This document shows, in pieces, positions 1 to 64,000 of a stretch of DNA of 64,000 nucleotides. A model generated the notes under the pieces. That model had not been told where the DNA came from. It ran no database searches and saw only the letters and a list, made by a program, of their open reading frames with translations. How positions within the stretch are numbered: position 1 is the stretch's first letter; each line of letters opens with the position of its first letter. The stretch is from the NCBI GenBank assembly GCA_000004985.1, contig GG738896.1. One strand, written 5' to 3'. The DNA is from Naegleria gruberi (taxonomy: Eukaryota). The translations under genes were made by a program, and so were the position numbers.

Positions 1-116
1 TTTCCACAATTTTCCACAAAATTTCTAACTGCCTTATTAACCTCATCCTTGTTTTTCAAATATCCCTGAATCATGGACGATTTTTCCATAAACTTTCCAT
101 CAAAAAGACTCGGTGC

Positions 117-449
117 TCAACCAAAACTCTCCAACTCTAAACACCTCTTGTACATCCCAATTAAATTCTCAATAATCATATCGGATGAATAAGAAGCCAA
201 ATCATTTGTTCCTCCGATAATGATCACTCCTTTGAATGCATCTTTTGCATAATAATCAAGAATTTGATCGAGACGTTCCTTCATCTCTTGTGTTTCCTCT
301 CCGTTCTCTCCAAAAGGCTCAACATGATATTTGTTTGTTAGTAGGAATGAAAGACGATTTGCGTATGGATGATATGAAAATCCATTATTGTAGTAACCTT
401 TGGTGAGTGAGTCGCCGAGAGCGAGAATGGTTGGTTGTTCTTGTTGCAT
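117..449 (-). CDS. SGNH/GDSL hydrolase (IAH1-like esterase), probably partial
   Basis: ATG at 449. N-terminal GDSLT block I motif and a GGTND block III motif are present. The C-terminal DxxH block is not found before the in-frame stop at 114-116, so the gene may continue toward the window start through an intron I could not resolve. Confidence 0.5.
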   Translation of the reverse strand: MQQEQPTILALGDSLTKGYYNNGFSYHPYANRLSFLLTNKYHVEPFGENGEETQEMKERLDQILDYYAKDAFKGVIIIGGTNDLASYSSDMIIENLIGMYKRCLELESFG

Positions 450-809
450 TTTTTTGTGATTTTTTATTAGTTTTTGTAATATTCGATATTACAATTTATT
501 TTAATGATATTAGAAACGAGTTTAAGAATTTTATATTAAGGTGATAACGGTGGTTTTCTTATTGAACAAAGATGGTTATCTTTTCCTTTTTCAATTAAAT
601 AACTTTTGAGTATTTAATTTTCTAATTTATACTATTTTGGAAAGTTTAACCAATACAGATCATAGATTTTAATTGATTAAAAAAATAGATCTAGAACCAG
701 TTGAGATTGTACAAAAAGATAGAACGTGGTAATACCAGATCAAAACCTCCATTTAATAATAATAATAAATTTAATTTTTTCCTAATCAATATTCTCCAAG
801 CTCCAAAAT

Positions 810-1661
810 TTAAAACATTCCTTGCATTTGATCGTACAAGACCAAAACCAATGCAGAACCAACAGTTCTCAAAGCGTTAGCTCCAGCACCCTTGAACATG
901 GCAACAGTACCTTCTTCCTTAAGAATCTTTGAGAAACAGTCAACAGTTCCTGTATAAACCCATTGTTCTCTTGGCTTTTCAGATTGCATCATCAATCTTC
1001 TTCTGACAGTATCGAATGGATAGGAAGCATAACCAGCAGCAATAGAGACAGTTTGAGCAAGAGCAAATTTAGAAGAAACACCAGCAATACCAAGATCATT
1101 CTTGTATGGGTTCTTTTCTCTCAAAGTATCATATAAACCAAAGTAAACACCTCTGTATGGAATGATACCAGCAACTGAAACTCCGAAACCGTTATATAAA
1201 GCTCTGAAACCACCTTGTTTGTAAGTCTTAACCATGCAATCACCCAAACCATTAAAATCTCTGTGATTACCAACATCGGAAGCAAGACGAGTACGAGCAT
1301 AATCCAATGGATAAACAATACACAAAGAACCAGCACCAGCCAAACCACCAGAAGCTAATTGAACCAAGAAGAATTTGAAGAAGTTGTCCTTTGGAGAGTA
1401 ATCTGGGAACATCTTTTTAAGAGCATCCTTGAAGGAGAAGTTAAAAGCTTGTGTTGGGAAATATCTGTAAATATTGGTCATATTACCTCTCCAGAAAGCA
1501 GGAATACCTTCGTTTTTAGCAACACGAACAAAACAATCACCAATACCAGTGTAACGTGGGACTTGTCCAGATCTGATCAAAGGATTAGCATCTTGAGTTT
1601 GGATCAACAATTTAACTCTTTCGATTGGAGCTGTAACAGATTTATCAATAGCACCAGCCAA
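810..1661 (-). CDS. AAC: Mitochondrial ADP/ATP carrier (mitochondrial carrier family), main exon
   Basis: Three-repeat carrier architecture with the diagnostic RRRMMMQS signature and a PIERVKLL N-terminal motif. The ORF-track start at 1661 is a TTG immediately after an AG (cttaag|GTTTGGCT) and a TAA, so this looks like an acceptor site. A short 5' exon carrying the ATG must lie upstream (about 1662-1800) but I could not place it. Confidence 0.85.
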   Translation of the reverse strand: MAGAIDKSVTAPIERVKLLIQTQDANPLIRSGQVPRYTGIGDCFVRVAKNEGIPAFWRGNMTNIYRYFPTQAFNFSFKDALKKMFPDYSPKDNFFKFFLVQLASGGLAGAGSLCIVYPLDYARTRLASDVGNHRDFNGLGDCMVKTYKQGGFRALYNGFGVSVAGIIPYRGVYFGLYDTLREKNPYKNDLGIAGVSSKFALAQTVSIAAGYASYPFDTVRRRLMMQSEKPREQWVYTGTVDCFSKILKEEGTVAMFKGAGANALRTVGSALVLVLYDQMQGMF

Positions 1662-2047
1662 ACCTTAAGTAGATTTGTTGTTTTGCATTCATGTTTTCGC
1701 CAAGTTTGGACTTGCCAACAACACCAAGAGTACATTTTTGAAATGTTCTTCCACATCACACAATTATCATTATCATACCATTGATTGATATGAAGAATCA
1801 GTATTTAATGATCACAATAATATCTGTTCCGTAAAGATACACTTGATCGACAAATAATCAATGGAAAAGAAATAAGGAGCTGTAAGCTAGCTTAATACAA
1901 AAAAACAAAATATTCTATGAATAATTGTGTTCAATAACAGGACAGTACAAAATTCGCGTGGTAATCAACACTCCATTGTTGTACAGATTATTCAATAAGG
2001 AATGAGAAAAACTTAATTCGTTAAGGTGTGGACACTGTCAACGTCTA

Positions 2048-2076
2048 TTGATAAATCTTAATTTAAGATATTTAAT
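2048..2076 (+). promoter_or_regulatory. Conserved AT-rich element immediately 5' of the 5S gene (candidate upstream promoter element)
   Basis: TTGATAAATCTTAATTTAAGATATTTAAT is shared (28 of 29 nt) with the 5' flank of 5S copy 3 at 20671-20699 on the minus strand. It is absent from copy 2. Confidence 0.4.
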
Positions 2077-2194
2077 GGCTACGGCCATATCACGATGAAT
2101 GCACCTCATCCCGTCCGATTTGAGAAGTTAAGCATCGTCGAGCCACATCAGTACTGAGGTTGGAGACAACTTGGGAACCTGTGGTGCTGTAGTC
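2077..2194 (+). rRNA. 5S ribosomal RNA, copy 1
   Basis: 118 nt, GGCTACGGCCATATCAC...GGTGCTGTAGTC, followed by a T-run Pol III terminator. Helix I pairs the 5' and 3' ends. Identical to copy 3 and one mismatch from copy 2. Confidence 0.9.
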
Positions 2195-2361
2195 TTTTAT
2201 TTTTTATTTATCAAGATATGATTACTTCTTTTTAGTTGGTTAAATTCTATTAACAATGTTGGAAAATGTGTTGAAAATATTGGAAGGTGAGATTTGCGTG
2301 ATTGACAATAAGATGCCTTAACTTTGCAAAGTTCATCAAGGCAAAATTAAAATCAAAAAAA

Positions 2362-3891
2362 ATGTCAGCAAAGAGTTCATTCTCTCTCCCCGTTAAGAAA
2401 AAGTCTTCAACCTCTGCCTCCTCTTCTGTATCAAGTAAAGCCAAAAAACCAGTTATTGCCTCCTCTTCATCAGCAGTTCAAAGAACACCTCCCCCAACCA
2501 TTAATCTCCCTTCCGAGGACTCTTGCAAAGTTGATGAAGTTGAACAGAGATTTGATCCCAGGTTCAAGTCACTTGCTTCCGATAATGTAATTTTAATATT
2601 GGATTTTATGGGAGGTGAAGTTACACAAGATTTGAGCTCCATTTCTCTTCTCATTAAGAATTGTTATGGTAGATTCGGAACTGATTCCTCTATTAAGTTT
2701 CTGTATCGATATGGGAGTTATTATACTAACGAGATTAATTTGGAGGGAATGATGTTTATTTTCAATGAACAATTTAGACAGTGCAAGAGATCGAACATGG
2801 AAACAAGAATTTTGAATGCCCTATGTCGCTGTTCAGGCGAAGAAAACGTTTCAGATGCCAATACAATTATTCAACAATTGGATAACTTCTCAAAGGAGAA
2901 TAGGCAATTGTGTCTATCATTCCAACAATTGAATTTTTATGGAATGGAAACATTTTGGGAAGTGATTGAAAAGTGTTTTGAGGTATTTCCAAATTTTGAA
3001 AAGTTGAAAATTGGTTTTTATCCTGATCCTCCAACAAAGGTGCCTCGACGAAACTTTAAAAGAAAGTATCATATCGACCTAGTAAGCTTCCCTAAGGCTC
3101 TAGAAAAATCAAATATGAAATGCAAAAAATTGGTCTGCCATAGAAATGTGATGAAGGGAGATTTAGCGTTCAAGTTACCACTTTTAGAGAAGTACAAAGT
3201 AATTGGAACAGATCACCTCAAACAAATAGATCATTTAGAAGAATTGAAGAATCTCAAACATCTTTGCTTAGTGTATCATGATGCAAGAACATATGGCATG
3301 GAATTTAAAGCTAATGATCCTCAATTTTTCATATCTTTATCCAAGTGCACAAACTTGACAAGGCTCAAAATTAATGGTTTGTACATGTTTGGAGAGGAGT
3401 TTATTCACATCAATAATTCTCTTCCTAATCTCACCTACTTGAATTTGAAAAAATGTTTTTGTCAAAATACTGATGGAATTTTCAATGCCATTGGAACTTT
3501 CAAAAAGTTGAAAACTCTTATTTTAGGTTCTCATGAACAAAATTGCGTTGCGAAATTAGGTAATTTGAAGCAATTAGAATACTTAGAAGCATCAGACTTG
3601 AGTGCAAAGGATGTGAACACAATCTCTCAACTCGTAAATTTGAAATCCCTTATTGCAGAAGCACTTTACATTACCGATGAAGAAGGGAAAGATTTAGAAA
3701 AATTGAAAAATCTTGAACAGTTCAAATTTTCTACTGCAGGCGATATGTATTTTGGTATGAAATTGATTACATTTTTATTCGACAATTTAAATGTGAAAAA
3801 ATATGAAATTAATACCTACAGAAATTCTCTAGATAATATTCCAAAAGATATTCAGCAAAGAATGAATGGTAGGTGCGACACAGAGAAATAA
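2362..3891 (+). CDS. F-box-like / leucine-rich-repeat protein with Ser-rich N-terminus
   Basis: First in-frame ATG of ORF 2302-3891. N-terminal poly-Ser, then an F-box-like segment (SDNVILILDFMGG...ISLLIKNCYG) and LRR-type L-x-x-L-x-L repeats. ORF is uninterrupted. Confidence 0.7.
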   Translation: MSAKSSFSLPVKKKSSTSASSSVSSKAKKPVIASSSSAVQRTPPPTINLPSEDSCKVDEVEQRFDPRFKSLASDNVILILDFMGGEVTQDLSSISLLIKNCYGRFGTDSSIKFLYRYGSYYTNEINLEGMMFIFNEQFRQCKRSNMETRILNALCRCSGEENVSDANTIIQQLDNFSKENRQLCLSFQQLNFYGMETFWEVIEKCFEVFPNFEKLKIGFYPDPPTKVPRRNFKRKYHIDLVSFPKALEKSNMKCKKLVCHRNVMKGDLAFKLPLLEKYKVIGTDHLKQIDHLEELKNLKHLCLVYHDARTYGMEFKANDPQFFISLSKCTNLTRLKINGLYMFGEEFIHINNSLPNLTYLNLKKCFCQNTDGIFNAIGTFKKLKTLILGSHEQNCVAKLGNLKQLEYLEASDLSAKDVNTISQLVNLKSLIAEALYITDEEGKDLEKLKNLEQFKFSTAGDMYFGMKLITFLFDNLNVKKYEINTYRNSLDNIPKDIQQRMNGRCDTEK

Positions 3892-4023
3892 TCAGAATAC
3901 TTTTAATTATCACTTTTACTCCTCAAATATATATTTGCGCCCTACGCTCATAATTCACTTGTCGCAATCAAAACACAAAAATAACATGATGATTATAATT
4001 AGTTCGTTTTCATCTTTAAAAAA

Positions 4024-6150
4024 ATGAAACTCACAATCCTCGTCGGATTGCTCTTGCTTTGCTTGTTGGTTTCAACACAAGCAGCCTACAACAATGAATT
4101 GGCAGACGACATTATCGACATTTTGTCTGACAGAAGAGGAGGAAGAAGATTTGCAGCACCAGCCTACACTCCACCTCCAAGACATTATGCTCCTCCACAA
4201 CCTGTCTTTAGAGCAGCACCAGTTTACACTCCTCCTCCACAACCTGTGTATCATAGACCTGCTGTTGTACATCATCCAAGACCTGTTTATAGAGCTCCTC
4301 CACAACCTGTGTATCAACCACAACCAGCAATTGCTCAACCACAACCAGTGAGAAGAGGAAAGAGAGGAAGATTTATTCCACCACAACCAGTTAGTCAACC
4401 AGCTGCTGTTCCACAACCAATAGTTGCCCAATTCCAACAACCAAGAGGAAGAAAGGGAGGTAGAGGTAAAAGAAATAATTTCCAAGCTCAAGCTCCACAA
4501 CCAACAGTTGGTCAACCAATAGCTCAATTCCAACAACCAGCTGGAAGAAGAGGTAAAAAGGGTAAGAAGGGTGGTTTCATTGGTGGTCAACCATCAATTG
4601 GTCAACCTACTCCATCAAGAGGTAAAGGAAAAGGAAAGGGAAAGAAGGGAAAGAAGGGAAATAAAGGAAATGTAGCTCCAGAAGATGGTTCCTCTCAAAC
4701 CAGTGGAAGAAAAGGTAAGAAAGGAAAAGGTGGTAAGAAGGGTGGATTATTCAGTAAAATCACTAAGGGACTCATGGGTGGCGGTGGTGCTGGTGGTAAG
4801 AAAGGAAAGGGTGGTAAGAAGAATAAGAAACAAGAACAACAAGAACAGCAAGAACAAGAACAACAAGAGCAAGAAGTTGCTGCTGCTGAACAACAAATTG
4901 TCGAACAACAAAAAGCTGCTGAACAAGATATCTCTGAACAACAAGCTCAAGTTGAGAAACAAGTTGGAGAACAAAAGCAAGAAATTGAATCACAAATTGC
5001 TCAACAACAACAACAAGCTGAACAACATATTGCCAAATTGAGAGAAGAATTGGAAGCTAGTATTCAATCTGCTAATCAACAAATTGAACAACAAGTATCT
5101 CAACAACATGAAGATTATAAGGTACAATTTAAGGCAGCTCAAGAACAACTTACACCACAAATTGAACAACTTACTGAACAACAAACTCAAATTGAAACTC
5201 AAATGACTGAATTGGCTAAAGTAGCTCAAGAACAAGAACAAGCAAAGGAAAGATTGATTGAAAAGGAAAAGAAATTGAATCAAGAATATCAACAATTAAT
5301 GGCAACTGAACAACAATTGGTTGCTCTTGCTATTGTCGAAAAAGCTCCATTGCAAACTACTCAACAACAAGCTCCTCAATTAGCTGAAACTCAACCTGCC
5401 ACAAATCAAGAAAATCAACAAGAACTTGCTGATTTGATCTATGATGTATTGTCAGATGTCTATTCCACAAAGAAAGGTAAAGGTGGCTTCCAACGTTTCA
5501 AAGCTGCCCCAACCAGACAATTTGCTGGACAACCATCAGCTCAACCTAGAGGTGGTAAGAAAGGAAAGGGTGGTAAAAAGGGTGGATTCCTTAGTAAAAT
5601 CACTAAGGGATTCAAGGGAATCATGGGAGGTGGTAAAAAGGGAGGAAAACAAGCTCCACCATCAACCTATTCCTCAAATGGTGAGATTGCTGCCCAACAA
5701 CAACAAGCTGAACAACAAATTGCCGAACAAAAGCAACAAGCAGAACAACAATTGACTCAACAACAACAAGAAATTGAACAAAAATTGACTCAACAACAGC
5801 AACAAGCTGAAGAATTGATTGCCAAGCAACAACAAGAAGCTGAAGATTTGATTGCCAAGCAACAAGCTCAATTACAAGATCAAATTCAAGCTGCTCAAAA
5901 GCAAATTGACGATCAAGCTGCTAAAATGACTGCTGATTTACAAGCTGAAACTCAAGCTACTCAAGAAAAGATTGCCAAGCAAAAGGAACAACTCGATCAA
6001 CAACAAGCTCAATTGCAACAAGTTGCTGACAAGCAAGCTACCACCCAACAAGAAATCGATGCTAAGGAAAAGGAACTTGCTGAACTCGAACAAAAATTGG
6101 CTACCTTGAGACAAGCTATTCAAAAGATTACCAATGCCAAGAAGCAATAA
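4024..6150 (+). CDS. Secreted repetitive protein: Pro-rich repeats, basic KKGKGGKKGG repeats and Gln/Glu-rich coiled coils
   Basis: Signal peptide MKLTILVGLLLLCLLVSTQA. PPQPVY-type proline repeats. A whole module (DxIxDxLSD, then K/G-rich, then FSKITKG, then Q/E coiled coil) occurs twice. Long uninterrupted ORF. Confidence 0.65.
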   Translation: MKLTILVGLLLLCLLVSTQAAYNNELADDIIDILSDRRGGRRFAAPAYTPPPRHYAPPQPVFRAAPVYTPPPQPVYHRPAVVHHPRPVYRAPPQPVYQPQPAIAQPQPVRRGKRGRFIPPQPVSQPAAVPQPIVAQFQQPRGRKGGRGKRNNFQAQAPQPTVGQPIAQFQQPAGRRGKKGKKGGFIGGQPSIGQPTPSRGKGKGKGKKGKKGNKGNVAPEDGSSQTSGRKGKKGKGGKKGGLFSKITKGLMGGGGAGGKKGKGGKKNKKQEQQEQQEQEQQEQEVAAAEQQIVEQQKAAEQDISEQQAQVEKQVGEQKQEIESQIAQQQQQAEQHIAKLREELEASIQSANQQIEQQVSQQHEDYKVQFKAAQEQLTPQIEQLTEQQTQIETQMTELAKVAQEQEQAKERLIEKEKKLNQEYQQLMATEQQLVALAIVEKAPLQTTQQQAPQLAETQPATNQENQQELADLIYDVLSDVYSTKKGKGGFQRFKAAPTRQFAGQPSAQPRGGKKGKGGKKGGFLSKITKGFKGIMGGGKKGGKQAPPSTYSSNGEIAAQQQQAEQQIAEQKQQAEQQLTQQQQEIEQKLTQQQQQAEELIAKQQQEAEDLIAKQQAQLQDQIQAAQKQIDDQAAKMTADLQAETQATQEKIAKQKEQLDQQQAQLQQVADKQATTQQEIDAKEKELAELEQKLATLRQAIQKITNAKKQ

Positions 6151-6409
6151 ATCAAAGCTTGCAGTGCACAAATCGCCTTATTGGTTCCCAATTTCATCAC
6201 ACAAGGATGGACAGCAGTAGAACCGTACTGAACAGCTTAAATAATACATTAATCTCACAAAATTGTCCATTGAATTACATCTCACTTGCTTTAACTGAAC
6301 CAATGGTTCATTTTCATAGGCAATCCTTTGTTAATCTTTCTGCGTGTTAATGGGGATAACAAGAGTGAGTGCACACGCAAAGATAAGCATTACCAAAAAA
6401 AAATTCACA

Positions 6410-7066
6410 ATGAGAGTTTTCTTATTGAGCTGTGTTATTATTGCCTTCGTGATGAGTGGCCAAACCTTGGCTCTCACATGTAATCCAGGAAGTTATGTTG
6501 GTATGTTATTTAGTGTTCTTGATCATTATCGACCATTTATAGGAAAATTACAAGGAAACGATGCATGTCTTCCGTGTGGAGTTGGTTACTTTTGTGCCAA
6601 TGGAATCACTCAAGAAAAGTGTGCCTTCAACACCTATTCTTCTGGCTCTGCTACCTCATGCACAGCATGCCGTAATTCCAATAGAGGAACTGATGCTGCC
6701 AATTCTGCCTGTTTGTTGCCAAATACACCAGCCAATGCTATTGAATTTACTAAAACAATCACCGTTGATTCCACAAAGCTTATTTCAACATTCACCAAAT
6801 TGAATTTGGCTGGTTACGATTATGTTGATGTTCGTATCAAGCAAACACCACTCAATCCAAATGTTCCAATTACCAATATTAAAGTTTATGGCCACAGAAG
6901 CACTGGATTCCCTGGACCTGGTAAATATGATGGATTTGAGAATAGTAAGGAACCATTTTTGAGTTATGACAATGATTCTAGTGGTGATATCTTGTACTTG
7001 TCAATTTATGCTCATCCAGACACAATGTTGACTATTGATTTGCAAAGAGTCAAGAATGGTCAATAA
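6410..7066 (+). CDS. Secreted Cys-rich protein (GCC2/GCC3- or TNFR-like cysteine repeat)
   Basis: In-frame ATG with predicted signal peptide MRVFLLSCVIIAFVMSGQTLA. Spaced cysteines CLPCGVGYFCANG...CAFNTY...CTACRN. Confidence 0.55.
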   Translation: MRVFLLSCVIIAFVMSGQTLALTCNPGSYVGMLFSVLDHYRPFIGKLQGNDACLPCGVGYFCANGITQEKCAFNTYSSGSATSCTACRNSNRGTDAANSACLLPNTPANAIEFTKTITVDSTKLISTFTKLNLAGYDYVDVRIKQTPLNPNVPITNIKVYGHRSTGFPGPGKYDGFENSKEPFLSYDNDSSGDILYLSIYAHPDTMLTIDLQRVKNGQ

Positions 7067-7160
7067 ACCAATTAGAAGTTTAAACCACAGTCAGATTAAT
7101 TCAGATTTCAAGAATCCTTAGTCATATATTCTTCTCAATACTCTATATTGTTTCTTTGAT

Positions 7161-7233
7161 TGTATGTTCAATCCAAAATTTGTTCCAAAGTTTGATCATT
7201 AGAAATTGTATTATTTGTAGTTTAGGATATTGC
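7161..7233 (-). repeat. Dispersed repeat / gene fragment, about 90% identical to 16128-16200 (5' coding end of the gene at 16128-17182)
   Basis: The reverse complement aligns with CAATATCCGAAACTACAAATAATCCAATTTCTAATCATGATCAAACTTTGGAACAAATTTTGGAT at 16128. The partner copy abuts an assembly gap, so the full extent is unknown. Confidence 0.5.
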
Positions 7234-7737
7234 TGTTTTACCAGACGAGTTGGGACAAAGAAGAAGAATATTTTTATGATTTTGTATGCTTGGAAAGCAT
7301 GTATATTGTAGAAGAATTCACATTCAATTTTCCTATCCATCTCTATCATTGCATGAATGGTTTTGTCCATGACGTGTCATTAACAAGGAAAAGATGCATT
7401 ATTGGATAAACAAGAACGAGAATGCTGCCATTGATTGTGTTAATACCATTGCTAGAATGGTCATTACTGATCATTCCCAATAAGTTCAAAAGAAATTGTT
7501 CAGGAAACGAAATTATTGTAAATATTAATTATTATCTTTGTTATAAAAGTATAGATAGTGAAATTTTGGCATATTTGGAAATAGTTTTTCAATATGATTT
7601 TTCAAAAGAACTTCTGAACAAGATCCATCTTTTTATTTTGGTTTAGTTTTTCCAGAACAAAATGGCAAATGCAATGCGGTGCAAAGGCTATGAGATTTAT
7701 TTGACACGCAGATGATTAGTGACGTACTAACAAAAAA

Positions 7738-10700
7738 ATGTCACAACAGCAGTTCATTGAAATTTACATTTCCAACTACAAGACCATCACACCTGATGAT
7801 CGTCACACTAAACCCTACACCAATTACATTCTCGATATTTCTCTCCAATCCGATAAAAATCCTCAAGAAATTTTCTATCAATGGTCAATAGAATATCGAT
7901 ATTCACAATTGAGAAGTTTTCACTCTCTACTTTCCAAGTACTTTAAAAAGCTTCCGACATTTCCTCCAAAAGTAAGTTTAATTTTTTTAAATATTTTAAT
8001 TTTTTTTAAATATTTAATATTTTGTATATTTTGTAAATTAGAAATTATTTAATAGATCATCGGAAATGATTGAAAAAAGACTTGTGGAATTAAAAAAGTA
8101 TTTTAAACAATTATTTAAAAATAGAAATGATATATTTAACAAATCGGGAACTCTTTCGTTTATTTTGAAATTTATCAACATTCCAAATGAATTAATGCAA
8201 TATGTAATAGTTACAAAAGATGATTTAAATTCGGTGGATTCTCTCACTTTTTTAAATTCAAAACTTGACAAGTCAATTGAATCTCCTTTTTGTAAAGTAA
8301 TTTTCCATAAGGGAGTGAGATATAAATTATCGAAATTTATTGGAAATGGTACATATGGTAAAGTTTATCATTCTGTCGATGATTCAGGATATGAGTATGC
8401 AATTAAGGAAATTCCTGCATTGTATGTTGATACAATGTTTGTGGAAAACAATGTAAAACTCATCTCTGAATGTAATGAAACATTTCTGAGATATATATTG
8501 AGAATTTTAGATACATTTCAAATTGCTAATAACTATTATGTCGTTACAGAATATTTTAATAAGGGATCTCTTAATAATATACGAAATGATGTGAAAATGA
8601 GTGTTTCTACAATTTTACAAATAATTATACAAATGGTCACTTCATTAAGATTCTTAAATTCAAAGAAAATGGTACATTTGGATATTAAGGAGGGAAACAT
8701 TTTTGTTCAATTCTTTAATGGACATCGAATTTCACTAATTTTAGGAGATTTGGGATTGAGTAGAAAAATTAATCCTTCCATTCAATTGAATACTATTAAC
8801 AATAATATTAATAATATAGAAATAGTTAAAGAAAGCTTATTCGAATCATTATCCAGTTCTGCATCTGTTGGAACACCATTATATCAAGCTCCAGAAATGT
8901 TACAACAAGAAAATCCTTTCATTCATGAAAAGAGTGATATTTATTCTTTAGGTTGTACAATATTATATTATTTATTTGGTAAAATTAAAGTATTGAATCA
9001 AGAAAAAGAATTAGATTGGGAAAAGATCAATTCTCTCTTTCAAAAACTTGAAGAACCAGAATGGAAATATATTTATGAATTGTTACAAAAAATGTTAACA
9101 ATTGATGTTAACGAGAGAGCAGACACCAAAACAATACTTGATTTTATATTTAAAAAACAAGATGCATTGCCATCGGAAATGAATGAAGAAAAAAGAAATC
9201 AATTCATCCTGGACGAAATGGAAAGTATTGATTTACTAACAAGTTATGTAAAATTACAAGATTATTTCAAAACAAGTGATTCCATAATAAGAGATTCTCT
9301 TTATGAAAATGGAAATCAATTGGAAGATTTACCAGAACATTTTAAAAACAATTCCAACTATTTTAACATTGCAGCTCAACAAAATTCAATGTTGCATAAA
9401 GACTCAGATCAATTTAATTATTATCTAGAGCTAGCTGCTGATTCGAAACCAAATAACAATGAAATTACTCTCCTTACAAAAAATTCCTCTGAACAAAACA
9501 GAAATGATTACTACTTTGCTTTGAGTTCAGTTTCAAAGGACGGAAAAACTTTAAGATTTGTTGGACATCTTTTGAAAATGAATAGAACTATTGTAATGAC
9601 AGCTGTGAAACAAAATCCATTGGCAATTCAATATGCCCCCAGTTCATTAAGGAAAGATAAGGAAATAGCAAAGGAGGCCCTTGTTTACAATGGCAGAACT
9701 TTGGAATATTTAGAAGAGTTACAAGATGATGAGGAAATTGTACTCGCAGCTGTTTCTGTTCATGGAATTGCCATAAAATTTGCTTCTCCAAGATTGAGAT
9801 CTCACGAAAATATAATCAGACGAGCTGTCAAAGTTGATGAACGTGCCATTGAATATGCTGATACTTCAAATTTATCACTGAAATTATTATTTGAAATTAT
9901 TTGTCAAAATATTGATGCATGTTATTATTTGAAATATGACGAAAAGTTAGTGATGGACTATGTGAAACAAACCAATGATAGCAATGCGAAAACATTTCTA
10001 TTGTTAATGGAAAAAAAGGTATCCATGTCGAAAATGATTCAATTGGCCGACGATATTGGAAATCCACTTGCCCAACTTTATGTTGCCCTACATAGAAGGG
10101 ATAATCCTGAAAGAATGCTCAATGCTGCCAAGCAAGGTAATTTACAAGCTCAATTGATATTGGCACGTTGGTTACAGATGTATGGACATGTTGATTCGGC
10201 AGTGGATTGGTTGAAAAAATGTGCCTCCCATTCATATCTTCCTGCAATTGTTTTTCTCTGTTCATTACTTGATCCAGCTACGGATGGTGAATGGTTTTTG
10301 AAAGGGGCTCATTTAGGAGATGGTGAAATTCAATACGTTTATGGCTTATCAATTTTTTATGAAAAAAATCGTACTCAAATTAATTATCAGGGATTTTATT
10401 GGTGTAAACGAGCTGCTCATCAGGGGTTTCCTAGAGCTCAATATCACATGTCTCAATGTTACAAGTATGGATTAGCAGTTAATAGAAATCCTGAGAAGGC
10501 TTTCAAATGGATGAAACTAGCTGCAGAGAATCAAGTGATAGTAGCTCAATATCAACTTGGATTATTTTATGGAGGTGGAAAAGGAACTGTGCAAGATGTC
10601 AAAAAAGCATTTTACTGGTTAGAAACTTCTGCCAAAAAGAAAAATTGGGTTGCCTTAAATGAACTTGGACTAATTTATATGAAAGGTCGTTATGATGTTA

Positions 10701-11062
10701 AAGTAAATTATGATAAGGCAATTGAATATTTCAAGAAATCTCTCCAAACCCTTGAAGATTACAAAAATAGTCCCATTAGTGATGATTTTGATCCGTTTGT
10801 AAATCCTCCAAAAGGTAATGGTGAATATCTCTATTTAAATATTGGAGAATGTTATTTCCTTAAACAGAAACGTGAGGAAGGAATTGAATGGATGATGAAA
10901 AGTATTTCATTAGGATGTGAATATGCAGTAGAAGTATTGGAAGAGTATACAGGTATCGTTGTTAGTACAGATGCCGTAGGGTGGCAAAATTATTGTTTTA
11001 ATAATACAGAGGAAGTAATTTTGAATATGCATAGAGCTGTAGATAGCAAATCACAAGAATAA
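7738..11062 (+). CDS. PX-domain protein kinase with DUF4116 and Sel1 repeats (2 exons: 7738-7971, 8042-11062)
   Basis: Exon 1 encodes the PX core (RYSQLRSFHSLL...PTFPPK). A 70-nt intron runs from GTAAGT at 7972 to the AG at 8040-41. Exon 2 continues the PX domain (FNRSSEMIEKRLVELKKYF). It then carries a kinase domain (GNGTYGKVY, AIKE, HLDIKEGN, DLG, APE), DUF4116 repeats (AIKFASPRLRSHENIIRRAV) and C-terminal Sel1 repeats. Confidence 0.75.
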
Positions 11063-11073
11063 GAGAAAGATAA

Positions 11074-11856
11074 TTAAAGCTGTTTTATTAGAATATTAAC
11101 ATTGAGGACAAACTTTTCAAAACAATGAGCCATGAAATTGAAGATTCTTCTTGGAATGCTTGTTTCTGCCAACATACTGACATCTCTTCTTGGGAAATCA
11201 TGATGATTATCGTGTTCATTTACATGGTGGACATGGTGTCCAACAAGAATTTCAAGAACAAGATTGATATCAACATATTTTTGGAAAGGATAATACTTGT
11301 CAACGAGTGAATCGAACCAACCTTCTTCATGAGCAAGAGTTGTGAAAACCATAAAGATTACAGACATGACAAGTCTACTCATTATCAAGTGACACATATA
11401 AGCCAATGGATTCATCAACAAGAATGGAAGAAGCAACAATACCAATCTACTGAAATACATGAGTGCAGTGTATCTTTTAGGTTCAGTCTTATTCTTCCTC
11501 TTCAAATAGCATTCATTATAATACAAATCAAATACTGAACTTCTCTTGAATAATATCCAACGATTTGGGGAGGATTTAAACCAATAGTCTGGATCAATCT
11601 TCATAATTTGTTTCTTTCTATAGGCAATATCAGCACGAGTCAAGTAACCAAGAGTCCATCTTCCTCCTAAGAATAAATAAACAGGCGATAAGGTAACCAT
11701 TTGGGTCATTATGCCAACACCTGCATAATTCATTAGAGCCATGGAAGCAAGTGGGACAAAACCTGAAACTAAATTGCAAGCCATCGAGGAAAATTTATCA
11801 TGAGCAACTTCCTTTCCTTTAACTGGATATCTGCCGTGTTGAGTTTGTTTAGCCAT
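11074..11856 (-). CDS. Multi-pass membrane protein with C-terminal His-box motifs (HxxHH ... HDNHHDFP); desaturase/hydroxylase-superfamily-like
   Basis: Real ATG at 11856. Several hydrophobic segments. GHHVHHVNEHDNHHDFP resembles the HNEHHDFP box of sphingolipid delta-4 desaturases. The first His box is not evident, so family assignment is tentative. Confidence 0.5.
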   Translation of the reverse strand: MAKQTQHGRYPVKGKEVAHDKFSSMACNLVSGFVPLASMALMNYAGVGIMTQMVTLSPVYLFLGGRWTLGYLTRADIAYRKKQIMKIDPDYWFKSSPNRWILFKRSSVFDLYYNECYLKRKNKTEPKRYTALMYFSRLVLLLLPFLLMNPLAYMCHLIMSRLVMSVIFMVFTTLAHEEGWFDSLVDKYYPFQKYVDINLVLEILVGHHVHHVNEHDNHHDFPRRDVSMLAETSIPRRIFNFMAHCFEKFVLNVNILIKQL

Positions 11857-12155
11857 TGTTGATGAGGGTATTTGTGTTGTTGTTTTTTTTTGTTGGAAAA
11901 GAGTAAAAGCATTTGCGAAGGCCTTTTATACTCTCGCTTGGCAACAAATTTTGTTTTTTTTATTTTTAAACTTTTGAGGCCACAAATTTTATTGTGCCAT
12001 TAAGCTTAAGAAGAACAACAAAGTCATGGTTAAAAGCTGTAGTTATGCACAGTGATATTTGATTAGTGTTCAGCACCCGTACTAACGTTTTTTTTCTCTT
12101 TAAAAATACAATGATGATGACTCTGTTGAACTCCAAACAAGTTATTCATGGGAAG

Positions 12156-12890
12156 TTACATTAGCAATAGATGTATTACTATCACTTCCACTATCAACAG
12201 CAATAGAGGTGATATTACCACCGAACAAGTGGGAATATCTATTAAAGTTTTGAAATCTCTTCTTTCGTGAGTCAGTATAGAGGGAACATTGGTAAAGATT
12301 TTCACAATATAATCCAGTTCACTAAAATCATTGCCACTAATCGTAGTAGTATTGGTTATTTCCAATATATTTTCAATAGCTTTTCCAAATTGAACACGAA
12401 CTCTGAGATCCTCTACTTGTTTATCTGTGAGTATCATCATTATCATCATCCTCTACTGGCCAGATATTTGCACTTCTCCCATAACTATCCTCTTTTGCTC
12501 GGCCATTTTCAAATCCAAATCAGTACACTTCTTTTTGGCAACAGATTCTGAATCTAGTGCTTGTTCCAGTTTTCTTCAAACGATTGCATTCACTATGTAA
12601 TTCATCAAGATCCTTATTTAATTCATTTTGTTGCTGGATTAATTTTTATTGGAATTCACTCTGTTGTTGGACTAGTTTTTCTTGGAATTCATTTTGTTGT
12701 TGGATTAATTTTTCTTCAAAATATATCTTTTGCTCTTCCAACTGGATTTCATTATTACCATAGTAGTAGTTCTTGAAACAATTTCTTCATTAGTGGGATG
12801 AGTTCTTGAAACAATTTCATTAGTACGCTTTGTCTCAGAAGCCTTCTTCTTTGTGCTGGAAGTGACTACAGTAGTGTACATTTGTAAAAA
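12156..12890 (-). pseudogene. Degraded coiled-coil gene: 33-bp tandem repeat with an in-frame nonsense change and frameshifts
   Basis: Minus-strand reading from ATG near 12888 gives ...EEKLIQQQNEFQEKLVQQQSEFQ*KLIQQQNEL.... The stop is a G-to-T change inside the third unit (CAAGAAAAA vs CAATAAAAA). Downstream coding-like sequence lies in two other frames (ORFs 12156-12449 and 12267-12551 fragments). Confidence 0.3.
12631..12730. repeat. Three imperfect tandem copies of a 33-bp unit
   Basis: ttgttgctggattaatttttattggaattcactc / tgttgttggactagtttttcttggaattcattt / tgttgttggattaatttttcttcaaaatatatc. Confidence 0.7.
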
Positions 12891-13084
12891 ATACCTTTAC
12901 TTATTGTGTCACTCATCATGTCTCACACAACCATTAATAAAAGAAAGCCTAAGTGATTGAGTATACGGAGGAGGAAACACGATATTATGGGGCAAAGGAA
13001 AATAGAATATATTAAGGTTGACTCATATTAGCACAAAGTAATAAATTTTATTGAGCTTTCATCAACGATCTTGTTAAAAAGTAT

Positions 13085-13345
13085 TTACAAAGGTACAATC
13101 TGTAATCCAAACACACATTCTTTTCTATCGTAATTAAAATCTCTAAAAATTAATTTCACATAAAACAAGTCTGGATTCAAATGAAATGGTCTGATGCAGG
13201 TGATGAACATCATCCCAAACTCCAAAAGTAAGTTATCTGGAATTCTAATGGCTGTTCCTGAGTGAGAAATTATGTCTTCATTGGTGAGGACATGGTTTTC
13301 TTTCTTGGATTTAAACAGAAATTCATCTGTACATCCACCATTCAA
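13085..13345 (-). CDS. Possible exon of an unresolved multi-exon gene (unknown function)
   Basis: 86-codon ORF with coding-like composition. Splice-like signals upstream (ACAG|GTTTGA ... AAAG|TTC) suggest further exons in 13346-13650. No recognisable domain. Confidence 0.25.
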   Translation of the reverse strand: MNGGCTDEFLFKSKKENHVLTNEDIISHSGTAIRIPDNLLLEFGMMFITCIRPFHLNPDLFYVKLIFRDFNYDRKECVFGLQIVPL

Positions 13346-13897
13346 ATCGCCATCTTTACAAAAATGAACTTTAGGATTTGCTCGACGTGATTTTTAGTCA
13401 ACCTTAATATATTGAGAAAGATCAAAATAGGGAGTGTTTATTGGTAGGTTCCCAATTATTTGTAAAAATCTACAGTTCTTTCAAACCTGTCATTTTGCAA
13501 TTGATAAATTGTAACAGAGGATGGATCGATATTCATTCCTAATTCAGGGAAGATGTGAATAGGATCGGAAATAAATGTTAACATTAAGCAGTTTTAAATG
13601 GAAACAGTCACTTGTGAAAAGGAACAGTAATATAAAATTCCAGGAATGTGATGGTATCAACACAATAGAATGTATTTCATTACAAGCAAGGATGTACCAA
13701 GTAACTCTTTAAGGGCTCAAATGTATTCAAAACAATCTAATGGATGAATCTAAATTTTCAAATCTATTAACATAATTACAAAATCTTCCAATTTATGATA
13801 GTTTTAGTGATTAAGTATTAAAATTACATATCAAACACTTTTATTAGACGGTAATTAAAAGTACTAGGTCAGTTATCACTAATACATTCTAAATTGA

Positions 13898-15658
13898 TTA
13901 CTTTCTCTTCTTCTTCTTATTCTCCTCAGTTGCCAAACTAGTCAACTCTCCTCTTTCCAAACTTTTAAATTGTGCAAGATCTTTTTCTCCAACAACAGCA
14001 GCCATATTAGCCAAATAGGTATCAATCATTTCTTCATTGGTAATATTCATCTCAACATAATAAGGAGTTCCATACCAAGTATCCCAATCATTTTCCTCAC
14101 TAAACACTTTTTCAATGTCATTAATTGGAATTCTGTCCTTTCTTCCCTTTCTTGGGATTTTACATGCTTGGCAATAGTAAAAGTGATTGTGAAGTTGGTA
14201 GTGAACTATTACAACAACGTGGTCATTTAAAAGTTTGCCATGAATGAAGAATCCTTTTCTGAAAAGCTCAATTGGGTTTTTGAATATAATTTCCAAACTG
14301 CAAAATCTCTCAAATTCCATAATTCCAATGCTTTTGTAATTCTGTTTGGTGACTTGGCAATTTTCAACCTTGTCAATGTCAATTGTGTTTCTGAATTTGA
14401 TGATAAATATTTCAGTATCTTGTTTCAAGTAAGCATCAAATAGAGAATAACAAATATCGAAACAGAAAGAGCTGGTTGATGTATCAAAGTATGCGAATCC
14501 AATACGACAAGTGGCAGCTTGAGTCTCTCTTTCAAAATCAAGTTGTTGAGCTGTAGAAGTTCCCAATGCCTTCTTAATAATGAGATAGACCCCATTCAAA
14601 AGTGAACTTCCTCCATCAGGATTACAACAAGTAGTAAATTCAATTTTTGAATAGTCCTTGAACTCATCTTTGAGATAATCTTTTTGTCTATTGACATAGT
14701 CTTCCAATTTTTCAACAGAAATATATTCTTCGACTAATTTTCTGAAATAGGCATGTGAAACAAAGCCACCACATACAATAACATTCTTACAACGATATTG
14801 AAGGATAACATCAAGAATTGGTTCAGCAATCTCTGCAACACCCTCTGTGAAACAACTTTCCAAATTGGAATATTGCTCCGGTAACTTGTCAGAATCTCTG
14901 TCATTGAAAAGTGCCTTCATTACCATCATTGTATCAATTGAACTATCCATCTTCTTGATCTTCTCATGAATGAGTGAGATTCCTCTTGTTTCACCACTCA
15001 CTTGAATGATTTTTTCATCTTTCTTAACAATTGAATCAGAAGTCAAACAACCAACATCTACAACAATACAGCTACTTGAATCATCTAAATGGAGGAGTAA
15101 TGAATATTCCTCAATGATGTAAACATCACTCATTCCAATAGAACTGTTTAAGAAGGTCATTCCAATAACTTCATGAGCAATTTTCTTGAATCTCCTCTTA
15201 ACTTCAATGTCAGTATCGGTTGGAACTGTGAAAATGAAGCATTTAGCTTCATAACAATTCTTTTCTCCCTTTTTAGGAAATGTACATGAAGTCATGAGTA
15301 ATTTCAAAAACTCTTTCAACAAATATTCAACTTGAAACTCTTTTCCTTCAACAGAAATAGTTTTTTGATCCAATACAGTGAACCATTTCTTGATGCTTGG
15401 AAATAAAATTGAAGAATCTGAAACTTTTTGTAAAGAAAACTTCTTTGAAAGTTTACAATAGTAAAGCCAGGTCTTTACAAATTCAACACTTGTTCCAAAA
15501 TCTGATGAAGATTTCATAGGAGAGAAAGTAATAGTATCACAATTCAAACTGTTTCCCTTAATTTGAAACTTCTTTCCTTTACAAAAGCTTGATCCAATGT
15601 CAAATGCCAAAATATTGGAATATTCACTTTTCAAGTTGAAAACTCCTGAATTGAACAA
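13898..15658 (-). CDS. Actin/Hsp70-superfamily ATPase-fold protein with basic C-terminus (5' end incomplete)
   Basis: Phosphate-1-like ILAFDIGSSFCKG and phosphate-2-like VVDVGCLTSDSIV motifs. C-terminal KKKKRK. No ATG near the ORF start (a TTG after an in-frame TAG). A GTAAGT donor at 15770-15775 on the minus strand and the adjacent gap indicate that upstream exons are in or beyond the N run. Confidence 0.55.
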   Translation of the reverse strand: MFNSGVFNLKSEYSNILAFDIGSSFCKGKKFQIKGNSLNCDTITFSPMKSSSDFGTSVEFVKTWLYYCKLSKKFSLQKVSDSSILFPSIKKWFTVLDQKTISVEGKEFQVEYLLKEFLKLLMTSCTFPKKGEKNCYEAKCFIFTVPTDTDIEVKRRFKKIAHEVIGMTFLNSSIGMSDVYIIEEYSLLLHLDDSSSCIVVDVGCLTSDSIVKKDEKIIQVSGETRGISLIHEKIKKMDSSIDTMMVMKALFNDRDSDKLPEQYSNLESCFTEGVAEIAEPILDVILQYRCKNVIVCGGFVSHAYFRKLVEEYISVEKLEDYVNRQKDYLKDEFKDYSKIEFTTCCNPDGGSSLLNGVYLIIKKALGTSTAQQLDFERETQAATCRIGFAYFDTSTSSFCFDICYSLFDAYLKQDTEIFIIKFRNTIDIDKVENCQVTKQNYKSIGIMEFERFCSLEIIFKNPIELFRKGFFIHGKLLNDHVVVIVHYQLHNHFYYCQACKIPRKGRKDRIPINDIEKVFSEENDWDTWYGTPYYVEMNITNEEMIDTYLANMAAVVGEKDLAQFKSLERGELTSLATEENKKKKRK

Positions 15659-15822
15659 TCTTCGACTGGATCTAAATTGTCTCTAGGTAATTCTCCAAGT
15701 TTGTCAAGTTCAATTTTAAGATCGTCAAGATATTTATCAATCTACTGACATTCGAATAGAAGATCAACTCTACTTACCTGACTATCAGTTGGAATATGAT
15801 CTTTCAAAGATTTTGAAACTGG

Positions 15823-16127
15823 NNNNNNNNNNNNNNNNNNNNNNNNNNNNNNNNNNNNNNNNNNNNNNNNNNNNNNNNNNNNNNNNNNNNNNNNNNNNNN
15901 NNNNNNNNNNNNNNNNNNNNNNNNNNNNNNNNNNNNNNNNNNNNNNNNNNNNNNNNNNNNNNNNNNNNNNNNNNNNNNNNNNNNNNNNNNNNNNNNNNNN
16001 NNNNNNNNNNNNNNNNNNNNNNNNNNNNNNNNNNNNNNNNNNNNNNNNNNNNNNNNNNNNNNNNNNNNNNNNNNNNNNNNNNNNNNNNNNNNNNNNNNNN
16101 NNNNNNNNNNNNNNNNNNNNNNNNNNN
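15823..16127. other. Assembly gap (305 N)
   Basis: Run of N. Genes on both sides are truncated by it. Confidence 1.
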
Positions 16128-17182
16128 CAATATCCGAAACTACAAATAATCCAATTTCTAATCATGATCAAACTTTGGAACAAATTTTGGATGAACATTG
16201 TCGAATGATGTTTTTGGATATTCTATTCGATATGAAAGAGTTTACGATGGATGAAATATTTGATAGGAATGATGGAGATATTAATTGTGAAATGGAAAGT
16301 GTTGTAGAATCATTCAAGGGATGTCCAAAAAATGGATGGAATTCAGTATTGGATCAATATTCGTATAAAGTTTATGCTAATTTGTGGATTAATTATCCTA
16401 AACTGAGAGAAATATTTGCGAAATCATTGATAGTGTTTGTTCCAGTAGAAGTGATTGTGAACTATGATCAATTTTTTAGATTAATTAATAAGGGAGAAAT
16501 CTCAATGAATCAACTGAAATTTATTCGAATTCAAGGGGATAGAACTCGAGAATTAAAATTGGAAATAGGGAATGAATCTTTCTTACTGGTTGATGTTAAG
16601 AAATACACAACATTAGGCAATAGACAAGCCCGTTTAAGGAGATGGCAAGAACTTAATTCCAATGCCAAATTTGGAATCGTTATTCAAAGTCTCATTAGTT
16701 TCGATCATCCTTTTGAATTTTCTGAATATGAATTCTTTGATTCGATTGGAATTATCAAAGAATATTTAACCCATAAGGCATCAAAGGAATTGCGAATTGT
16801 TTTCATGTTTACAATGGCCGATTTACTATATGAAAAATCAACTTTCCAATCCAAGAATTTGAAAGAACCCACTAGAGATCGAATAGAATTGAAACATATT
16901 GGAAATATGAATAAGGAACGAGATTTGATTAATTCAGTTCTTGACTTTTATCAAAACGTGTTTGAGACTTTCAGAGAGAATGAAAAATTCGAGTATCATA
17001 TTATTAATAATCTGTCCACTGATGAATCATATCAAGCACTGATAGAATCGAATAAGGAAAACGATGATCCAACCAAGCAGGTCATTATTTCTAGATCATT
17101 GATAAGGCGTTCGCTGGGAGTTTTATACAAAATGATTGGTCAATCACAATTATCAGATGTAAGCATTCGTATCACCGATTAG
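16128..17182 (+). CDS. Hypothetical protein, 5' partial (reading frame is open from the gap edge)
   Basis: The in-frame reading is open from 16128 with no stop (..ISETTNNPISNHDQTLEQILDEHCRMMF..) and continues to the TAG at 17180-82. No recognisable domain. Confidence 0.5.
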
Positions 17183-17359
17183 AAAAGAAATAATATTGAA
17201 AAGAAACTTTGACTAGTTTCGAATAAGCTGTTGTTTAAATTCAGAGATTAGAGATTCACCAAGTTCTAGGCTACTCAAATGTATAGGCGAAAATAGTGAT
17301 GATTTAATTATCAATATATATATCCATATATCAATTATTATAATTTAATTCTTGATCTT

Positions 17360-17689
17360 TTGGAACCAGAGGAAGTTGAAATTGATATTGGTGATGATAT
17401 GGATGATGATCCAATCCAACCAGTTACTCATCAATCAAGTGGAGGATATGATCCAGAATTTGAAGAAATGAAGAAGAAATTCAAAAAACCAACTGGTGCC
17501 TCAGAAGGTTGTGTTAATTGCATTATGAAGGAATATATGAAGACTAAAGCTAACACTGAAAAGTTTGGTATTGGTGCTAATCCTGACAATGTAAGCTATG
17601 AGCTTTTACAATTCAACTCTTCCTGGGCCTTCAAAGAAGACAATTTCGAGAGTCATTTTGATTTAGAGTTATATGTTTTTGTTGGATAG
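17360..17689 (+). CDS. Possible small acidic protein / exon (uncertain)
   Basis: 109-codon ORF with acidic N-terminus DDMDDDPIQP. An internal GTAAGC at about 17591 could be a donor. No convincing ATG context. Confidence 0.25.
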   Translation: MEPEEVEIDIGDDMDDDPIQPVTHQSSGGYDPEFEEMKKKFKKPTGASEGCVNCIMKEYMKTKANTEKFGIGANPDNVSYELLQFNSSWAFKEDNFESHFDLELYVFVG

Positions 17690-17734
17690 GTTGAAATAAT
17701 ATTGTAAAGTGATGATAATTTTGACATGGTGAAT

Positions 17735-17852
17735 GGCTACGGCCATATCACGATGAATGCACCTCATCCCGTCCGATTTGAGAAGTTAAGCATCGTAGAG
17801 CCACATCAGTACTGAGGTTGGAGACAACTTGGGAACCTGTGGTGCTGTAGTC
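17735..17852 (+). rRNA. 5S ribosomal RNA, copy 2 (variant)
   Basis: 118 nt with one substitution relative to copies 1 and 3 (CATCGTAGAG vs CATCGTCGAG). T5 terminator. Lacks the conserved upstream element of copies 1 and 3. Confidence 0.9.
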
Positions 17853-17989
17853 TTTTTAACTTTTCCTTAATGTTGATTTCAAAAAAAGCAATACAAAGCC
17901 GAAATTGGTCCCACTAAGGAAATGAAAGGAAATGAGGGTATTATTCCAAAATAAATAATATATAAAACATAGTTCCCTGACGATGATTA

Positions 17990-18386
17990 TTAATATGATT
18001 GGTTGCTGTTATTCGAATGCCAAGCGGCTAATGATGTCACAGGTAAAAAATCTTCCAATCCAATCTTTTTCAAAGATGATGTTTCAATGTAAGTAATGTA
18101 ACCAGTACGTCTTGCAATATCTTCTCCTTCCTCAAAGGTAATTGGCTTTCGAAGATTTGAGTGTTGGAATACAGAATACCTTTCGTCAATTTTACACTCA
18201 CATCCCTTTTGCTTTCGTGCGTATATCAGGAATGAATTTTTCAATTGACAATGTCAAAGACTTCAATGACCAGACAGAGAAACAAACACAACATAAATTG
18301 GCAATTGGATAAAATACAGTTTTTGTTCCATAACCTGTACGACAAGCTAAATTCCACATTTTCATACTAACTGTATTCTCCTTCAA
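17990..18386 (-). pseudogene. Degenerate Rho-family GTPase paralogue (pseudo-GTPase or pseudogene)
   Basis: Collinear with the Rho domain at 38693-39310: ENTVSMKMWNLACRTGYGTKTVFYPIANLCCVCFSVWS vs [41 protein letters not shown]. The switch II DTAGQ is replaced by NLACR. PIILVGTK (G4, NKxD) is lost through deletion and frameshift around 18230-18250. No upstream G1 exon was found. The C-terminal ITFEEGEDIARRTGYITYIETSSL segment is retained. Confidence 0.4.
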
Positions 18387-18767
18387 TTGAACTCACAATT
18401 ATCATAAATTTCTGGAAAATTTTCATATAATCCATCTGTTCACTTGTTAATTTTAGAATTTCATGAATTCAATAAATTTTGCTATAATTAATATTTCCAC
18501 TTTTGGCAACCCATTTCATTTAATTCATTAACTTTCACTTGGTAGTTTCGATTTGTTTCATCCTCAAATAATCTTCCATCAAAAGAGATCGTGAGAATGG
18601 ATAATAATTATTAGAAATCAATAAAAGGTTTCCGATAGTATGTAAATCTAGAAATTTAATTCAGTGATCGATCTTTCTAATAACATTTTTTTGAGCTAAT
18701 ATTTCAAACTATTTCAAACTAAATATACATTGCCGAAACTGAGCTTGGCAATACATGTACAGGGCTG

Positions 18768-20216
18768 TTAATGCGACTTGTTATGTTGAAATAAATCTTG
18801 TATGCAACGAAAAGGACTTTCCAAACTTAAACAAGCAATTATTATAATATCCTTATCATTTCTTATTAATGGATCTTCAACAAATTCAAGTAAACTTCCT
18901 CGTCTGTAAACAGCTTCCTTTACAACATCATAATCATTCCTAAGCACATAGGACGCAAATTTGATTGATTCTGGATTGCTTTTGACAGAAGCCAGCATGA
19001 TTTCCTTATTATTTCTTAATGAAATAGGGACATGCTCAATTGCATTTCCACTGGGGAATGTAACAGCATCTAAAACAATATCAAAATCATCCTGTAGTTC
19101 CTTAGGTACAAACTTTAAAGCATCACCATTCCATCTTACTGCAATTTTAGCAATTTCCTTTTTGTTTTTCAATCGGTCAGAGGCAAATTGTAAAGCTAGT
19201 CCATTTTTCTCCACTGCAATTCGAACTATTTCTTCATCATCCTTAAATTCCTCACTTGTATTTTTAAGGGAAAGTGGCGAATAACCAACACATTCCTTTA
19301 CAATAGCCCGTAAATATTCCTGTTTGAGTTTACAATTCTCTTCAAAATCCTGTGTTAAAAATATCCTTTCATTCCACATTTGAAATTCATGGGCTATTTC
19401 CAACATCTCCTTGTGTGTGAAGGGTTTCGTTTCATGCGACATTAACCTCTTTACAATGTTTTTCACATCACTATTGCTCTCCTCTTCTCTATAATCGTAG
19501 TAAAACTTGAAATCATGGTACGTTTCATAATTGTGAAATCTGAAAAAATCACCATAAATATTAATGGCAACAGAGTGTAATTCCTTTTTAAGTCTGAGAG
19601 AAGCAAAATCATAAGCAATTACTTCATCACAAGCAAAATCATCGATAGCATCGTTATTGAACAAATAAAAAGCATCTGAATACATGGCTGCTATCACAAC
19701 ATCCACATCATCTCGCAATTCTTTTGAAGCAAATTCAAGAGCTAGCCCACAAGTAGAGACAGCTGCCAAAGCTGCTTTCTTATTGTTTCCACATTCTTTT
19801 TGATACCAATCAAGAGAACAAGGATTAAGTGCACATGCCACTTGACTAAACTCCTCATAAATATATAAATTCAACGTCCCTCCAATGTCAATACTATCTT
19901 CACTGCTAAATTTAAATAATTCTTCCGTAATATATTGTCCATCTCTTTTCCAATTCAATTTTAATTGTTCAAAAGCAAATTCCCTTTCATCATTGTCTTG
20001 ATTACATTTTTCAAAGGCCTTTAGGATAGGGTGAATAATCAATTCGTATTTCACATTTTTTGGAACATCACGAATTTGTTGCATTAAAATTGGAGATTTA
20101 AAACTTTGATCGAGAAGTATTCGTACATGGGAAGAGTTGGAATTGATATTGTCGTAGGTTGCCTTCTTTTTGAGAGGAGGTGAGGAAACGGAATTCTCTA
20201 GGCAACTTCTTTTCAT
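18768..20216 (-). CDS. DUF4116-repeat protein
   Basis: Real ATG at 20216 (the ORF track begins 9 nt upstream at a GTG). At least four DUF4116-type repeats (ALEFASKELRDDVDVVIAAM; ALQFASDRLKNKKEIAKIAV; ALKFVPKELQDDFDIVLDAV; ...). Confidence 0.7.
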   Translation of the reverse strand: MKRSCLENSVSSPPLKKKATYDNINSNSSHVRILLDQSFKSPILMQQIRDVPKNVKYELIIHPILKAFEKCNQDNDEREFAFEQLKLNWKRDGQYITEELFKFSSEDSIDIGGTLNLYIYEEFSQVACALNPCSLDWYQKECGNNKKAALAAVSTCGLALEFASKELRDDVDVVIAAMYSDAFYLFNNDAIDDFACDEVIAYDFASLRLKKELHSVAINIYGDFFRFHNYETYHDFKFYYDYREEESNSDVKNIVKRLMSHETKPFTHKEMLEIAHEFQMWNERIFLTQDFEENCKLKQEYLRAIVKECVGYSPLSLKNTSEEFKDDEEIVRIAVEKNGLALQFASDRLKNKKEIAKIAVRWNGDALKFVPKELQDDFDIVLDAVTFPSGNAIEHVPISLRNNKEIMLASVKSNPESIKFASYVLRNDYDVVKEAVYRRGSLLEFVEDPLIRNDKDIIIIACLSLESPFRCIQDLFQHNKSH

Positions 20217-20552
20217 TTTTTCCACTTTCGAATTTTAATTTTCATGCTATGAAATAGATAGAATTTCGTCCATTGATCAATGGTATAGAGGCGATTGGAA
20301 TAGTTTGAGACATTTTGGAGTTGAAACAAGAGATGATGAAATATTCTTCCTTTACGACATTTTTGGAAAAAAATAGAGTCAAAGTTGAGGGATCCAAAAA
20401 AGGAAATACTAAATATTTTTAAAAAATAAAAACGGAATTATGGAGCATATCATCTACACGATCAACTGACTAAAAATCGACAAAAAATAACATATATTGA
20501 ACTAGAAAATATAAAATTATTAATCATTACCCCCCATTTAAATCATTAAAAA

Positions 20553-20670
20553 GACTACAGCACCACAGGTTCCCAAGTTGTCTCCAACCTCAGTACTGAT
20601 GTGGCTCGACGATGCTTAACTTCTCAAATCGGACGGGATGAGGTGCATGAATCGTGATATGGCCGTAGCC
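20553..20670 (-). rRNA. 5S ribosomal RNA, copy 3
   Basis: Reverse complement is identical to copy 1. Poly-T terminator on the minus strand at 20548-20552. Conserved element on its 5' side at 20671-20699. Confidence 0.9.
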
Positions 20671-20699
20671 ATTAAATATCATAAATTAAGATTTATCAA
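20671..20699 (-). promoter_or_regulatory. Conserved AT-rich element 5' of 5S copy 3 (same as 2048-2076)
   Basis: The reverse complement TTGATAAATCTTAATTTATGATATTTAAT matches the copy 1 flank at 28 of 29 positions. Confidence 0.4.
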
Positions 20700-20859
20700 A
20701 AGAATGTGCTCTGATTCGAATATGGAATAAACTCAGGTATGCAATTAGGATGAATACTACATTCACCAATTCTAAATATACAGATTCAAATTGATGAGTT
20801 TGTGGATTATGTTATACTAGTAATATTCTAATTTTGGAAAGTTTAATTTTAAAAAAAAA

Positions 20860-22481
20860 ATGTCTCAATTAGAAATTGCTGCGCAAGCAGTTGATTGTTA
20901 TGTTGACGAAATTAAAGGATGGTGCAAGTGCAAGGTTTATATTTATGAGCCATCAAATGAGAAAGTTTGGAAAGATGCAGAATTGAGTGGTTTGTGCACG
21001 TAAGTTTTATTGGAAATGTTTCGAAATGAGAATTTATTGGTTGGTAGAATTCATTTACAGTTACTGTCGAATACGATTTCGTTGAATGTTACAAATTTAA
21101 TAACGAAACAAGTTTCATTCAAAGNNNNNNNNNNNNNNNNNNNNNNNNNNNNNNNNNNNNNNNNNNNNNNNNNNNNNNNNNNNNNNNNNNNNNNNNNNNN
21201 NNNNNNNNNNNNNNNNNNNNNNNNNNNNNNNNNNNNNNNNNNNNNNNNNNNNNNNNNNNNNNNNNNNNNNNNNNNNNNNNNNNNNNNNNNNNNNNNNNNN
21301 NNNNNNNNNNNNNNNNNNNNNNNNNNNNNNNNNNNNNNNNNNNNNNNNNNNNNNNNNNNNNNNNNNNNNNNNNNNNNNNNNNNNNNNNNNNNNNNNNNNN
21401 NNNNNNNNNNNNNNNNNNNNNNNNNNNNNNNNNNNNNNNNNNNNNNNNNNNNNNNNNNNNNNNNNNNNNNNNNNNNNNNNNNNNNNNNNNNNNNNNNNNN
21501 NNNNNNNNNNNNNNNNNNNNNNNNNNNNNNNNNNNNNNNNNNNNNNNNNNNNNNNNNNNNNNNNNNNNNNNNNNNNNNNNNNNNNNNNNNNNNNNNNNNN
21601 NNNNNNNNNNNNNNNNNNNNNNNNNNNNNNNNNNNNNNNNNNNNNNNNNNNNNNNNNNNNNNNNNNNNNNNNNNNNNNNNNNNNNNNNNNNNNNNNNNNN
21701 NNNNNNNNNNNNNNNNNNNNNNNNNNNNNNNNNNNNNNNNNNNNNNNNNNNNNNNNNNNNNNNNNNNNNNNNNNNNNNNNNNNNNNNNNNNNNNNNNNNN
21801 NNNNNNNNNNNNNNNNNNNNNNNNNNNNNNNNNNNNNNNNNNNNNNNNNNNNNNNNNNNNNNNNNNNNNNNNNNNNNNNNNNNNNNNNNNNNNNNNNNNN
21901 NNNNNNNNNNNTGCAAAGAGAATGGTAGGAGAAGATTACTTCCTTGCCATATTGCATCTCAGTCTGGAAATGTGGAGATTTTGGAATTTTTGATTGACCA
22001 CGCTTGTAAATATTATCTGAATAATAGTACAAAACTTCAACAGTTGAGTGAATTTAACAATGCATCTATTTTCAATAATTCATTGAATGAGTTCATAAAA
22101 CAATTTCTTTCAATCAAAACCCAAGATGTAAATAGTCAAACTCCACTTCACTTGGCAGTTCGGGAAGGTCACACTTCTTGTGTAAAACTATTACTTGAAA
22201 AGGGTGCTGATCCACTTTCAGTTGATCATATTGGTAAAACAGTAGTTGATTATTCAAGAATGAACTTTATTAATAAGCATGTTATCATTGAAGAATTGCA
22301 AAAGTATGTGGATTTTGCAATCTTACCTCCACTAGAACCAATACCTATCATTCCAAACATTGCTGAGTCAGAATCTATTGAAGAAGAAATAATTGTAAAT
22401 CAAGAACCAGAGCTACAATCTGAATCAAGCAATTCTAATCAAGAACAAGATGAAGAAAATGAGAACATTTATTTTATGTGA
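20860..22481 (+). CDS. Ankyrin-repeat protein with acidic C-terminus, interrupted by an assembly gap
   Basis: Exon 1 runs 20860-20999 (MSQLEIAAQAVDCYVDEIKGWCK...) and ends at a GTAAGT donor at 21000. The coding frame resumes open at 21912, directly after the gap, with ankyrin repeats (RRLLPCHIASQSGNVEILEFLIDHA; TPLHLAVREGHTSCVKLLLEKGADP) and continues to 22481. Exon structure inside the gap is unknown. Confidence 0.55.
21125..21911. other. Assembly gap (787 N)
   Basis: Run of N. Confidence 1.
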
Positions 22482-22575
22482 AACCTTCTTATGAGACAAG
22501 TATTTTTGAAATGGCACTTTCTAGTTTCATCCATTTTCAAATGGTTGATGTATTGAAGACACAACACAATAAAAA

Positions 22576-23100
22576 ATGGCCAAAAGAAAGACACCAAAAC
22601 CACTTGCCTCTCTTCGAATTCTCTCCTATTCCGATAAGAAGAAACTTCAGTCTCAACCACAATATAGAACCAGACGTTCAAAGCCACCAATCGATTGGGA
22701 ATTAACCATTTACAAATGTGATTCCTCTCAAATGTCTTCTGATGAATTTGTTACAACCTACTATCAGACTGATCCTAAAAACCCTGCATTGGAACGATTT
22801 GATGAGATTGAACTGACTGATTTTCTCTCCAATCATTGTGACATTTATCTGGAACAACTCAAGCCAATTCCATCATCTGTTTCAGTGGGAAACTCCAAGA
22901 AGAATAATCCAAGAGCAGAGTTTGAAGCCAATGATACCAATTGGTTGTCTGAATATTTCGAAGATATCTCATTTGCAAGTTTTGATTCACTTCCTACCAA
23001 ATACACAAATTGTGTTCTCACTGTAAATAACCCAATTTTAAAGAGAATGGTTTGTTATGGAGATGATGAAGCCGTGTATTGTTTTGAATTACAACTCTAA
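22576..23100 (+). CDS. Hypothetical protein (basic N-terminus MAKRKTPKP)
   Basis: 174-codon ORF from an ATG in A-rich context. No recognisable domain. Confidence 0.45.
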   Translation: MAKRKTPKPLASLRILSYSDKKKLQSQPQYRTRRSKPPIDWELTIYKCDSSQMSSDEFVTTYYQTDPKNPALERFDEIELTDFLSNHCDIYLEQLKPIPSSVSVGNSKKNNPRAEFEANDTNWLSEYFEDISFASFDSLPTKYTNCVLTVNNPILKRMVCYGDDEAVYCFELQL

Positions 23101-23188
23101 TACTAAAATTGTATTCTTTTTTAGAAGTGTGAATTGATTCTTTTGGTGGTGTCAGCTGTCTGTTTTAGACATTAAAAAAAATACAACA

Positions 23189-23731
23189 ATGCCTGTTTCT
23201 CAAGATTTGGAGGAAAAAGTGAAAAGTATGTTTGGTTTCATACCAAACAGTTTAGCAGAAATGTGCAAAGATCCTTTCACCATACAAGTTTACCTTCAAG
23301 GAATTAATTTAAAGAAGGAGCATGCCACTCTCACATTTATCCAACGTCACATTGTTGAATATATTGCTTCATCAATGAATGGTGATGAATACTGTACACA
23401 AATGCACGCCAAATTCCTGAAAACTAAAGCAGGATTTACCAATGAAGAATTATTGGAAATGAAATATGGAGGATTACCTTCAGCTAGTTCTCATCCCGAT
23501 GTTATTCCCATCATCAAACTTGTCCGTACCATCATCAATAAGAAAGGGAAATTATCACAGGAAGATATTAGTACATTTGAAAATATGAAAATTACAAGGG
23601 ATCAAATGTATGAAATTATAACATCAATTCATCTAAAATCCATACAAAATTATGTAAATAATTTGTCGAATCCAATCTTGGATGAACGTTTCTGTGATAA
23701 TGTTTCTCAAACAACAACAACACGAAAATAA
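23189..23731 (+). CDS. AhpD/carboxymuconolactone-decarboxylase (CMD)-like protein
   Basis: IVEYIASSMNGDEYCTQMH matches the ExxAxxxSxxNGCxYCxxxH core of the AhpD-like/CMD superfamily, a mainly bacterial 'peroxidase-related' family. About 180 aa, typical length. Confidence 0.7.
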   Translation: MPVSQDLEEKVKSMFGFIPNSLAEMCKDPFTIQVYLQGINLKKEHATLTFIQRHIVEYIASSMNGDEYCTQMHAKFLKTKAGFTNEELLEMKYGGLPSASSHPDVIPIIKLVRTIINKKGKLSQEDISTFENMKITRDQMYEIITSIHLKSIQNYVNNLSNPILDERFCDNVSQTTTTRK

Positions 23732-23961
23732 ATCATCACTTTTAAATTAGTATCTAAATATGATCAGGAAAATTGGATATTAATTTAAATAATAACAGAT
23801 AGAATATAATATTTAATAATTATTTACAGATCCGATCATTGCAAGTTTAATTTTCTGACCAGATCAAAAGCTCATTCAATGTTCGCTTTTTATTTATCGC
23901 GCCATCTGAATTTGGCGCCTCAAATGTACAAGTAAATTTGAAAAACGGTAAGGTTAAAAAA

Positions 23962-26303
23962 ATGAATCAACAACAACAATTGAGGTTGCCGCCTCCTCAA
24001 TCACCAGGAATCATGATGCAAGAACAACAACAACAACAGCAGGCGAGAGGAAGACCAAACCTAACTTCGTATTATAATAGTAGCATTAATAATCAATATC
24101 CAGTTCCATCAATGCCTCCCTCTCCGAGTAATTTTGGAGGAACACCAAATGGGAGATTAATGTTTGGAAAACCAACATCATCAACACCAAATTCTTCAAA
24201 TAATAATGGAAGACCATCTTCTGCTCAACCAATGAGAACTGTTTCCAGACAAGAAATTAACAATAACATGAATAGAATGAATAATAGACAGCAACGTCCA
24301 ACGAGTGCATCACCAGCTGCCGTAAAGAGTGCTCACTTTACGATGGGAGGAACAGAGCCACTTAAACCAAGTGAGAGAAAAATTGGAAGAAAGCACTTTG
24401 TCAATGCTCCAACAATTATTACAACCACAACTTCATCTTCTGATAAACTTGATGTAGCAGAGACATTGACAATGACATCTTCAGGTCTAAGGACATCAAA
24501 AAGTGATTTGGATAAACCATTCCACTCTCTTTACCAAGCTTATTGTCGAAGAATAAGAATAGAACCTTTGGAATTTATTGTAGCAAACAGTTTAACAAAA
24601 GGTCTGTTTGAAATTGATCTCGACTTGATCCCACAAGAACATTGGAAGAGATGTTTGGCTGCTCTCAAAAACTCTCGTCAATCCTTCAATTCCATTAGAA
24701 TTGCTTGGGGTGAATCAAATTATGTCAGAGATTTCTCAACCATCACCAACAACAAACCTAAGACTACATCATCCTCTCCATCTCTCCTCTCCATCAAAGA
24801 ATCCATGCTGATCCATCAAATGAGAAGCACCAATCAGTTAGAAAGAAAGACAAGCTCGAGGTCTATTAACCTTGTCGATCCAATTACATATGCTGACTCG
24901 CTAAAGTTTGTCAGAATTCTTGCTCCCTGCTTTAGTGCATTTTTGTCAAAATTGGAAATTATAGGAATACCCATCTCAAAACAATGTACATCTTTCATGC
25001 AAAAAGGTCTGTTAGAAGCAAAGAGTTCACTGAGATGTCTTTCATTAAAAAACACAGGTCTTGGAGATGAGGCTTTCAGAGATATTGGATGCCTGCTTAC
25101 TCAATTCATCAAATTAAGCAAGTTAACAGTGAGTGGTTGTTGCCTTTCTGATGACAGCTCCCAATACATTCTCAATTTAATGAGGGAAAGAATTAATCAA
25201 AAGAGCCATGAAGCATGGTTAGTAAGTTTAAGAGGAAACCAGGAAGCCTATGATAGTATTGAAGATTTGACATCGTTGGATCTTTCTGATAACTATTTCT
25301 CTGATTCTACAGCTAAAGCCATGTCTCATATCTTGTATGATGATCAAACGTTGAAAAGTAAGTTATTTGTTTTAGCTCTATCTTACAATATTCCTTTTTA
25401 GAATTGAATTTAAGTAAGAATATTATTGGTGTAACTGGTATTTCATTATTCTTTGATGTGGTAGTTCACAATGAAGTAATTGACTATATTGACTTGAGCG
25501 CCAACTTTGGTGTAACAGAATTTTCAGAAAAGTTTGATTCTCACACTCTGTTCACCAATTTCTTCGATTCACACGACTTTATATTCCAAAGAATTTCTAA
25601 AAGGAAAAAGAAAAAGACCTCTGAAGGTGAAGAAAAAACAAAAACCTCAAAGAATGGGAAAAAGAAGGATTCCAAGATTGTTAAACTCAAAGTACCATCC
25701 AAGTCTGATAGAGATGCTCATCAAGAACTCGAATCCCTTGCGTCTGATTCACTCTCGCCAAGGTCAGACGAAACAGATGAAAGTGGTTATGAAAGTTGTA
25801 CAGGTAGAATTGAAGGAAATGACAAGAAATCAAAAGAGGAAGAAGAAAAGGAGAAGAAGAAGGCTGAAGAGAGAGAAGAAAAAACTCTCAGGTTGAAGCG
25901 TGAGTCTGAGCTCATTAACATGCAAATTGAATTCAAAAACATGGATGATCTGTTGGTGAAACTCAAAAAGAACAAGTTTGAAAATGAGAATAGAATTCAA
26001 AGCCAAGAGAGAAGTCTAACAGATCTCCAACAAGCACTTGTACAACTCACTCAACTTGTGAATGAACTTCAAGAAGAAAAACAAACCTTAAACAAGCAAC
26101 TAATTGATACCAATGAGAAACTGGAAAAGTCGCAAACCAATGTACAGTCGCTAACTTCTATAGTGGAAGCAAATTCCAACTCTTCGAAAAGGAAGGATTT
26201 CATTCAACCTGACATTCATATTGATCCATCCCTGAAACCATCTCAAGTTGCAAATGAAGATATTGCATTCAGAATTACAGAATTATTTAATAAGAAAAAA
26301 TAA
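23962..26303 (+). CDS. RNI-type LRR plus coiled-coil protein (LRRC45-like architecture); exons 23962-25357 and 25402-26303
   Basis: Q/N/S-rich N-terminus, then RNI-like LRRs (LRCLSLKNTGLGDEAFRDIGCLL; LSKLTVSGCCLSDDS). A 44-nt intron runs from GTAAGT at 25358 to the AG at 25400-01 (phase 1). Exon 2 continues the LRRs (LNLSKNIIG...IDLSANF). The C-terminal half is a charged coiled coil. Confidence 0.65.
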
Positions 26304-26419
26304 TATGCAACAGTCACGGGAGTATATTATGAAAATCTAAGCAATTAAATCTAGGAAGTGTAAATAAATATTTAAAGTAATAATTATTTGTAAATTTCAA
26401 TTAAATACATAACAAAAAA

Positions 26420-26926
26420 ATGAGTGAACAATTACCTGAAGTCACCTACCGATTTTATGAAGGTGAAAAAGATTTGGACTTGATTAAACAAATTATGGAT
26501 ATTCATCTGAGTGAACCATACTCTGTTTATACATATAGATTTTTTGTGAATGAATGCCCAAAGCAAACTGTTCTTGCTTTTATTGATGGAAATTTCGTCG
26601 GAGCTTGTGTTGGAAAAAGTGAAATGCACTTGGGAAAAACAATGCGTGGATATATTGCCATGTTGGCTGTTGAAAAGGAACACAGAAAGAGAGGTATTGC
26701 CACAGAATTGGTAAAACGAGTGATTGAAGAAATGAGATTAGCAGGATGTGATGAAGTTGTTTTGGAAACGGAATTAACCAATGCATCAGCTTTAACATTT
26801 TACGAAAGATTAGGATTTGTCAGGGATAAGAGATTACACAAATATTATTTGAACCAGGGATGTGCTTTCCGATTGAAATTATATCTGAAAAACACAGTCC
26901 AACAACAACAAGAAGAAACCAATTAA
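26420..26926 (+). CDS. NAA30: N-alpha-acetyltransferase 30 (NatC catalytic subunit, MAK3-like GNAT)
   Basis: RGYIAMLAVEKEHRKRGIATELV...CDEVVLETELTNASALTFYERLGFVRDKRLHKYYLNQGCAFRLKL is collinear with NAA30/Mak3. Confidence 0.85.
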   Translation: MSEQLPEVTYRFYEGEKDLDLIKQIMDIHLSEPYSVYTYRFFVNECPKQTVLAFIDGNFVGACVGKSEMHLGKTMRGYIAMLAVEKEHRKRGIATELVKRVIEEMRLAGCDEVVLETELTNASALTFYERLGFVRDKRLHKYYLNQGCAFRLKLYLKNTVQQQQEETN

Positions 26927-26941
26927 AATTTAAATGATAAT

Positions 26942-28831
26942 TTATACAAGTTCAACATCGTCACCATCATCATCGCTGTCGGCAGCAAATTGATTTAAAA
27001 CAGCATCATCTTCTTCATCATCAGAATCTTGTTGTTTAACATTCTTTTTCGATGTCACAGACTTGGATGGAGCTGATTTTCTTGTAATTTCTTCTTCGAC
27101 ATCATCTTGCATGGTTTCTTCTGTTTCTCCTTCCTCAATTGAAGCACCTTCTTTGTCTAATTTCATCCTTCGTTGTAATAATTGTCTATTGTAAGCATTC
27201 TTTCCTCTTTGGAGCTTCTTAATGTATTCATAAAGCTTACGCTTCTTTCTTGAGGCCATAAGCTTACGCATTTCAATTTGCTCTTGTTCCTTTTCTTCCT
27301 TCTTGTTCTTTGGTTTGTTGGACAACTTTTGAAGTTGAACTTCGTCCTTTGACTTTTGCTTGGACTTCTCCAATTCTTGTTGAACATCTGTAAACTTTTT
27401 ACCTTCCATTTCAGCCATGAATTCAATTTGGTGTCTATCTTCTTCTTCATCACTGTCATCATCAAGATCTTCCAAAACTTCAGCTTCTTCCTGATCATCT
27501 TCCACATCTTGTTGGTATTGTCTCTTGATTAATTTCAATTCCTTTTCAACCATAGATCTGATTTCTTCGGCATACTTTGGCATGTATGTATCCTTCTTAT
27601 ATTCAACAAATGGAGAGAGATGAGGTGGGAGTTTCTTACCAGGAGCATAAGGTTCAACTGGTAATTTAATCATTGCATTGACACTATCAAAAAGGTATTG
27701 AGGTTGAACATATTCACGATCCTTGATCATCTTTTCTGCAGGAACCTTTCTATCTACAACCATATGTGTAATTTTATCATAGGTTTCATCAAATGGAGAA
27801 TCTTCCGAAGCCCATCCACATTCTCCTCCAAATGATTTAACAATAAATTCTAAAGAGGCCTTTGGACATTCTCTAGAGAAGTAAAAGACCATTCCTTTGA
27901 ACATTCCTTTAAACTTCTTCATGAAAACTTCCTCTGGTGTGGATTTCTTATTTTCTTCTTCTCCTTCAACAGCAGGTCCAGAAACAGAGCTCAAATCAAT
28001 CTTTTCCTTCATTTCTTCATCTTCTGGGAGATCAATCAAGTATGATTTATCATTCTTTGTAGTATAGTTTGGTGGATATTCCATATTATTGTCGAAATAT
28101 AACTTGTAATTGATAAATGTCAAGAGGGTAATGTAGAATTGCATGAAACTTCTGAAAATGTTAAAATCAATATTTTCTGGAATTACTTGTGGGAAATCAT
28201 AAGGAACAATCCAAGTGACATCAACACCTTGAACGTTAGCTTGATAGTAAATACCCTTAAATGAAAGGAAAACTTTTCTTAAACTGTTGGTTTGACAAAC
28301 AAGTGAACAAAATTCATCACACAATCTCTTGGCGTTTTCTGACATTTCAGCAGTAACTTTACCCAAACCAGCTGGTAATTGAGTGAACATGAACAAAATG
28401 CACAAACAATCGTTCAAATCATTAAGAGCAGCTTGGAATGATGGATATCTTTCCTTTACAAGATGGTCATAAGTGAATTCTGGTTCCAATTCCTGTAAAC
28501 GTTCAAAATGTTCAATATCACCTCTTCCTTTAGCTTTGGAAACTCTTCTCAAATATGTTTTATATTCTCTCAACTTATCAATCAGTGGATCGTGAGCAAT
28601 AAAGTTAATATCCTTCTTGTAATAATAAGTTTTATCCTTTGCATATTTAGTAGCGTTTTTAGCCTTTACGTTTTTCTCTGGGACTTTAGGGTGAATACCT
28701 TTCAGAATGAGCATGTGTCTAAAGTTTGCTCTAGATAATTGAAGTCTTTCTTGAGCAGTATTCTTTGCCAAATACTTGACCTTGGTCAAATCCTTGGTGG
28801 CAAAAAAGTTCTTTTGTGGTGCTTTACCCAT
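26942..28831 (-). CDS. PES1: Pescadillo homologue (ribosome biogenesis, PES1/Nop7)
   Basis: N-terminal Pescadillo domain (LQLSRANFRHMLILKGIHP...KDINFIAHDPLIDKLREYK...RKVFLSFKGIYYQANVQG), a BRCT-like middle region and an acidic/basic C-terminus. Single 629-codon ORF. Confidence 0.85.
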   Translation of the reverse strand: MGKAPQKNFFATKDLTKVKYLAKNTAQERLQLSRANFRHMLILKGIHPKVPEKNVKAKNATKYAKDKTYYYKKDINFIAHDPLIDKLREYKTYLRRVSKAKGRGDIEHFERLQELEPEFTYDHLVKERYPSFQAALNDLNDCLCILFMFTQLPAGLGKVTAEMSENAKRLCDEFCSLVCQTNSLRKVFLSFKGIYYQANVQGVDVTWIVPYDFPQVIPENIDFNIFRSFMQFYITLLTFINYKLYFDNNMEYPPNYTTKNDKSYLIDLPEDEEMKEKIDLSSVSGPAVEGEEENKKSTPEEVFMKKFKGMFKGMVFYFSRECPKASLEFIVKSFGGECGWASEDSPFDETYDKITHMVVDRKVPAEKMIKDREYVQPQYLFDSVNAMIKLPVEPYAPGKKLPPHLSPFVEYKKDTYMPKYAEEIRSMVEKELKLIKRQYQQDVEDDQEEAEVLEDLDDDSDEEEDRHQIEFMAEMEGKKFTDVQQELEKSKQKSKDEVQLQKLSNKPKNKKEEKEQEQIEMRKLMASRKKRKLYEYIKKLQRGKNAYNRQLLQRRMKLDKEGASIEEGETEETMQDDVEEEITRKSAPSKSVTSKKNVKQQDSDDEEDDAVLNQFAADSDDDGDDVELV

Positions 28832-29180
28832 TTTTATATACTATCGTGTTATTAACAAAATATTGTTGAGTTGTGGTTGTTATAGAAAATAGGCTTTGTC
28901 CGTGATGATAAAAAAATAACTCGGTAGTTTAAACGACAAAAGAAATTGTTGCTAGCTTGTTGTTGTTACGTTATTTTTTTTGAAGCAAGAATGAATATTT
29001 TTTCATCAATTTTTCATCAAATTGTTTGAACGGAGAGATTCAGCATCATAAAGTGCAACAAATAGAGCTGCAGTTGTTGATGAATTAAAAGCTTTTTCAG
29101 TTCAATACATGTTACCTTACTAGTTGAATGCATGGTTTGGTTAGAAGTGTTTTGAAAGATATTGAAAAGAATGATTTTTT

Positions 29181-29906
29181 TTATTGTTCAGATGACGATT
29201 CTTCTGTCTTGTTTTCTCTAGATTGTTTCAGTTTCTTATTGAGGGATTCCAAAGTAGTGCATTCACGAGCTAGTTTGAAAATTAAGTGATTGGTTTTAGT
29301 GGATTTTTCAATGAGTTTGTCCAATTCGTATTTCAAGTCATATTGTTCTCGTTTTCGTTTCTTGTTGATATTTTCAATTTCTTGTAAAACTTGAGTCTTT
29401 TCTCTTTCCAATAATTTAATTTGTTTTTGAAGATATTCATTGGCTTTTCTTAGTGATTCCTCTCCATAATTCTTAGCTAATTCAGTATGTATACAATTAT
29501 GATAATAATACAATGGTTCATTCTTTTTGATAGTTTCCAAATATTCTTCCTTTTCCTTCTCTGAAAAGAATGGAACAAATTCTTGTTTTTCGATCATTTG
29601 TTTATAATGTTCCGATAAGCCAGTTGTAGAATTAGAAAATTGAGGTTCATAACTTGATGTTGTATTCGGATGATATTCCTCCATCTCACAATTCTTCATT
29701 TCCTCCTTGATCATGTTATCAATTTGTCTTTTTAATATTTCAACTTGAAATTGATGATATTCTCCCTTTGATAATGATGAATCGGATACACCTTCCTCCT
29801 CTTCAGAACCTTGAAAATAGGACGACAATGGATGCTTTACGCAACACTCCAATCGATCCACATAACTCAACGCATCCAAAATATTCTCCTTCAACGATGA
29901 TGACAT
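29181..29906 (-). CDS. Coiled-coil protein, possibly BCAS2/SPF27-like splicing factor
   Basis: N-terminal DALSYVD motif resembles the BCAS2 DALPYFD motif. Size of about 240 aa and C-terminal coiled coil fit, but similarity is weak. Confidence 0.45.
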   Translation of the reverse strand: MSSSLKENILDALSYVDRLECCVKHPLSSYFQGSEEEEGVSDSSLSKGEYHQFQVEILKRQIDNMIKEEMKNCEMEEYHPNTTSSYEPQFSNSTTGLSEHYKQMIEKQEFVPFFSEKEKEEYLETIKKNEPLYYYHNCIHTELAKNYGEESLRKANEYLQKQIKLLEREKTQVLQEIENINKKRKREQYDLKYELDKLIEKSTKTNHLIFKLARECTTLESLNKKLKQSRENKTEESSSEQ

Positions 29907-30150
29907 TTTTTAATATTTATTAATTTAAATAAAATTCCCTCTTGATGCTTGTTCAATAAGAGGGAATTGGCTAACAACTAATAATGTACTTTCATCATCA
30001 ACCTATCGGAATGATCAATAATATGACCATCATAATGATGATTATCCATTGATACCTTCAAACTTGTTCATTAGTTTTTCCGAAGGGAATATTCAATCAT
30101 CGAGGTAGAATGGACTCCACTGAACGGGCGTTCAAATACAAAAAAAAAAT

Positions 30151-31258
30151 ATGTCTACATCAACAACAGACGATCAAGTATTGATTAAAATTGCATCGGA
30201 AGAGGAATTTTCTCAATCGGTTGTTAGTTTGATTACATCGTCATCATCAAGTGCTGTGAATGGCGTTGTTGTACACTTTTGGGCTGAATGGTGTGCACCA
30301 TGTTTTGAAATGGATAAGATTTGTGTAAATCTTGCTCAAAGGTTTACCAATATTAAATTCTATAAGGTATGGTGTAGTTAATTATGTGATAAATATATTT
30401 AAAATAATAATTAATAATTTAATTGTAAAATAGGTTGAAGCCGAACAATTACCAAATCTTACTGAACGATTCGGAGTTCACTCAGTGCCAGCTTTTGTCT
30501 TTTTACCATCAAATCAAAATGCATCTAAATTATCTTTCACAGTTTTGGAAGGTGCTAATCCACCTGAACTTTCAAAGAGAACAAAGGCTCTCTCTGAAAG
30601 TGTCAACTTGCCACAAACTCAACAACAACCAGCAGGAGGAGGTACTGATTTAACTAGTAGAATTAAGAATTTGATCAATCAAACTCCTGTTGTGCTTTTT
30701 ATGAAGGGTAATCCATCAACTCCAAAATGTGGATTCAGTAATCAAATTGTGGAAATTTTGCGTAAGGAAAACATTACTTTCTCTACATTCGATATTTTGA
30801 GTGATGAAAGCGTTAGACAAGGATTAAAGTCCTATTCAAATTGGCCAACTTATCCACAATTGTACGTTAAGGGAGAACTTATTGGAGGACTTGATATTGT
30901 AAAGGAAATGGCTCAAGAAGGAAGTCTCTGTGAACAACTTGGTCTTGAACCTGAGGAAGATTTAAATACCAAATTGAAACGTCTCGTTAATCAAGCTCCT
31001 GTCATGCTCTTCATGAAAGGATCTCCAGAGGCTCCAAAATGTGGATTCAGCTCCAAGATTGTTGCCATTCTCAATAATAATAATGTCAAATTCTCTTCAT
31101 TTGACATTTTGAGTGATGAAAGTGTTAGACAAGGATTGAAGACTTATTCAAATTGGCCAACTTTTCCTCAACTTTATTCTAAAGGAGAACTAATTGGAGG
31201 ACTTGATATCGTTAAAGAATTGGCTGATAATGGAGAATTGTTGGAAAATCTCGAATAA
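30151..31258 (+). CDS. GRX3: Glutaredoxin 3 / PICOT (Trx domain plus two monothiol Grx domains); exons 30151-30366 and 30434-31258
   Basis: Exon 1 encodes the thioredoxin-like domain ([10 protein letters not shown]). A 67-nt intron runs from GTATGG at 30367 to the AG at 30432-33. Exon 2 has two CGFS-type Grx modules ([16 protein letters not shown]; [16 protein letters not shown]). Confidence 0.85.
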
Positions 31259-31274
31259 ATTATTTATTGTTATT

Positions 31275-34070
31275 TTAATCAGTCTTTTCCTTATCGACCT
31301 TCTTTAACAATGTCAGTAACATAATAAGAATGGAACAAACAGCGGAGCAAATCAATGCATAACCATAAAGTGTAAATCTGAAATGCATGGTGCTGTATGC
31401 TGCAGCAAGTTCGCAAGCAACCATGATGAGATAGTGTCTAAAGTTGAATTCCTTTGTTAGAGTTGTTTGATTAATGAAAATCAAAACAAAGGTAACCAGA
31501 CATGGTAATAAGGAAACAGGATTGATCATGTTTGCAAAACGAGCTGGAGGAATAGTTTGAGTGAATAACTCAATACCCTTGAGGGCTGTCTTGGAAATAT
31601 GAATCATTTCCTTCCATTCCTTAATCCAAACAATACATGAAGGTAGAAGAATAATTGTTGAGATAGAGTGAAGCATCAAAAAGGCGCTCTTCAACGACTC
31701 ATGTTGAGCATCTTCACTAGATACAGCCATATTCAATAACATCAAAACGAGAGTGAATAAAAATCCTAATCCAATATGCATATACTTATGAACTCCATAT
31801 GCAATCAAGAGAGAGCAGGCAATGATGAAAATACTTGATGTGAAAACAAACTTCAACAATCTGGCAGGTAAATAGAGAATTATCATTACAACTCTCAACA
31901 AAAAGTAAAGAATGTGCAAAATGGAGAAGGCAGTAATTAAGGAAAGAACTATATAAATTGGCTCACTTTCGTGATAGGTCATTGTGTCAGCTTGTGGCAA
32001 GTCAAGGTGAATATTCACCAATTCAATGAGTACAATAACGAATCCTCTGGTAAATAAGGAAACATTGAGGGCTTTGTGGAAAGAAACAGTAAAATTGTTC
32101 CAGGCCATAAAGGAGATTGCGAATAAAATAAGTGAGAATGCATTGGATGCAATTGTTGTTGAGTAGTGATATCTGAAAAACATAATCAAAGTTGTGAAAA
32201 TGTCAATATTCAGAGTAGCTTCAGCATTGCTTACATCTCCATTCGATAATTCACATCCAGAAATGAATTCAATTTGGAACTTTGAATGATTTCTATTACT
32301 TTCAAAGAATTTGAGTTTGTAATTTGCCAAGTTGGAGGAAAAAGGTTCAATACGTTCCTCCTTTCCGTCGTGTGATTTGATCTTGATAATACCATCTACC
32401 AAATTATTTTTACAAAAATGTTGAACTCTTAATGAATAGGCAAATTGTGGTCTAACTCCTGCAAAGTTGACTTTCAAATGATTTGAAATTCTGCTCAATA
32501 AAAATGGATAAGGGTGGAAACCAACATGTGTAGACACAGTCACTTTAACATCATGAACCACCAATTGACTAGCTCTTTGACTATCTACAATAATGTAGTC
32601 ATAGTCAGAAACGTGTTTTTTCTTTAAAGTGACAAAGGATTTGACTTTCTTTGGAGAAATTCTGCTCTCATCAATATCGTTATCAGATCCAACAACATCA
32701 AAGAATGGAAGTGAATCAATGTGATCGTGAATGAGAACTTGTGTGGAATTTGTCTTTACGAAAACCAACTTGACCTCTGACTTTAAGCCAGTAAATAAGA
32801 GTGAAAATTCATCGACTTTTTTGAGGATATTCTTCACATGAATCACTGGATTTGATGAAGTGAGTGGTGAAGATACGGAGACAGCCTTTGCAAGATTATA
32901 CTTGCTAATGTCATACTTCTTTGGTGGGTTATTGTAGAATGAGAGCTCGGAATTCTTATTAGTGAAATATTTTTCAAATATCTTGACCTTCTTCTTGGTT
33001 GACAAATCCATACCACCTTCATAGGCATAATGAACTAAAAATTTGGCAATAGGAAGAATAATTTGTTTACACCATGTGATAGCTTGATGATCAGTTGAGC
33101 AATGAGTATTTGGAACTGAGGTTGTAGACATGATATGGTAGAAATTTGAATTGTTTTTTCCAAGCAAAGGATTTCCAGTGAGATCACTTCTAATTAGCTC
33201 ATCATGCCAACCACCTCCAATCGAGAAAATATCAACCTTTGGATGTGGCAAACGAACCAATTGTTGATAGAATAAATCACTATCCCTGTCCAATAAGACT
33301 GGATGTCTCTTGAATGGAGTACTCAAAGTAATTAGTGTTCTAATTGGGAGAATATCCTTTACAGTTAAAGCACTTGCTGCCTTTAAAACAATACCTCCCA
33401 TACTGTGTCCAACTGCAATAATTTCCTTTGGTTTGTTTTCCTCAGAAGTATAAAGTGATGTAATATATTTCATAACTCCCCTGACATATTTAGCTTGTCT
33501 CACAAGCACATCTCCACTCAAAGCACTCAATTGTTCATTGAAATCCACAAGAAAAACATCAAAATCTTGAGGCAATTTGGCCTTTTCCACATTCTCTCTC
33601 AAAAAACTTCCTTGAAACATGTCCAAATAAACTCTATCTTGTAATTGATACTTTTCCAATCTAGAAATAAATTCAAGTGGTGAAACCCCAAGAGCACGTC
33701 CCTGTTTCATCGATCCAGAATTTCCATGCACAAACAAAATCGGAATTCCCCTATAATACTTTGATTTTGGATCCAACTTTTGTTTTCTCTGCTGATCAAT
33801 ATCATCAACAAATCGATACAAAGTATAGGGAGGTGATTTATCATATTTAGATAAAGTACTCGCATTAGAATCATCTTCGCCAATATAATTAAAAGGCAGA
33901 GGAATATAATTCGGTCTCATCCACGACATGATACACTTGTAGGGTTCATCCTCCGATTGGTGAGAATAATTTTCAATCCAATAGTAGTACAATACCCGAC
34001 CAGCTAGGAGAAAAATCAGCGCGAAGAGTAGGCTGCCTAGAACGTGTAAAAGTTGTGAAGCTTTGGACAT
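31275..34070 (-). CDS. PGAP1: GPI inositol-deacylase (PGAP1/Bst1 family)
   Basis: N-terminal TM segment, then PGAP1 lipase domain (GIPILFVHGNSGSMKQGR...AVGHSMGGIV) and a C-terminal multi-TM region. 931-codon uninterrupted ORF from a real ATG. Confidence 0.8.
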   Translation of the reverse strand: MSKASQLLHVLGSLLFALIFLLAGRVLYYYWIENYSHQSEDEPYKCIMSWMRPNYIPLPFNYIGEDDSNASTLSKYDKSPPYTLYRFVDDIDQQRKQKLDPKSKYYRGIPILFVHGNSGSMKQGRALGVSPLEFISRLEKYQLQDRVYLDMFQGSFLRENVEKAKLPQDFDVFLVDFNEQLSALSGDVLVRQAKYVRGVMKYITSLYTSEENKPKEIIAVGHSMGGIVLKAASALTVKDILPIRTLITLSTPFKRHPVLLDRDSDLFYQQLVRLPHPKVDIFSIGGGWHDELIRSDLTGNPLLGKNNSNFYHIMSTTSVPNTHCSTDHQAITWCKQIILPIAKFLVHYAYEGGMDLSTKKKVKIFEKYFTNKNSELSFYNNPPKKYDISKYNLAKAVSVSSPLTSSNPVIHVKNILKKVDEFSLLFTGLKSEVKLVFVKTNSTQVLIHDHIDSLPFFDVVGSDNDIDESRISPKKVKSFVTLKKKHVSDYDYIIVDSQRASQLVVHDVKVTVSTHVGFHPYPFLLSRISNHLKVNFAGVRPQFAYSLRVQHFCKNNLVDGIIKIKSHDGKEERIEPFSSNLANYKLKFFESNRNHSKFQIEFISGCELSNGDVSNAEATLNIDIFTTLIMFFRYHYSTTIASNAFSLILFAISFMAWNNFTVSFHKALNVSLFTRGFVIVLIELVNIHLDLPQADTMTYHESEPIYIVLSLITAFSILHILYFLLRVVMIILYLPARLLKFVFTSSIFIIACSLLIAYGVHKYMHIGLGFLFTLVLMLLNMAVSSEDAQHESLKSAFLMLHSISTIILLPSCIVWIKEWKEMIHISKTALKGIELFTQTIPPARFANMINPVSLLPCLVTFVLIFINQTTLTKEFNFRHYLIMVACELAAAYSTMHFRFTLYGYALICSAVCSILIMLLTLLKKVDKEKTD

Positions 34071-34157
34071 TTTTTTTTAAAGTTTAATATTTAATATTAT
34101 TTAATAATATTTAATAGTATTACAAAGATTACAAAGATGCATGCTATTAAAATTGAA

Positions 34158-35126
34158 TTAATTATGAAAATTGAACTGTACATCATAGAGAGGTCGTTTC
34201 TCATTGATTCTAAATTTCATGGGTGCTTTATATCTCTTTAAACAAATCAAATTCCACATCTTGATTTTGCTCTCTGTTTCATCCATGCTCATTGTAATGG
34301 TTTTTGATATTTTCTTAATTTCAATTCCTTCCTCTTTGTAATTAATTTCACATTCCATCATGTCAATAATTTTGTAAATTGAATAGTTGGAATAAACAAC
34401 TTTTCCTTTACCTCCAAATTCAACTAGATAGTGAAGGGGAGAATAAGGAGCAATTTCACCTTTTACTTTTAACAAGATGAGTTGATTGCTATTTCTGGGA
34501 AAGTAAATCATTCCATGCACAAGTTTCCTCTTCTTGTAAAGGAATTTTCCATACATAAACTTTTTAATATTTAGAGTCACATCCACAATCACCAATTCAT
34601 TCTCAAGATTTTCAATTTGAAAAAACTTTTCATCCCTCATATTCATAACTGAAATAATGGCAAAGTTTGAATTGAGTAAGGTACAAATTTCATTTAATTT
34701 TGCCAAAATTGGATTAATAATTCTGTCCTTAATATCCTCATCCGATTCCCTGCTCAAAATATCTTGATATAACAAACTATATCTGGGCATTCGTCCACAA
34801 AACAAATGTGCCAATTGCCTTCTCAATTCAGGTTGACAAAGAGCAATGTAAGTGGAGAGAAAACCATCGATATTTAGCATTTTAATTAAATTTGATGTAA
34901 ATTCTTCTAATAAAAATTGATAATTATCGGGATTAATGGTTTTAGAATAGTTTGAAACTAATTGAGAGTTTGGCGAGATGAAATTTTGAAACTTTTGTAA
35001 ATGTGATTTGTAGAATTCAAACTGGGGTGATTTATCTGTCAGTAAGAGAGCAAATTGTATATGTTGAATGAAGGAAACTTCCGTTTCGAATAATTCACTC
35101 AATATATCAATCTTGGTTCTTGGCAT
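34158..35126 (-). CDS. Hypothetical protein (weak DH/RhoGEF-like N-terminal motif)
   Basis: 322-codon ORF from a real ATG. RTKIDILSELFETEVSFIQHIQ resembles the start of a Dbl-homology domain. Low confidence in function. Confidence 0.45.
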   Translation of the reverse strand: MPRTKIDILSELFETEVSFIQHIQFALLLTDKSPQFEFYKSHLQKFQNFISPNSQLVSNYSKTINPDNYQFLLEEFTSNLIKMLNIDGFLSTYIALCQPELRRQLAHLFCGRMPRYSLLYQDILSRESDEDIKDRIINPILAKLNEICTLLNSNFAIISVMNMRDEKFFQIENLENELVIVDVTLNIKKFMYGKFLYKKRKLVHGMIYFPRNSNQLILLKVKGEIAPYSPLHYLVEFGGKGKVVYSNYSIYKIIDMMECEINYKEEGIEIKKISKTITMSMDETESKIKMWNLICLKRYKAPMKFRINEKRPLYDVQFNFHN

Positions 35127-35308
35127 TTTTTAATTATTTTTATTGATAGGGTGACAGGAGATCAAGAATACTTCTATTTGAATGAGAGTAAAGATCCAGT
35201 ACAAAATTTAACTGGAATGGAACTAGGTCAACAATTTTCAGTCTTTAAAACCTTGAAAATGAATGGGCAATAGATTTGTGTATCAAGATCACAAAATAAA
35301 ACAGGTAA

Positions 35309-35380
35309 GGGGACCAGTGGGAATCGAACCCACGGCCTCTCGCACCCAAAGCGAGAATCATACCACTAGACCATGGTCCC
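35309..35380 (-). tRNA. tRNA-Pro (anticodon TGG)
   Basis: 72 nt. Acceptor GGGACCA/TGGTCCC. Anticodon arm CTCGC-TTTGGGT-GCGAG. T arm GTGGG-TTCGATT-CCCAC. Confidence 0.9.
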
Positions 35381-35794
35381 TTCACGATTACTATCACAAA
35401 AATAGTCATTTTGACACATCAAATTTCAAGAAACCTTCAGCTTTTAACAATTCCAAAATTGGAAATTGGAAATTTTTGACTTTGGCTGGATTATTCACTT
35501 TCACTTTTATTTGTCAACACCAAAAGCGTCATTTGGAATATGCTTGTAGAATTGTAGTGTAGAATACTAAACAGCTAATGGATGTATTAATTTTTAATGA
35601 TGACATGAATTTGTATAAGTAGCCGTTGTCTTCGTAACAAAACGTCATCAAGATTTTAAAAAAAAATAACACCATAACGTACTGTGTCGTTTCCTATCGA
35701 GACGAGAAAAAAAGCGATCATCACAAATAATTAATTGATCATCATATCTTTAAAAATCCGTGGATATTGCATTATCATTATTTGAAAATAGAGA

Positions 35795-36833
35795 ATGCCA
35801 TTTTTGGATAGAACAAGCGAGATTCAATCTATTATACAGAATCAACAACAAAAGAAACAATATGAACAATCGGAAACTGTAAAAAAGACAAAGAAGAAAT
35901 CGGATAAGGATGTCACTGTGGCCGAATTTAATGGTAAGGCTAGACAAGTATCAAAAGAATTACAGGAAACTGCTGATTTATTACAAAAATTGACCAAGTG
36001 TATGTAATTCTATTAATCATATAGTAGTTTAGATTTATTATTAATAATTATAATAATAACAATGAATAACAGTGGTTAAGAAAAAGACACCCTTTGATGA
36101 TAATTCCGAATTGATAAAATCTTTAACGTTAAAAGTTAAAGAACAATTGTCAAATCAAGATTATTCCCTAAGAAGTCTTCAGGAAATTGTTGATAAAAAG
36201 CAGGAAAAGGAAAAGAAGAGTAATCAACAAACTCAACATTCTACCCAAATAATTACAGGACTTAATTCTAAACTGCTTTATGCCACTGAACAATTTCAAA
36301 ATGTCTTGAAAACAAGAACAACACAAATGAAAACTGACAAAAAAAGAAGAAATATGTATACATTCGAGTCTGGTGTCAAATCGATATCATCACTAACAGT
36401 AGCTGCATCACCAAATAACCACAGTCAATCAGGCAACAATATGATGGCAGCTGGATCGAGCGACGAGCCATCTATTCAAAATGAAAAAATTGATGAACTC
36501 ATTTCTGAAGGAAGTCAATTACAACAAGCCAACGCTTCATCAATTAATAGAAATATATTAGCCAGTAGAACAGATGATATTCTGAGTATTGAACGTGAGG
36601 TTGAAAAATTGGGAGGAATGTTCAACCATTTAGCCATGATGATCAAATCTCATGGTGAATTAACTCAGAGAATAGATCAAAACCTTACTACAGCAGCACA
36701 CGATTTAGAACAAGGTAAAGAGGAATTGTGGAATGTTTGGGAAAATACCAGAGGAAATACTGGCTTGATTCTCAAAGTTTTTGGAGTGCTCGTCATATTT
36801 ATTATCATTGTTGGCTTACTTGTTGTGAGATAA
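35795..36833 (+). CDS. STX5: Syntaxin 5 (Sed5-type t-SNARE); exons 35795-35999 and 36073-36833
   Basis: Exon 1 encodes MPFLDRTSEIQSII (syntaxin-5 N-peptide DRT.EF). A 73-nt intron runs from GTATGT at 36000 to the AG at 36071-72 (phase 1). Exon 2 has the SNARE motif (ILSIEREVEKLGGMFNHLAMMIKSHGELTQRIDQN) and a C-terminal TM anchor. Confidence 0.8.
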
Positions 36834-36950
36834 ATAAATCATCAACAAACAAATTTTTGATTTAAGTTGAAAGTTTCTCCAGTTTAATCTTCGTATCACA
36901 AAACAACTTTACTCGCTTTTTACAAAACTCAAGAATCATAAAATATGAAA

Positions 36951-37023
36951 CGCCCACCGTGGGGGTCGAACCCACGACCACAAGGTTAAGAGCCTTGCGC
37001 TCTACCGACTGAGCTAGACGGGC
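36951..37023 (-). tRNA. tRNA-Lys (anticodon CTT)
   Basis: 73 nt. GCCCGTCTAGCTCAGTCGGTAGAGC... Anticodon arm CAAGG-CTCTTAA-CCTTG. T arm GTGGG-TTCGACC-CCCAC. Confidence 0.9.
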
Positions 37024-37113
37024 TACATTCACAATGAAACTTATTCCTTGATATTCATTCCCGCCTTTGAAATAATTTTAGTTCCCAAGTGTTTGAGGAA
37101 CTTATTGAAAAAA

Positions 37114-39310
37114 ATGTCTCAAAATCTTTGTAATCTTCCCTCTCGAACAGGGCATTCTTGTGTGTTGTACAATAGCCATCATCACAAGAACAATTGTGTA
37201 TACATGTTCGGAGGAACTCTTTCCGATCAAAAAACATTTCCTTCCAATGATTTGATTGAAATTAATGTTGAAAATCAGGAATGGAAGGAATTTGAAAATT
37301 CAAAAGCTTCACCAGGTCCTCTCTTTCATCATTGTGCTTGTTTGCATAAATTGGAAAATCATGATGATAATGAGATGATCATTTTCGGAGGGAAATCAAA
37401 AAAGAAACATTTGCAGAACAAGGTTTGGAGCTTTAATTTCTATAGGAAGGAGTGGAAGTGCTTGAGCGAAGGAGACAAGATGGTATCGCCACGATTTGGT
37501 CATTCGGGTGTAGTTTTTGGAAATACTTTATTTGTTTTTGGTGGATTGGATGAGAAGAAGAAATTATGTAGGAATGAATTGATTGCTTTCAATTTGAAGA
37601 GCAAGCAGTGGAAATTAATTGAAATGAGTGTTTCTATTAGTGGGAGATGTCACCATGCAAGTGTTTTGGATCCAGAGAGTGGTGATTGGTATTTATTTGG
37701 TGGGCAATCTGGAAAGAATGTGTTGAATGATTTTGTGAGAATTAAGTTATCGACCTATGATGAAGGAGCTGCAAAATGTGAATCAGAAACTTTAATTTCC
37801 GATTTGAGTGAAGAATTTTCAAGATTTGGACATTCTATGGTGTTGGAGAAATTCGAAAGTGGATTGAAATTCTACTCAATTGGTGGTTATAATATGAAGA
37901 AGGATTTTTTGGATTGTGTTTCTCTCGATTTGAATAATATTTCAAAAGGATGGCAGATTGAAACTGAACATACTCTTTCAAAAACCTTTGAAAATGTCTC
38001 TCAAGATGTTGGACCTGTATTTCATGTCACTACCCCAATTATTATTACAAAAGAAAACGAAACAATTTTAACATACTTTGTATTTGGTGGACTTTATGAA
38101 AATACTAAACCTCCAAAGACAAAGGAAAAAATCAAGAAAGAAGACATTAAGAAAAAGTCAAAACTGCCCGAGTTTGATATTATCAAATTTGAAAATGAAC
38201 TCAATGATGATATTTTCAGATCTATTCTATCATTTTTGAGTATTCCAGATTTACTGAAATTGGAATTGGTTTGTAAGAGATTGAGAATTTGTAATCTCAC
38301 TACAGAAGATGAATTCTGGAAGGCGTACTATCACGACAGAATTAACTGGCTAAAAGAGGCAAGCAACACCACTAAATTGGAATTCAACAGTCAAACAGGA
38401 ACCTATGACACTATCATTGTTCCTTCTACTTTTTATGATACCTATCTTGATTCCAATAGTGATTATAAGAGGCACTTTGTTGAACTAATTGGAGATTTAA
38501 TGAAAGAAGCTGATAAGAATACAAACGAAAGATTAAACCTGATTAATAGGCTCCCAGACATTCCAAAGTATACTTTTAGAACTAGAGAAGAGGTTATGCA
38601 ACATGAATTACAACCTACTGTCAAGAGTGATATTAAGGTAGTTCTGATAGGTATGTAACTTCTAATAATTTCAATTTAATATTTGGTGATAGGAAATGCA
38701 GCTATAGGAAAGACATGTTTTTATCAAGCATTGAGGGGTATTCCTTTGGAACTTGATTACATTCCAACAGTTTTTGATAATTACTCAGTACAATGTCACA
38801 GTGAGGATGTTACTTTCAATATTGCTCTTTGGGATACAGCTGGACAAGTATGTTATAATGTTTGAATTTCTCTAACAACTACAATTAATTTTGGAATAGG
38901 CTGACTATGATAGACTTCGACCCCTTTCGTATCCACAGACGGATATATTTCTTGTTGGTTTCTGTTGTCTTTCTGAATTATCAATGAAAGAAACCATCTA
39001 TAAATGGAAAAAGGAAATAGAAACCTATATGCCAGATATAAAATTGCCAATCATTCTCATGAGCACAAAGATTGATTTAAGAGACGATCCAGTGCAGAGT
39101 AGAAAACTTTTAGTGACAGAAATGAAAAAGCCAATATCCTACCAAGAAGGTGAATTGTTGGCTAGAAAGCTTGGATGTGCAACATATGTGGAAACTAGTG
39201 CTTTGACAAATGCTGGAATGGATCGTATTTGTGAATTGATAATCAAAACGGTAGACCTTCACCGTTGTGGTGGAATCACAAAGAATGGAAAGAAGTGTCT
39301 AGTTCAATAA
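37114..39310 (+). CDS. Kelch-repeat / F-box / Rho-family GTPase fusion protein with CAAX end (3 exons: 37114-38650, 38693-38847, 38900-39310)
   Basis: Exon 1 carries Kelch blades (MFGGT, IIFGG, FVFGG, YLFGG), an F-box (DDIFRSILSFLSIPDLLKLELVCKRLRI) and the start of the GTPase (KVVLIG). Intron GTATGT at 38651 to the AG at 38691-92. Exon 2 is NAAIGKTCFYQ...ALWDTAGQ. Intron GTATGT at 38848 to the AG at 38898-99. Exon 3 is [21 protein letters not shown]...STKIDLRDD...ETSALT and ends in CLVQ (CAAX). Phases are consistent (1, 0). Confidence 0.75.
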
Positions 39311-39521
39311 TTATTAATTGTATCACAAGGTTTGAGTAGTAAATTGGAAGAAATTCTTTGAATCCAAATCATCTTTTCAATCACCCATTCATCAAAAGTG
39401 GTAAATTATTGCATTGAGTCCTTTATTCATTCTTTAGAAAGCCCAGTAACGCACATAGGAAAAGTTCTCGATTATGAAGCATCAAAATGTTGTATCAAGT
39501 ATACTTTATTGTTAAACGTAA

Positions 39522-39594
39522 GGGGATGTAGCTCACATGGTAGAGCGCTTCTTTAGCATGGAAGAGGTACGGGGATCGATACCCCGCATCTCCA
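39522..39594 (+). tRNA. tRNA-Ala (anticodon AGC)
   Basis: 73 nt. GGGGATGTAGCTCACATGGTAGAGCGC... Anticodon arm CTTCT-TTAGCAT-GGAAG. G3:T70 pair in the acceptor stem. Confidence 0.9.
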
Positions 39595-39640
39595 CTTATC
39601 CTTTTTCATCAAGGAATTAAGTATATTTTACTACATTTTA

Positions 39641-40600
39641 TTACATCAAGCCACAATTTGATAATATTGAAGTATTTTGCTTATTAATAACCTCCTTAAT
39701 GTAGTATCCATTTTTGCTTTTAGGAAAGCAAGCTGATTGAAAAAGAGCAAACCAAAAAGGAACATAACAATGTTCTACCTTCATGTCACCTTCCACAAAT
39801 ATTGACTTTTCAAATTGTAATGCCTTTTTCACAGCCTCTCGGTCAATAACTGGTTTTCCATTCCAAATTGGATTCAAATTCACAATTATTCCCAAATTCT
39901 GCAAATTCTTATTGTCTCTCAAATAAGAAAACCATTCGTCCAATTCATCAAATGAATGATGACCCATTGAAAAACATGTGATAATATTGATGGATGAAAT
40001 ACACTCTGTTTGATCGGATATATTATCTGAGAATTCATTTTTCTGAATGAACTCTAAATGACCATGGTAGTATTGAACTGGACCATCATAAATATTTCTA
40101 TAATCACGGAAACGAATAATTGAACCCAACCTTGAAGGACCAAATATTGGCATTCCAACTTTTACAAAGTTTAAGCTTTCAGTACATTCCAAATTTGGAA
40201 AATTGGAATTTTCATAAAGTATTGATCGGTAGAAATTCAATAAAGTGAATTTTGAATGATCCAAAATTTTCAACAAATTTGTTTTGGATTTTTCCAATTC
40301 TTTTTTCAAACAACATTCATACGACAATTCCAATAAATAAAATCGCATAAAATATTTCACATTTCCAATCAATCGAATCCTATTTTCAATATTTTTGCTC
40401 TTACTATTAGTATTCGATTCGAATATAAATGAAATTCTAAAATTACATTTAAAATTATTGTAAAATTTCATAATTTCATCGAAAGAAACAAAACACCTCC
40501 CGATCAATTGATAAATATTCCTATCAAGTGTCAGCAGTGAAGCCAAAACATCAATCGGAAGCATAAACTCCACCACAAGACCCCAAACATCTTGATTCAT
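39641..40600 (-). CDS. Hypothetical protein with F-box-like N-terminus
   Basis: 319-codon ORF from a real ATG. VWGLVVEFMLPIDVLASLLTLDRNIYQLI resembles an F-box. Confidence 0.5.
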   Translation of the reverse strand: MNQDVWGLVVEFMLPIDVLASLLTLDRNIYQLIGRCFVSFDEIMKFYNNFKCNFRISFIFESNTNSKSKNIENRIRLIGNVKYFMRFYLLELSYECCLKKELEKSKTNLLKILDHSKFTLLNFYRSILYENSNFPNLECTESLNFVKVGMPIFGPSRLGSIIRFRDYRNIYDGPVQYYHGHLEFIQKNEFSDNISDQTECISSINIITCFSMGHHSFDELDEWFSYLRDNKNLQNLGIIVNLNPIWNGKPVIDREAVKKALQFEKSIFVEGDMKVEHCYVPFWFALFQSACFPKSKNGYYIKEVINKQNTSILSNCGLM

Positions 40601-40828
40601 TTTTTTTTAAAGTTATTGTAAACTGATTTGAGTTAAATAACTTCTATTTTACAAAACATCTTGTACAATTACACTTGTATTCATTCGAATAAAATAATAA
40701 GTTTCGTCCATTCTAATTTCTTTCCAGAAATATCTCAAACTCTCACGTGCATTTTCATGTATCATTCCTGAATCTCACTTTCTCTAATATATGCAAATAG
40801 ATATCATGTCAGTTAACCTTCAACTTTG

Positions 40829-41125
40829 TTACTTGATGCACTGTATAACAACCCTTTCATCTATTTTGAATCCGTGTCCAATAACGTGTCCATATCTAGT
40901 GGACATATTTGGACATGTCTCAAATTGTGCAGGATAACGAGTGTAGAATGAGGTAAATTGAATCGATGGATAGGGCCAAAATTCGACCTGAATCCAAAAT
41001 GTGACCATAATCTCAATTCCAAATTTGGAAATATTAAAATGAGTATTTATTTGCCTCTCAACAATTTGAGCTTTGGCTAATTTTTGGTAGAATGGTAAAT
41101 TGTTTGTCCTCGTTTCCTCTATCAT
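40829..41125 (-). CDS. Small hypothetical ORF (98 aa)
   Basis: ATG-initiated ORF. No domain. Could be spurious. Confidence 0.2.
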   Translation of the reverse strand: MIEETRTNNLPFYQKLAKAQIVERQINTHFNISKFGIEIMVTFWIQVEFWPYPSIQFTSFYTRYPAQFETCPNMSTRYGHVIGHGFKIDERVVIQCIK

Positions 41126-41841
41126 TTAAAGAGCACACAACAGTTGAGTTTATATTTCATGCAAAACACAAAAAAAAACATGATTGACAATCTAATACAG
41201 TTTCTTCTGACAATTCTATTGCTACTGTTTAGTACTTTCTCGTTCTTTGAGTTGGACGAACTTGATGTGCAGGATAGAGCTCTTGTTCACATGATCAAAA
41301 GAATTGATTCATTTGATCTGATGAGTTATTAAGTTTTTTTTCTCTTTCGAATAGTTATTGTGATAGAAAACAGCAACTGTGGTTGTTGAGAACCTTCTGT
41401 GTAGAAGGTCGTTTCTCTTTACACTAACATTGCAACTAGAGAATACTACACTCTTTAGTCCTCTTTCTAATAAATCCTGAAATTATTCTAATCAGAATAA
41501 TGTTTGAAAAGCAACTTTACAATCTTTTACAGTTCTTCCAGGAATCTTTTCAATTGTAGAGCACCCTGGCTTTAAATTTTATTTAATATTGAATTAATTG
41601 AAACTCTTCAACATTCGAATAATTAAATTCAATTTGTTTACCACAAATAATTGTTAATCCTCCAAACTTGGAACTTCAATCAATCATTGTAATGGGCTTC
41701 AACAAAACCCGTCAAGGCAATGCTCCTTCACGTGTCAACGCTCAGAATTTTGTCACTGCAGTCTTTGAAATAAATTTAATTGACAAGTTGAAGCTGTCAA
41801 AATTTAAATCAAAAAAAACACAACTAAACACACTCACAAAT

Positions 41842-42959
41842 ATGTCCACTTATAAAGACGCCTCTGAAGCTGTTCTCTATGATAAGAATGGTTTGCCAAT
41901 CTATGGTATGGATTTGGAATTGGTATGTAATGATTATTCGAAACTGTTAAACTAAACAATTTTTCTTTTCCTCATTATTATTAATAATAATACAACAAAT
42001 ATTTTCCATTGCCAAATCATTAACCTCATCCATTGTATCAAACATTCCATCCACTCCACACTATTCTTTTATACGAAACCTTTCATAAATTTAAACAACT
42101 ATAGTACAAGAAACAAGCCGGTAAATACGATTCTGACAAGGAAAGAGAAGTTCAACAATGGATCGAATCTGTTGTTGGTGAAAAATTTGCTTCCAACGAT
42201 TTCCAAGAATCACTCAAGGACGGACACTTGTTGTGTAAATTGATCAACAAGATTAAACCAGGTTCCATTCCAAAAATCAACCAATCTAAATTACCATTCA
42301 TGCAAATGGAAAATATTGGTTACTTTTTGAAAGCTGCTGCTGATTTGGGTCTCCAAAAGCATGATGCTTTCATGACTGTTGACTTGTACGAATCAAAGAA
42401 TATTCCACAAGTTATTCAATCACTTTTCATTTTCGGTTCAGTTGTCCAAAAATTGCCAGGTTACAATTTGCCACGTTTAGGATTAAAGTTGGCCGATAAG
42501 AGAGAAATTGAATTCACTGAAGAACAATTGAGAAAGGCCAATGCTGAAGTTGGTCAACAATATATGGCAAGTATTAAGCACGATACTGGTCGTTCAATTT
42601 CCAGAGAAGTTGTCAAGACTCGTGATACTGGTGATGCTTCAGTTACTTCTCAATTGAGTACTGCTTCCATTAAACATGACACTGGTCGTTCAATTTCTAG
42701 AGAAGTTGTCAAGACTAGCTCTACAGGTGACAAGCGTTTCACTTCTCAACAAAATGAAAAGTCAATCTCACACGGTCAAGATAGATCTATCAGTAATGAA
42801 GTTGTCAAGATTCAACCATCTTCATCCAAGAGTCCAACAACCTCCTCTGGATCAATGGATGGTTTGGAAGAATTGGAAAAATTGGCCTCATTGAGAGATA
42901 AGGGAATTTTGACTGAAGAAGAATTCCAACAAAAGAAGAGACAAATTCTCGGATTGTAA
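41842..42959 (+). CDS. Calponin-homology protein (transgelin/calponin-like) with tandem repeats and a SHOCT-like C-terminal motif; exons 41842-41922 and 42105-42959
   Basis: Exon 1 (MSTYKDASEAVLYDKNGLPIYGMDLEL) ends at GTATGT at 41923. The acceptor AG at 42103-04 (or the in-frame alternative at 42109-10) opens exon 2, which carries the CH domain (WIESVVGEKF...LKDGHLLCKLINKIKPGSIPKINQSKLPFMQMENIGYFLKAA...TVDLYESKN). This is followed by about 27-aa repeats (SIKHDTGRSISREVVKT, 2-3 copies) and then LEELEKLASLRDKGILTEEEFQQKKRQILGL. Confidence 0.7.
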
Positions 42960-43280
42960 ATCTCATATAATCAAAGTACAAGTGAATAGAAGATTATATT
43001 CTTTTCTCAAATATATTAAATATTATAAAATAGTTAATTCAATATTAAATTTGGTTTCTTTTTGATGTAAATTATTATCGTCAATTCTGGAAATGCATTT
43101 CTTCTTTCTTCCATTTACATATCATCAATTATTAATAAATAATAATTTATTTCCGCATATTGTTGTTATTGTTTTGTAGTACAAACAAATTCATAGAGTT
43201 TAAACTACAAATCAAATTGTAAATTCATTAATCAAAAAGCAAGAATTGGGAAGTGAATATTTGTTCTTCTTGTTGATAAT

Positions 43281-43475
43281 CTATTCTTGACCAACATTTG
43301 GGAAGGCTTCCTTCAAAGTCTTCTTGTGTTTGTTTTCAGCGTGTTCAGCCAAGACTTCAACCTTTGTTGTACACAAGAAGGTTTGCTTGCAGACATCACA
43401 TTGATAAGTGAGAGCCTTTTCGTTAACCTTGGTTTGAGAGGTGTCCTTCTTGTTGAGTTGGGCCATCTTCTTCAT
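43281..43475 (-). CDS. ZNF706-like small C2H2 zinc-finger protein
   Basis: 64 aa. YQCDVCKQTF...HAENKHKK matches the YTCTVCRTQM...HFESKHPK layout of ZNF706. Codon usage is notably G/C-ending (AAG, ACC, CTC), typical of highly expressed genes. Confidence 0.7.
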   Translation of the reverse strand: MKKMAQLNKKDTSQTKVNEKALTYQCDVCKQTFLCTTKVEVLAEHAENKHKKTLKEAFPNVGQE

Positions 43476-43999
43476 ATTTCTTTCTCCTATTAATTGTTGT
43501 TATTGTTGTTGAATATTCATCATTAAATATATATTATAATTCGTTTTTGGTTGTTGTTATTATTGTTCAAAAGCAATTCAATGAATATGATAAAACGTTT
43601 TTTCATAATTTCATCATCATTCCATTGTTTTTAAATTTGTTAAACGCATCGGATGGTAATATAAATGCATGAAATGCAAATTAATAATAGAGAGTTGAGA
43701 GAGAACGTACTCTTTTGCTGAGATTGGGCAGAATTTCCTTTGGCCATTGTTGTTGTTATTGATCTAAAAGAACGTTAAAATATTTTTTTAATAAAATTTT
43801 TTGTTGGAGAAATTTTCATAGTTTTTTTCTTTCTTTTCAAAATTTCCTTTTTTAAAACCTTAACGTTCATTTACCTCAATGAATGGTTGAGTATTTTGAA
43901 CAGAATGGGATGTAATTGAAATGATACATATCATTTGAAGTAATTAATTGGTTCTATTGAATAATTTTCATTTTGAAATTTTGAATATTTCAGTGATAT

Positions 44000-44592
44000 T
44001 TATTTACTGAAATATTGAGCTATGGTTTTGACTATATCTTGAGATTCCTTTTCTGAGTTTACTTGATATAAATGTTCGTAAGGGCCTTCATATTGTTGAG
44101 GTGGTTTAAATCCTTTAGCAAATTCATCCACTACCTCATCAGCCTTATCAGCTTGAAGTGTTGGATGGTTCTTTCTCGATTTTACATTTAATTTACATTG
44201 TTCAGGTGTTGTTGCAAACCAAACCAAGTCAATATGTTTCACTCCCAATTTCTTAGCTTCAGTAATCCACATTTTTCTATATCAATTTCAATATCAAAAT
44301 GTCATCGTTATTGTAAATTATTCAATAAATATACTAACCTATCCTTCGGATGAATATTACATCTATCTAATATTACTGACTTGTTATGTTTAAACGATTT
44401 TTCCATCACCTTTTTGCATTCCGAAGCATCTCCCAAAGTATCCTGATTGACTCGCACAAAATTTGTTGATTTCTTTTCTAATTGTTCCGAAAAGGTTGAT
44501 TTTCCAGATCCTGGAAATCCACAACAAATAATTAAATAAGTTTCTGGTGTTACTTTTGCTGTGCTACTACTCGATGATGATTTTTTGGTCAT
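44000..44592 (-). CDS. P-loop NTPase / kinase (AAA_33, polynucleotide-kinase-like); exons 44339-44592 and 44000-44276
   Basis: Walker A ICCGFPGSGKSTF. A 62-nt intron runs from AG|GTTAGT (donor at 44338) to the acceptor TATAG (exon 2 begins 44276, phase 2 gives the R codon). Exon 2 is KMWITEAKKLGVKHIDLVWF.... Confidence 0.65.
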
Positions 44593-44934
44593 TTTCAATG
44601 AAGTGTAATAATTATTGGATGAATTTTTATGTTTTGTTATTTTTTTGAGTTTGAATTTTATTTTTAGTTTTATCGTGAACTTTTTGAAACCACATTCAAG
44701 TTCAGAGTTGAAAAATAGTCAAAACTGAGTTTGAATGAATTGTAATTATTATTTAATGGTATTTTGTTAAAGCTTTAAATATTATTACACATGGTGGATT
44801 GTTCTAGTGTGAAAATAGTACACGTGTCGTAGAACTCTGAGTTCTGCTGTTGTTACAATTTCCAGATTTCTTCCTCTTTCTGTGAAGGCGCCAAAATTAA
44901 ATGAATTAAAAAACAAATAATTAAAAAAAATAGG

Positions 44935-47508
44935 ATGATGTTTACAAGACAAACTGCCAGAAAATCAACTGGTGGAAAGGCACCTCGCAAACAAGTTGGT
45001 TCAAAATCAGCTTTAGGATTAAATTCTTCTAATGCGAGAAAATATCAAATTAATATTAGCGAGTTGAAGGCTAAACATCAACAGCAACTTTCTGATCAGA
45101 ATAATTATAATTTGAATGATGACGCTGATTTGAAGAAATTTATTGATGATCAATATGAAAATTGTGATGATTTGGTTAAAAAGTGGATTCACGATGATTT
45201 GGTCAATCAAAAAGAGGAGATTCAACAATCGGATAGTGATGTAGAGCTTGATACAAGATTGTTGAAAGAATTGGATGAAAATACCAAGTTTGAAATTTTG
45301 CAATTCATTCCAACATTTTCACCAAATGTTGCCAATCAGTCCTTGACTGAAGAAAGAAATATTGAAATGAATCTCGATACTGAATTGATTAGATTTCACA
45401 AAATGAGATTAATTAACAAGAGTTTCAACAAGATTATGATGAAGAAAATTCTCACTCTCAAACATATTACCTTGAAAACTGCTACCAACACTTTAAATTA
45501 TATTAGTTTGCTCTCTATTGCTCAGAAGGCATACAAACAAGCAATGATGATGAACTCGAACCATGATCTAAATATTGATAATGTTTTATTATATAACCCT
45601 TATTCATCAGTAGAAATAGTTGACAACAACCAAAGTTTTGGTTTCAATAACTTTGGTGGTTTTTCAACAGGTCTCAATAGCTTTGGTGGTTTCTCAACAG
45701 GATTTGGTACTTTCGGTACTACAGCAAGCAGTATACTTCAAAACACCAATGAAATCCCATCCGATTCGAGAGAACTAATTTCTGAAGATTCTGAGGATGA
45801 GCTTATTGCAAAATTGTATTTAAAGAGAGAGGACAAGAAAAATCCCCAAAAAGTAGATATTGATTACATGCGTGAAGAGGTTTATTTATACACACATGCA
45901 TCACATACCACTTCTCAAAATCAAAGTAGTTCATATCCACCTGTTATTATGACAGTCAATGAAACTATTGAAACTTTAACTTTGGTAATGGAAGATCAAT
46001 ATCTAGCCAAAGATATTGTAGGGTTTTTTTCTAAATTGAAAAGACTTAATATTTTCATGAATAATGCAACTTTTTATTACGGAGAAGTATTCAACTTGGC
46101 TTCAGAATCTCTAGAGGAAGTTTTAGTTTGTGGTGCTGGTTTGTTAGAACTTCTTATCAACCAACCATATTTGCTAAGCTCTTTTTCTGGGGCTTCTTGT
46201 CCAAAGATGACATCAGTTACATTTTCTCCTCTACTTCCAAATATTTATGCACCAGAAAATATTCTTGATACCTACTTTTCTCAACTACAAGTCACTAATC
46301 CAACCATCCACAAGCTTAATATTTATGATAAGATTGGTAGAAATGAATCCGCATTTATCAAATCTGAAGTATTTACCACTACCAATCCTGTTCAAAGAGA
46401 GCTAAATGTTTACTGTGTTCAATACAAGTCACTTGTAAACATTGATATCTTGGAGGAACTCTATGATATATTTGGAGACCGTTTCGTGAAAACCGTAATG
46501 CCATTCATGATACTCGGATATAATTGCCCTGTAACATTGGAACATGACCAATCACTTTGGAAATCTCATTTTGTGGAACACATGAAAAAGTTCAAAGATA
46601 CTGCAAATTACTTGTTCAAGAAGAGGAAATTTCCTGTTTCAAACGTGTTGCTTTCATTTGACATTATGACAAATAATGTTTTAGAACAGAACATCAAGGA
46701 CAGCAAATTACAATACCTCATATACCTATGTAACCAGTATCAAAATTCTAAACTTTTAAGCTATCTACCTGAAAACAAACAAACTCTATCAACAATTATT
46801 GCCTCAATTTATAGAGGATGGAATTTCACAAAATATACAAATGATCTCTTGGAATTCTTTGTTAGAGCCTTTTTTCACAGAGGAGTTTCTGCCATGTTAC
46901 ATAACTTTAAGTATGATGAAAAATTTATTGTATCTCAAATTGAGTATTTGGCTACTAGTTACACGATTAGTTCTACGATTAGTTCTAGGGCCGTTATTAC
47001 TGAGATAATTATCCACCTCTTCAGAAATAACTCAAAGGTTCTCTACTCTCTTCTTGCAAAACAGGTGGAAGTTTCTGATAATAACACTACATTTACAATT
47101 CCATTTATTGCCTTCCTCTTCGGAAAGGCAGATTGCTATTTAATTGCTAAACTATTTAATGAAATGGACATGGAAACATTCAATTCTTTAGGTCAAAACA
47201 ATAGAGGCGACAACATTCTCCACATTTATGTTTACTTTCAACAAGAATTTAATTACCTCATCTTTTATTCCATACTAAACAAGAATCCAAACTTGATTAA
47301 CATGGTCAATCACAAATTGCAAACTCCGCTTCATTACTTGATGACACTAAATGACAAGAGATCACCTCTTTTACTTCCAGAAATCAATCAACTTCTTAAA
47401 CGTAATAATATTTTGTTAGATATGAATGTTACCGATTATATGGAACAAACTCCTATGAGTATTCTTAAATCAGAAGAATATGAACATGAAGATATCATGT
47501 TTGAATAA
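44935..47508 (+). CDS. Large FG-repeat / ankyrin-repeat protein whose N-terminus mimics the histone H3 tail
   Basis: MMFTRQTARKSTGGKAPRKQ: residues 5-19 of histone H3 (QTARKSTGGKAPRKQ) are identical and T3 is kept. A second ARK triplet (SNARKYQ) follows. No histone fold. Mid-region FG repeats (FGFNNFGGFSTGLNSFGGFSTGFGTFG). C-terminal ankyrin-like repeats (GDNILHIYV...LQTPLHYLM). 857-codon uninterrupted ORF. Confidence 0.7.
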   Translation: MMFTRQTARKSTGGKAPRKQVGSKSALGLNSSNARKYQINISELKAKHQQQLSDQNNYNLNDDADLKKFIDDQYENCDDLVKKWIHDDLVNQKEEIQQSDSDVELDTRLLKELDENTKFEILQFIPTFSPNVANQSLTEERNIEMNLDTELIRFHKMRLINKSFNKIMMKKILTLKHITLKTATNTLNYISLLSIAQKAYKQAMMMNSNHDLNIDNVLLYNPYSSVEIVDNNQSFGFNNFGGFSTGLNSFGGFSTGFGTFGTTASSILQNTNEIPSDSRELISEDSEDELIAKLYLKREDKKNPQKVDIDYMREEVYLYTHASHTTSQNQSSSYPPVIMTVNETIETLTLVMEDQYLAKDIVGFFSKLKRLNIFMNNATFYYGEVFNLASESLEEVLVCGAGLLELLINQPYLLSSFSGASCPKMTSVTFSPLLPNIYAPENILDTYFSQLQVTNPTIHKLNIYDKIGRNESAFIKSEVFTTTNPVQRELNVYCVQYKSLVNIDILEELYDIFGDRFVKTVMPFMILGYNCPVTLEHDQSLWKSHFVEHMKKFKDTANYLFKKRKFPVSNVLLSFDIMTNNVLEQNIKDSKLQYLIYLCNQYQNSKLLSYLPENKQTLSTIIASIYRGWNFTKYTNDLLEFFVRAFFHRGVSAMLHNFKYDEKFIVSQIEYLATSYTISSTISSRAVITEIIIHLFRNNSKVLYSLLAKQVEVSDNNTTFTIPFIAFLFGKADCYLIAKLFNEMDMETFNSLGQNNRGDNILHIYVYFQQEFNYLIFYSILNKNPNLINMVNHKLQTPLHYLMTLNDKRSPLLLPEINQLLKRNNILLDMNVTDYMEQTPMSILKSEEYEHEDIMFE

Positions 47509-47659
47509 TTGAAACTTAATGATAGCAAGCATTTCTTCCAAGCTAATAAAATTTTTACAGTAAGGATTTCATGTATTTAATTGTTTGTTGGGCAACCAGA
47601 ATTAATCGATTAATTTTACACTTAAAGGAATCCGCAAACCAATAATGAACCAAAATGAA

Positions 47660-47730
47660 GTGCATTAGCCGGGAGTCGAACCCGGGTCACCAGCTTGGAA
47701 GGCTGGTATGATACCGTTACACTACTAATG
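47660..47730 (-). tRNA. tRNA-Gly (anticodon TCC), copy a
   Basis: 71 nt. GCATTAGTAGTGTAACGGTATCATACCAGCCTTCCAAGCTGGTGACCCGGGTTCGACTCCCGGCTAATGCA. Anticodon arm CCAGC-CTTCCAA-GCTGG. Confidence 0.9.
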
Positions 47731-47912
47731 CTTTCTTGGTTAATTCATTCCTTAATGTTCACGATTAAGCACGATATCCCATTCTGTTTATTCCTTTTTA
47801 ATCAATTTCTGGAACTTTCATTCTTAATTCGAATTGAACATAACGGTACTATAGCATTAGGCCTACTATTCTTGAATTCTCCTGGAGGGAATTTACATCC
47901 CATTTAAAAACA

Positions 47913-49165
47913 ATGAAAGCAAAAAAATTTCAAATCAGTAAAAAAAAAATGGAGCTATTGGAAGAATCATGCTTGCTCTCAGTGATTAATCTTCCAAAAG
48001 AGATTTGGCTCTATCAAATATGTGAATATTTAGATATTCTTGATATGATTTTTTCGCTGGGGAGAGTTTGCAAAGCATTTCGATATGAATTGGCAAACGA
48101 ATATCTTAAAAAATTCCCAAAAACAAAAAAGAAGGATTCGAATGATCAAGTCAGTTCGATAGATAGCTTTTCAATGAGAAGAGTGAAATATATTATCAGA
48201 GATGAATTACTGAAATTTATTGTAAAGTTTGAAAAATCTCTGACGAATGAAGGAATTTTCGAAAAGAAGGACACGAGCCATGTATCAGAACAGTCCAATG
48301 CTCAACAAAATGATCCAAAATCAACAAATGGTGGTCCCACAATAGAAAAAGAACGTTTAATGGAATTATTCCAATCAAGAATGGAAATATTCGACTTTTA
48401 CTTTTCACATTTCTATAAGAAATTACCAAGTGACGCTAGTGAATCAGCTATCAAGCAAACTTCCATTGCTTCTTCCCTATTTAAATCTGAAAATCAATTA
48501 GTTGAATCCTCATCAGCAAGAAACACTGAAATGAAAAAGATTTTGATTATCGGCAATGGTGGAGGTAAGTTTTCATTGTTAAATATTTCTCTAAATATTT
48601 AAAGTTGGAAAAACAACATTTTGCAGATCAATGCAGGATTTACCACTAAACGATAACCGAAATCTACCAACTATTGGTTGTGAAATCAACTCTTACCGAT
48701 TGAAAATTGCCGGTTTGGAAGCAAATATTAATTTATGGGATACAGGTATGTTCCACACTTTTTAATTGAGATTTTTATTAAAATCAAACAGTTGGTCAGG
48801 AAAAGTTTGGTTTTCTTAGAGATACCCTTTATGTGAATACTTCAGTGTGCATCATTTGTTTTGATCTTACCAGTAGATATTCCTACAAATCTATTCTGAA
48901 TTGGTTCAGGGATATCAAAAGAGTGGAACCTGAATGTGAAGTGATATTTGTCGGAACGAAACTAGATCTAACCGACAATCTGAAAGTAACACCCAAGCAA
49001 ATTACTTTTCCAATTAACAAGTATTGTCCATATATTGGATTGAGTAGTCTTCAACAGATTAATAATAGAGCAGTGTTGTGGTATGTTGCTTTTATGAATC
49101 TGTTTGTTTCCCATTTGAAAGGTATTCATGAAACTCTCATTTGTGATAAAGAAACAATAAATTGA
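47913..49165 (+). CDS. F-box / Ran-like small GTPase fusion protein (3 exons: 47913-48564, 48605-48745, 48792-49165)
   Basis: Exon 1 has an F-box (LSVINLPKEIWLYQICEYLDILDMIFSLGRVCKAFRY) and ends KKILIIGNGG at GTAAGT 48565. A 40-nt intron precedes exon 2 (VGKTTFCRS...INLWDT), which ends at GTATGT 48746. A 46-nt intron precedes exon 3 (VGQEKFGFLRDTLYV...VIFVGTKLDL...). The Ran-like pattern is GDGGxGKTTF...WDTAGQEKFGGLRD. All phases are 1 and consistent. Confidence 0.7.
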
Positions 49166-49263
49166 TTTAGACTTACCTTAGTGTGGAACATTAAGGTTTT
49201 ATAATAAATAGAATGAGATATTGTGCTTAACCGTGAATATTAAGGAATGAAATAAGCAAGAAA

Positions 49264-49334
49264 GCATTAGTAGTGTAACGGTATCATACCAGCCTTCCAA
49301 GCTGGTGACCCGGGTTCGACTCCCGGCTAATGCA
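49264..49334 (+). tRNA. tRNA-Gly (anticodon TCC), copy b
   Basis: Identical 71-nt sequence to copy a, in opposite orientation. About 50 bp of 5' flank and about 35 bp of 3' flank are also conserved with the other copies. Confidence 0.9.
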
Positions 49335-49960
49335 TTTCCTTTTGATTCTTGGTTTGCAGATTCCCTTATTATTGTTACTGTGGTACTTAAGCAAATGAAA
49401 ATTTTCTCGCGAAAAAATATATATTAAAATACTTCAATACTCTTCTTTGACTCCTTTTGCATATTGGATTATGAACTTTGATTACCATTATTGGTGTTGA
49501 TGTCTAATGGTGAGCTAGTTGAGGGATTGTCTCTTTCAAAATGTGATATTGAGCATATTCATCCTTAATAGAGAGATACCAAGCCGAATCAATTGGCCGT
49601 TCACACACTTGTAAGCATTATTAGACCGTTAGTAGTACATGTACTTGATAAACATGGTAACTAATCGATTGGATTGTTAGTTAAACGAAACTGCTCACAA
49701 CCCATCAAAATATTCGAAAGGTGAAACAAACATCATTTCTGAAATATAGCACGTTTCTTTCGGCGATTTCACATGCATTATTTTGTGAGAACTTTCTATT
49801 TAAGTGCAACATCTTTTTAAATGGAAAGTGATGCCCGAGATGAAATCTCTGAAAAAATAGGTTACTTTCCAATAATTGAAATTTGTAAACGAAAGCACGA
49901 ACAATAACTTTCCACCTGAACCACACAAGAATCTCTTAAAAAAAACAATAACACCCAATC

Positions 49961-51062
49961 ATGAACTATCCTAAAGCTTTAGTTGTATTTCTGATATCTT
50001 TCGCTATCCTCAACGTTGGTATCTTTGCCATCACTGTTTCTCAAGATTTTACCAATGCATTTGATGCAGCTGTCCAAGCAATGATTACTGACAGCGAATG
50101 GAATAAATTCTATTCTGACACGATGTATTTTACAGTGCCAACATGTACAAGTGCAACTGTCAAATGGCCAACTAAGAATCCATTCATTGGTAGAAGTGGT
50201 TTAAACATGTGTTTCGAAACTGGAACTTTATCTCCGTGGTTAGAAACCAAGACGAAAATTGCTCAAATGGTTGTTCAAAAGATTAATTCACACTATGGAA
50301 CAAGTTATAATGCAAATATTTTGAGATTTAATACAAGTGCATTGGGATTCTTTGATACGATGAAAAATGCTGTGAATAATGGAGATTGTAAGTTTCGAAT
50401 ATATTTTTTAAGTTTCGAATATTTTGAAATAATTAATGTTTGATAATTTCGAATAGGTGATATGATAACTGCTAATATTCTTGTTACTGCCGAAAGAAGT
50501 TCATCCATTCATTATCAATGTCCATTCGGATCTGGTTCAAATGGTTGGATCAGAACTAAAAGAGATCCACAACTTTCCATTACTGATATTTCTCAATTGA
50601 ACAAGACTGGAATCATGGTTGGAGGTAAGTTATTGATCATTCATGAAATTTCTCATTCATTATTCAACAAATCTATTCGAAACACAGCTTATGAAGGAAC
50701 TGCTTTTGCAACTTATGTGAAAACTAATCTTCCAGCTGCAACTTTTGTGCCATATTCTGGTATTAACTTGCAATATGACGCTGTTTTGGATGGATCAGTT
50801 CATGCAATTATTGGAGATGGTAAGTTTAATTTAGTTTATTATTGGTATTCGAAACCTTTCAGCTATTCAATATTACAATTGGGCCAATGTTCAAATGTCA
50901 GGAAAATGTAATTGCACTGTTAAAACTTATGGAAATACATTCGGTATGGCCACTTTCACCAATGTGAATATTACAACAAGCGGAGTTGACCAAATCGGCG
51001 GAGGAAATGTTTGGACCTCCTTTTTGGTATTAATAATAGTTTCCATTTTAGTCATGTTTTAA
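49961..51062 (+). CDS. Secreted, probably GPI-anchored, solute-binding-protein family 3 (SBP_bac_3 / iGluR ligand-binding-like) protein; 4 exons
   Basis: Signal peptide MNYPKALVVFLISFAILNVGIFA. Exons 49961-50387, 50457-50624, 50688-50819 and 50863-51062 (alternative in-frame acceptor at 50899). All introns are GTAAGT...AG, phase 1. Matches the SBP_bac_3 pattern: GDMITANILVTAERSSSIHYQCPF...LNKTGIMVG...YEGTAFATYVKTNLPAATFVPYSG...DAVLDGSVHAIIGD. Hydrophobic C-terminus (VWTSFLVLIIVSILVMF). Confidence 0.65.
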
Positions 51063-51185
51063 ATAATAATATACTAATAATTTTTGTCAAGCAACAGTAT
51101 TGTTGACTTCAATAAATCCTAAATATTAAATTAAAAAGAGAAATCTTTAAAAATCTCAAATTTTGGCGCCAAAAGTCAAAAAAAA

Positions 51186-52760
51186 ATGTGGAATGCGAAT
51201 TCTCCTGCGCCATGCTCATCAGGATCATCGGTTGATCAGCAGCAATACAGTCCACTTCCCATCGCCTCTATTCAACAATTTACATCAACAGTAACTCATC
51301 ACGAATTTGTAATGCACTCATCAGAATTATTTGTCGAATTATTTTGAATTCCTGATCGTAAAAAGAAGAATAATTCTGATTATTTGGATGCATATTTCAA
51401 GTCTACAAAGTCTTTTGATGCAAACAAGTATCAATCACAGATTAATCCACAAATTGTACGTCAAGTCCAAATATCAAGTAATGGTATCTCAGATCATTGT
51501 ACAAATGTGCGTTCGTGGTTTATTGAAACCATCATGATGAGAATGGGTATTTTCCTACCTGAGAACATTTCGTTGGTGAAGAGAATTGGAGAGGGAGCTT
51601 ATGGCAGCGTGTATAGAATTGGTAAAGATAAAGTGTTGAAGATTGCTAAAGATGGTGAAGCCATCAAGAAGTTTGATCATCCATTATTGTTGAGTATTGA
51701 GAGGCTTTTTTGGTATGAAGCTGAGAAACTCTTGTTGATTGTTTCTCCATACTATGAATTGGGACATTTGAGAGGTCAATTCACATTAGGTCAATATTGG
51801 TCAATTCTTTGTAATTTGACAAATGCTCTCAAGTATTTACATTCCCAACAAGTTGTTCATAGAGATATCAAGCCAGCAAACATACTTGTAGAAAAAAAGG
51901 ACAAATTTGAAGTGAAAGTTGTTTTAGCTGATTTTGGATTGGCGAAATCGTTCGATTCTTGCAGTGCAGGAAGTGTAGGAACGACCTACTTTGTAGCTCC
52001 AGAATTAATGAAAGGTTATGATGGAGAACATAGTGCTAGAAGAAGAGTTGCCAATGAGAAGAGTGACATTTTTTCTCTTGGAAAGACTATTAGCGTTCTA
52101 ATTTTGAATGACAAACCTGAAGATTTGGAATTTAAGAAGGGGAATTCACTCACCGAATTGCTTAATCGTATGATGAAGTACAAGCCAGAGAATAGACCTT
52201 CGACTGATGAAATTATTTCAATATGTGAAATGGAGATTTCAAAGCTTTCAGAGACTGATTACAATGCAATTTTCAAATTATCCGACAATGATATTGAAAT
52301 ATTTGATGAAATGAGCTTTTACACTGAAAGTAGTTTGAGTGATGGTTTGTTGAAAATGTTAATAAGCGGAGAAAGTTCTCAAAGTCAATCTGCTGTTAAA
52401 CATTCATACACGTTTGATCTTCACGATGACGGTGTTGTAAATGCCAAGAAAATAATTCACATCAAGTGCACACCAGAGGCAAGATTGGCCATCGAATCAA
52501 TCTATCTCAGAATTTACAACACCAAATTCAATACAGGACTCATTGATGTAACCAATTGCTTGTCCAAATCAGTTAGAGAAATATCCAATGATAATGAAAA
52601 GAAATATGCCATCTCTGGTTCACAAAAACAATATCTCATTCCTGCCAAGTCGAAATATCAAAATGAAAAAGGAAAGGACACTATTGAATTGTATATTAAT
52701 AATAGGGATGAACATGTGGCTTCAGCCAATTATGTCGCCAAGAATAATAAAAATAATTAA
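51186..52760 (+). CDS. Ser/Thr protein kinase (exons 51186-51308 [tentative] and 51402-52760)
   Basis: Kinase motifs IGEGAYGSVY, VLKIAK, HRDIKPANILV, DFGLAK, APELMKG. The ORF-track start at 51384 is a TTG and the first in-frame ATG is at 51534. A 41-codon GC-richer ATG exon (MWNANSPAPCSSGSSVDQQQYSP...THHEF) with a GTAATG donor at 51309 and an acceptor AG at 51400-01 joins in phase 0. Plausible but unproven. Confidence 0.7.
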
Positions 52761-52984
52761 TCGAATCCTAAGCTAATAAGAATCAAAAGGAAGTGCATTA
52801 GCCGGGAGTCGAACCCGGGTCACCAGCTTGGAAGGCTGGTATGATACCGTTACACTACTAATGCTTTCTTGCTTATTTATTTTCAACCGTAATGTTCCGG
52901 ATTAAGGGATGCAATATTTTCAATAATTATTTATTTCAATAATCTATTATTCAATTAAAAGTGGAATGACATGTCAGAGAACTT
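52703..52984. repeat. 282-bp segment (last 58 nt of the kinase CDS plus tRNA-Gly plus flanks), duplicated at 54902-55183
   Basis: About 95% identical direct repeat 2.2 kb downstream. The two copies bracket the F-box/LRR gene at 53035-54714. Confidence 0.85.
52794..52864 (-). tRNA. tRNA-Gly (anticodon TCC), copy c
   Basis: Identical 71-nt sequence, minus strand. Confidence 0.9.
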
Positions 52985-53034
52985 ATTTATGAACATGAAT
53001 AATAATTCAATATTATTAATTATTACTAAAAAAA

Positions 53035-54714
53035 ATGAGCAAACGAAATAGACACAATTTTCCATTAATTCCGGAGAAGGAAATATTCAATAATAACACT
53101 CAAGCAAAAAAGAAAAAACTTGTACTCCATGAACAACGAGAAGAAATATTTTCAGATGATATTTGTTTTGAAATAATTTCCATGATTGATGATTCGTGGT
53201 TTATTTTAAATAATTGTACTTTAATTTCAAAACAATTCTTTAATGTGATCCGAGAACGTTCTAAACTTGTTATTCAATTTAAAAAAAAATTTACAGAGAA
53301 AAGAATTGAATTATTCATGAAAAGTCAATTCATGAATAGTATTGCTAATGTTAAATTTTCCGTTTACTCCTTAGACAATGCCAAATTCATAAGTGAAATG
53401 AAACAATTGACATCACTTGGTATTGCTGAAAATCGAATTGGTGATGAAGGAGTTAAATTCATAAGTGAAATGAAACAATTAACTTTACTTGATATATGTT
53501 GCAATGAAATTGGTGTTGAAGGAGCCACGTCAATAAGTGAAATGAAGCAATTAACATCACTTAATATTTCTGGCAATCGAATTGGTGATGAAGGAGCTAA
53601 ACTCATCAGTGAAATGAAGCAATTAACATTACTTAATATTGCTGACAACCGAATTTGTGTAGAAGGTGCAAAATCAATAAGTGAAATGAAACAGTTAACA
53701 TCACTTAGTATTTCTGACAACGAAATTGGTGTAGTAGGAGCAAAATTAATAAGTGAAATGAATCAATTAACATTACTTAATATTTCTAACAACGAAATTG
53801 GTGATGAAGGAGCCAAATTCATCAGTGAAATGAAACAATTGATATCGCTTGATATTTCTAACAATCTAATTGATATAGAAGGTGCAAAATCAATAAGTGA
53901 AATGAAACAGTTAACATCACTTGAGATTTATTACAATGAAATTGGTGATGAAGGAGTCAAATTCATAAGTAAAATGGAACAGTTAACATCGCTTGATATT
54001 TCTGGAAATCAAATTGGTGTAGGAGGAGCTAAATCAATAAGTGAGATGAAACAATTGACATTTCTTCAAATATTTTCCAATCGAATTGGTGATGAGGGAG
54101 CAAATTCAATAAGTGAAATGAAGCAATTAACATCACTTAATATTTATTACAATCAAATTGGTGATGAAGGAGTCAAATTCATAAGTGAAATGGAACAATT
54201 AACATCACTTGATATTGGTGGAAATCAAATTGGTGTAGGAGGAGCTAAATCAATAAGTGAGATGAAACAATTGACATTTCTTCAAATATTTTCCAATCGA
54301 ATTGGTGATGAGGGAGTCAAATTCATAAGTGAAATGAAGCAATTAACATCACTTAATATTTCTGGCAATCGAATTGGTGATGAAGGAGCCAAGTCAATAA
54401 GTGAAATGAAGCAATTAACATTACTTTACATTTCTAGCAACGAAATTGGTGATGAAGGAGTCAAATTCATAAGTGAAATGAAACAATTAACTTTACTTCA
54501 AATATATTCCAATCGAATTGGTGATGAGGGAGTCAAATCAATAAGTGAAATGAAGCAATTAACATCACTTAATATTTCTGGCAATCGAATTGGTGATGAA
54601 GGAGTCAAGTCAATAAGTGAAATGAAGCAATTAACATCACTTAATATTTCTAACAATCGAATTGGTGATGAAGGAGTCAAATTATTAACATCACTTAATA
54701 TTGTCTTATTTTAA
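53035..54714 (+). CDS. F-box / RNI-type leucine-rich-repeat protein (about 20 near-identical 24-aa repeats)
   Basis: F-box-like DDICFEIISMIDDSWFILNNCTLISKQFFNVI. This is followed by repeats of EMKQLTSLNISGNRIGDEGAKSIS, each encoded by a 72-bp unit that is highly similar at the DNA level. Confidence 0.8.
   Translation: MSKRNRHNFPLIPEKEIFNNNTQAKKKKLVLHEQREEIFSDDICFEIISMIDDSWFILNNCTLISKQFFNVIRERSKLVIQFKKKFTEKRIELFMKSQFMNSIANVKFSVYSLDNAKFISEMKQLTSLGIAENRIGDEGVKFISEMKQLTLLDICCNEIGVEGATSISEMKQLTSLNISGNRIGDEGAKLISEMKQLTLLNIADNRICVEGAKSISEMKQLTSLSISDNEIGVVGAKLISEMNQLTLLNISNNEIGDEGAKFISEMKQLISLDISNNLIDIEGAKSISEMKQLTSLEIYYNEIGDEGVKFISKMEQLTSLDISGNQIGVGGAKSISEMKQLTFLQIFSNRIGDEGANSISEMKQLTSLNIYYNQIGDEGVKFISEMEQLTSLDIGGNQIGVGGAKSISEMKQLTFLQIFSNRIGDEGVKFISEMKQLTSLNISGNRIGDEGAKSISEMKQLTLLYISSNEIGDEGVKFISEMKQLTLLQIYSNRIGDEGVKSISEMKQLTSLNISGNRIGDEGVKSISEMKQLTSLNISNNRIGDEGVKLLTSLNIVLF
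53380..54700 (+). repeat. Tandem array of about 72-bp coding repeats (LRR units) inside the F-box/LRR gene
   Basis: ATAAGTGAAATGAAACAATTAACATCACTTAATATTTCTGGCAATCGAATTGGTGATGAAGGAGCCAAATCA and variants, about 18-20 copies. A decayed partial unit follows the stop (54740-54800). Confidence 0.85.
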
Positions 54715-54901
54715 TTGGGTGTTTATTGAAACGCCTTAATCAATGATATTAATGAAGAAGGAGTTAAATATTAGAGAGACATGAAACAATTAATTGCTCT
54801 TGTTTAGTTCGTGTGATGGATCTTGACATGAACTTGATTGTTGACTTAATTTGTCTCTCATGGAATCAATGAAGTTACTAACTTTTTGTCATATATAGAC
54901 G

Positions 54902-55183
54902 ATAGGGATGAACATGTGGCTTCAGCCAATTATGTCGCCAAGAATAATAAAAATAATTAATCGAATCCTAAGCTAATAAGAATCAAAAGGAAGTGCATTA
55001 GCCGGGAGTCGAACCCGGGTCACCAGCTTGGAAGGCTGGTATGATACCGTTACACTACTAATGCTTTCTTGCTTATTTATTTTCAACCTTAATGTTCCGG
55101 ATTAAGGGATGCAATATTTTTCTTAAAATAATTATTTATTTCAATAATCTCAATTAAAAGTGGAATGACATGTCAGAGAACTT
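54902..55183. repeat. Second copy of the 282-bp kinase-3'-end / tRNA-Gly segment
   Basis: Contains a 58-nt orphan fragment of the kinase CDS (DRDEHVASANYVAKNNKNN*) and tRNA-Gly copy d. Small indels distinguish it from the 52703-52984 copy. Confidence 0.85.
54994..55064 (-). tRNA. tRNA-Gly (anticodon TCC), copy d
   Basis: Identical 71-nt sequence, minus strand, inside the duplicated segment. Confidence 0.9.
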
Positions 55184-56827
55184 GTGTAAATTATCATCTA
55201 CAGATTGATTCAATAATTTTTGTTTGAAATTGTCTGCTGAGCCACGGAATTCTGCTATCAGAAGCATATTTACATCACATCCAGATTGCACATCCAAAAT
55301 ATCGTATTTTTCTTTGAATAATAACTCGGCCAATTTTCTATCCAACATCTTATTGGTTGCAGAAAGAGAAGATGGTGAAATAACAGAGACGTATGGAGAT
55401 TGAAATGGCAGAATTTCCTTTGAAACACCCGAATATTTACCACCTTGTGTGAATAGAGTCTTCTTATTGATTGTACCAAAAGAGCAATAGTATCCGCCAA
55501 AGAGTTTAATGTCCATCGAGCCCAAATCGCAATAGCTACTGAATAAATCCTGTTGTTTTTTTTCATTACTTGTAATGACTGGTTTTTCAAGAGGAGATGA
55601 GCTATTGATCCAGTGAGAGCTGTTTGACATGTGACCACCAGCAAATGCTCTTACGTTTCTTTCAATCAAATCAAATTCATTTCGTTCCTTTCCAATGAAA
55701 TGGAGAGAATTGTCTTCCAATTGAGCATAGACTCCATTATCAGTTTGTCCAATTTTTACAATAGGATATTTCAATGCATCTAGATTTGGAACTCGGTGTG
55801 TAGTTCCAGCAGTTACTTTCCATGCAGTTTCACCACAACTATAAATCAAAAATCTGTTAAAGACCAATGCACTTGAAAATGTACCACAAGTCAAGTCTGT
55901 CACTCTATAGGTTTCGTATGGATTTTCATCATGATTACCCGATTTAAAAATGTCAAAAGAATCATTCAAAACTTGATATTGAGGATTGAAATCTGCTCCA
56001 AACAATTGTTTGAAATAAGAGTGACCAGCTCCCAAAATAATATTCCTATTCACAACAATAATGGTATGGAACCAACCACAGGCAACAAAATCAACAGTTT
56101 GAATATTACTAAAATGTTGTCTGATAAAACTTTCTTGCTTTTCACTCCAATTACGAGTTCTAATGATAGAAGGCAATGCATTAGACATGGCAGATGTTAA
56201 ATAATCATTCAATGGTGAAAATAGCTCTACATATTCAGAGGGTTCAGTTTGTAACTGATTATAATTATTCTTTCCACAGCCAAATACTTTAGCATCACTC
56301 GCTATATTTGATTAACACAACAACAGTCAATAATATTAGCTACTTACTAGCAATCAATGAGTGAGATCTTCCGCAAGCAATAATATTCACTCGACTAAGA
56401 ATTTCTTCACTTTCATTATCAGAAAGTCCTTTAATTTGTGTAACTTCCTTCCATTCTTCCATTGAACTAACATCATTCCTATCAAAACCTAATTGTGCAC
56501 TATCATTAGATCCTATTTAAATATATTTGTAACGTTAAACTTCATCATGCAAACGTTTCGAAACTTACCTGAAGTAAATATCTTGGCTCTCTTGATAGAA
56601 TTGCCTGACGAGGCTGATGGTAATTGTCTCTTGGTTGCTGGATTTCTTTCCTTTTGCTTCTTTCTATTATTATTTGATAAAGTTGAATTATTCAGTGATG
56701 GTGAGGATATTATCGATGTTTCTGATGATGAAGGAGAAGACTGATCACTAACCACCTGATTCAAATCTTCATTCTGGTCCGATCGGTTGTTATTACTACC
56801 AAATAGCGATCCAAAAAATTGCTTCAT
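55154..56827 (-). CDS. RCC1-repeat (regulator of chromosome condensation-like) protein; 3 exons: 56569-56827, 56348-56512, 55154-56301
   Basis: Exon 1 (MKQFFGSLFGS..., Ser-rich) ends at G|GTAAGT. A 56-nt intron precedes exon 2 (GSNDSAQLGFD...RVNIIACGRSHSLIA), which ends at A|GTAAGT. A 46-nt intron precedes exon 3 (TSDAKVFGCGKNNYNQLQTE...VACGWFHTIIV...). RCC1 signatures CG..HS/HT and G.N..GQLG. Phases 1, 1 are consistent. Confidence 0.65.
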
Positions 56828-57111
56828 TCTTTCAATGAGTTTTTTCAAGTGTTTTTTCAAGTACGCGTAAAAAACTTTTGCGAATTTTTTTTAAATTTGA
56901 TTTTGCTGTTGAAAGATGCATAAATGTTTGAAATGATGAGTTCGCAATAGTTGCCTTTTTTGGGGACATTTGAGAGGGAAGTTGCTTTAGTGAGTTGTTT
57001 GGAATGTGAGTGTAAAAAACATGGTTCTAATCAGTTGAGAAACTAGTATTGATATTGAGGGAAAATATCTCTAGGAATGACGTTTTGGCGGTTGGCAGTT
57101 GGTGTGGAATT

Positions 57112-58368
57112 TTAGAGAGCTTTCCAGAATTGTCTGATACCGAGAAGGAGCATAGTAAGGGAGAAGGTATGCTTTAAAACTTGTTCGTCCATGTTGCTGG
57201 CAAGGAAACCTCCACTGTAAGCTCCTACTGCACTTCCTGTCATTAAAATTGGAGCTAGTTTGAGAATGACATTTCCAACTCTCCAATGTGAATAGAGAGC
57301 TACTGAAGAAGGGATGGTCATGGCAGCAAGTGAAGTACCAATGACTAGTTTTGTTGATGTGTGTTCCTTTTTGATTGGTGACTTGTCACTCCATAAAAAA
57401 CTCAACGCTGGAACAATTAGAATTCCACCACCAACTCCAAGTAAGCCACTCATCACACCAATGATTGAACCCAAAACAAAGAGAGCTCCTGCTTCTTGAA
57501 TGGATGGTAATTTCAATTTCTGATTTGTTTCAGATTGTTCCTTTGTGCTATCACTCACTGGTTTCTCCTTCTCATCGTCAGAATGAAGCAATGAAACAAG
57601 TGGAGCCACAAACAACATGAAACAGGCAAGAATTAATTTTAAAGTCCTATCCTGAATCGAGCTCGATAATTTGACTCCAAATCTTGCAGTAAAGGCAGCA
57701 AAAGTTGCAATCAAAATTGATGTTACAATATCTACAGAATTATCACCAACAAAATACAATGTACCAGCTCCCACAAAGCCAGCAGTCACAACAGTCACTA
57801 GACAGGTGGCTACAATCTGCTTGGCGCTCAATAAATGTGGAAATAATTGAGTAATTAATGGAATTAAAATGATATTTCCACCCAAACCAACCATTCCACC
57901 AAAAGTTCCTCCCACAATAGAAACTCCAAATAATTTTACAAAATCCCAAGTATTAAACACTGGATTTGGTTTTGTAATTTGTTCATCCTTTTTCATATTT
58001 GAATTTTCCTTATTGTCTGATGAAGAACAAGTCGAATCGGAATTGGTTTGCAAAGATGAAGCTTCCTTTTCCCTCATCAACACTCCCCTACTCCATTCTC
58101 TCTTAATAACCCTTCCAAAATTCATCAATAACCCTTCCGAAGATCCTCTATAATTAATATTCCCATGTTTCTTTTCAAATTCATCATCATGATTATTTAC
58201 AATTTTAAAATTTCTAAAATCTGGCAAAGATTTCTTCATCAACAAATTATTGTTGTTATTATGCAAAGATAATTTTGCTAATCCCGAACCCACAACAACA
58301 GTAGAAATTTTCGGTGGCATCTTACAAGAAGATGTGGAGATGAAAATGGTCGCAGATCGTTTGAGCAT
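57112..58368 (-). CDS. TSUP/TauE-SafE family membrane transporter (DUF81)
   Basis: Two DUF81 halves with G-rich TM motifs (FGVSIVGGTFGGMVGLGGNIILIPL; GVMSGLLGVGGGILIVPAL), linked by a hydrophilic loop. Real ATG at 58368. Confidence 0.75.
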   Translation of the reverse strand: MLKRSATIFISTSSCKMPPKISTVVVGSGLAKLSLHNNNNNLLMKKSLPDFRNFKIVNNHDDEFEKKHGNINYRGSSEGLLMNFGRVIKREWSRGVLMREKEASSLQTNSDSTCSSSDNKENSNMKKDEQITKPNPVFNTWDFVKLFGVSIVGGTFGGMVGLGGNIILIPLITQLFPHLLSAKQIVATCLVTVVTAGFVGAGTLYFVGDNSVDIVTSILIATFAAFTARFGVKLSSSIQDRTLKLILACFMLFVAPLVSLLHSDDEKEKPVSDSTKEQSETNQKLKLPSIQEAGALFVLGSIIGVMSGLLGVGGGILIVPALSFLWSDKSPIKKEHTSTKLVIGTSLAAMTIPSSVALYSHWRVGNVILKLAPILMTGSAVGAYSGGFLASNMDEQVLKHTFSLTMLLLGIRQFWKAL

Positions 58369-58765
58369 TTTTTTTTATGAATTTTCTTGTTTTTGAAAAT
58401 GTTTTTTGTAATTTTAAAGATTTTGTTTGGTGGGTGGATAATAAATTTCTCCGATTTCATTGGATTCTTGAGTGTCCTTTACAATAACTTGAAATGCTAT
58501 AATCTTCCATTTTAGTCTTTGATGTATAAAGCTCTGATGTTCAGAAATATTAAACTTCAAGTCAAGAGTAGACATACCTTGCCCACATTCTTCAAAACGA
58601 AATCCCGCGCTCAATTCCTCTTATTAAAGCTTTGGAAAACAACAAAGGAGAAAATTCAACAAGAAATTGATTCTCTCTTGGCCTTGAAATCGTGGAAGGC
58701 TTCCAAAAGCTATTATAATCTGATGACTCCAAATTCTTGGAGAATATATTTAAAAAACAAAAAAA

Positions 58766-59674
58766 ATGAATAAGGCAAAGAACAAAGCCAAGAAAACTCA
58801 AGCAAGCACTTCCTTTGCCAAAGATGTTTCCCAAGAAGGCTCTTCCTCGCCAGCTAAAAAAGTATCACAAGTAAGCGCTTCCTATCCATCAAAACAGGTT
58901 TCCCAAGAAGGGTCTTCCCCTCAAAACAAAGAGGTATCACCTACTTTCAAATGTGAATGCAACACTTCTATATACAATCAAATACGCAACGCAGATACAA
59001 CCACAGGTATCCAATTACTTGTAAACACTTTAGTTCAGTTCATAGATGATATTAACCAAGATATTGCATGTATTAAACAAGATATTGCATGTATTAAGCA
59101 AGATATTGCAAGTATTAAGAAGGATTTGAACAATCCTAACACAAATGTTGGATGTTTGTATGAGTTACAAGTTAAGAATGAATTTGAAAAGGAATACAGT
59201 CATGTCGAGTGGCCAATGATATTGCAAAGAAAACAATTTCCTAAGCAATTTTTCGAAGTAGATGCGAACAGCAGTCACTATACTAACCTGTGCAATGAAT
59301 TAGTGGAGTCCAAAGTGATGTCATTGGAGAATGCTACAGTATTGGACTTATTTATTGGCAGTGTGGAAATTAACGTTGTTAGGAAAGAAACACAATCCAA
59401 AAATGATACTCATATCATTGAAGTAACAATGTCCTCCTTTACCAATGACTGCCAGTTGATTTGTAAACTTTTACAATTGGAACGACAAGCTCTTTATTAC
59501 AGAGCTTGCTATCCAAATGACAAAATTACAACAATTGGATTGGTTTCTCCTTCCAGTTTGACTATAGACAGAATTAAGGGGGTAGTAGAGAAATATTCAA
59601 ACTTTGTTATTGTTAGATCATTTCTTGAGAGTGGAAATTTCAAGGTTCAGAGACATAGCAATAAGCCAATTTAA
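58766..59674 (+). CDS. Hypothetical protein with Ser/Gln-rich N-terminal repeats and a QDIACIK tandem repeat
   Basis: 302-codon ORF from an ATG in A-rich context. Three copies of a 24-bp unit (59057-59128). No known domain. Confidence 0.5.
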   Translation: MNKAKNKAKKTQASTSFAKDVSQEGSSSPAKKVSQVSASYPSKQVSQEGSSPQNKEVSPTFKCECNTSIYNQIRNADTTTGIQLLVNTLVQFIDDINQDIACIKQDIACIKQDIASIKKDLNNPNTNVGCLYELQVKNEFEKEYSHVEWPMILQRKQFPKQFFEVDANSSHYTNLCNELVESKVMSLENATVLDLFIGSVEINVVRKETQSKNDTHIIEVTMSSFTNDCQLICKLLQLERQALYYRACYPNDKITTIGLVSPSSLTIDRIKGVVEKYSNFVIVRSFLESGNFKVQRHSNKPI

Positions 59675-59848
59675 TAACCATGATAAACATTCCCATAGCT
59701 CATAAAACTCTGTAATTTCTCAATTCAGTTGCAGCATGTTTCCATCACGTTATTAATTATACCATTCCTCAACTTGATTTGCAAATGAAAATAACGATCT
59801 GTGGCAAAGCGCAATGGGTCCCAGATTTAGATAAAAAATCGAAAAAAA

Positions 59849-62800
59849 ATGATGAAAGGATATCTAACCACCCTTGTTATCTTTCTCTATTGTTGCTACT
59901 GTTTTCTCTCTTCAATAGCGTTGGTACAGGTGGGAAATTGTGCATCAATTTCACAGCAAACATTTTCATCTCTACTCAACTCGACTGAAACTCCGATTCT
60001 CTCCTTGACAATGTATCTCGGCGGAGCTAAATCTCCAACCAGTGATTCTACCAGTTGGGGTAATTTATGTGGAGTTGCAATGGAAAACCCTTGCAAAAGT
60101 TTTGGTCAATTGATGATCAGTTTTAATTCGACTTTGTTTAATTTGCATGAAAATTTCACAAATTTACAAGTTGAAAGAAATGTTTATTTGAAGATTTATT
60201 TGTTATCTAGTGATGGATCGGTTGTGTGCTCGAATAATCAGGTGGATTTGGGGATGGTTTCATCGATGAAATATTTTGTGGAAATTACAAAAATAGACGA
60301 AACTAAACCCTTGTTGATTTGTTCGAATACAGTTAATACTTACCTGAGTATTCCAATTCCACCTCAGATCAACGTCATTTACTTTCATTCTTTGAAATTT
60401 CAATCACTCTTGATCAAATATGACAATTCCAAATCAAGACCACTTGACATTTTGATTGAGGATTGTGAAATGGTGAATGTTTCAATTGAAGAATATAGAA
60501 AATCAATTCGAGATGATTGGGCAAAATATTTTATCATGGAGAATTCAAAATTTATTTCCAATATCTTTCCTCTCAAAATTCTCTATACGAATCAAGTCAT
60601 TATCGTAAAATCTCAATTTAATTACATGCTTGGAGTTCAATTTGGACACTCAGTAACTATACAAGAATCGGTAATTCTTGGACACCCTTCAATTATCTCG
60701 AATTTACAGACCTTTCGGATAACTAATTCATCCCTAGAGTCAGTTGGCATTCAAAGTGTGGAAAATGTGGATTTCATTGGTGTGTTTTTCTTTGAATCCA
60801 AATTGTATCAGACATCAATTTCAATTTCTCAGATAACTGGTTTCTCTGGCAACAAGTGGACTTTCACGGATTGCATTTCAAAACGAGTGGAAAATTTTGC
60901 ATCTATTCGCTCAGTGGAAAGTGTTCTAATTGAGAATATTTTATTGGAAAGTTCAGGTTCGATTAGTAATGGAATGGTGCCTTTTATTTATTTAGATAGT
61001 TGCAATACAGTGACCATGCTTAGGAATATCATTAAGAAAGGGGTTTCCTTCATTCAGATTAATTATTATTATACTGTGCAAATAGTTTCGTCTCAATTTT
61101 ATAATAATGCTCCGTTGCTTATTGATAGATCTTCACCAATTGAAACATCCCAAAGTAGAATTTCAATCATTAATTCAAAATTTTCTGGATCTGTTTCTAG
61201 ATATGGACCAGTCCAAATTAATTATTGCACTAATTTAAATATTTATGGTTGTGTATTTAATGATAATATAGCAACAGTGTCTGGAGGTGCTTTGTTCATT
61301 GGAAATTTAGTACATTCTTCACAAATAGCTGAAAGTTATTTTATTAATAATCAAGTGGCATGTGAAGGAATTCCAAATATGGAAAAATGTTCTGGTGGAG
61401 CAATTTCATATACCAATAGTGAAAACTCGAATGGAATTTTAATTGAAAAATGTAATTTTAGAAATAATGTTGCATCTAGAGGTGGAATTTTATATTTTGG
61501 AAAGAATAATGCCTATATTAGGGTTACTAATTCGACTATGGAAAACAATCAAGCCAAGTTGACTGGAAGCATTGCTTATTTTAATTACAAGGAAGAAAGG
61601 TATTTCCAAATGATTGATGTTAATAGGAAGAATAATTTTTCACCAACAAGCATTGATTTGGCTGAGAAGATTTCGTATAATTCAGCTTCAATTATGGGAA
61701 TTTCCAATGAGAATGATGTATATGAATTGTCCATTGGGAAAAAGTATTCACTTAACCTTACTGGTACGGATGGATATGGAAATCAAACTAATCAAGTTAT
61801 TGATCAATTATCAATAGAATCATCTGATTCTCGTTTGACAATGACATTAGATCAGCAACTAGATTCGATTACTTTCCAACTATTCTTCCTTGATTCGGCT
61901 CAGAATTTCTCATTGCTGGGTTTCAAAAATACTTTTAAAATTACAACACCTAACAACCCTGTCAATCTTTCCATTATAATCAAATCATGTGATACAGGTT
62001 TTGAAATAACAAGTACAGTTACCGAAAAAACTGGAATTTACTTGTACGATTGTCGACCTATTCCTGTATTCCCTATTGGAATATTATTGGGTTTAGTAAT
62101 TGGATGTTCATTATTTGTTTTTATTTTAGGAGTTTCTATTGGATTGGCAAGTTATTGTTTGTGGAATGTTGTTAAAAAGTTGAGAAAACTCAGACAAAAG
62201 GAAATTGCAGAGAAACAAATGGAAGACGCTTTATTGAATAAGAGAATAATATTCAACATGACAGAGGATGAGGAGGAATACTATGAGAAACGACCAGAAG
62301 CCGAATCTGGTAGTAAGAATTCAAAAGCTTCCTATCAGAAACTTCCTGATTCTGAACTAAGTTCTTCCTTAATGAATCAAAACAAGACTAAACATAGATA
62401 CAGCATGTCCTCTTCATTCATCATCCCAATAGAAGATATCACAATTATCAAAAAGATTGGTGAAGGAGGTGCTGCAAATGTTTATTACGGAACTTGGACG
62501 AATATTAAGGTTGCAATTAAATCTCTCAAATCTGAAATTAACGAAGATTTCGAACAAAATTTCGAAAGAGAAGCTTCCATTTTGAGTAATATTAGACATC
62601 CAAATGTTTTAACGTTTTATGGTGTTTGCTTAACAGATAAAAGTCGATACATTGTAACTGAATATATGGAGAAGGGAACATTGGAAAAATTTATATACGA
62701 AAGTAGAAATAGAGGAATGAATATTGAGCTTCTCAAGACTATTCTGACATTATTGTGTGGAATTTCTAATGGAATGCAATATCTTCATGCACTTAAACCT

Positions 62801-63435
62801 GCTGTCATTCACAGAGATTTGAAATCGAGTAATATTTTACTTGATGAGAGGAATAATCCAAAAGTTTCGGATTTTGGATTGGTGAAAGTTTTAGGAACGA
62901 ACACAATGCAAACTCAAATGACGAAAGCCATTGGAACCATCTTTTTCATGGTAAGTATTGTAAAATTTAATTCGAATCTCACTAATTTTCTCAAAGGCAC
63001 CAGTAAGTATTTCTATATTTCGATTGACTTGAATCAAAATTTATTGAAATTTGACAGGAATCTTTCATGACTGATCATCCAATTGATAATAAGGAAGCAG
63101 CAACCAAACTAGATGTCTACAGCTTTTCAATCTTAATGTGGGAATTATTCTTTAGGAAAAGTCCCTACCATCACGTCAAGAATACTTTCAAAATTCCACA
63201 ACTAGTTTGCGATGGTGAAAGACCTCAAATACCCTTCTCTGTTGGAAATCAAGAAGAAATTAGGGAATGGTTATTGGAAAGTAATGGAGAATCTAATTCT
63301 GATGTGGTGATACAGTGTATTGATCGATATTTTTCACTTGTTGTAAAGTGTTGGAATCACAATCCATTGGAAAGACCTTTATTTTCGAATATTAGACAAG
63401 AATTGGAAGAAATATTGTCAAGCATTAACCATTAA
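59849..63435 (+). CDS. Receptor-like protein kinase with beta-helix-repeat ectodomain; exons 59849-62950, 62997-63002 (6-nt microexon) and 63058-63435
   Basis: Signal peptide. Ectodomain has parallel-beta-helix / PMP-like repeats (SGGALFIGN..., SGGAISYTN..., RGGILYFGKN...). TM IGILLGLVIGCSLFVFILGVSIGLASYCLW. Kinase motifs (IGEGGAANVYYG, VAIK, HRDLKSSNILL, DFGLVK). Exon 1 ends ...GTIFFM at GTAAGT 62951. The microexon ag|GCACCA|GTAAGT (AP) recreates MAPE. Exon 3 is ESFMTDHP...DVYSFSILMWEL.... Confidence 0.75.
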
Positions 63436-63588
63436 TTGAACTATTTTGGAAAATGTTATTTTCATTGTAAACATGTGTTTACAATTCCAAAACGCAATTA
63501 TCATAAATTAATCTTTTCAATTCCAAAGATCTTTTTGGATATTCCTCAACTAGTTGCAAGTCTAAAATAGTTAATAATGGCTTGTACT

Positions 63589-64000
63589 TTAAAAAACTTT
63601 GAAGCTCACTGAAATTCTTCTCAAAATTTTCCTTAAATTGTAAAATATTTCCAAGTCACTAATCATTTTGACTCGTTGTTTCAATTCATTCAAGTAGACA
63701 ATCTGAGTCTTCTTTTGAGCTTCCATTTCATCCATAAACTTTTCACTATTCTTATTAACTCTAAAATAAGAATCATTCTTATATTTGGTAATAACATTTT
63801 GTTGCACTTTTGTGGAATTATTAATTTTTTGAATAATTTTAGTGAAATCAAGTTTAGTTTCCAATGAGTAGAATTCCATTTTAAGATCATTTAAGGATGA
63901 CGATGATTGAACTTGAGAATTACTCGAAACAAGTTGATCAATTTCCATAACTGAATATTTCACTTTCGGTTGAGATGATGCTTGACTTTTGACTTGTTGT
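63589..64000 (-). CDS. Hypothetical coiled-coil protein, 5' partial (runs off the window end)
   Basis: The minus-strand ORF is open to position 64000. No domain recognised. Confidence 0.35.
   Translation of the reverse strand, partial: QQVKSQASSQPKVKYSVMEIDQLVSSNSQVQSSSSLNDLKMEFYSLETKLDFTKIIQKINNSTKVQQNVITKYKNDSYFRVNKNSEKFMDEMEAQKKTQIVYLNELKQRVKMISDLEIFYNLRKILRRISVSFKVF

Follow-up and report, generated by a model that had tools for sequence, protein, structure and literature searches.

How single 5S rRNA genes come to stand among protein-coding genes in the nuclear DNA of Naegleria gruberi, and what a short upstream sequence common to two of them represents, are the questions raised by the stretch of 64 kb analyzed here (the window). 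The window corresponds approximately to scaffold_52:192,004-256,003, and its open reading frame at 810-1661 encodes an ADP/ATP translocase that is 100% identical to an N. gruberi protein. An origin from Glomeromycotina, to which the low GC content and the kinase with Sel1 and DUF4116 had seemed to point, is rejected on account of this identity. The preliminary description had listed three 5S genes, two on the plus strand and one on the minus strand. All three were recovered on these strands with the Rfam model RF00001, and the earlier coordinates lie within 1 nt of the Rfam bounds (Table 1). The E-values range from 1e-20 to 2e-22, and each copy scores more than 60 bits above the gathering score of 38 bits. 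The three gene bodies differ pairwise at one to three positions. Antisense open frames across the 5S genes comprise at most 39 aa. A search with the 5S core in bacterial and archaeal genomes and in viral contigs gave 0 matches.

The same three genes are contained in the N. gruberi 5S set of Feng et al. 2012 (PLoS One 7:e36878, PMC3369914), whose Table S1 lists copy 1 as R33744 (scaffold_52:194080-194196), copy 2 as R33745 (scaffold_52:209738-209854) and copy 3, within 6 nt, as R33463 (scaffold_52:212551-212667). The start-to-start spacings are 15,658 and 2,813 bp in Table S1 and 15,658 and 2,817 bp in the window, where the distance of 15.7 kb between copies 1 and 2 includes a gap of estimated size. 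With regard to similarity classes in the genome, Table S1 assigns copy 1 to the majority class and copy 3 to a minority class. As all three genes occur in this list, the finding holds but lacks novelty, and copies 1-3 are members of an ordinary Pol III gene family that has been described before. The text of PMC3369914 contains no discussion of the 29-nt flank common to copies 1 and 3 or of the individual variants.

Table 1. [quoted passage not shown]
Feature	Position	Strand	Basis or remark
5S rRNA gene, copy 1	2077..2195	+	Rfam RF00001, 105.4 bits, model 1-120 of 120
5S rRNA gene, copy 2	17735..17853	+	Rfam RF00001, 106.5 bits (highest of the three), model 1-120 of 120
5S rRNA gene, copy 3	20552..20670	-	Rfam RF00001, 100.3 bits, model 1-120 of 120
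Upstream flank, copy 1	2044..2076 (29-nt core 2048-2076)	+	Exact pattern and repeat arms
Upstream flank, copy 3	20671..20703 (29-nt core 20671-20699)	-	Exact pattern and repeat arms
TATA-like GATAAA, copy 1	2050-2055	+	-27..-22
TATA-like TGTAAA, copy 2	17703..17708	+	-32..-27
TATA-like GATAAA, copy 3	20697-20692	-	-27..-22
Box A, copy 1	2126-2140	+	Consensus match
Box C, copy 1	2156-2173	+	Consensus match
Box A, copy 3	20621-20607	-	Consensus match
Box C, copy 3	20591-20574	-	Consensus match
Terminator, copy 1	2195..2205	+	T4 (2195-2198, from the last base of the gene), A, T6
Terminator, copy 2	17853-17857	+	T5
Terminator, copy 3	20552-20548	-	T5

The genes had been described as single, dispersed, of mixed orientation and neither tandemly arranged nor linked to an rDNA unit, and the analysis bears this out. 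No further 5S copies or fragments and no SSU, LSU or 5.8S rRNA were found in the 64-kb window, and the copies are separated by open reading frames for an LRR protein, a kinase with DUF4116 and Sel1, and a DUF4116 protein. The opposite orientation of copies 2 and 3 is secure because both are located on one ungapped contig. The 18S-5.8S-28S cistron of Naegleria resides on an extrachromosomal circle (PMC5805870), and 5S is the sole rRNA encoded on the N. gruberi chromosomes.

On the scale of the genome, Table S1 of Feng et al. 2012 (PMC3369914) comprises 279 copies on 117 scaffolds. Calculated from these published coordinates, the gap between copies on the same scaffold has a median of 33.9 kb, a single gap is shorter than 1 kb, and equally spaced triplets of 5S copies do not occur. 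Table 1 of the same paper scores the N. gruberi 5S genes as “tandem: Y”, which is contradicted by its own coordinates, as these show dispersal. Gaps shorter than 5 kb were observed 32 times, whereas random placement predicts 9.3 and reached at most 21 in 2000 simulations, and we regard this excess as the signature of local duplication. New 5S copies would arise by small local duplications at the DNA level, and gene conversion may exchange sequence between the copies. Both processes together would lead to near-identical gene bodies with diverging flanks.

Solitary 5S genes, numbering from tens to hundreds, dispersed between Pol II genes in either orientation and possessing near-identical bodies and unrelated flanks, are present in Neurospora crassa, Schizosaccharomyces pombe, Yarrowia lipolytica and Acanthamoeba castellanii. 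The first two of these species require an upstream TATA box near -30 besides the internal elements. N. gruberi differs from these four species in belonging to another supergroup (Heterolobosea, Discoba) and in that none of its large rRNA genes resides on a chromosome. No synteny around the translocase gene was found in N. lovaniensis, N. fowleri and Willaertia magna, and no 5S gene lies within +/-10 kb of it in these species.

According to Feng et al. 2012 (PMC3369914), the 5S genes of N. gruberi possess an internal control region and, upstream, a TATA box, end in T-run terminators and are not linked to the rDNA unit. With the consensus patterns of that paper, box A (NSYYAANCNNNNNNN, +50-64) was found with 0 mismatches and box C (NNGRTGGGNGWCCNYNNG, +80-97) with two mismatches, and both boxes are the same in all three copies. 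Their positions are canonical for the Xenopus-type (type 1) promoter, which consists of box A, an intermediate element and box C and is read by TFIIIA. The intermediate element SNNRRN has a match at +61-66, the pattern being too degenerate to inform. [quoted passage not shown] 2012, PMC3369914), and the classical type-1 mechanism is therefore not secure. The 5S genes of Trichomonas vaginalis likewise combine a TATA box with an internal control region, whereas they are organized in tandem and TFIIIA was found in that organism (PMC3369914). Each 5S gene of N. gruberi may represent a self-contained RNA polymerase III unit with an internal type-1 control region, in which the AT-rich 5' flank with its TATA-like hexamer 27-32 nt upstream could position TBP/TFIIIB, and a run of at least four T residues would terminate transcription.

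The upstream hexamer was analyzed in a larger set of loci, where every hexamer within one mismatch of TATAAA was counted as TATA-like. Eight out of 12 independent loci possess such a hexamer starting at -35 to -20 compared to 3.28 in shuffled sequences (P=0.004), and eight of the nine TATA-like hits fall inside this zone (P=0.0016); this enrichment rests mostly on nine environmental protist loci with 80%-identical 5S genes, and a sequence of 75-80% AT makes for a weak hexamer test, the flanks having 78-82% AT. On the environmental contigs with 80%-identical 5S genes, the best full-length match with a name is to N. fowleri with 32% identity. Upstream of copy 2 only the TATA-like hexamer and an AAT at -3 to -1 are common to other loci. 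An environmental locus with a 99%-identical 5S gene (L010) carries TATAGA at -22. Judged from these loci, the short TATA-like hexamer near -30 appears to be the only recurrent upstream feature across loci. Within the 64-kb window, no convincing motif common to the upstream regions of 5S and tRNA genes was found.

Copies 1 and 3 have more than this hexamer in common. The 29-nt element which had been noticed directly upstream of both genes is present with the single A/T difference (28 of 29 positions identical) and is absent at copy 2. An exact pattern search yielded exactly two matches in the window and none in 100 shuffles, and the repeat finder extends the similarity to a shared unit of 155 nt (2044-2198 and 20549-20703, 97%, complementary arms). 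Beyond this unit the flanks are unrelated at the DNA and at the protein level. If the 40 nt upstream of 13 loci are compared (78 pairs), copies 1 and 3 are the sole similar pair with 33 of 40 identical positions, and among the remaining pairs the median is 13 and the highest value 21. The 29-mer is also absent at L010, so that it occurs at two of four N. gruberi-type loci compared (copies 1-3 and L010); it could recur at many of the other 276 5S copies of the genome.

The identity of the 29 nt is most likely the result of descent from a small local duplication or a gene-conversion tract. This tract would reach from approximately -33 to +122, and the TATA-like core would have been taken in incidentally. 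The preliminary description had favored a conserved promoter component over a part of a mobile unit. The judgment against mobility stands. The promoter reading is supported in part: a short TATA-like hexamer recurs, and the conservation of the 29-mer as such does not hold, given its absence at copy 2 and L010. As far as the upstream sequences tell, the 29-mer is best read as something other than a promoter element that every 5S gene needs.

A more restricted promoter role deserves consideration, namely that the element is a selected upstream promoter which defines a 5S subfamily, and that copies with and without it differ in transcription level or in the conditions of transcription. The identity of 28 out of 29 positions ends sharply in otherwise unrelated flanks, and such an abrupt end at -33 is also expected from promoter selection. 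The element spans -1 to -29, the TFIIIB zone of Pol III genes, and contains GATAAA; since TFIIIA was not found, upstream elements would matter more. Against this, two of the three independent N. gruberi-type loci have intact genes without the element, and no other pair among the 13 loci possesses a common upstream sequence. The four identical tRNA-Gly(TCC) genes of the window share flanking units of approximately 100 to 229 nt. They are another Pol III family that behaves in the same way in the same window, and their equally tight common flanks are readily explained by local duplication, which the genome-wide excess of neighbor pairs at 1-5 kb indicates to be frequent. We regard selection for a subfamily promoter as rather unlikely. 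It is very unlikely that the flank marks a subfamily with a mainly gene-external promoter, which might offset the absence of TFIIIA and be regulated differentially, e.g. during the amoeba-to-flagellate switch, by analogy to the oocyte and somatic 5S genes of Xenopus.

A further question is whether all three genes are functional. Copy 2, which lacks the upstream element and carries a C-to-A substitution, had been suspected to be a weakly expressed or pseudo copy. This substitution is present as C63A (window position 17797) and is the sole difference to copy 1. It introduces the base of the Rfam consensus at an unpaired bulge (“--”), and the minimum free energy (MFE) structure of copy 2 is identical to that of copy 1, so that the helix disruption considered earlier is not observed. 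The suspicion is not borne out: with an unpaired, consensus-matching and fold-neutral variant copy 2 is the top-scoring gene rather than a pseudogene candidate, and both of its internal boxes (A and C) and its T5 terminator are intact. Copies 1 and 3, previously taken to be identical, are distinguished by positions 21-22, which read GA in copy 1 and TC in copy 3 (window positions 20650-20649). In the MFE structure of copy 3 the pair G21-C58 is lost, which shortens helix II by one pair at a cost of 3.9 kcal/mol, and the Rfam alignment flags a non-canonical pair at model positions 21/58 with a score about 5 bits below that of copy 1. According to the predicted folds, the helix-disrupting change would belong to copy 3 and not to copy 2, and the only structure-weakening variant would be that of copy 3.

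The MFE values are -41.5 kcal/mol for copies 1 and 2 and -37.6 kcal/mol for copy 3, with fold z-scores of -2.6, -3.0 and -1.8 for copies 1, 2 and 3, respectively. Folding and covariance-model comparison agree in that all three copies are full length, exceed the RF00001 threshold and adopt the three-arm 5S fold (helix I; II-III; IV-V) with a three-way junction. Truncations, indels, lost helices or lost boxes were not found in copies 1-3, the loss in copy 3 being a single base pair, and none of the copies looks like a pseudogene at the sequence level. One might still argue that at least one copy is silent or yields a non-functional RNA. Copy 3 is the best candidate with its weakened helix II, less favorable folding energy, lower score, and membership in the minority similarity class of Table S1, and the absence of the shared upstream element at copy 2 could be viewed in the same way. 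As all three copies retain boxes A and C as well as a terminator and, near -30, a TATA-like hexamer, and each of them lies far above the Rfam threshold, and as the variant of copy 2 is a consensus base at an unpaired model position, we consider a silent or non-functional copy unlikely.

Two assembly gaps are located in the window (15823-16127 and 21125-21911). A dip to 19.6% GC and overlapping “ORFs” at 21.0-22.0 kb and 15.8-16.2 kb turned out to be artefacts of N-runs. Misplaced 5S reads in the draft scaffold could mimic similarity between copies, as copies 2 and 3 are positioned on a contig of 4,997 bp between the two gaps and a 70-nt inverted repeat adjoins one of them. Every copy has unique flanks and its own variant, copies 2 and 3 share a single contig free of gaps, and the 99%-identical 5S gene is solitary on an independent environmental contig, which renders an assembly artefact highly improbable.

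A second inverted repeat has nearly the same center as the pair of copies 1 and 3 and prompted the idea that an old inverted segmental duplication of about 5 kb has these two copies at its ends. The idea was rejected: in sensitive blastn and tblastn searches the two arms had nothing else in common except an unrelated 70-nt repeat. That the 155-nt unit is mobile or retroposed, e.g. a 5S-derived SINE or a Pol III retrocopy, would fit the many dispersed copies in both orientations and has a practically negligible probability, as 33 nt of sequence upstream of the gene would be missing from a Pol III transcript, the unit has no tail and no extra body, the terminator directly follows the full-length gene, copy 2 has the gene body alone in common, and target-site duplications are lacking (at neither copy 1 nor copy 3 do the 25 nt on the two sides of the shared unit have a direct repeat of at least 5 nt in common).

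Probably, then, the three genes are intact members of a dispersed family of about 279 copies, and the flank identity of copies 1 and 3 is due to descent from a duplication or conversion event. Beyond correct annotation this carries little weight. For curators, two points follow: the published “tandem” summary is at odds with the coordinates of PMC3369914, and the statement that there are no rRNA genes in Naegleria nuclear DNA is true only for 18S, 5.8S and 28S. The N. gruberi 5S family is seen here in its usual form, that is, as solitary and scattered Pol III units which would spread via small local duplications.

The 64 kb window contains exactly three 5S rRNA genes according to Rfam (gathering score 38), each spanning the whole model, which is in agreement with the three loci in mixed orientation named in the preliminary description. 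A permissive scan revealed no further 5S copies or fragments in the first 30 kb, and no large-subunit, small-subunit or 5.8S rRNA was found by Rfam in the window. Domain-bearing open reading frames separate the copies, so that the reported interspersion with protein-coding genes holds. A further open reading frame, adjoining copy 1, encodes an ADP/ATP translocase that is 100% identical to a predicted Naegleria gruberi protein encoded on a 331,721-bp scaffold and has its nearest relatives in Willaertia and other Naegleria species.

Positions of the 5S rRNA genes, the protein-coding genes between them and the tRNA-Gly genes in the window
Feature	Position	Strand	Remark
5S copy 1	2077-2195	+	Rfam 105.4 bits
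Leucine-rich-repeat protein ORF	2302-3891		between 5S copies; clear protein domains
Kinase + DUF4116 + Sel1 repeats, 998 aa	8066-11062	+	between 5S copies
5S copy 2	17735-17853	+	Rfam 106.5 bits, top score of three
DUF4116 protein, 485 aa	18768-20225	-	between 5S copies; six DUF4116 repeats
5S copy 3	20552-20670	-	Rfam 100.3 bits
tRNA-Gly(TCC)	47661-47731	-	one of four identical genes
tRNA-Gly(TCC)	49264-49334	+	one of four identical genes
tRNA-Gly(TCC)	52794-52864	-	one of four identical genes
tRNA-Gly(TCC)	54994-55064	-	one of four identical genes

Two assembly gaps lie in this region, at 15823-16127 (305 N) and 21125-21911 (787 N), and bound a 4,997-bp contig shared by copies 2 and 3. These N-runs give rise to overlapping “ORFs” that are spurious (15785-16208 and 21010-22032) and make the GC content seem to fall to 0.196 at 20001-22000. 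The open reading frame at 4024-6150 (+) encodes 708 residues rich in Q, E and K and contains repeats with a period of 33 nt; the AT skew at 4001-6000 is 0.34. The product has no Pfam match and is probably a low-complexity coiled-coil protein.

All three 5S genes are intact. Comparison with the covariance model gives full-length matches throughout, and a three-arm 5S structure is predicted for every copy. Box A (+50-64, no mismatch) and box C (+80-97, two mismatches), searched with the consensus patterns that Feng et al. cite (PMC3369914), are the same in all three genes, and four to six T follow directly 3' of each. The sole difference between copies 1 and 2 is C63A. This site, an unspecified position within the box A pattern, falls in helix II, within a two-base bulge left unpaired by the Rfam model, where the consensus has A. 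The change disrupts no helix, the predicted structure and energy (−41.5 kcal/mol) being those of copy 1. Copies 1 and 3, which had been taken to be identical, differ at positions 21-22, where TC replaces GA in copy 3. The replacement of G21, the partner of C58, costs one base pair (−37.6 kcal/mol) and leads Rfam to flag a non-canonical pair. No copy resembles a pseudogene. The suspicion that copy 2 might be a pseudo copy finds no support in its leading Rfam score or in the consensus base in the unpaired bulge; if any gene were impaired, the candidate would be copy 3.

Feng et al. (2012) list 279 N. gruberi 5S genes with coordinates in their Table S1, among them copies on scaffold_52 at 194080, 209738 and 212551 (PMC3369914). 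Neighbouring entries there are spaced by 15,658 and 2,813 bp, in agreement with the window's 15,658 and 2,817 bp. The window therefore corresponds approximately to scaffold_52:192,004-256,003, and its three genes had been listed before, with the position of copy 3 agreeing to within 6 nt. Copy 1 belongs to the largest similarity class of Table S1 (161 of 279 rows), copy 2 stands one step and copy 3 two steps below it, which fits one and two substitutions. All three genes are members of an ordinary, already catalogued gene family.

The genome-wide arrangement was computed from the same published coordinates (PMC3369914). The 279 copies are carried by 117 scaffolds with a median gap of 33.9 kb between neighbours on the same scaffold; a single gap, next to a partial match, is shorter than 1 kb. 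Equally spaced triplets or periodic runs do not occur among the Table S1 coordinates. From the many scaffolds, wide gaps and lack of equal spacing we conclude that the 5S genes are dispersed and not tandem, as the preliminary description had it, and contrary to Table 1 of PMC3369914, which scores N. gruberi 5S as “tandem arrangement: Y”. The same work found no linkage of 5S to the rDNA unit. As the 18S-5.8S-28S cistron of Naegleria lies outside the chromosomes, on a 14 kb circle with thousands of copies (PMC5805870), the 5S genes are the only chromosomal rRNA genes. They are loosely clustered, with 32 gaps below 5 kb compared to 9.3 expected at random (maximum 21 in 2000 simulations). Random placement assumed a genome of 41 Mb, the size reportedly given in the genome paper. 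The three copies of the window, lying within 18.6 kb, form one such cluster where 0.13 would be expected. This clustering of neighbours points to frequent small local duplications.

Directly 5' of copies 1 and 3 lies an AT-rich element of 29 nt, TTGATAAATCTTAATTTAWGATATTTAAT, which occurs exactly twice, with the single A/T difference noted before, and was matched in none of 100 shuffles. Copy 2, as had been described, lacks the element and carries the point substitution. To decide between a promoter and a duplication or conversion tract we looked for the element next to other 5S genes; metagenome contigs were scanned with an internal 23-nt stretch of the 5S gene, yielding 14 loci. In one of these, L010, the gene shares 99% identity with copy 1, and the element is absent from the sequence upstream of it. 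In nine other loci with usable upstream sequence the 5S gene is 78-85% identical to copy 1; these are single genes adjoining open reading frames, with mutually unrelated flanks. When the upstream sequences of 13 loci were compared in pairs, only copies 1 and 3 resembled each other (33 of 40 positions identical); for the other 77 pairs the median was 13 and the highest value 21.

As a separate observation, loci L006-L009, L011-L015, L017 and L018 (contigs VFQM/VFQO) stem from an AT-rich protist (34-38% GC) with 5S genes 78-85% identical to those of N. gruberi. The copies are solitary beside open reading frames, with unrelated flanks, a pyrimidine-rich stretch at −4 to −1 and often a TATA-like box near −30 (e.g. 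ACTATAAA in L018). A SNF2 helicase flanking one environmental 5S locus has its best named match in N. fowleri (32% identity).

The earlier view of the element as a conserved promoter component would hold for a TATA-like hexamer within it rather than for the 29-mer. With at most one mismatch to TATAAA and a start between −35 and −20 as criterion, copies 1 and 3 have GATAAA at −27, copy 2 has TGTAAA at −32 and L010 has TATAGA at −22. Of 12 independent loci, 8 carry such a hexamer, compared to 3.28 in shuffled flanks (P=0.004), and 8 of the 9 matches within the 50-nt flanks fall inside this zone (P=0.0016). Neither copy 2 nor L010, the two other loci with this type of gene, has the element as a whole. 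A promoter specific to a subfamily and kept by selection is the main rival explanation; on the four loci available we regard it as unlikely. Descent from one small duplication or conversion event would most simply account for the 29-33 nt of upstream identity between copies 1 and 3, a tract that would include the TATA-like core without being itself a general promoter element.

The shared unit reported by a repeat finder covers 2044-2198 and 20549-20703 (155 nt, 97%). A second inverted repeat (7164-7232 / 16128-16198, 70 nt, 92% identical) is centred on almost the same point as the 5S pair, and a remnant of a large inverted duplication was therefore considered. It was rejected, as sensitive DNA and protein comparisons found no other likeness between the arms; about 155 nt are thus the whole shared unit, and the flanks beyond the element are unrelated, as stated previously. 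The right copy of the second repeat abuts an assembly gap. This repeat contains ATGATCAAACTTTGGAAC..., has no Rfam match and may represent either a contig-end artefact or, in paralogous genes, a short first exon. A mobile unit, already disfavored in the preliminary description, is ruled out as far as sequence allows: the shared part lies 5' of the transcription start, the unit shows neither a tail nor a target-site duplication, and copy 2 has only the gene in common.

A similar pattern of local duplication with short common flanks is seen for the tRNA-Gly(TCC) genes, which lie within 7.4 kb in mixed orientation and share flanking units measuring 146 nt (93%), 229 nt (98%) and, common to the four genes, about 100 nt. 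Three further tRNA genes (Pro, Lys, Ala) are located at 35.3-39.6 kb. Between two of the tRNA-Gly genes, the open reading frame 53035-54714 (+, 559 aa) consists almost wholly of 24-residue leucine-rich repeats (...ISEMKQLTSLNISGNRIGDEGAK...), and at the DNA level about 20 units of 72 bp are arrayed in tandem at 53308-54759.

Dispersed 5S families are known from Neurospora crassa, Schizosaccharomyces pombe, Yarrowia lipolytica and Acanthamoeba castellanii, and the organization in N. gruberi resembles them. The 5S genes of N. crassa and S. pombe need a TATA box near −30, upstream of the gene, besides the internal elements. The internal boxes of N. gruberi are placed as in the Xenopus type-1 promoter. 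Most simply, every 5S gene would form a Pol III unit of its own, combining an internal control region with a TATA-like box near −30 and a terminator made up of a T-run. Feng et al., who could not detect TFIIIA, also reported an internal control region, an upstream TATA box and T-run terminators for N. gruberi (PMC3369914). With the reported lack of TFIIIA as the one reservation, transcription may follow the type-1 scheme. The family probably spreads through small local DNA duplications and is probably homogenized by gene conversion.

Follow-up and report, generated by a model that had tools for sequence, protein, structure and literature searches.

In Saccharomyces, dispersed copies of a tRNA gene evolve in concert by gene conversion, and rearrangements are found flanked by tRNA genes of opposite orientation. 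Some retroelements are targeted to tRNA genes, such as TRE/DGLT-A of Dictyostelium and Ty1/Ty3 of yeast, and SINEs derived from tRNAs are also known. Yeast tRNA genes have an approximately 3-fold excess of gene-gain sites next to them (Gordon, Byrne & Wolfe 2009, PMC2675101, where the general point on concerted evolution and rearrangement is also cited); replication forks that stall at tRNA genes, fragility of these genes and the capture of DNA or cDNA at breaks have been proposed as causes (PMC2675101). Direct duplicates between break points are described for the fill-in of staggered breaks or paired nicks by Pol alpha-primase/CST (PMC8355091) and for replicative template switching (PMC11790251).

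The locus considered here lies in a 64-kb window (64,000 nucleotides, the whole stretch of DNA analysed) of the Naegleria gruberi NEG-M genome. It resembles the concerted evolution of Saccharomyces tRNA genes in having identical copies, a conversion patch in one of the repeated units (unit b) and an inverted pair around a 1.4-kb segment; in contrast to the tRNA-flanked rearrangements of Saccharomyces, what is seen of the Naegleria a/b pair is an inverted repeat. With tRNA-targeted retroelements and SINEs it shares an insertion that adjoins a tRNA gene and a repeated unit that contains one, but reverse transcriptase (RT)/integrase, LTR, poly(A) and short target-site duplication (TSD) are absent, and the homology includes the 5' flank and extends past the terminator. 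As in yeast gene gain (PMC2675101), a lineage-specific gene appears to have been inserted in a spacer that holds a tRNA gene; in yeast, where such genes are lineage-specific or of orphan families, the evidence is statistical and confounded by Ty elements, whereas we deal with a single Naegleria locus that has no retroelement and retains a 282-bp footprint, a duplication of the target. The duplications of PMC8355091 and PMC11790251 likewise have foreign sequence at the junction without transposon features or long junction homology, but they are mostly small with short fillers, whereas here 282 bp are duplicated around a 1.9-kb filler that holds a gene, the mechanism being read from the structure.

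Four tRNA-Gly genes are found in the region, together with annotated genes, two of which are listed here with the tRNA units.

47623..47792, minus strand: tRNA-Gly unit a, with 38 nt of 3' flank, 61 nt of 5' flank and a palindrome at 47750-47769
47661-47731, minus strand: tRNA-Gly gene a (ARAGORN, Rfam)
47913..49165, plus strand: small GTPase gene between units a and b, exons 47913-48564, 48605-48745 and 48792-49165
49177..49196, plus strand: extra, diverged copy of the upstream palindrome (CTTAGTGTGGAACATTAAGG), 49 nt upstream of unit b's own motif
49203..49368, plus strand: tRNA-Gly unit b, a mosaic
49264-49334, plus strand: tRNA-Gly gene b (ARAGORN, Rfam)
51402..52760, plus strand: protein kinase gene (EFC39871.1/NAEGRDRAFT_72323), its last 58-59 nt inside repeat copy c
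52794-52864, minus strand: tRNA-Gly gene c (ARAGORN, Rfam)
54994-55064, minus strand: tRNA-Gly gene d (ARAGORN, Rfam)

All four genes are 71 nt long and identical (ARAGORN and Rfam). Each scores 69.3 bits against Rfam RF00005 (gathering score 29), has the anticodon tcc (ARAGORN), which places it among the genes of isoacceptor Gly-UCC, and is followed, 5-8 nt past its 3' end, by a TTTT run as a terminator. An earlier note on this DNA had reported four identical tRNA-Gly(TCC) genes with common flanks, two of them, a and b, as an inverted pair. The alignments agree: what the four units have in common outside the tRNA is about 38 nt on the 3' side and about 40-60 nt on the 5' side, the motif CTTAATCNNGAAYATTAAGG, with up to 3 mismatches, has 6 matches against 0.2 expected, and the arms of the a/b pair (47623-47792 against 49368-49203, 170 nt) are 90.6% identical. 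Its coordinates were off by at most 1 nt, gene a having been placed at 47660-47730. Unit a aligns with unit c over 152 nt at 87% identity, and units a, b and c/d end at nearly the same outer limits, about 60 nt before the tRNA and about 38 nt beyond it. Because the four units are homologous both upstream of the tRNA and further on than the TTTT terminator, they were copied at the DNA level and not by retroposition. About 20 substitution sites, along with shared indels, group a with b against c/d, all of them in the distal flanks; within the central 101 nt of unit b (49250-49350), which are 99% identical to c/d, no site supports this grouping, and unit a has 5 private differences there. Judged from this four-sequence mosaic, unit b shows a putative gene-conversion patch of about 100 nt from c/d, reaching about 15 nt into each flank. 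The recombination between tRNA copies that had been suggested before is thus visible as conversion, but the tRNA does not look like the recombining sequence of the c/d repeat discussed below.

In our reading the ancestor was a unit of about 170 bp, in which the tRNA was accompanied by a 3' flank of about 38 nt and a 5' flank of about 60 nt; copies of it would have entered neighbouring short intergenic spacers to give a, b and c, and gene conversion would later have partly homogenised them. The c/d pair would have arisen separately and recently. The c/d mechanism cannot yield the inverted a/b pair, which counts against the reading as a whole; therefore, at least some copies of the unit were pasted independently. 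In the long ORFs of the 64-kb window 49% of Gly codons are GGA, more than any other, and for this reason extra copies of tRNA-Gly(UCC) may have been tolerated or even favoured.

Let us consider, however, that the flanks were kept by function as Pol III promoter elements, terminator context or processing signals, and not by recent descent, which we regard as possible though not favoured. Each of the five perfect CTTAA-N(0-12)-TTAAG palindromes of the 64-kb window is followed, at no more than 65 nt, by a tRNA-Gly or a 5S rRNA gene, from two independent gene families, and 10 of the 33 sites with at most 1 mismatch fall within 120 nt upstream of Pol III genes, compared with about 0.6 expected. This motif analysis was post hoc, and both spacing and position vary (-38/-42 at tRNA-Gly, -20 and -65 at 5S copy 1, a 1-mismatch version at 5S copy 3). 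The palindrome is absent upstream of tRNA-Pro, tRNA-Lys, tRNA-Ala and 5S copy 2, so it is not a general Pol III element. In copy c a substitution breaks it. In addition, units a and b resemble each other without interruption (about 84% across the flanks) up to a sharp break where the units end, as expected from descent and not from constraint on a motif, and in the 3' flank similarity runs past the TTTT terminator. The suggestion of the earlier note that the conserved flanks may be Pol III upstream elements may hold for part of the 5' flank; the 5' flank that it wrote as CTTAAyCGTGAAyATTAAGG is indeed shared, but the palindrome loop in c/d reads CCGGAAC, not CGTGAAY.

The pair c/d belongs to a longer direct repeat, with the following components.

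52702..52984, no strand assigned: repeat copy A_c, with the functional kinase 3' end (52702-52760), tRNA-Gly c, the tRNA 5' flank and an RCC1-like relic
52954- or 52955-52984: the RCC1-like relic in A_c (last 9 codons and stop)
52985..54901, plus strand: unique segment B, 1,917 bp, between the repeat copies, carrying the LRR ORF
53035-54714, plus strand: LRR ORF, 559 aa, about 18 units of 72 nt
54748-54802: degenerate LRR unit in the 3' sequence of segment B
54902..55183, no strand assigned: repeat copy A_d, with a kinase relic (54902-54960), tRNA-Gly d, the tRNA 5' flank and the RCC1-like 3' end
55087-55106: intact palindrome in the tRNA 5' flank of A_d
55154-55183, minus strand: functional last 9 codons and stop of the RCC1-like gene, in A_d
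55154..56827, minus strand: RCC1-like gene (EFC39943.1/NAEGRDRAFT_81174), 523 aa, exons 56827-56569, 56512-56348 and 56301-55154

The two copies (52702-52984 and 54902-55183, 283 and 282 nt) differ by 1 substitution and 3 indels and are identical over the first 187 nt. The earlier note had recognised this 282-bp repeat, starting it 1 nt late at 52703, and had rightly seen that it duplicates the last 58 nt of the kinase CDS (58-59 nt, with the stop at 52758-52760, repeated at 54902-54960); it overlooked that the right end is made of the last 9 codons and stop of the minus-strand RCC1-like gene. The limits of the repeat thus fall inside two convergent CDSs, the left end being the last 19 codons of the kinase. 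Since the repeat spans from one CDS to the other, the tRNA looks like a passenger or a marker of the site.

Which of these gene ends are ancestral can be judged from their sequences. The RCC1-like tail in copy d, KFSDMSFHF, aligns with the C-termini of homologues in N. fowleri (up to residue 349 of 352), N. lovaniensis and Willaertia and of an N. gruberi paralogue; the motif KF.D..F.. is kept in other Heterolobosea, and the family C-terminus reads (K/R/S)F.D(M/I/L).(I/F).. in five homologues from three genera, with D347 invariant. This match identifies the tail as ancestral coding sequence and not as spacer-derived. The kinase tail looks coding-like on an argument from a short sequence, its codon log-likelihood ratio of +5.15 bits being reached by 3.7% of stop-free intergenic windows. 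With the conserved RCC1-like tail at one end and the kinase tail at the other, the repeat would correspond to the whole former spacer of kinase> tRNA-Gly <RCC1-like. We therefore find the structure of a target duplication, namely two direct copies around a unique insert, each representing a contiguous ancestral segment with both gene ends, the kinase side being the weaker.

The 282-bp copy most likely marks a recent insertion of the LRR gene between two older genes. The fuller reading, in which the four tRNA-Gly genes are a young local cluster and c/d reflects insertion of the LRR segment with a 282-bp target duplication, seems to us somewhat better than an even chance. Before the insertion, the locus would have been kinase(+) > tRNA-Gly(-) < RCC1-like(-), the two genes converging on a spacer of about 193 bp. 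A 1.9-kb segment with the lineage-specific LRR gene would have entered this spacer, and 282 bp of the target would have been duplicated, namely the spacer itself with the 19 terminal codons of the kinase on one side and the 9 terminal codons of the RCC1-like gene on the other. With both gene ends duplicated, neither the kinase nor the RCC1-like gene would have lost its 3' end, and a second tRNA gene would have come about as a by-product. Staggered breaks, about 280 nt apart, might have been filled in and joined to a captured fragment, or perhaps replication switched template to a donor and then back to the start of the segment. By analogy to yeast, one may speculate that the insertion occurred where it did because a tRNA gene can stall replication forks or be fragile. 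The tRNA-associated insertion proposed previously thus survives as the best reading of c/d in the sense of an insertion at a tRNA-containing spacer, but the repeat is not bounded by the tRNA unit.

Comparison with relatives bears on the timing. A contig (L005) of a 97.7%-identical relative carries the kinase and the tRNA and ends at the 5' end of the tRNA. The kinase tail is identical there, and c and d share derived spacer changes with respect to this relative, whose spacer state resembles unit a. These shared changes, with the few differences between c and d, indicate that the insertion event, or a later homogenisation, was recent. The N. fowleri locus is not syntenic with that of N. gruberi, and metagenome scans for the tRNA gave 0 matches. 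In this material no empty site, with one copy and without the insert, was seen, which counts against insertion, as do two features of the segment. Segment B ends 50 nt upstream of the LRR ORF and 187 nt after it, and capture of a complete ORF with 50 nt upstream would be a coincidence for a random fragment; also, no donor is found among the annotated N. gruberi paralogues, which is weak evidence since segment B is itself unannotated and its LRR gene absent from the annotated proteome. The best annotated N. gruberi LRR paralogues are 63-72% identical at the amino-acid level, in the N-terminal region, and a paralogue on contig L001, from the same ENA metagenome assembly as the close relative, has 81% DNA identity confined to the coding sequence.

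In another reading the LRR gene was already resident and d the original, a copy of which was pasted 2.2 kb upstream into the kinase 3' end. The kinase would then have gained a new 19-codon tail, its old end being ...NNL* at 52985-52992. No close LRR donor is known, the LRR gene would be old, in keeping with the 63-72% identity to its paralogues, and the same kind of event, a tRNA-Gly segment entering a nearby spacer in either orientation, must have made a, b and c. We consider this unlikely, however: with p about 0.04 relative to stop-free intergenic windows the kinase tail resembles coding sequence, only 42 nt would have separated the ancestral kinase stop from the LRR ATG, and the relative, at 2.3% divergence, has the same tail without a difference, so that the changes shared by c and d since that split would demand a later conversion.

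Very unlikely, in our view, is a mobile cassette, whether a tRNA-targeting element or a TE/SINE-like unit of about 170 bp, consisting of the tRNA-Gly unit with or without the LRR or GTPase gene. The nearly common outer boundaries of units a, b and c/d, the two lineage-specific genes between unit copies and the precedent of tRNA-targeted elements in Dictyostelium and yeast would suit it, but the c/d repeat does not end where the unit ends, and the L001 paralogue of a related Naegleria has neither a tRNA nearby nor flank homology. In and around segment B and the tRNA units, no LTRs, short TSDs, poly(A) or, in the ORF list, transposase/RT ORFs were found; the test for terminal inverted repeats (TIRs) of segment B scored below the shuffle mean, and an inverted-repeat scan of its ends was empty. 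On these grounds we reject a transposable element, a retrocopy or a SINE, and on the absent hallmarks and the flank homology, which excludes retroposition of a Pol III transcript, also membership in the tRNA-targeted retroelement/SINE class.

Nor are the two bracketed genes related, no homology between the GTPase and LRR genes being detectable. The former, annotated as 'ran family small GTPase' (EFC39869.1, 376 aa, start 47949; Pfam Ras, E=6.5e-29), and the latter had both been described as F-box genes, which we defined by a match to Pfam PF00646/PF12937 at or above the curated cutoff. The F-box-like match of the GTPase gene has 17.4 bits, under the 24.3-bit cutoff; for the N-terminus of the LRR family, 1 of 7 members matched (E=0.17); a search of PDB profiles gave no F-box match; and an AlphaFold2 model, with pLDDT 41, was unusable. 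We therefore drop the designation, and with it the class of 'F-box gene cassettes', given the unrelated genes and the tRNA-free surroundings of the L001 paralogue. A residue pattern (…CFEIISMIDD…LISKQFFNVI) looks F-box-like by eye only. Bracketing of the GTPase gene by a and b may be merely a tRNA cluster interleaved with short genes.

Copying in the reverse direction, with c as the original and its copy replacing the last codons of the RCC1-like gene, would require a single event and no donor, and the repeat ends precisely between two codons (the displaced tail would read RLYMTKS*); this highly improbable reading is largely refuted by the match of KFSDMSFHF to the conserved family C-terminus, which is unlike a spacer-derived tail. 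An error of assembly in the draft scaffold, as the source of the repeat or of the position of the LRR segment, is barely conceivable: tRNA and LRR repeats are hard to assemble and the LRR gene is missing from the annotation, but a mis-join would not yield copies that differ from each other and have unique junctions on both sides, and the independent assembly of the close relative confirms the kinase-tRNA side.

Returning to the preferred reading, an insertion of the LRR gene with target duplication, this locus cleanly illustrates a genome change of a kind already known and does not represent a new type of element; we describe one locus, and the phenomena behind it, namely local tRNA duplication, gene conversion and duplication-associated insertion, are familiar. 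A bolder generalisation, which we hold to be decidedly unlikely, is that tRNA-containing spacers of Naegleria are preferred landing sites of lineage-specific genes, with break and fill-in duplicating hundreds of bp and the tRNA, that the c/d site is perhaps a strain polymorphism and, as a separate matter, that CTTAA-N-TTAAG is perhaps an undescribed upstream element in a subset of heterolobosean Pol III genes. If such landing sites exist, tRNA gene amplification and the gain of fast-evolving families would be mechanistically coupled, and if the c/d site is a presence/absence polymorphism among N. gruberi strains, the process would be caught in the act. Gained genes of yeast cluster by tRNA genes, but their molecular footprints have long decayed, whereas the N. 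gruberi locus appears to keep one, a near-identical 282-bp copy of a complete convergent spacer with both coding ends around one gene, without transposon hallmarks. An empty site in another strain, if found, would make it a clean natural example of the gain of a gene and a tRNA in one step in a compact protist genome.

The direct repeat around the LRR gene spans 52702-52984 and 54902-55183 in self-comparison, and the earlier description of the locus thus holds, with coordinates off by 1 nt. In global alignment its two copies, A_c with tRNA c and A_d with tRNA d, match perfectly over their first 187 nt; they differ by a single substitution (52889 G / 55089 T) and by three indels, which lie in AT-rich runs. 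The left end of the repeat is formed by the kinase gene's last 19 codons plus stop, as noted earlier; the right end, absent from the earlier note, comprises the final 9 codons and the stop codon (55154-55156) of the minus-strand RCC1-like gene, and the repeat end at 55183 falls exactly on a codon boundary. The rebuilt model of this gene encodes a 523-aa product that is exactly N. gruberi EFC39943.1, RCC1-like, though weakly so by Pfam. GC content gave no usable argument that the repeat ends are of coding origin, since coding and intergenic sequence are close in GC here (32.5% vs 30.5%). Also discarded was the 9-nt ATGAACATG found near the repeat start and the start of segment B, the unique stretch between the two copies, which was not significant against shuffles.

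Features between and beside the repeat copies
52985-54901: segment B, 50 nt of upstream sequence, the LRR ORF and 187 nt of 3' sequence
53035-54714: LRR ORF, 559 aa, a family-specific N-terminal region and ~18 LRR units of 72 nt
56827-56569, 56512-56348, 56301-55154, minus strand: exons of the RCC1-like gene, rebuilt model

The 559-aa LRR ORF is not in the annotated N. gruberi proteome, and its nearest relatives, at 63-72% identity, comprise five proteins of N. gruberi and a single one from the ENA metagenome assembly ERZ929261. This metagenome paralogue, on contig L001, is homologous to segment B in coding sequence only, with no tRNA near the gene; elsewhere in the window no LRR paralogue was found, and the donor of segment B may be unannotated. 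Identical 55-mers lie 216 nt apart in the 72-nt array (54013-54067 and 54229-54283), evidence that the array was duplicated internally and recently. A degenerate out-of-frame LRR unit (54748-54802) follows the stop codon, within the final 187 nt of the segment. Segment B has neither terminal inverted repeats nor poly(A), and it qualifies neither as a recognisable transposon nor as a retrocopy.

Three single-event histories fit the A-B-A arrangement, and they differ in which of the coding tails is ancestral. Segment B may have entered an ancestral spacer of the form kinase> tRNA <RCC1-like, with duplication of A; in the main rival, copy d is the source and A was pasted into the kinase gene at its 3' end. 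Two points speak against such a paste. The kinase tail, for which no homologues were found, scores as coding by a log-likelihood ratio whose codon model was trained on the window (+5.15 bits; 3.7% of intergenic windows free of stops score as high), and the old kinase stop would fall just 42 nt short of the LRR ATG. The converse, with c as the source and the 3' end of the RCC1-like gene as the target, is removed, since the tail KFSDMSFHF in copy d fits the conserved C-terminus of the homologues and is by this comparison ancestral coding sequence. A full HMMER scan recovered these homologues from N. fowleri, N. lovaniensis and Willaertia magna, together with an N. gruberi paralogue; the N. fowleri protein is 49% identical, with an alignment reaching residue 349 of 352, and the C-terminal motif is common to all aligned homologues (RFCDIDIVSA, NLSDLEIICL, SFIDMSIVCL, KFADIEIVAT, KFCDVILI), its Asp being invariant. 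On these three grounds, the RCC1-like tail, the coding-like kinase tail and the 42-nt distance, we favour entry of segment B into the spacer: most likely, a single recent event placed the LRR gene in a convergent spacer that held a tRNA gene, duplicating 282 bp of the target.

As to how such an insertion could duplicate its target, widely staggered breaks that were filled in and end-joined with foreign DNA would leave the sequence between the break points duplicated, and replicative template switching would leave the same structure. We infer a fill-in or template-switch mechanism for c/d; related processes are treated in PMC8355091 and PMC11790251. The closest known parallel to the insertion is gene gain in yeast, with sites showing a roughly threefold enrichment next to tRNA genes, for suggested reasons that include fork stalling and DNA capture at breaks (PMC2675101). 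That the tRNA gene caused the c/d event would be speculation, drawn from the parallel with yeast only.

The age of the event can be approached through a close relative, belonging to the N. gruberi group, in ERZ929261 (run ERR1078381). Its contig L005 matches 50957-52864 at 97.7% identity and contig L006 matches ~56467-58667 similarly closely. The kinase tail in L005 is the same as in the window and the tRNA is identical, whereas the spacer reads GAATCCGTGAGC in L005 vs GAATCC-TAAGC in both NEG-M copies; unit a has GAATCCGCAAAC. Copies c and d thus have derived changes in common, which makes the duplication, or a later homogenisation, younger than the ~2% divergence of these strains. Contig L005 breaks off at the 5' end of tRNA-Gly c, exactly on its first nucleotide, before the insert site. 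The orthologous locus in N. fowleri lies in a different neighbourhood, with no synteny with the window and no tRNA. A 53-aa protein, P0114, representative of the RCC1-like protein's 90% cluster, was rejected: it is unrelated to the RCC1-like protein, its cluster membership is a clustering artefact of the protein collection, and its contig (L007, ERZ25073769 ctg131406) has nothing in common with the window.

The setting is a window from N. gruberi NEG-M of ~32% GC with tight gene packing and small introns, in which the kinase ORF (51402-52757) and an 857-aa ORF (44935-47508) match N. gruberi predicted proteins at 100% identity (331,721-bp scaffold). It is rich in Pol III genes: there are ten in 64 kb, namely seven tRNAs (ARAGORN) and three dispersed 5S rRNA genes (Rfam).

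Pol III genes of the window
2077-2195, plus strand: 5S rRNA copy 1 (Rfam, 100-106 bits over the three copies)
17735-17853, plus strand: 5S rRNA copy 2 (same range)
20552-20670, minus strand: 5S rRNA copy 3 (same range)
35309-35380: tRNA-Pro(TGG), single copy, own short spacer
36951-37023: tRNA-Lys(CTT), single copy, own short spacer
39522-39594: tRNA-Ala(AGC), single copy, own short spacer
47661-47731, minus strand: tRNA-Gly(TCC) a (ARAGORN and Rfam)
49264-49334, plus strand: tRNA-Gly(TCC) b (ARAGORN and Rfam)
52794-52864, minus strand: tRNA-Gly(TCC) c (ARAGORN and Rfam)
54994-55064, minus strand: tRNA-Gly(TCC) d (ARAGORN and Rfam)

ARAGORN and Rfam agree on four identical tRNA-Gly genes of 71 nt, as the earlier note had them, and self-comparison recovers both the inverted a/b pair (47623-47792 and 49368-49203, 170 nt, 90.6%) and an a/c homology of 152 nt at 87%. 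Because the homology of the units reaches ~60 nt 5' of the tRNA and ~30 nt beyond the TTTT terminator, they arose by copying of DNA rather than of Pol III transcripts. Their site patterns form a mosaic: ~20 substitution sites in the distal flanks, plus shared indels, set a and b against c/d, whereas the central stretch of b (49250-49350, the tRNA and ~15 nt of either flank) has 99% identity with c/d; unit a has five private differences in the central stretch. These patterns are most simply read as gene conversion of the central stretch between b and the c/d lineage, and the tRNA-Gly copies are evolving in concert. Directly after the GTPase stop codon, 49 nt 5' of unit b's own motif, the upstream motif occurs again in diverged form and with a spacer of the c/d type (49177-49196); a partial tandem duplication, or a fifth unit, may have left it there. 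Metagenome scans with tRNA-Gly, at full length and with its 3' half, gave no matches.

The a/b arms consist of the old ~170-bp unit only, with no coding ends inside. This inverted duplicate cannot come from the mechanism proposed for c/d and therefore reflects a separate paste or inversion event, and the bracketing of genes needs no special explanation, with four tRNA-Gly copies over six spacers. The annotation makes the gene between a and b a Ran-family small GTPase (EFC39869.1), and Pfam finds Ras in it at E=6.5e-29. The F-box label given to this gene is not supported, its F-box-like match being sub-threshold (17.4 bits vs the 24.3-bit Pfam cutoff), nor is that of the LRR family, whose N-terminus has no Pfam F-box signal save in one of seven members at E=0.17 and no F-box match in a PDB profile search; a structure model of this region was discarded as too poor (pLDDT 41). 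The N-terminal regions of the GTPase and LRR proteins have no detectable relationship to each other. The proposal that tRNA-mediated events moved F-box cassettes holds only in part.

The 5' motif shared by the tRNA-Gly units, reported before, is far beyond chance in the window (six matches vs 0.2 expected), and the palindrome CTTAAT-N7-ATTAAG is part of the conserved flank. The window has five perfect CTTAA-N(0-12)-TTAAG sites, every one of them upstream of a Pol III gene and no more than 65 nt away.

Perfect palindromes in the window
2012-2025: upstream of 5S copy 1 (-65 site)
2057-2067: upstream of 5S copy 1 (-20 site)
47751-47769: upstream of tRNA-Gly a
49226-49244: upstream of tRNA-Gly b
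55088-55106: upstream of tRNA-Gly d

With one mismatch allowed, 10 of 33 sites fall in the 120-nt upstream regions of the ten Pol III genes vs ~0.6 expected, an association found post hoc in a 64-kb window. The suggestion that the flanks may be upstream Pol III elements gains limited, after-the-fact support; the motif is missing at four Pol III genes and the palindrome of copy c is broken by mutation. From its placement the palindrome could be a Pol III-associated element. The upstream regions of tRNA-Gly and 5S genes as a whole gave no significant alignment. The sequence AAGGAATGA occurs three times in the window, each time upstream of a Pol III gene; 5S copies 1 and 3 have ~33 nt of 5' flank in common, which copy 2 is without. 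The tRNA-Pro, tRNA-Lys and tRNA-Ala genes share no flanks with each other or the Gly units, except for a short GGAATGAA-like match between the upstream regions of tRNA-Lys and tRNA-Gly b (z=3.6). Self-comparison of the window also returned other short repeats (7164-7232 / 16128-16198; 30677-30913 / 30989-31225; 4714-5198 / 5554-6019; 42573-42634 / 42669-42730), namely one inverted pair of 72 nt at 92% and several coding repeats, internal or tandem.

We found no published work on tRNA flanks or Pol III promoters of Naegleria, nor on this LRR family. The best description of the locus is a young cluster of tRNA-Gly genes in which duplication and conversion are under way. It exemplifies known processes neatly, and if the empty site is confirmed it would illustrate well how genes are gained next to tRNA genes.

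Follow-up and report, generated by a model that had tools for sequence, protein, structure and literature searches.

The locus and its Kelch-F-box-Rac neighbour

The window (the whole stretch of DNA analysed here, 64,000 nucleotides in length) comes from the nuclear genome of Naegleria gruberi NEG-M and has a G+C content of 32.5%. On its forward strand, positions 47913-48564, 48605-48745 and 48792-49165 join into an open coding sequence of 1167 nt that specifies 388 amino acids. The annotated start is the second in-frame ATG, at 47949, and the N-terminus of the N. gruberi paralogue XP_002677020.1 aligns there; the whole coding region then extends over 47949..49165, with a TGA stop codon at 49163-49165, and the upstream in-frame ATG at 47913 would add 12 amino acids. 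Translation from 47949 gives 376 amino acids, with 100% identity along their whole length to XP_002672613.1 (EFC39869.1; UniProt D2VTJ2), which is annotated as 'ran family small GTPase [Naegleria gruberi]'. Since the identity is complete, the splice junctions that an earlier note on this DNA had proposed, 48564/48605 and 48745/48792, are those of the public gene model and agree with it exactly.

Exon 1 (47913..48564, + strand) is a single open reading frame in which the F-box-like motif is followed by the linker, by strand beta1 and by the P-loop as far as its midpoint (..KKILIIGNGG). Intron 1 (48565..48604, +) is 40 nt long, is bounded by GTAAGT..AG, lies in phase 1 within the P-loop and would introduce an in-frame stop codon if retained. 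Exon 2 (48605..48745, +) supplies the second half of the P-loop and switch I, as far as WDT, and is followed by intron 2 (48746..48791, +; 46 nt, GTATGT..AG, phase 1). Exon 3 (48792..49165, +) encodes the rest of the protein from switch II onwards. We considered another acceptor, one that would give DTAGQE, and rejected it, there being no CT..GGTCAG acceptor near 48792.

The locus therefore comprises one spliced, three-exon gene whose product has an F-box-like N-terminal region and, after some 140 amino acids of family-specific linker, a Ran-derived G domain. The parts are arranged differently from the description in the earlier note, which had the 40-nt intron joining the F-box to the GTPase: intron 1 in fact splits the P-loop (GNGG/VGKT), and the F-box, the linker of about 140 amino acids, beta1 and half of G1 all lie in exon 1. 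That this is a single gene rather than separate F-box and GTPase units is borne out at the level of sequence, since the G domain begins within exon 1 and the corresponding region of a Naegleria fowleri homologue (see below) is one open reading frame. Furthermore, tRNA-Gly genes lie close by on both sides (upstream at 180 nt, downstream at 100 nt) and leave too little space for other exons or for an internal promoter region of normal size.

A second fusion gene lies at 37114..39310 on the same strand (exons 37114-38650, 38693-38847 and 38900-39310; introns of 42 and 52 nt) and encodes a 700-aa protein with the order Kelch, F-box, linker, Rac-type GTPase and CAAX. Pfam identifies the Kelch propeller (1e-48), the F-box (22.7 bits, against a cut-off of 20.5) and the Ras domain (3.8e-31), and the C-terminus has the CAAX box CLVQ. 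The gene is probably that of XP_002672610.1. The Kelch-F-box-Rho gene previously reported 9 kb upstream is real, with an F-box that exceeds the Pfam threshold. The two genes contain the only Ras-superfamily domains in the window, and the G domain is all that they have in common (31% identity); neither the linker nor the sequences flanking the F-box show homology between them, and the intron in the P-loop of the Rac gene falls at a different codon from that of the Ran-like gene. A shared origin of the two fusions was for this reason rejected. Belonging as they do to different GTPase families, without linker homology and with P-loop introns at different codons, they are best regarded as independent fusions, as the earlier note had proposed.

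A small Naegleria family with a divergent F-box-like motif

The family comprises XP_002672613.1, its N. gruberi paralogue XP_002677020.1, for which we used the corrected model given in Table S8 of Herman et al (2021), and the N. fowleri protein XP_044556591.1 (FDP41_010098, 'hypothetical protein', 408 aa). An exhaustive search of representatives with the N-terminal 207 amino acids returned the query itself and one homologue, on a Logan contig that also encodes, in adjacent open reading frames, proteins identical to those of N. fowleri; a word-indexed search with the same 207 amino acids gave no matches at all, the query protein included. The NCBI model of XP_044556591.1 coincides with our own spliced model from Met81 onwards. 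A profile search with all three members against 5.8 billion proteins brought no further members, nor did the N-terminal alignment find anything in the JGI metagenomes. We conclude that this is a tiny, Naegleria-specific family, and part of the large catalogued set of F-box-GTPases.

The N. fowleri gene has the F-box-like motif, linker and G domain (G1 through WDT) in one uninterrupted open reading frame. The P-loop intron is absent, and the sole intron lies at the codon and phase of intron 2 in the window, after WDT. With the N-terminal extension and G1-G3 in one frame, the idea of two separate genes is excluded as far as sequence can exclude it. Furthermore, since the architecture is common to N. 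gruberi and N. fowleri, the fusion must predate their deep split. Outside the gene, neither synteny nor DNA similarity was found between the N. fowleri locus and the window. A conserved section of the linker, aa 147-200 (48351..48512, +), has the pattern ..FYFSHF..P.....S..S..F....QL.. and matches nothing in Pfam or the PDB.

The F-box-like motif itself lies at aa 26-64 (LPKEIWLYQICEYLDILDMIFSLGRVCKAFRYELANEYL; 47988..48104, +) and was delineated from sub-threshold Pfam matches, hhalign, an HMM scan and the identity between paralogues. With the whole protein as query, Pfam gives 17.4 bits (E 0.004) to F-box-like (PF12937) and 13.3 bits to F-box (PF00646; range 13.3-17.1); with the segment taken alone, F-box-like rises to 21.7 bits. 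The gathering cut-offs for these families are 24.3 and 20.5 bits, respectively, and neither is exceeded in any of the three family members. Nevertheless, when the N-terminal segments were taken in isolation, PF12937 was the best or only matching family in all three, in a common register and with scores of 21.7, 18.5 and 14.6 bits. Comparison of profiles pointed the same way. Against a reference alignment of proven F-boxes (three crystallised and four from Naegleria), hhalign gave a probability of 67% and a P value of 5e-5, placing LP on LP and VCK on V[CS]K; in a column-shuffle control the real score was reached in 1 of 300 shuffles. An F-box HMM built without the Ran-family members and run over all 1345 six-frame fragments of the window picked out aa 26-64 of exon 1 at an E value of 2.6e-4, the next fragment being at 0.083. 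The scan also recovered its own training member, and the exon 1 motif was its only non-training match in the window.

The LPxE...VCKxFR pattern can indeed be read directly in the motif, and no other part of the protein is conserved so well between the N. gruberi paralogues: identity is 90% here, compared with 71% in the G domain and 61% in the first half of the linker. Against the N. fowleri homologue, the corresponding values for motif and G domain are 43% and 48%. Other properties of the segment are less typical. Its 36 aligned residues cover 34 positions of the Pfam profile, owing to two insertions of one residue each, and a profile of the three family N-termini, when compared with all PDB sequences, retrieved no F-box protein, as did a search with the single sequence. 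A control profile made from the F-boxes of Naegleria Rac and Rab fusions found almost only F-box proteins in the PDB, beginning with Skp2 (0.0017) and followed by FBXO3, FBXL2, beta-TrCP, FBXW7, FBXL5 and cyclin F. The success of this control and the failure of the Ran-family profile indicate that the motif of the Ran family is the more divergent. AlphaFold models were of too low quality to reveal the three-helix fold of an F-box, with a pLDDT of 34 from the single sequence and 53 with a 20-row alignment; the N-terminus stayed below 55 with and without the alignment and was drawn as one long helix. Taken together, the shared register in three of three members, the hhalign P value and the 90% paralogue identity suggest that the N-terminal motif is most likely a real, if divergent, F-box. 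The F-box reported in the earlier note is upheld in this form, but it falls below the Pfam cut-off.

A G domain derived from Ran

The G domain occupies aa 207-365 (48531..49093, +, a range that spans both introns), as judged from Pfam, PDB matches, alignment and Foldseek. The Pfam Ras domain is found with an E value of 6.5e-29 at aa 209-358. In a sequence search of the PDB, the best 45 distinct matches were all Ran/Gsp1, with E values from 9e-28 to 2e-25; the best match that is not a Ran was Rac1 (8e-18), and one more divergent GSP1 entry stood at 5e-18. Foldseek likewise gave Ran for each of its top 50 matches, the query being a modest AlphaFold model (G-domain pLDDT 70-88). In the alignment, Ran-type segments are seen at GxGGVGKTTF, at EKFGxLRD in switch II, at NWFRD.KRV and at KQITF. 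The exclusive presence of Ran among the top PDB and Foldseek matches, together with these segments, argues that the domain descends from Ran and that, as judged by sequence, it is closer to Ran than to other branches of the Ras superfamily. The earlier note had allowed that profile searches might place the GTPase outside the Ran/Ras superfamily; the Pfam Ras match and the 45 leading PDB matches place it within.

The domain has nevertheless moved a considerable distance from its ancestor. Only 46 of the 89 columns that are invariant among 15 canonical Rans are kept. The changes at Ran-invariant positions include D18N, A67V, N122T, A151S and the basic patch, where the HRKK of Ran has become PINK in XP_002672613.1. 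In the alignment with canonical Rans, which end in ...EDDDEF, the C-terminal extension and its acidic DEDDDL-type tail are absent, and the protein terminates (...HETLICDKETIN) shortly past the last helix. By these sequence measures the G domain is strongly diverged and no longer a canonical Ran, and a role for XP_002672613.1 in the RCC1/RanGAP/RanBP1 cycle is unlikely.

All of the motifs G1-G5 are present in XP_002672613.1; the switch I Thr is kept and G5 is degenerate (SSL). G1, the P-loop GNGGVGKT (48552..48615, +), is split by intron 1, and G3, DTVGQE (48739..48802, +), by intron 2, the latter having Val at a position where all 15 canonical Rans in the comparison have Ala. G4 is TKLD (48956..48967, +), where the Ran counterpart is NKVD. 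These details bear on two suggestions of the earlier note, namely that the sequence has Ran-like signatures and that its G1 and G3 point to atypical nucleotide handling. The segment GxGGVGKTTF is indeed of Ran type, but FVGTKLDL is not, since Ran has NKVD and TKxD is found in the Rac gene of the window. The P-loop GNGG cannot be called atypical: GxxxxGK[ST] is intact, and the sole change from the canonical GDGG[TV]GKT of Ran is D to N, which gives no ground for expecting odd nucleotide handling. The change from A to V in DTAGQE is real, but it is private to XP_002672613.1, as the other two family members read DTAGPE. Indeed, the private substitutions of D to N, A to V and Tyr39 to Asn could equally reflect relaxed constraint.

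More informative are two positions that concern catalysis. Tyr39 and Gln69 both shape GTP hydrolysis by Ran, through the RanGAP mechanism, and the PDB entry 5clq, which is among the Foldseek matches, is an example of the studied Ran mutant Y39A. XP_002672613.1 keeps Gln69 and has Asn in place of Tyr39, whereas XP_002677020.1 and XP_044556591.1 keep Tyr39 and have Pro in place of Gln69 (DTAGPE). None of the three family members, therefore, has Tyr39 and Gln69 together, and we infer that regulated hydrolysis in the manner of Ran is not what the family conserves. With three taxa and Ran as the outgroup, parsimony allows either Pro69 or Gln69 as the ancestral state.

Interpretation and related systems

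The protein and the idea attached to it have both been described before. In their re-annotation of the entire Ras superfamily in N. gruberi and N. fowleri, Herman et al (2021; BMC Biol 19:142, PMC8296547) list XP_002672613.1 as 'Ran + F-box' (Additional files 4 and 10), and their Table S8 contains the entry 'Ran - XP_002672613.1 - F-box'. The same table gives the paralogue XP_002677020.1, marked there with an asterisk, with an F-box, and 'Rac - XP_002672610.1 - Kelch, F-box'; the term 'F-box' appears in it 72 times, and the authors propose GTPase-dependent ubiquitination in Naegleria (PMC8296547). Both fusion genes in the window thus belong to a lineage-specific expansion of F-box-GTPases of the kind that the earlier note had envisaged. 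It follows that the finding is not new, and that observation and interpretation alike are already published. What the present analysis contributes is the statement that the F-box of the Ran family is divergent and sub-threshold. Small additions to the published record are the N. fowleri homologue with the same N-terminal extension, the pattern at Tyr39 and Gln69 and the ordinary character of the GNGG P-loop; Herman et al flag no N. fowleri Ran as having an F-box and give no one-to-one orthologue (PMC8296547). Our literature search found no experimental work on Naegleria F-box-GTPases, Skp1 binding included, and nothing relevant on Ran-like F-box proteins beyond Herman et al and the work on TbFRP discussed below.

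The anatomy of the gene suggests a model whereby the N-terminal F-box-like motif would dock on Skp1, and XP_002672613.1 would take the position of the F-box substrate receptor in an SCF (Skp1-Cul1-Rbx1) ubiquitin ligase. The conserved linker would do what the linker after the F-box does in other proteins of this class, and the Ran-like G domain would replace the usual substrate-binding domain of WD40, LRR or Kelch type. Partners might be recruited according to the nucleotide state of the G domain or, more likely, by a hydrolysis-impaired and largely GTP-locked binding module. The variation of catalytic residues across the family and the loss of the Ran tail favour such a GTP-bound, slow-hydrolysing module over a fast switch of the RCC1/RanGAP kind. 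We consider this combination, the gene anatomy as described with an SCF receptor that uses a Ran-derived GTPase as its binding module, to be the best explanation and on balance a probable one; coupling of the protein to SCF ligases is in any case deduced from a sub-threshold F-box. If correct, nucleotide switches would in this instance be wired directly to protein degradation, which is unusual. A more specific version, in which the G domain imitates RanGTP, is impaired in hydrolysis, is attached to the SCF by the divergent F-box and captures karyopherin-like or other Ran-binding proteins for ubiquitination through the surfaces inherited from Ran, seems to us distinctly speculative. It would mean an F-box receptor with a small GTPase as its recognition module, and a link from GTPase to ubiquitin that reaches nuclear-transport or spindle factors.

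The relationship between the two halves of the protein might also be the reverse, with the F-box serving the GTPase. The protein would then be a Ran-like switch that is auto-ubiquitinated via the SCF and turned over quickly, and not a substrate receptor. F-box proteins are commonly auto-ubiquitinated, and the anatomy of the gene would be identical under this reading and under the receptor model. The same idea has been proposed for TbFRP, which is rapidly proteolysed (PMC3593210). However, neither the conservation of the linker nor the variation of catalytic residues between members is explained in this way, and we hold rapid turnover of this kind to be a credible but minority explanation. The two readings are compatible and can coexist.

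Somewhat less probable is that the motif is not a working F-box but a helical extension specific to the family, concerned for example with dimerisation or localisation, on a divergent Ran paralogue that has no link to ubiquitination. Every Pfam score lies under its cut-off, the PDB profile search yields no F-box match although its control succeeds, two one-residue insertions are needed to fit the Pfam profile, and no F-box was flagged on N. fowleri Rans by Herman et al (PMC8296547). Against this, F-box-like is the sole family to match, in all three members and in one register, profile-profile comparison gives a P value of 5e-5, the HMM scan is specific, LPxE...VCKxFR remains legible and the segment is strongly conserved.

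A decaying duplicate appears improbable. By this account the gene would be one product of a birth-and-death family, its frame still open, its function slight or lost, and its odd motif residues signs of early degeneration. For Naegleria GTPases, Herman et al report dynamic evolution by birth and death, with pseudogenes that include one of Ran in N. fowleri (PMC8296547), and D18N, Y39N and A67V occur in XP_002672613.1 alone, in a domain that keeps just 46 of 89 Ran-invariant residues. Yet the frame of 388 codons is intact, the splice sites are canonical and the nucleotide-binding motifs are all still recognisable; moreover, identity between the paralogues reaches 90% in the N-terminal motif and 71% in the G domain. 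Finally, an annotation artefact that unites separate genes or transcripts for the F-box and GTPase parts is hardly conceivable, given that the reading frame of the F-box-like motif leads into the G domain while still in exon 1, that both parts share one N. fowleri open reading frame, that the flanking tRNA genes stand too close for more promoters or exons, and that the independent JGI and NCBI models agree.

The substrate-receptor model can be set beside several known systems. Canonical Ran/Gsp1, the GTPase of nucleocytoplasmic transport, is the best match to XP_002672613.1 in both sequence and fold, with G domains that are 40-43% identical; they share EKFGxLRD of switch II, NWFRD and the Thr of switch I, and like Ran the protein has no lipidation motif. 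In contrast to Ran, it has an N-terminal extension of about 200 amino acids and lacks the acidic tail, the N of G4 is T, G5 is SSL instead of SAK, and PINK stands in place of HRKK. XP_002677020.1 and XP_044556591.1 (69% and 38% identity, respectively) share the F-box-like motif, the conserved linker and the tail-less, Ran-derived G domain, and XP_044556591.1 also shares the intron after WDT. Both relatives differ in having GDGG[VI]GKT, DTAGPE and Tyr39, with MKLD or TKSD at G4, whereas XP_002672613.1 has GNGGVGKT, DTVGQE and Asn at position 39.

Other Naegleria F-box fusions, with Rab, Rho/Rac or G-alpha domains (PMC8296547), similarly place the F-box N-terminal to a Ras-superfamily G domain, have a linker of 130-150 amino acids and are lineage-specific, and the same functional inference applies to them. 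Among these, the Kelch-F-box-Rac gene of the window is unlike the Ran-like gene in its Kelch propeller, its above-threshold F-box, its CAAX box and the position of its P-loop intron. Beyond Naegleria, the closest parallel is TbFRP, a rapidly proteolysed FYVE-F-box-Ras-like GTPase of Euglenozoa with a Rab18-like G domain, whose F-box was suggested to give rapid turnover and of which its authors found no orthologue in N. gruberi (PMC3593210). It resembles XP_002672613.1 as a discoban protist protein in which an F-box precedes a small GTPase, but it carries a FYVE domain, to which XP_002672613.1 has no Pfam match, and its G domain is Rab18-like and not Ran-like. TbFRP is thus not homologous to XP_002672613.1 as a fusion and constitutes an independent precedent.

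A further precedent comes from RhoBTB, which combines a Rho domain with BTB domains, has an atypical G domain and acts as an adaptor of Cul3 ligases. RhoBTB is like the protein proposed here in placing a small-GTPase domain inside an adaptor of a cullin-RING ligase; it differs in that the connection is made by BTB and Cul3, not by F-box, Skp1 and Cul1, and in that its G domain is of Rho type and N-terminal. RhoBTB is itself present in Naegleria (PMC8296547).

Surroundings of the F-box-Ran gene

The F-box-Ran gene is bracketed by an inverted repeat of 146 nt (47647-47792 / 49203-49348; 93% complementary) formed by the first two of four tRNA-Gly(TCC) genes in the window. These lie at 47660-47731 (minus strand), 49264-49334 (plus strand), 52793-52864 (minus strand) and 54993-55064 (minus strand). 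All four are identical, and the conservation extends into their flanks, reaching about 50 nt in the 5' direction and about 40 nt in the 3' direction.

Directly upstream of the F-box-Ran gene is a single-exon ORF of 857 amino acids (44935-47508, plus strand), whose N-terminus, MFTRQTARKSTGGKAPRKQVGSK, reproduces the N-terminal tail of histone H3 almost perfectly (E 2e-6 for PDB H3 peptides). The same ORF contains an FG-rich stretch, FGFNNFGGFSTGLNSFGGFSTGFGTFG; it lacks a histone fold, and none of the Pfam families matched it at E<=0.1. The ORF may represent an H3-tail mimic carried on a large uncharacterised protein.

The Kelch-F-box-Rac gene and an adjacent ORF

The other fusion gene of the window, Kelch-F-box-Rac (37114-39310, plus strand), has the P-loop GNAAIGKT and the G3 motif DTAGQADYDRLRPLSY. 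With a CAAX box (CLVQ) at its C-terminus, the product, a putative ligase receptor, would carry a prenyl group and be bound to a membrane. An ORF of 319 amino acids (39641-40600, minus strand) lies between this gene and the F-box-Ran gene; it had no Pfam matches at E<=0.1 and was not among the matches of an F-box HMM scan of the window. By eye, its N-terminus, DVWGLVVEFMLPIDVLASLLTLDRNIYQLIGRCF, bears a faint likeness to an F-box.

The N. fowleri homologue and search sensitivity

The N. fowleri homologue of the F-box-Ran gene, XP_044556591.1 (910-2446 of its contig, L001), is annotated solely as 'hypothetical protein' and carries no F-box flag in Table S8 of Herman et al (2021; PMC8296547). It has a Ser-rich insert C-terminal to the F-box-like motif and an insertion, APISEDSNTRRSIKM, in the interswitch region.

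When the N-terminal 207 amino acids of the F-box-Ran product were used as query, a word-indexed protein search missed even the identical database protein (P0001), which was recovered by a full-length query and by exhaustive search. Negatives from the word-indexed search need cautious reading.

Other divergent Ran paralogues of Naegleria

Table S8 of the same paper (PMC8296547) also contains the divergent Ran paralogues N. fowleri Ran3 and N. gruberi XP_002677355.1. A ZnF-UBP (ubiquitin-hydrolase-like zinc finger) is annotated at the N-terminus of Ran3 (N. fowleri sheet), and the N-terminal extension of the XP_002677355.1 sequence is Cys/His-rich. This would constitute a second, separate link between a Ran-like domain and the ubiquitin system in Naegleria.

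What the first reader, a model, noticed from the sequence alone, without database searches (positions are those of the whole stretch)
62951..63057. 6-nt microexon (GCACCA = Ala-Pro) restores the kinase APE motif in the receptor-like kinase
Between the exon ending ...AIGTIFFM (GTAAGT donor at 62951) and the exon beginning ESFMTDHP (acceptor AG at 63056-57) lies a 107-nt gap. Exactly in its middle is ag|GCACCA|GTAAGT (62995-63008), with a perfect acceptor and a consensus donor. Including these 6 nt keeps phase 0 and inserts A-P, so the activation segment reads GTIFFMAPESFM. Without it the invariant APE motif is absent. The two flanking introns (46 and 55 nt) match the intron size seen throughout the window. 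Microexons this small are rarely annotated by automatic pipelines.
Basis: seen in the sequence. Interest (0 to 1): 0.6.

Follow-up and report, generated by a model that had tools for sequence, protein, structure and literature searches.

The report
Unannotated 6-base exon completes kinase motif
A six-base exon coding Ala-Pro sits between two very short introns in a Naegleria gruberi receptor kinase gene; the public gene model skips it and so lacks the conserved APE motif, which makes this a well-supported annotation fix, not a new kind of biology.

Summary
The window is Naegleria gruberi NEG-M. The gene (59849-63435, +) has GTAAGT at 62951, ag|GCACCA|GTAAGT at 62995-63008 and an acceptor AG at 63056-57.

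The GenBank model (EFC39873.1 / XP_002672617.1, NAEGRDRAFT_52133) joins 62950 to 63058 and reads ...GTIFFMESFM..., without Ala-Pro.

Evidence for the 6-nt exon:
- Three relatives (N. fowleri, N. lovaniensis, one metagenome contig) have a phase-0 intron exactly between the two residues before Glu and the Glu. The donor at 63003 is therefore the old, conserved one.
- 127 of 128 homologues have exactly nine residues from G to E. None has a two-residue gap.
- Adding AP raises both Pfam kinase scores by 11-12 bits.
- A strain about 98% identical keeps both splice sites. Its only change in the exon is CCA to CCT, which is synonymous. All 14 coding differences are synonymous.
- The motif is not expected by chance (0 of 100 shuffles).
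- Introns of 46 and 55 nt match the 40-70 nt introns elsewhere in the window.

The upstream 46-nt intron is absent from every relative examined and looks like a lineage-specific gain. No transcript evidence could be obtained. I rate the microexon about 85% likely. It is a new member of a known kind, of modest interest.

The parts
59849..62950 (+). Exon 1 of the receptor kinase gene. It starts at ATG 59849 and encodes a signal peptide (MMKGYLTTLVIFLYCCYCFLSSIALVQ), a large ectodomain with GGA(L/I)-type repeats, a transmembrane segment (PIGILLGLVIGCSLFVFILGVSIGLASYCLW), the juxtamembrane region, and the kinase domain up to ...AIGTIFFM.
   Evidence: Open frame and translation. The N-terminus matches that of paralogue P0001. 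Pfam kinase hits.
62951..62996 (+). Intron 1, 46 nt, phase 0: GTAAGTAT...CACTAAT...CTCAAAG. It is absent from all relatives examined, so it is probably a lineage-specific gain.
   Evidence: Sequence. Its size is within the 40-70 nt range of other window introns. It is kept in strain L003 with 2 substitutions. It is absent in L001, L084, L085, L087 and L002, and in the unspliced ORFs P0004, P0132 and P0134.
62982..62986 (+). Candidate branch site CTAAT of intron 1. The branch A is 11 nt upstream of the acceptor (inference).
   Evidence: Read directly from the sequence. It resembles the YTRAY-type elements seen near the 3' ends of other window introns. Not tested.
62997..63002 (+). 6-nt microexon GCACCA = Ala-Pro, which supplies the AP of the kinase APE motif.
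   Evidence: Strain L003 has GCACCT, which is synonymous.
63003..63057 (+). Intron 2, 55 nt, phase 0: GTAAGTAT...TTGACAG. It lies at the conserved XX|E intron position of the Naegleria kinase family.
   Evidence: The same position and phase are used in N. fowleri L084 (124 nt), N. lovaniensis L087 (68 nt) and metagenome L001. L003 carries a 6-nt insertion here.
63058..63435 (+). Last coding exon, ESFMTDHP...SSINH, with stop TAA at 63433-63435. It contains the kinase C-lobe, including DVYSF and the subdomain XI Arg (LERP).
   Evidence: It is identical to the C-terminus of P0130.

Best explanation
The 107-nt stretch annotated as one intron in N. gruberi NAEGRDRAFT_52133 is two short spliceosomal introns (62951-62996 and 63003-63057) separated by a 6-nt coding microexon, GCACCA. 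Splicing both introns gives ...GTIFFM-AP-ESFM..., which restores the P+1 loop and APE motif of an otherwise complete TKL-type kinase domain in a single-pass receptor-like protein. The downstream intron is old: it is shared at the same codon boundary by paralogues in N. fowleri and N. lovaniensis and by a metagenomic relative. The upstream 46-nt intron was probably inserted later, 6 nt upstream of it, in the N. gruberi lineage, and that created the microexon. Six nucleotides cannot hold two spliceosomes at once, so the two introns are presumably removed one after the other, each by intron definition. That step is inferred from general knowledge and from the plant model in PMC8831610. Shown here: the sequence anatomy, the conservation of the intron position, the conserved length and residues in homologues, purifying selection, and the annotation gap. 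Inferred: actual inclusion in mRNA, the order of splicing, and the intron gain.
For: Anatomy and frame. Organism and public model lacking AP. Conserved phase-0 intron between the residue pair and Glu: L001 GCACCA|gtaagt...cacag|GAA; N. fowleri L084 GCGAGA|gtaagt...aacag|GAA; N. lovaniensis L087 TCGAAT|gtaagt...aatag|GAA. Length and residue conservation: 127 of 128 homologues have nine residues from G to E, with Ala in 105 and Pro in 124 of 129 sequences at the two columns. Pro and Glu are nearly invariant and invariant in A3. PDB kinases align gap-free across MAPES. Pfam scores: PF07714 194.9 against 183.6 bits and PF00069 169.2 against 157.3 bits with and without AP. Strain comparison: 14 synonymous and 0 non-synonymous differences over 1047 coding nt, including CCA to CCT in the microexon, with both splice sites intact. 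Chance. Intron sizes of 40-70 nt in the window. AlphaFold2 of the annotated (no-AP) domain gives pLDDT 44-57 over residues 161-190. Paralogue P0001, which has LAPE, gives 93 for the block that holds the motif, using nearly the same alignment rows.
Against: No cDNA, EST or RNA-seq evidence could be reached. Exact look-ups of the spliced proteins found nothing. The acceptor of intron 1 is AAG, a weak type. The upstream intron has no counterpart in any relative, so comparative data support only one of the two introns directly. The single synonymous change in the exon is weak evidence on its own (about a 1 in 3 chance if neutral). The gene structure of the closest paralogue, P0001, could not be read.
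Confidence: 0.85

Rival explanations
1. The public model is right. A single 107-nt intron is removed, the protein lacks AP, and the GCACCA between splice-like signals is a relic or coincidence. The receptor would then be a kinase with a shortened P+1 loop, probably inactive.
For: The donor at 62951 and the acceptor at 63057 are used in both models, and the frame is kept without the hexamer. N. gruberi has longer introns too, with an annotated mean of 203 bp (PMC8296547). Some family members deviate from APE (ARE, SNE, GNE).
Against: It would move a conserved intron boundary by two codons and delete two residues that 127 of 128 homologues keep. The chance of ag-GCNCCN-GTAAGT arising there is negligible. 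All other catalytic motifs are intact, and the domain evolves with 14 synonymous and 0 non-synonymous changes, which argues for an active kinase. Pfam scores drop by 11-12 bits.
Confidence: 0.05
2. The microexon is a cassette exon. Both isoforms are made, and skipping yields a kinase-impaired receptor isoform that acts as a regulatory switch.
For: The weak AAG acceptor of intron 1. Both isoforms stay in frame. Exon skipping has been detected in N. gruberi transcriptomes in general (PMC6142364).
Against: There are no isoform data. In that same study intron retention exceeded exon skipping in all but one of the species surveyed. Nothing in the sequence points to regulation.
Confidence: 0.08
3. 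The 46-nt segment is an unspliced insertion and the gene is a decaying pseudogene.
For: The insertion is not a multiple of three and has no counterpart in relatives.
Against: It starts with GTAAGT, ends with AG, carries a CTAAT branch-like site at the right distance and has a typical intron size. The 1034-codon and 125-codon frames are intact. A diverged strain shows 14 synonymous and 0 non-synonymous differences and keeps the same structure.
Confidence: 0.02

Closest known systems
Ultra-short (1-15 nt) coding microexons missed by annotation pipelines, as catalogued in plants (PMC8831610), for example the 9-nt exons in AP2 and invertase genes
   Same: An internal coding exon of a few nucleotides, in frame, that encodes conserved residues inside a protein domain, is flanked by strong splice signals and is absent from the reference annotation. 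That paper also reports Pkinase and PK_Tyr_Ser-Thr among the top microexon-bearing domains in Chlamydomonas.
   Different: This one is in a heterolobosean amoeba with 46- and 55-nt introns. It has no transcript support yet. It is not an ancient conserved microexon: only its downstream intron is conserved, and the upstream one appears to be recent.
Naegleria TKL-type receptor kinases with an ectodomain, TM segment and kinase domain (paralogue XP/EFC 'predicted protein' P0001; N. fowleri FDP41_009158 = P0131; N. lovaniensis C9374_002741 = P0015)
   Same: The same juxtamembrane and kinase architecture, 43-69% identity, and a shared phase-0 intron just before the Glu of APE.
   Different: In the relatives whose DNA could be read, the two residues before Glu are contiguous with the upstream exon. 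Only the window gene and its strain variant L003 have the extra intron that isolates them.
Animal neuronal cassette microexons of 3-27 nt (named from general knowledge, not tested here)
   Same: Very short in-frame exons that insert one to a few residues into structured protein regions.
   Different: Those are alternatively spliced and depend on dedicated regulators and long introns. Here inclusion is expected to be constitutive, and no regulation is known.
Recursive splice sites or ratchet points, AG|GTAAGT (named from general knowledge)
   Same: An acceptor and a donor lie close together inside what looks like a single intron, which implies stepwise removal.
   Different: A ratchet point leaves no exon behind. 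Here six coding nucleotides remain between the acceptor and the donor.

Membership tests
Spliceosomal coding microexon (15 nt or less) | Bounded by an AG acceptor and a GT donor of the organism's usual type | tested here: met
   aaAG|GCACCA|GTAAGTAT. GTAAGT is the donor of all the window introns compared. An AAG acceptor is seen once elsewhere.
Spliceosomal coding microexon (15 nt or less) | Keeps the reading frame and encodes residues present in homologues | tested here: met
   Phase 0 on both sides. The Ala and Pro columns are occupied in 127 of 128 homologues. Pfam scores rise by 11-12 bits.
Spliceosomal coding microexon (15 nt or less) | Each flanking intron is viable on its own (length, branch site) | tested here: met
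   46 and 55 nt against 40-70 nt for other window introns. CTAAT lies 11 nt from the acceptor of intron 1. The branch site of intron 2 is only a candidate.
Spliceosomal coding microexon (15 nt or less) | Present in mature mRNA | not testable with these tools
   No transcript data could be reached. Exact protein look-ups were negative. RNA-seq exists under PRJEB23822.
Active eukaryotic protein kinase (TKL-like) | Catalytic and structural motifs: Gly-rich loop, VAIK Lys, alpha-C Glu, HRDLKxxN, DFG, APE, subdomain XI Arg | tested here: met
   IGEGGAANVY, VAIK, FEREA, HRDLKSSN, DFG and LERP are all in the translation. APE is present only with the microexon. PF07714 scores 194.9 bits and PF00069 169.2 bits. 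Invariant columns E54, D136, D154, E183 and R288. Enzymatic activity was not tested.
Receptor-like (single-pass transmembrane) kinase | N-terminal signal peptide, extracellular domain, one TM helix, cytoplasmic kinase | tested here: inconclusive
   Hydrophobic N-terminus and a 30-residue hydrophobic segment before KKLRKLRQ, read directly from the sequence. No topology predictor was run. The ectodomain has no Pfam hit at E<=0.01. Upstream gene calls in N. fowleri and N. lovaniensis carry faint Chlam_PMP and weak Beta_helix hits.
Alternatively spliced cassette microexon | Both inclusion and skipping isoforms observed | not testable with these tools
   No isoform data.
Recursive splice site (zero-length exon) | Acceptor AG directly abuts the donor GT | tested here: not met
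   Six coding nucleotides separate AG (62996) from GT (63003).

The most novel reading that the evidence does not exclude
The microexon was born recently, when a new 46-nt intron was inserted 6 nt upstream of an ancient intron in the N. gruberi lineage. Its weak AAG acceptor lets the cell skip it, which toggles the receptor between an active kinase and a kinase-dead decoy. This would be a protist example of microexon-based control of a catalytic motif.
Probability: 0.08. Interest if true: 0.6.

Novelty: new member of a known kind. Interest (0 to 1): 0.35.

Why it matters
The finding corrects a public protein record. XP_002672617.1 / D2VTJ8 lacks two residues of the kinase P+1/APE segment, and its 5' end also looks chimeric. 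Tiny exons are evidently missed in Naegleria annotations as they are in plants, so kinase and pseudokinase counts for this model amoeba may be slightly off. It is also a clean case of how a microexon can arise, by intron gain next to a conserved intron. The case can be checked with existing RNA-seq. It does not change any general concept.

Tried and rejected
A single-protein query would have been the better choice.

2. DNA for the N. gruberi paralogues P0001 and P0002 is not on record. Whether the closest paralogue shares intron 1 is therefore unknown.

3. Exact look-ups for spliced or unspliced products (1161, 1160, 1159 and 1073 aa, and the 242-aa ORF of L003) found nothing. Only the 122-aa C-terminal ORF led to the annotated protein and to strain contig L003.

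4. The homology search did not list the window's own protein cluster (P0129/P0130), although it is identical to the query. Absence of near-identical hits in that tool is therefore not informative.

I used paralogue P0001 as the control instead.

6. Origin of intron 1 by duplication of intron 2: rejected. The alignment score equals the shuffled expectation, p about 0.6.

7. Intron 1 as a copy of a repeated element in the window: no support. The best other match is 18 nt with one mismatch at 8725-8742, E about 0.01, and pairwise intron similarity has z below 3.

8. The second AGGCACCAGT, at 17492-17501 on the minus strand, is not followed by GTAAGT and has no intron-like context. I treat it as chance.

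9. Other splice combinations inside 62951-63057 give a stop or a frameshift. No other route restores APE (by inspection).

10. Literature searches for Naegleria microexons and for an APE-motif microexon found nothing relevant.

Full report
**Source of the window.** Five intronless ORFs in the window are exact matches to Naegleria gruberi NEG-M proteins (EFC39938, 39940, 39941, 39868, 39944), all on one 331,721-bp scaffold. GC content is about 32%. The window is therefore nuclear DNA of N. gruberi.

**The observation.**
- The long frame that starts at ATG 59849 ends with ...GCC ATT GGA ACC ATC TTT TTC ATG at 62950.
- GTAAGT follows at 62951.
- ...CTCAAAG ends at 62996.
- GCACCA occupies 62997-63002.
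- A second GTAAGT starts at 63003.
- ...TTTGACAG ends at 63057.
- GAA TCT TTC ATG ACT... (ESFMTDHP) starts at 63058 and runs to TAA at 63433-63435.

The two candidate introns are 46 and 55 nt, both in phase 0. The 14-mer AGGCNCCNGTAAGT occurs once in the window and in none of 100 shuffles. Even the minimal AGGCNCCNGT is expected only 0.17 times in 128 kb. Its presence exactly where Ala-Pro is missing is therefore not chance.

**The gene.** The product has these parts:
- a hydrophobic N-terminal signal-like peptide;
- an ectodomain of about 740 residues with GGA(L/I)-type repeats;
- one hydrophobic transmembrane segment;
- a basic juxtamembrane stretch;
- a TKL-like kinase domain.

The kinase domain carries the Gly-rich loop, VAIK, HRDLKSSN, DFG, DVYSF and the subdomain XI Arg. 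Pfam confirms the kinase, with PF07714 and PF00069. The ectodomain has no significant Pfam hit.

**The public annotation.** The C-terminal ORF led to GenBank EFC39873.1 / XP_002672617.1 / UniProt D2VTJ8 (NAEGRDRAFT_52133, 1258 aa). That model reads ...AIGTIFFMESFMTDHP.... It removes 62951-63057 as one 107-nt intron and omits Ala-Pro.

**Comparative evidence for the donor at 63003.** Family members were found by protein search and their DNA was fetched where available.
- In metagenome contig L001 the gene reads GTLFYI-GCACCA|gtaagtagc...ttcacag|GAA ATT.
- In N. fowleri (P0131, L084) it reads GTVFYM-GCGAGA|gtaagtgtg...(124 nt)...ttaacag|GAA ATG.
- In N. lovaniensis (P0015, L087) it reads GTLFYM-TCGAAT|gtaagtacg...(68 nt)...aaaatag|GAA ATG.

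All three have a phase-0 intron exactly between the residue pair that corresponds to AP and the Glu. This is the position of the window's second intron. The public model would need this conserved boundary to have moved by two codons along with the loss of two residues. The microexon model leaves it where it is.

Other relatives have no intron at this position: N. lovaniensis P0133 (L085), P0004, P0132, P0134 and L002. None of the relatives has an intron between the hydrophobic residue and AP. Intron 1 is therefore most simply a gain in the N. gruberi lineage, and that gain created the 6-nt exon. The locus of the closest paralogue, P0001 (about 69% identical, with LAPE in its annotated protein), could not be read. 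The age of the gain is therefore open.

**Protein-level evidence.**
- In a MAFFT alignment of the query with 128 homologues, 127 have exactly nine residues from the G of GT to the E of APE. The exception lacks the whole segment.
- The two columns filled by the microexon hold Ala in 105 and Pro in 124 of 129 sequences.
- Within Naegleria the motif can be ARE, SNE or GNE. The constant feature is the spacing, not the exact letters.
- Adding AP raises PF07714 from 183.6 to 194.9 bits and PF00069 from 157.3 to 169.2 bits.
- Solved kinases align without a gap across ...FFMAPESF....
- AlphaFold2 of the annotated, AP-less domain gives pLDDT 44-57 for residues 161-190, the activation segment and P+1 region.
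- Paralogue P0001, folded with nearly the same alignment rows, gives 93 for the block that contains LAPE.

**Population-level evidence.** An ENA metagenome contig (L003, ERZ929261) carries the same locus from a strain about 98% identical.
- Across 1047 coding nucleotides, including the microexon, there are 14 differences and all are synonymous. pS is 0.066 and pN is 0. The kinase domain is under strong purifying selection and is not a pseudogene.
- The microexon differs by CCA to CCT, still Pro.
- Both splice sites of both introns are unchanged.
- Intron 1 has two substitutions.
- Intron 2 has a 6-nt insertion just after GTAAG.

**Intron context.** A scan for GTAAGT-initiated introns that join long open frames found nine further credible introns of 40-70 nt in the window. 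The 46- and 55-nt introns fit that class. At 107 nt, the single intron would be longer than any of these nine; a less certain 95-nt candidate was also found. The annotated genome-wide mean is 203 bp, so 107 nt is not impossible.

Intron 1 carries CACTAAT 11 nt upstream of its acceptor, a plausible branch site. Its acceptor is AAG, the weakest class, which is seen in one other window intron.

**Mechanism.** The most likely reading is constitutive removal of two short introns by intron definition, leaving a 6-nt exon. The exon is too short for simultaneous assembly on both sides, so removal is expected to be sequential, as proposed for plant microexons (PMC8831610). The restored AP completes the P+1 loop and APE segment. 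From established kinase structure, the Glu of this segment pairs with the subdomain XI Arg, and both residues are invariant in the alignment (E183 and R288). Inclusion in mRNA, the order of splicing and kinase activity are all inferred.

**Rival explanations.**
- The public single-intron model cannot be excluded without RNA data. It conflicts with the conserved intron position, the universal spacing, the chance calculation and the purifying selection. I give it about 5%.
- Regulated skipping is possible, given the weak acceptor and two in-frame isoforms, but it has no support. I give it about 8%.
- A pseudogene with an unspliced insertion is contradicted by the 14:0 synonymous pattern and the intact frames. 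I give it about 2%.

**Comparison with known cases.** This works like the ultra-short coding microexons that are widely misannotated in plants (PMC8831610). The features that could be tested here are met: splice signals, frame, conserved residues and viable flanking introns. The transcript criterion could not be tested. It is not a recursive splice site, because six nucleotides remain between acceptor and donor. I found no report of microexons in Naegleria.

**Verdict.** This is a new member of a known kind, useful as an annotation correction and as an example of microexon birth by intron gain. Interest is modest.

Noticed in passing
window introns at 21000-21047, 50388-50456, 50625-50687, 50820-50862, 56513-56568 (-) and 62951-62996; whole window: The palindrome TTCGAA, often as TTCGAAT or TTCGAAA, recurs inside short introns. 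There are 8 copies in 580 nt of candidate introns, about 23 times the window average (Poisson p about 4e-9), in 6 of 11 introns. The whole window has 38 copies against 20.4 +/- 4.0 expected. Its position within introns varies, so it is not a branch site. In strain L003 the copy in intron 1 is mutated to TTCTAA. It is absent from the three N. fowleri, N. lovaniensis and metagenome introns examined. It may be an N. gruberi intronic motif. No literature was found.
   Followed up: partly
window 58766-60230 (+): The public model EFC39873.1 (P0130) starts at ATG 58766 in a separate upstream ORF (302 aa, stop at 59672-59674). It then jumps by a predicted intron of about 640 nt into the kinase gene at ...INVIYFHSLKF. 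That skips the kinase gene's own ATG (59849), its signal peptide and about 127 codons, all of which match the N-terminus of paralogue P0001. The model looks like a chimera of two genes.
   Followed up: partly
L086 about 2340-2481 (N. lovaniensis PYSW02000015.1, P0137): This paralogue has only about 70 nt, starting with GTAAGT, between ...SLKPNPV and EMIEGD...VDVYSF. The whole HRD-DFG-activation segment is missing from the genome, and no AG precedes GAA ATG. It looks like a naturally kinase-dead or decaying family member.
   Followed up: no
L002 630-668 (ENA ERZ4903137, P0003): This relative, 63% identical to the window kinase, reads ...LFYMSPE and is followed at once by an in-frame TGA. A one-base shift would give SPEMILHKA. 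This is probably an assembly error or a frameshift near the contig end.
   Followed up: no
window 51384-52760 (+): A second, unrelated protein kinase ORF (HRDIKPANIL, DFGLAK) has a contiguous, uninterrupted GTTYFVAPE. The microexon arrangement is therefore specific to the receptor kinase.
   Followed up: partly
window 4024-6150 (+) and 20001-22000: The 4-6 kb block has unusual composition (GC 0.40, AT skew 0.34), with a Lys/Gly-rich repetitive ORF (GGTAAGAAGGG repeats). The 20-22 kb block has very low GC (0.196), with long overlapping ORFs on both strands, probably low-complexity sequence.
   Followed up: no
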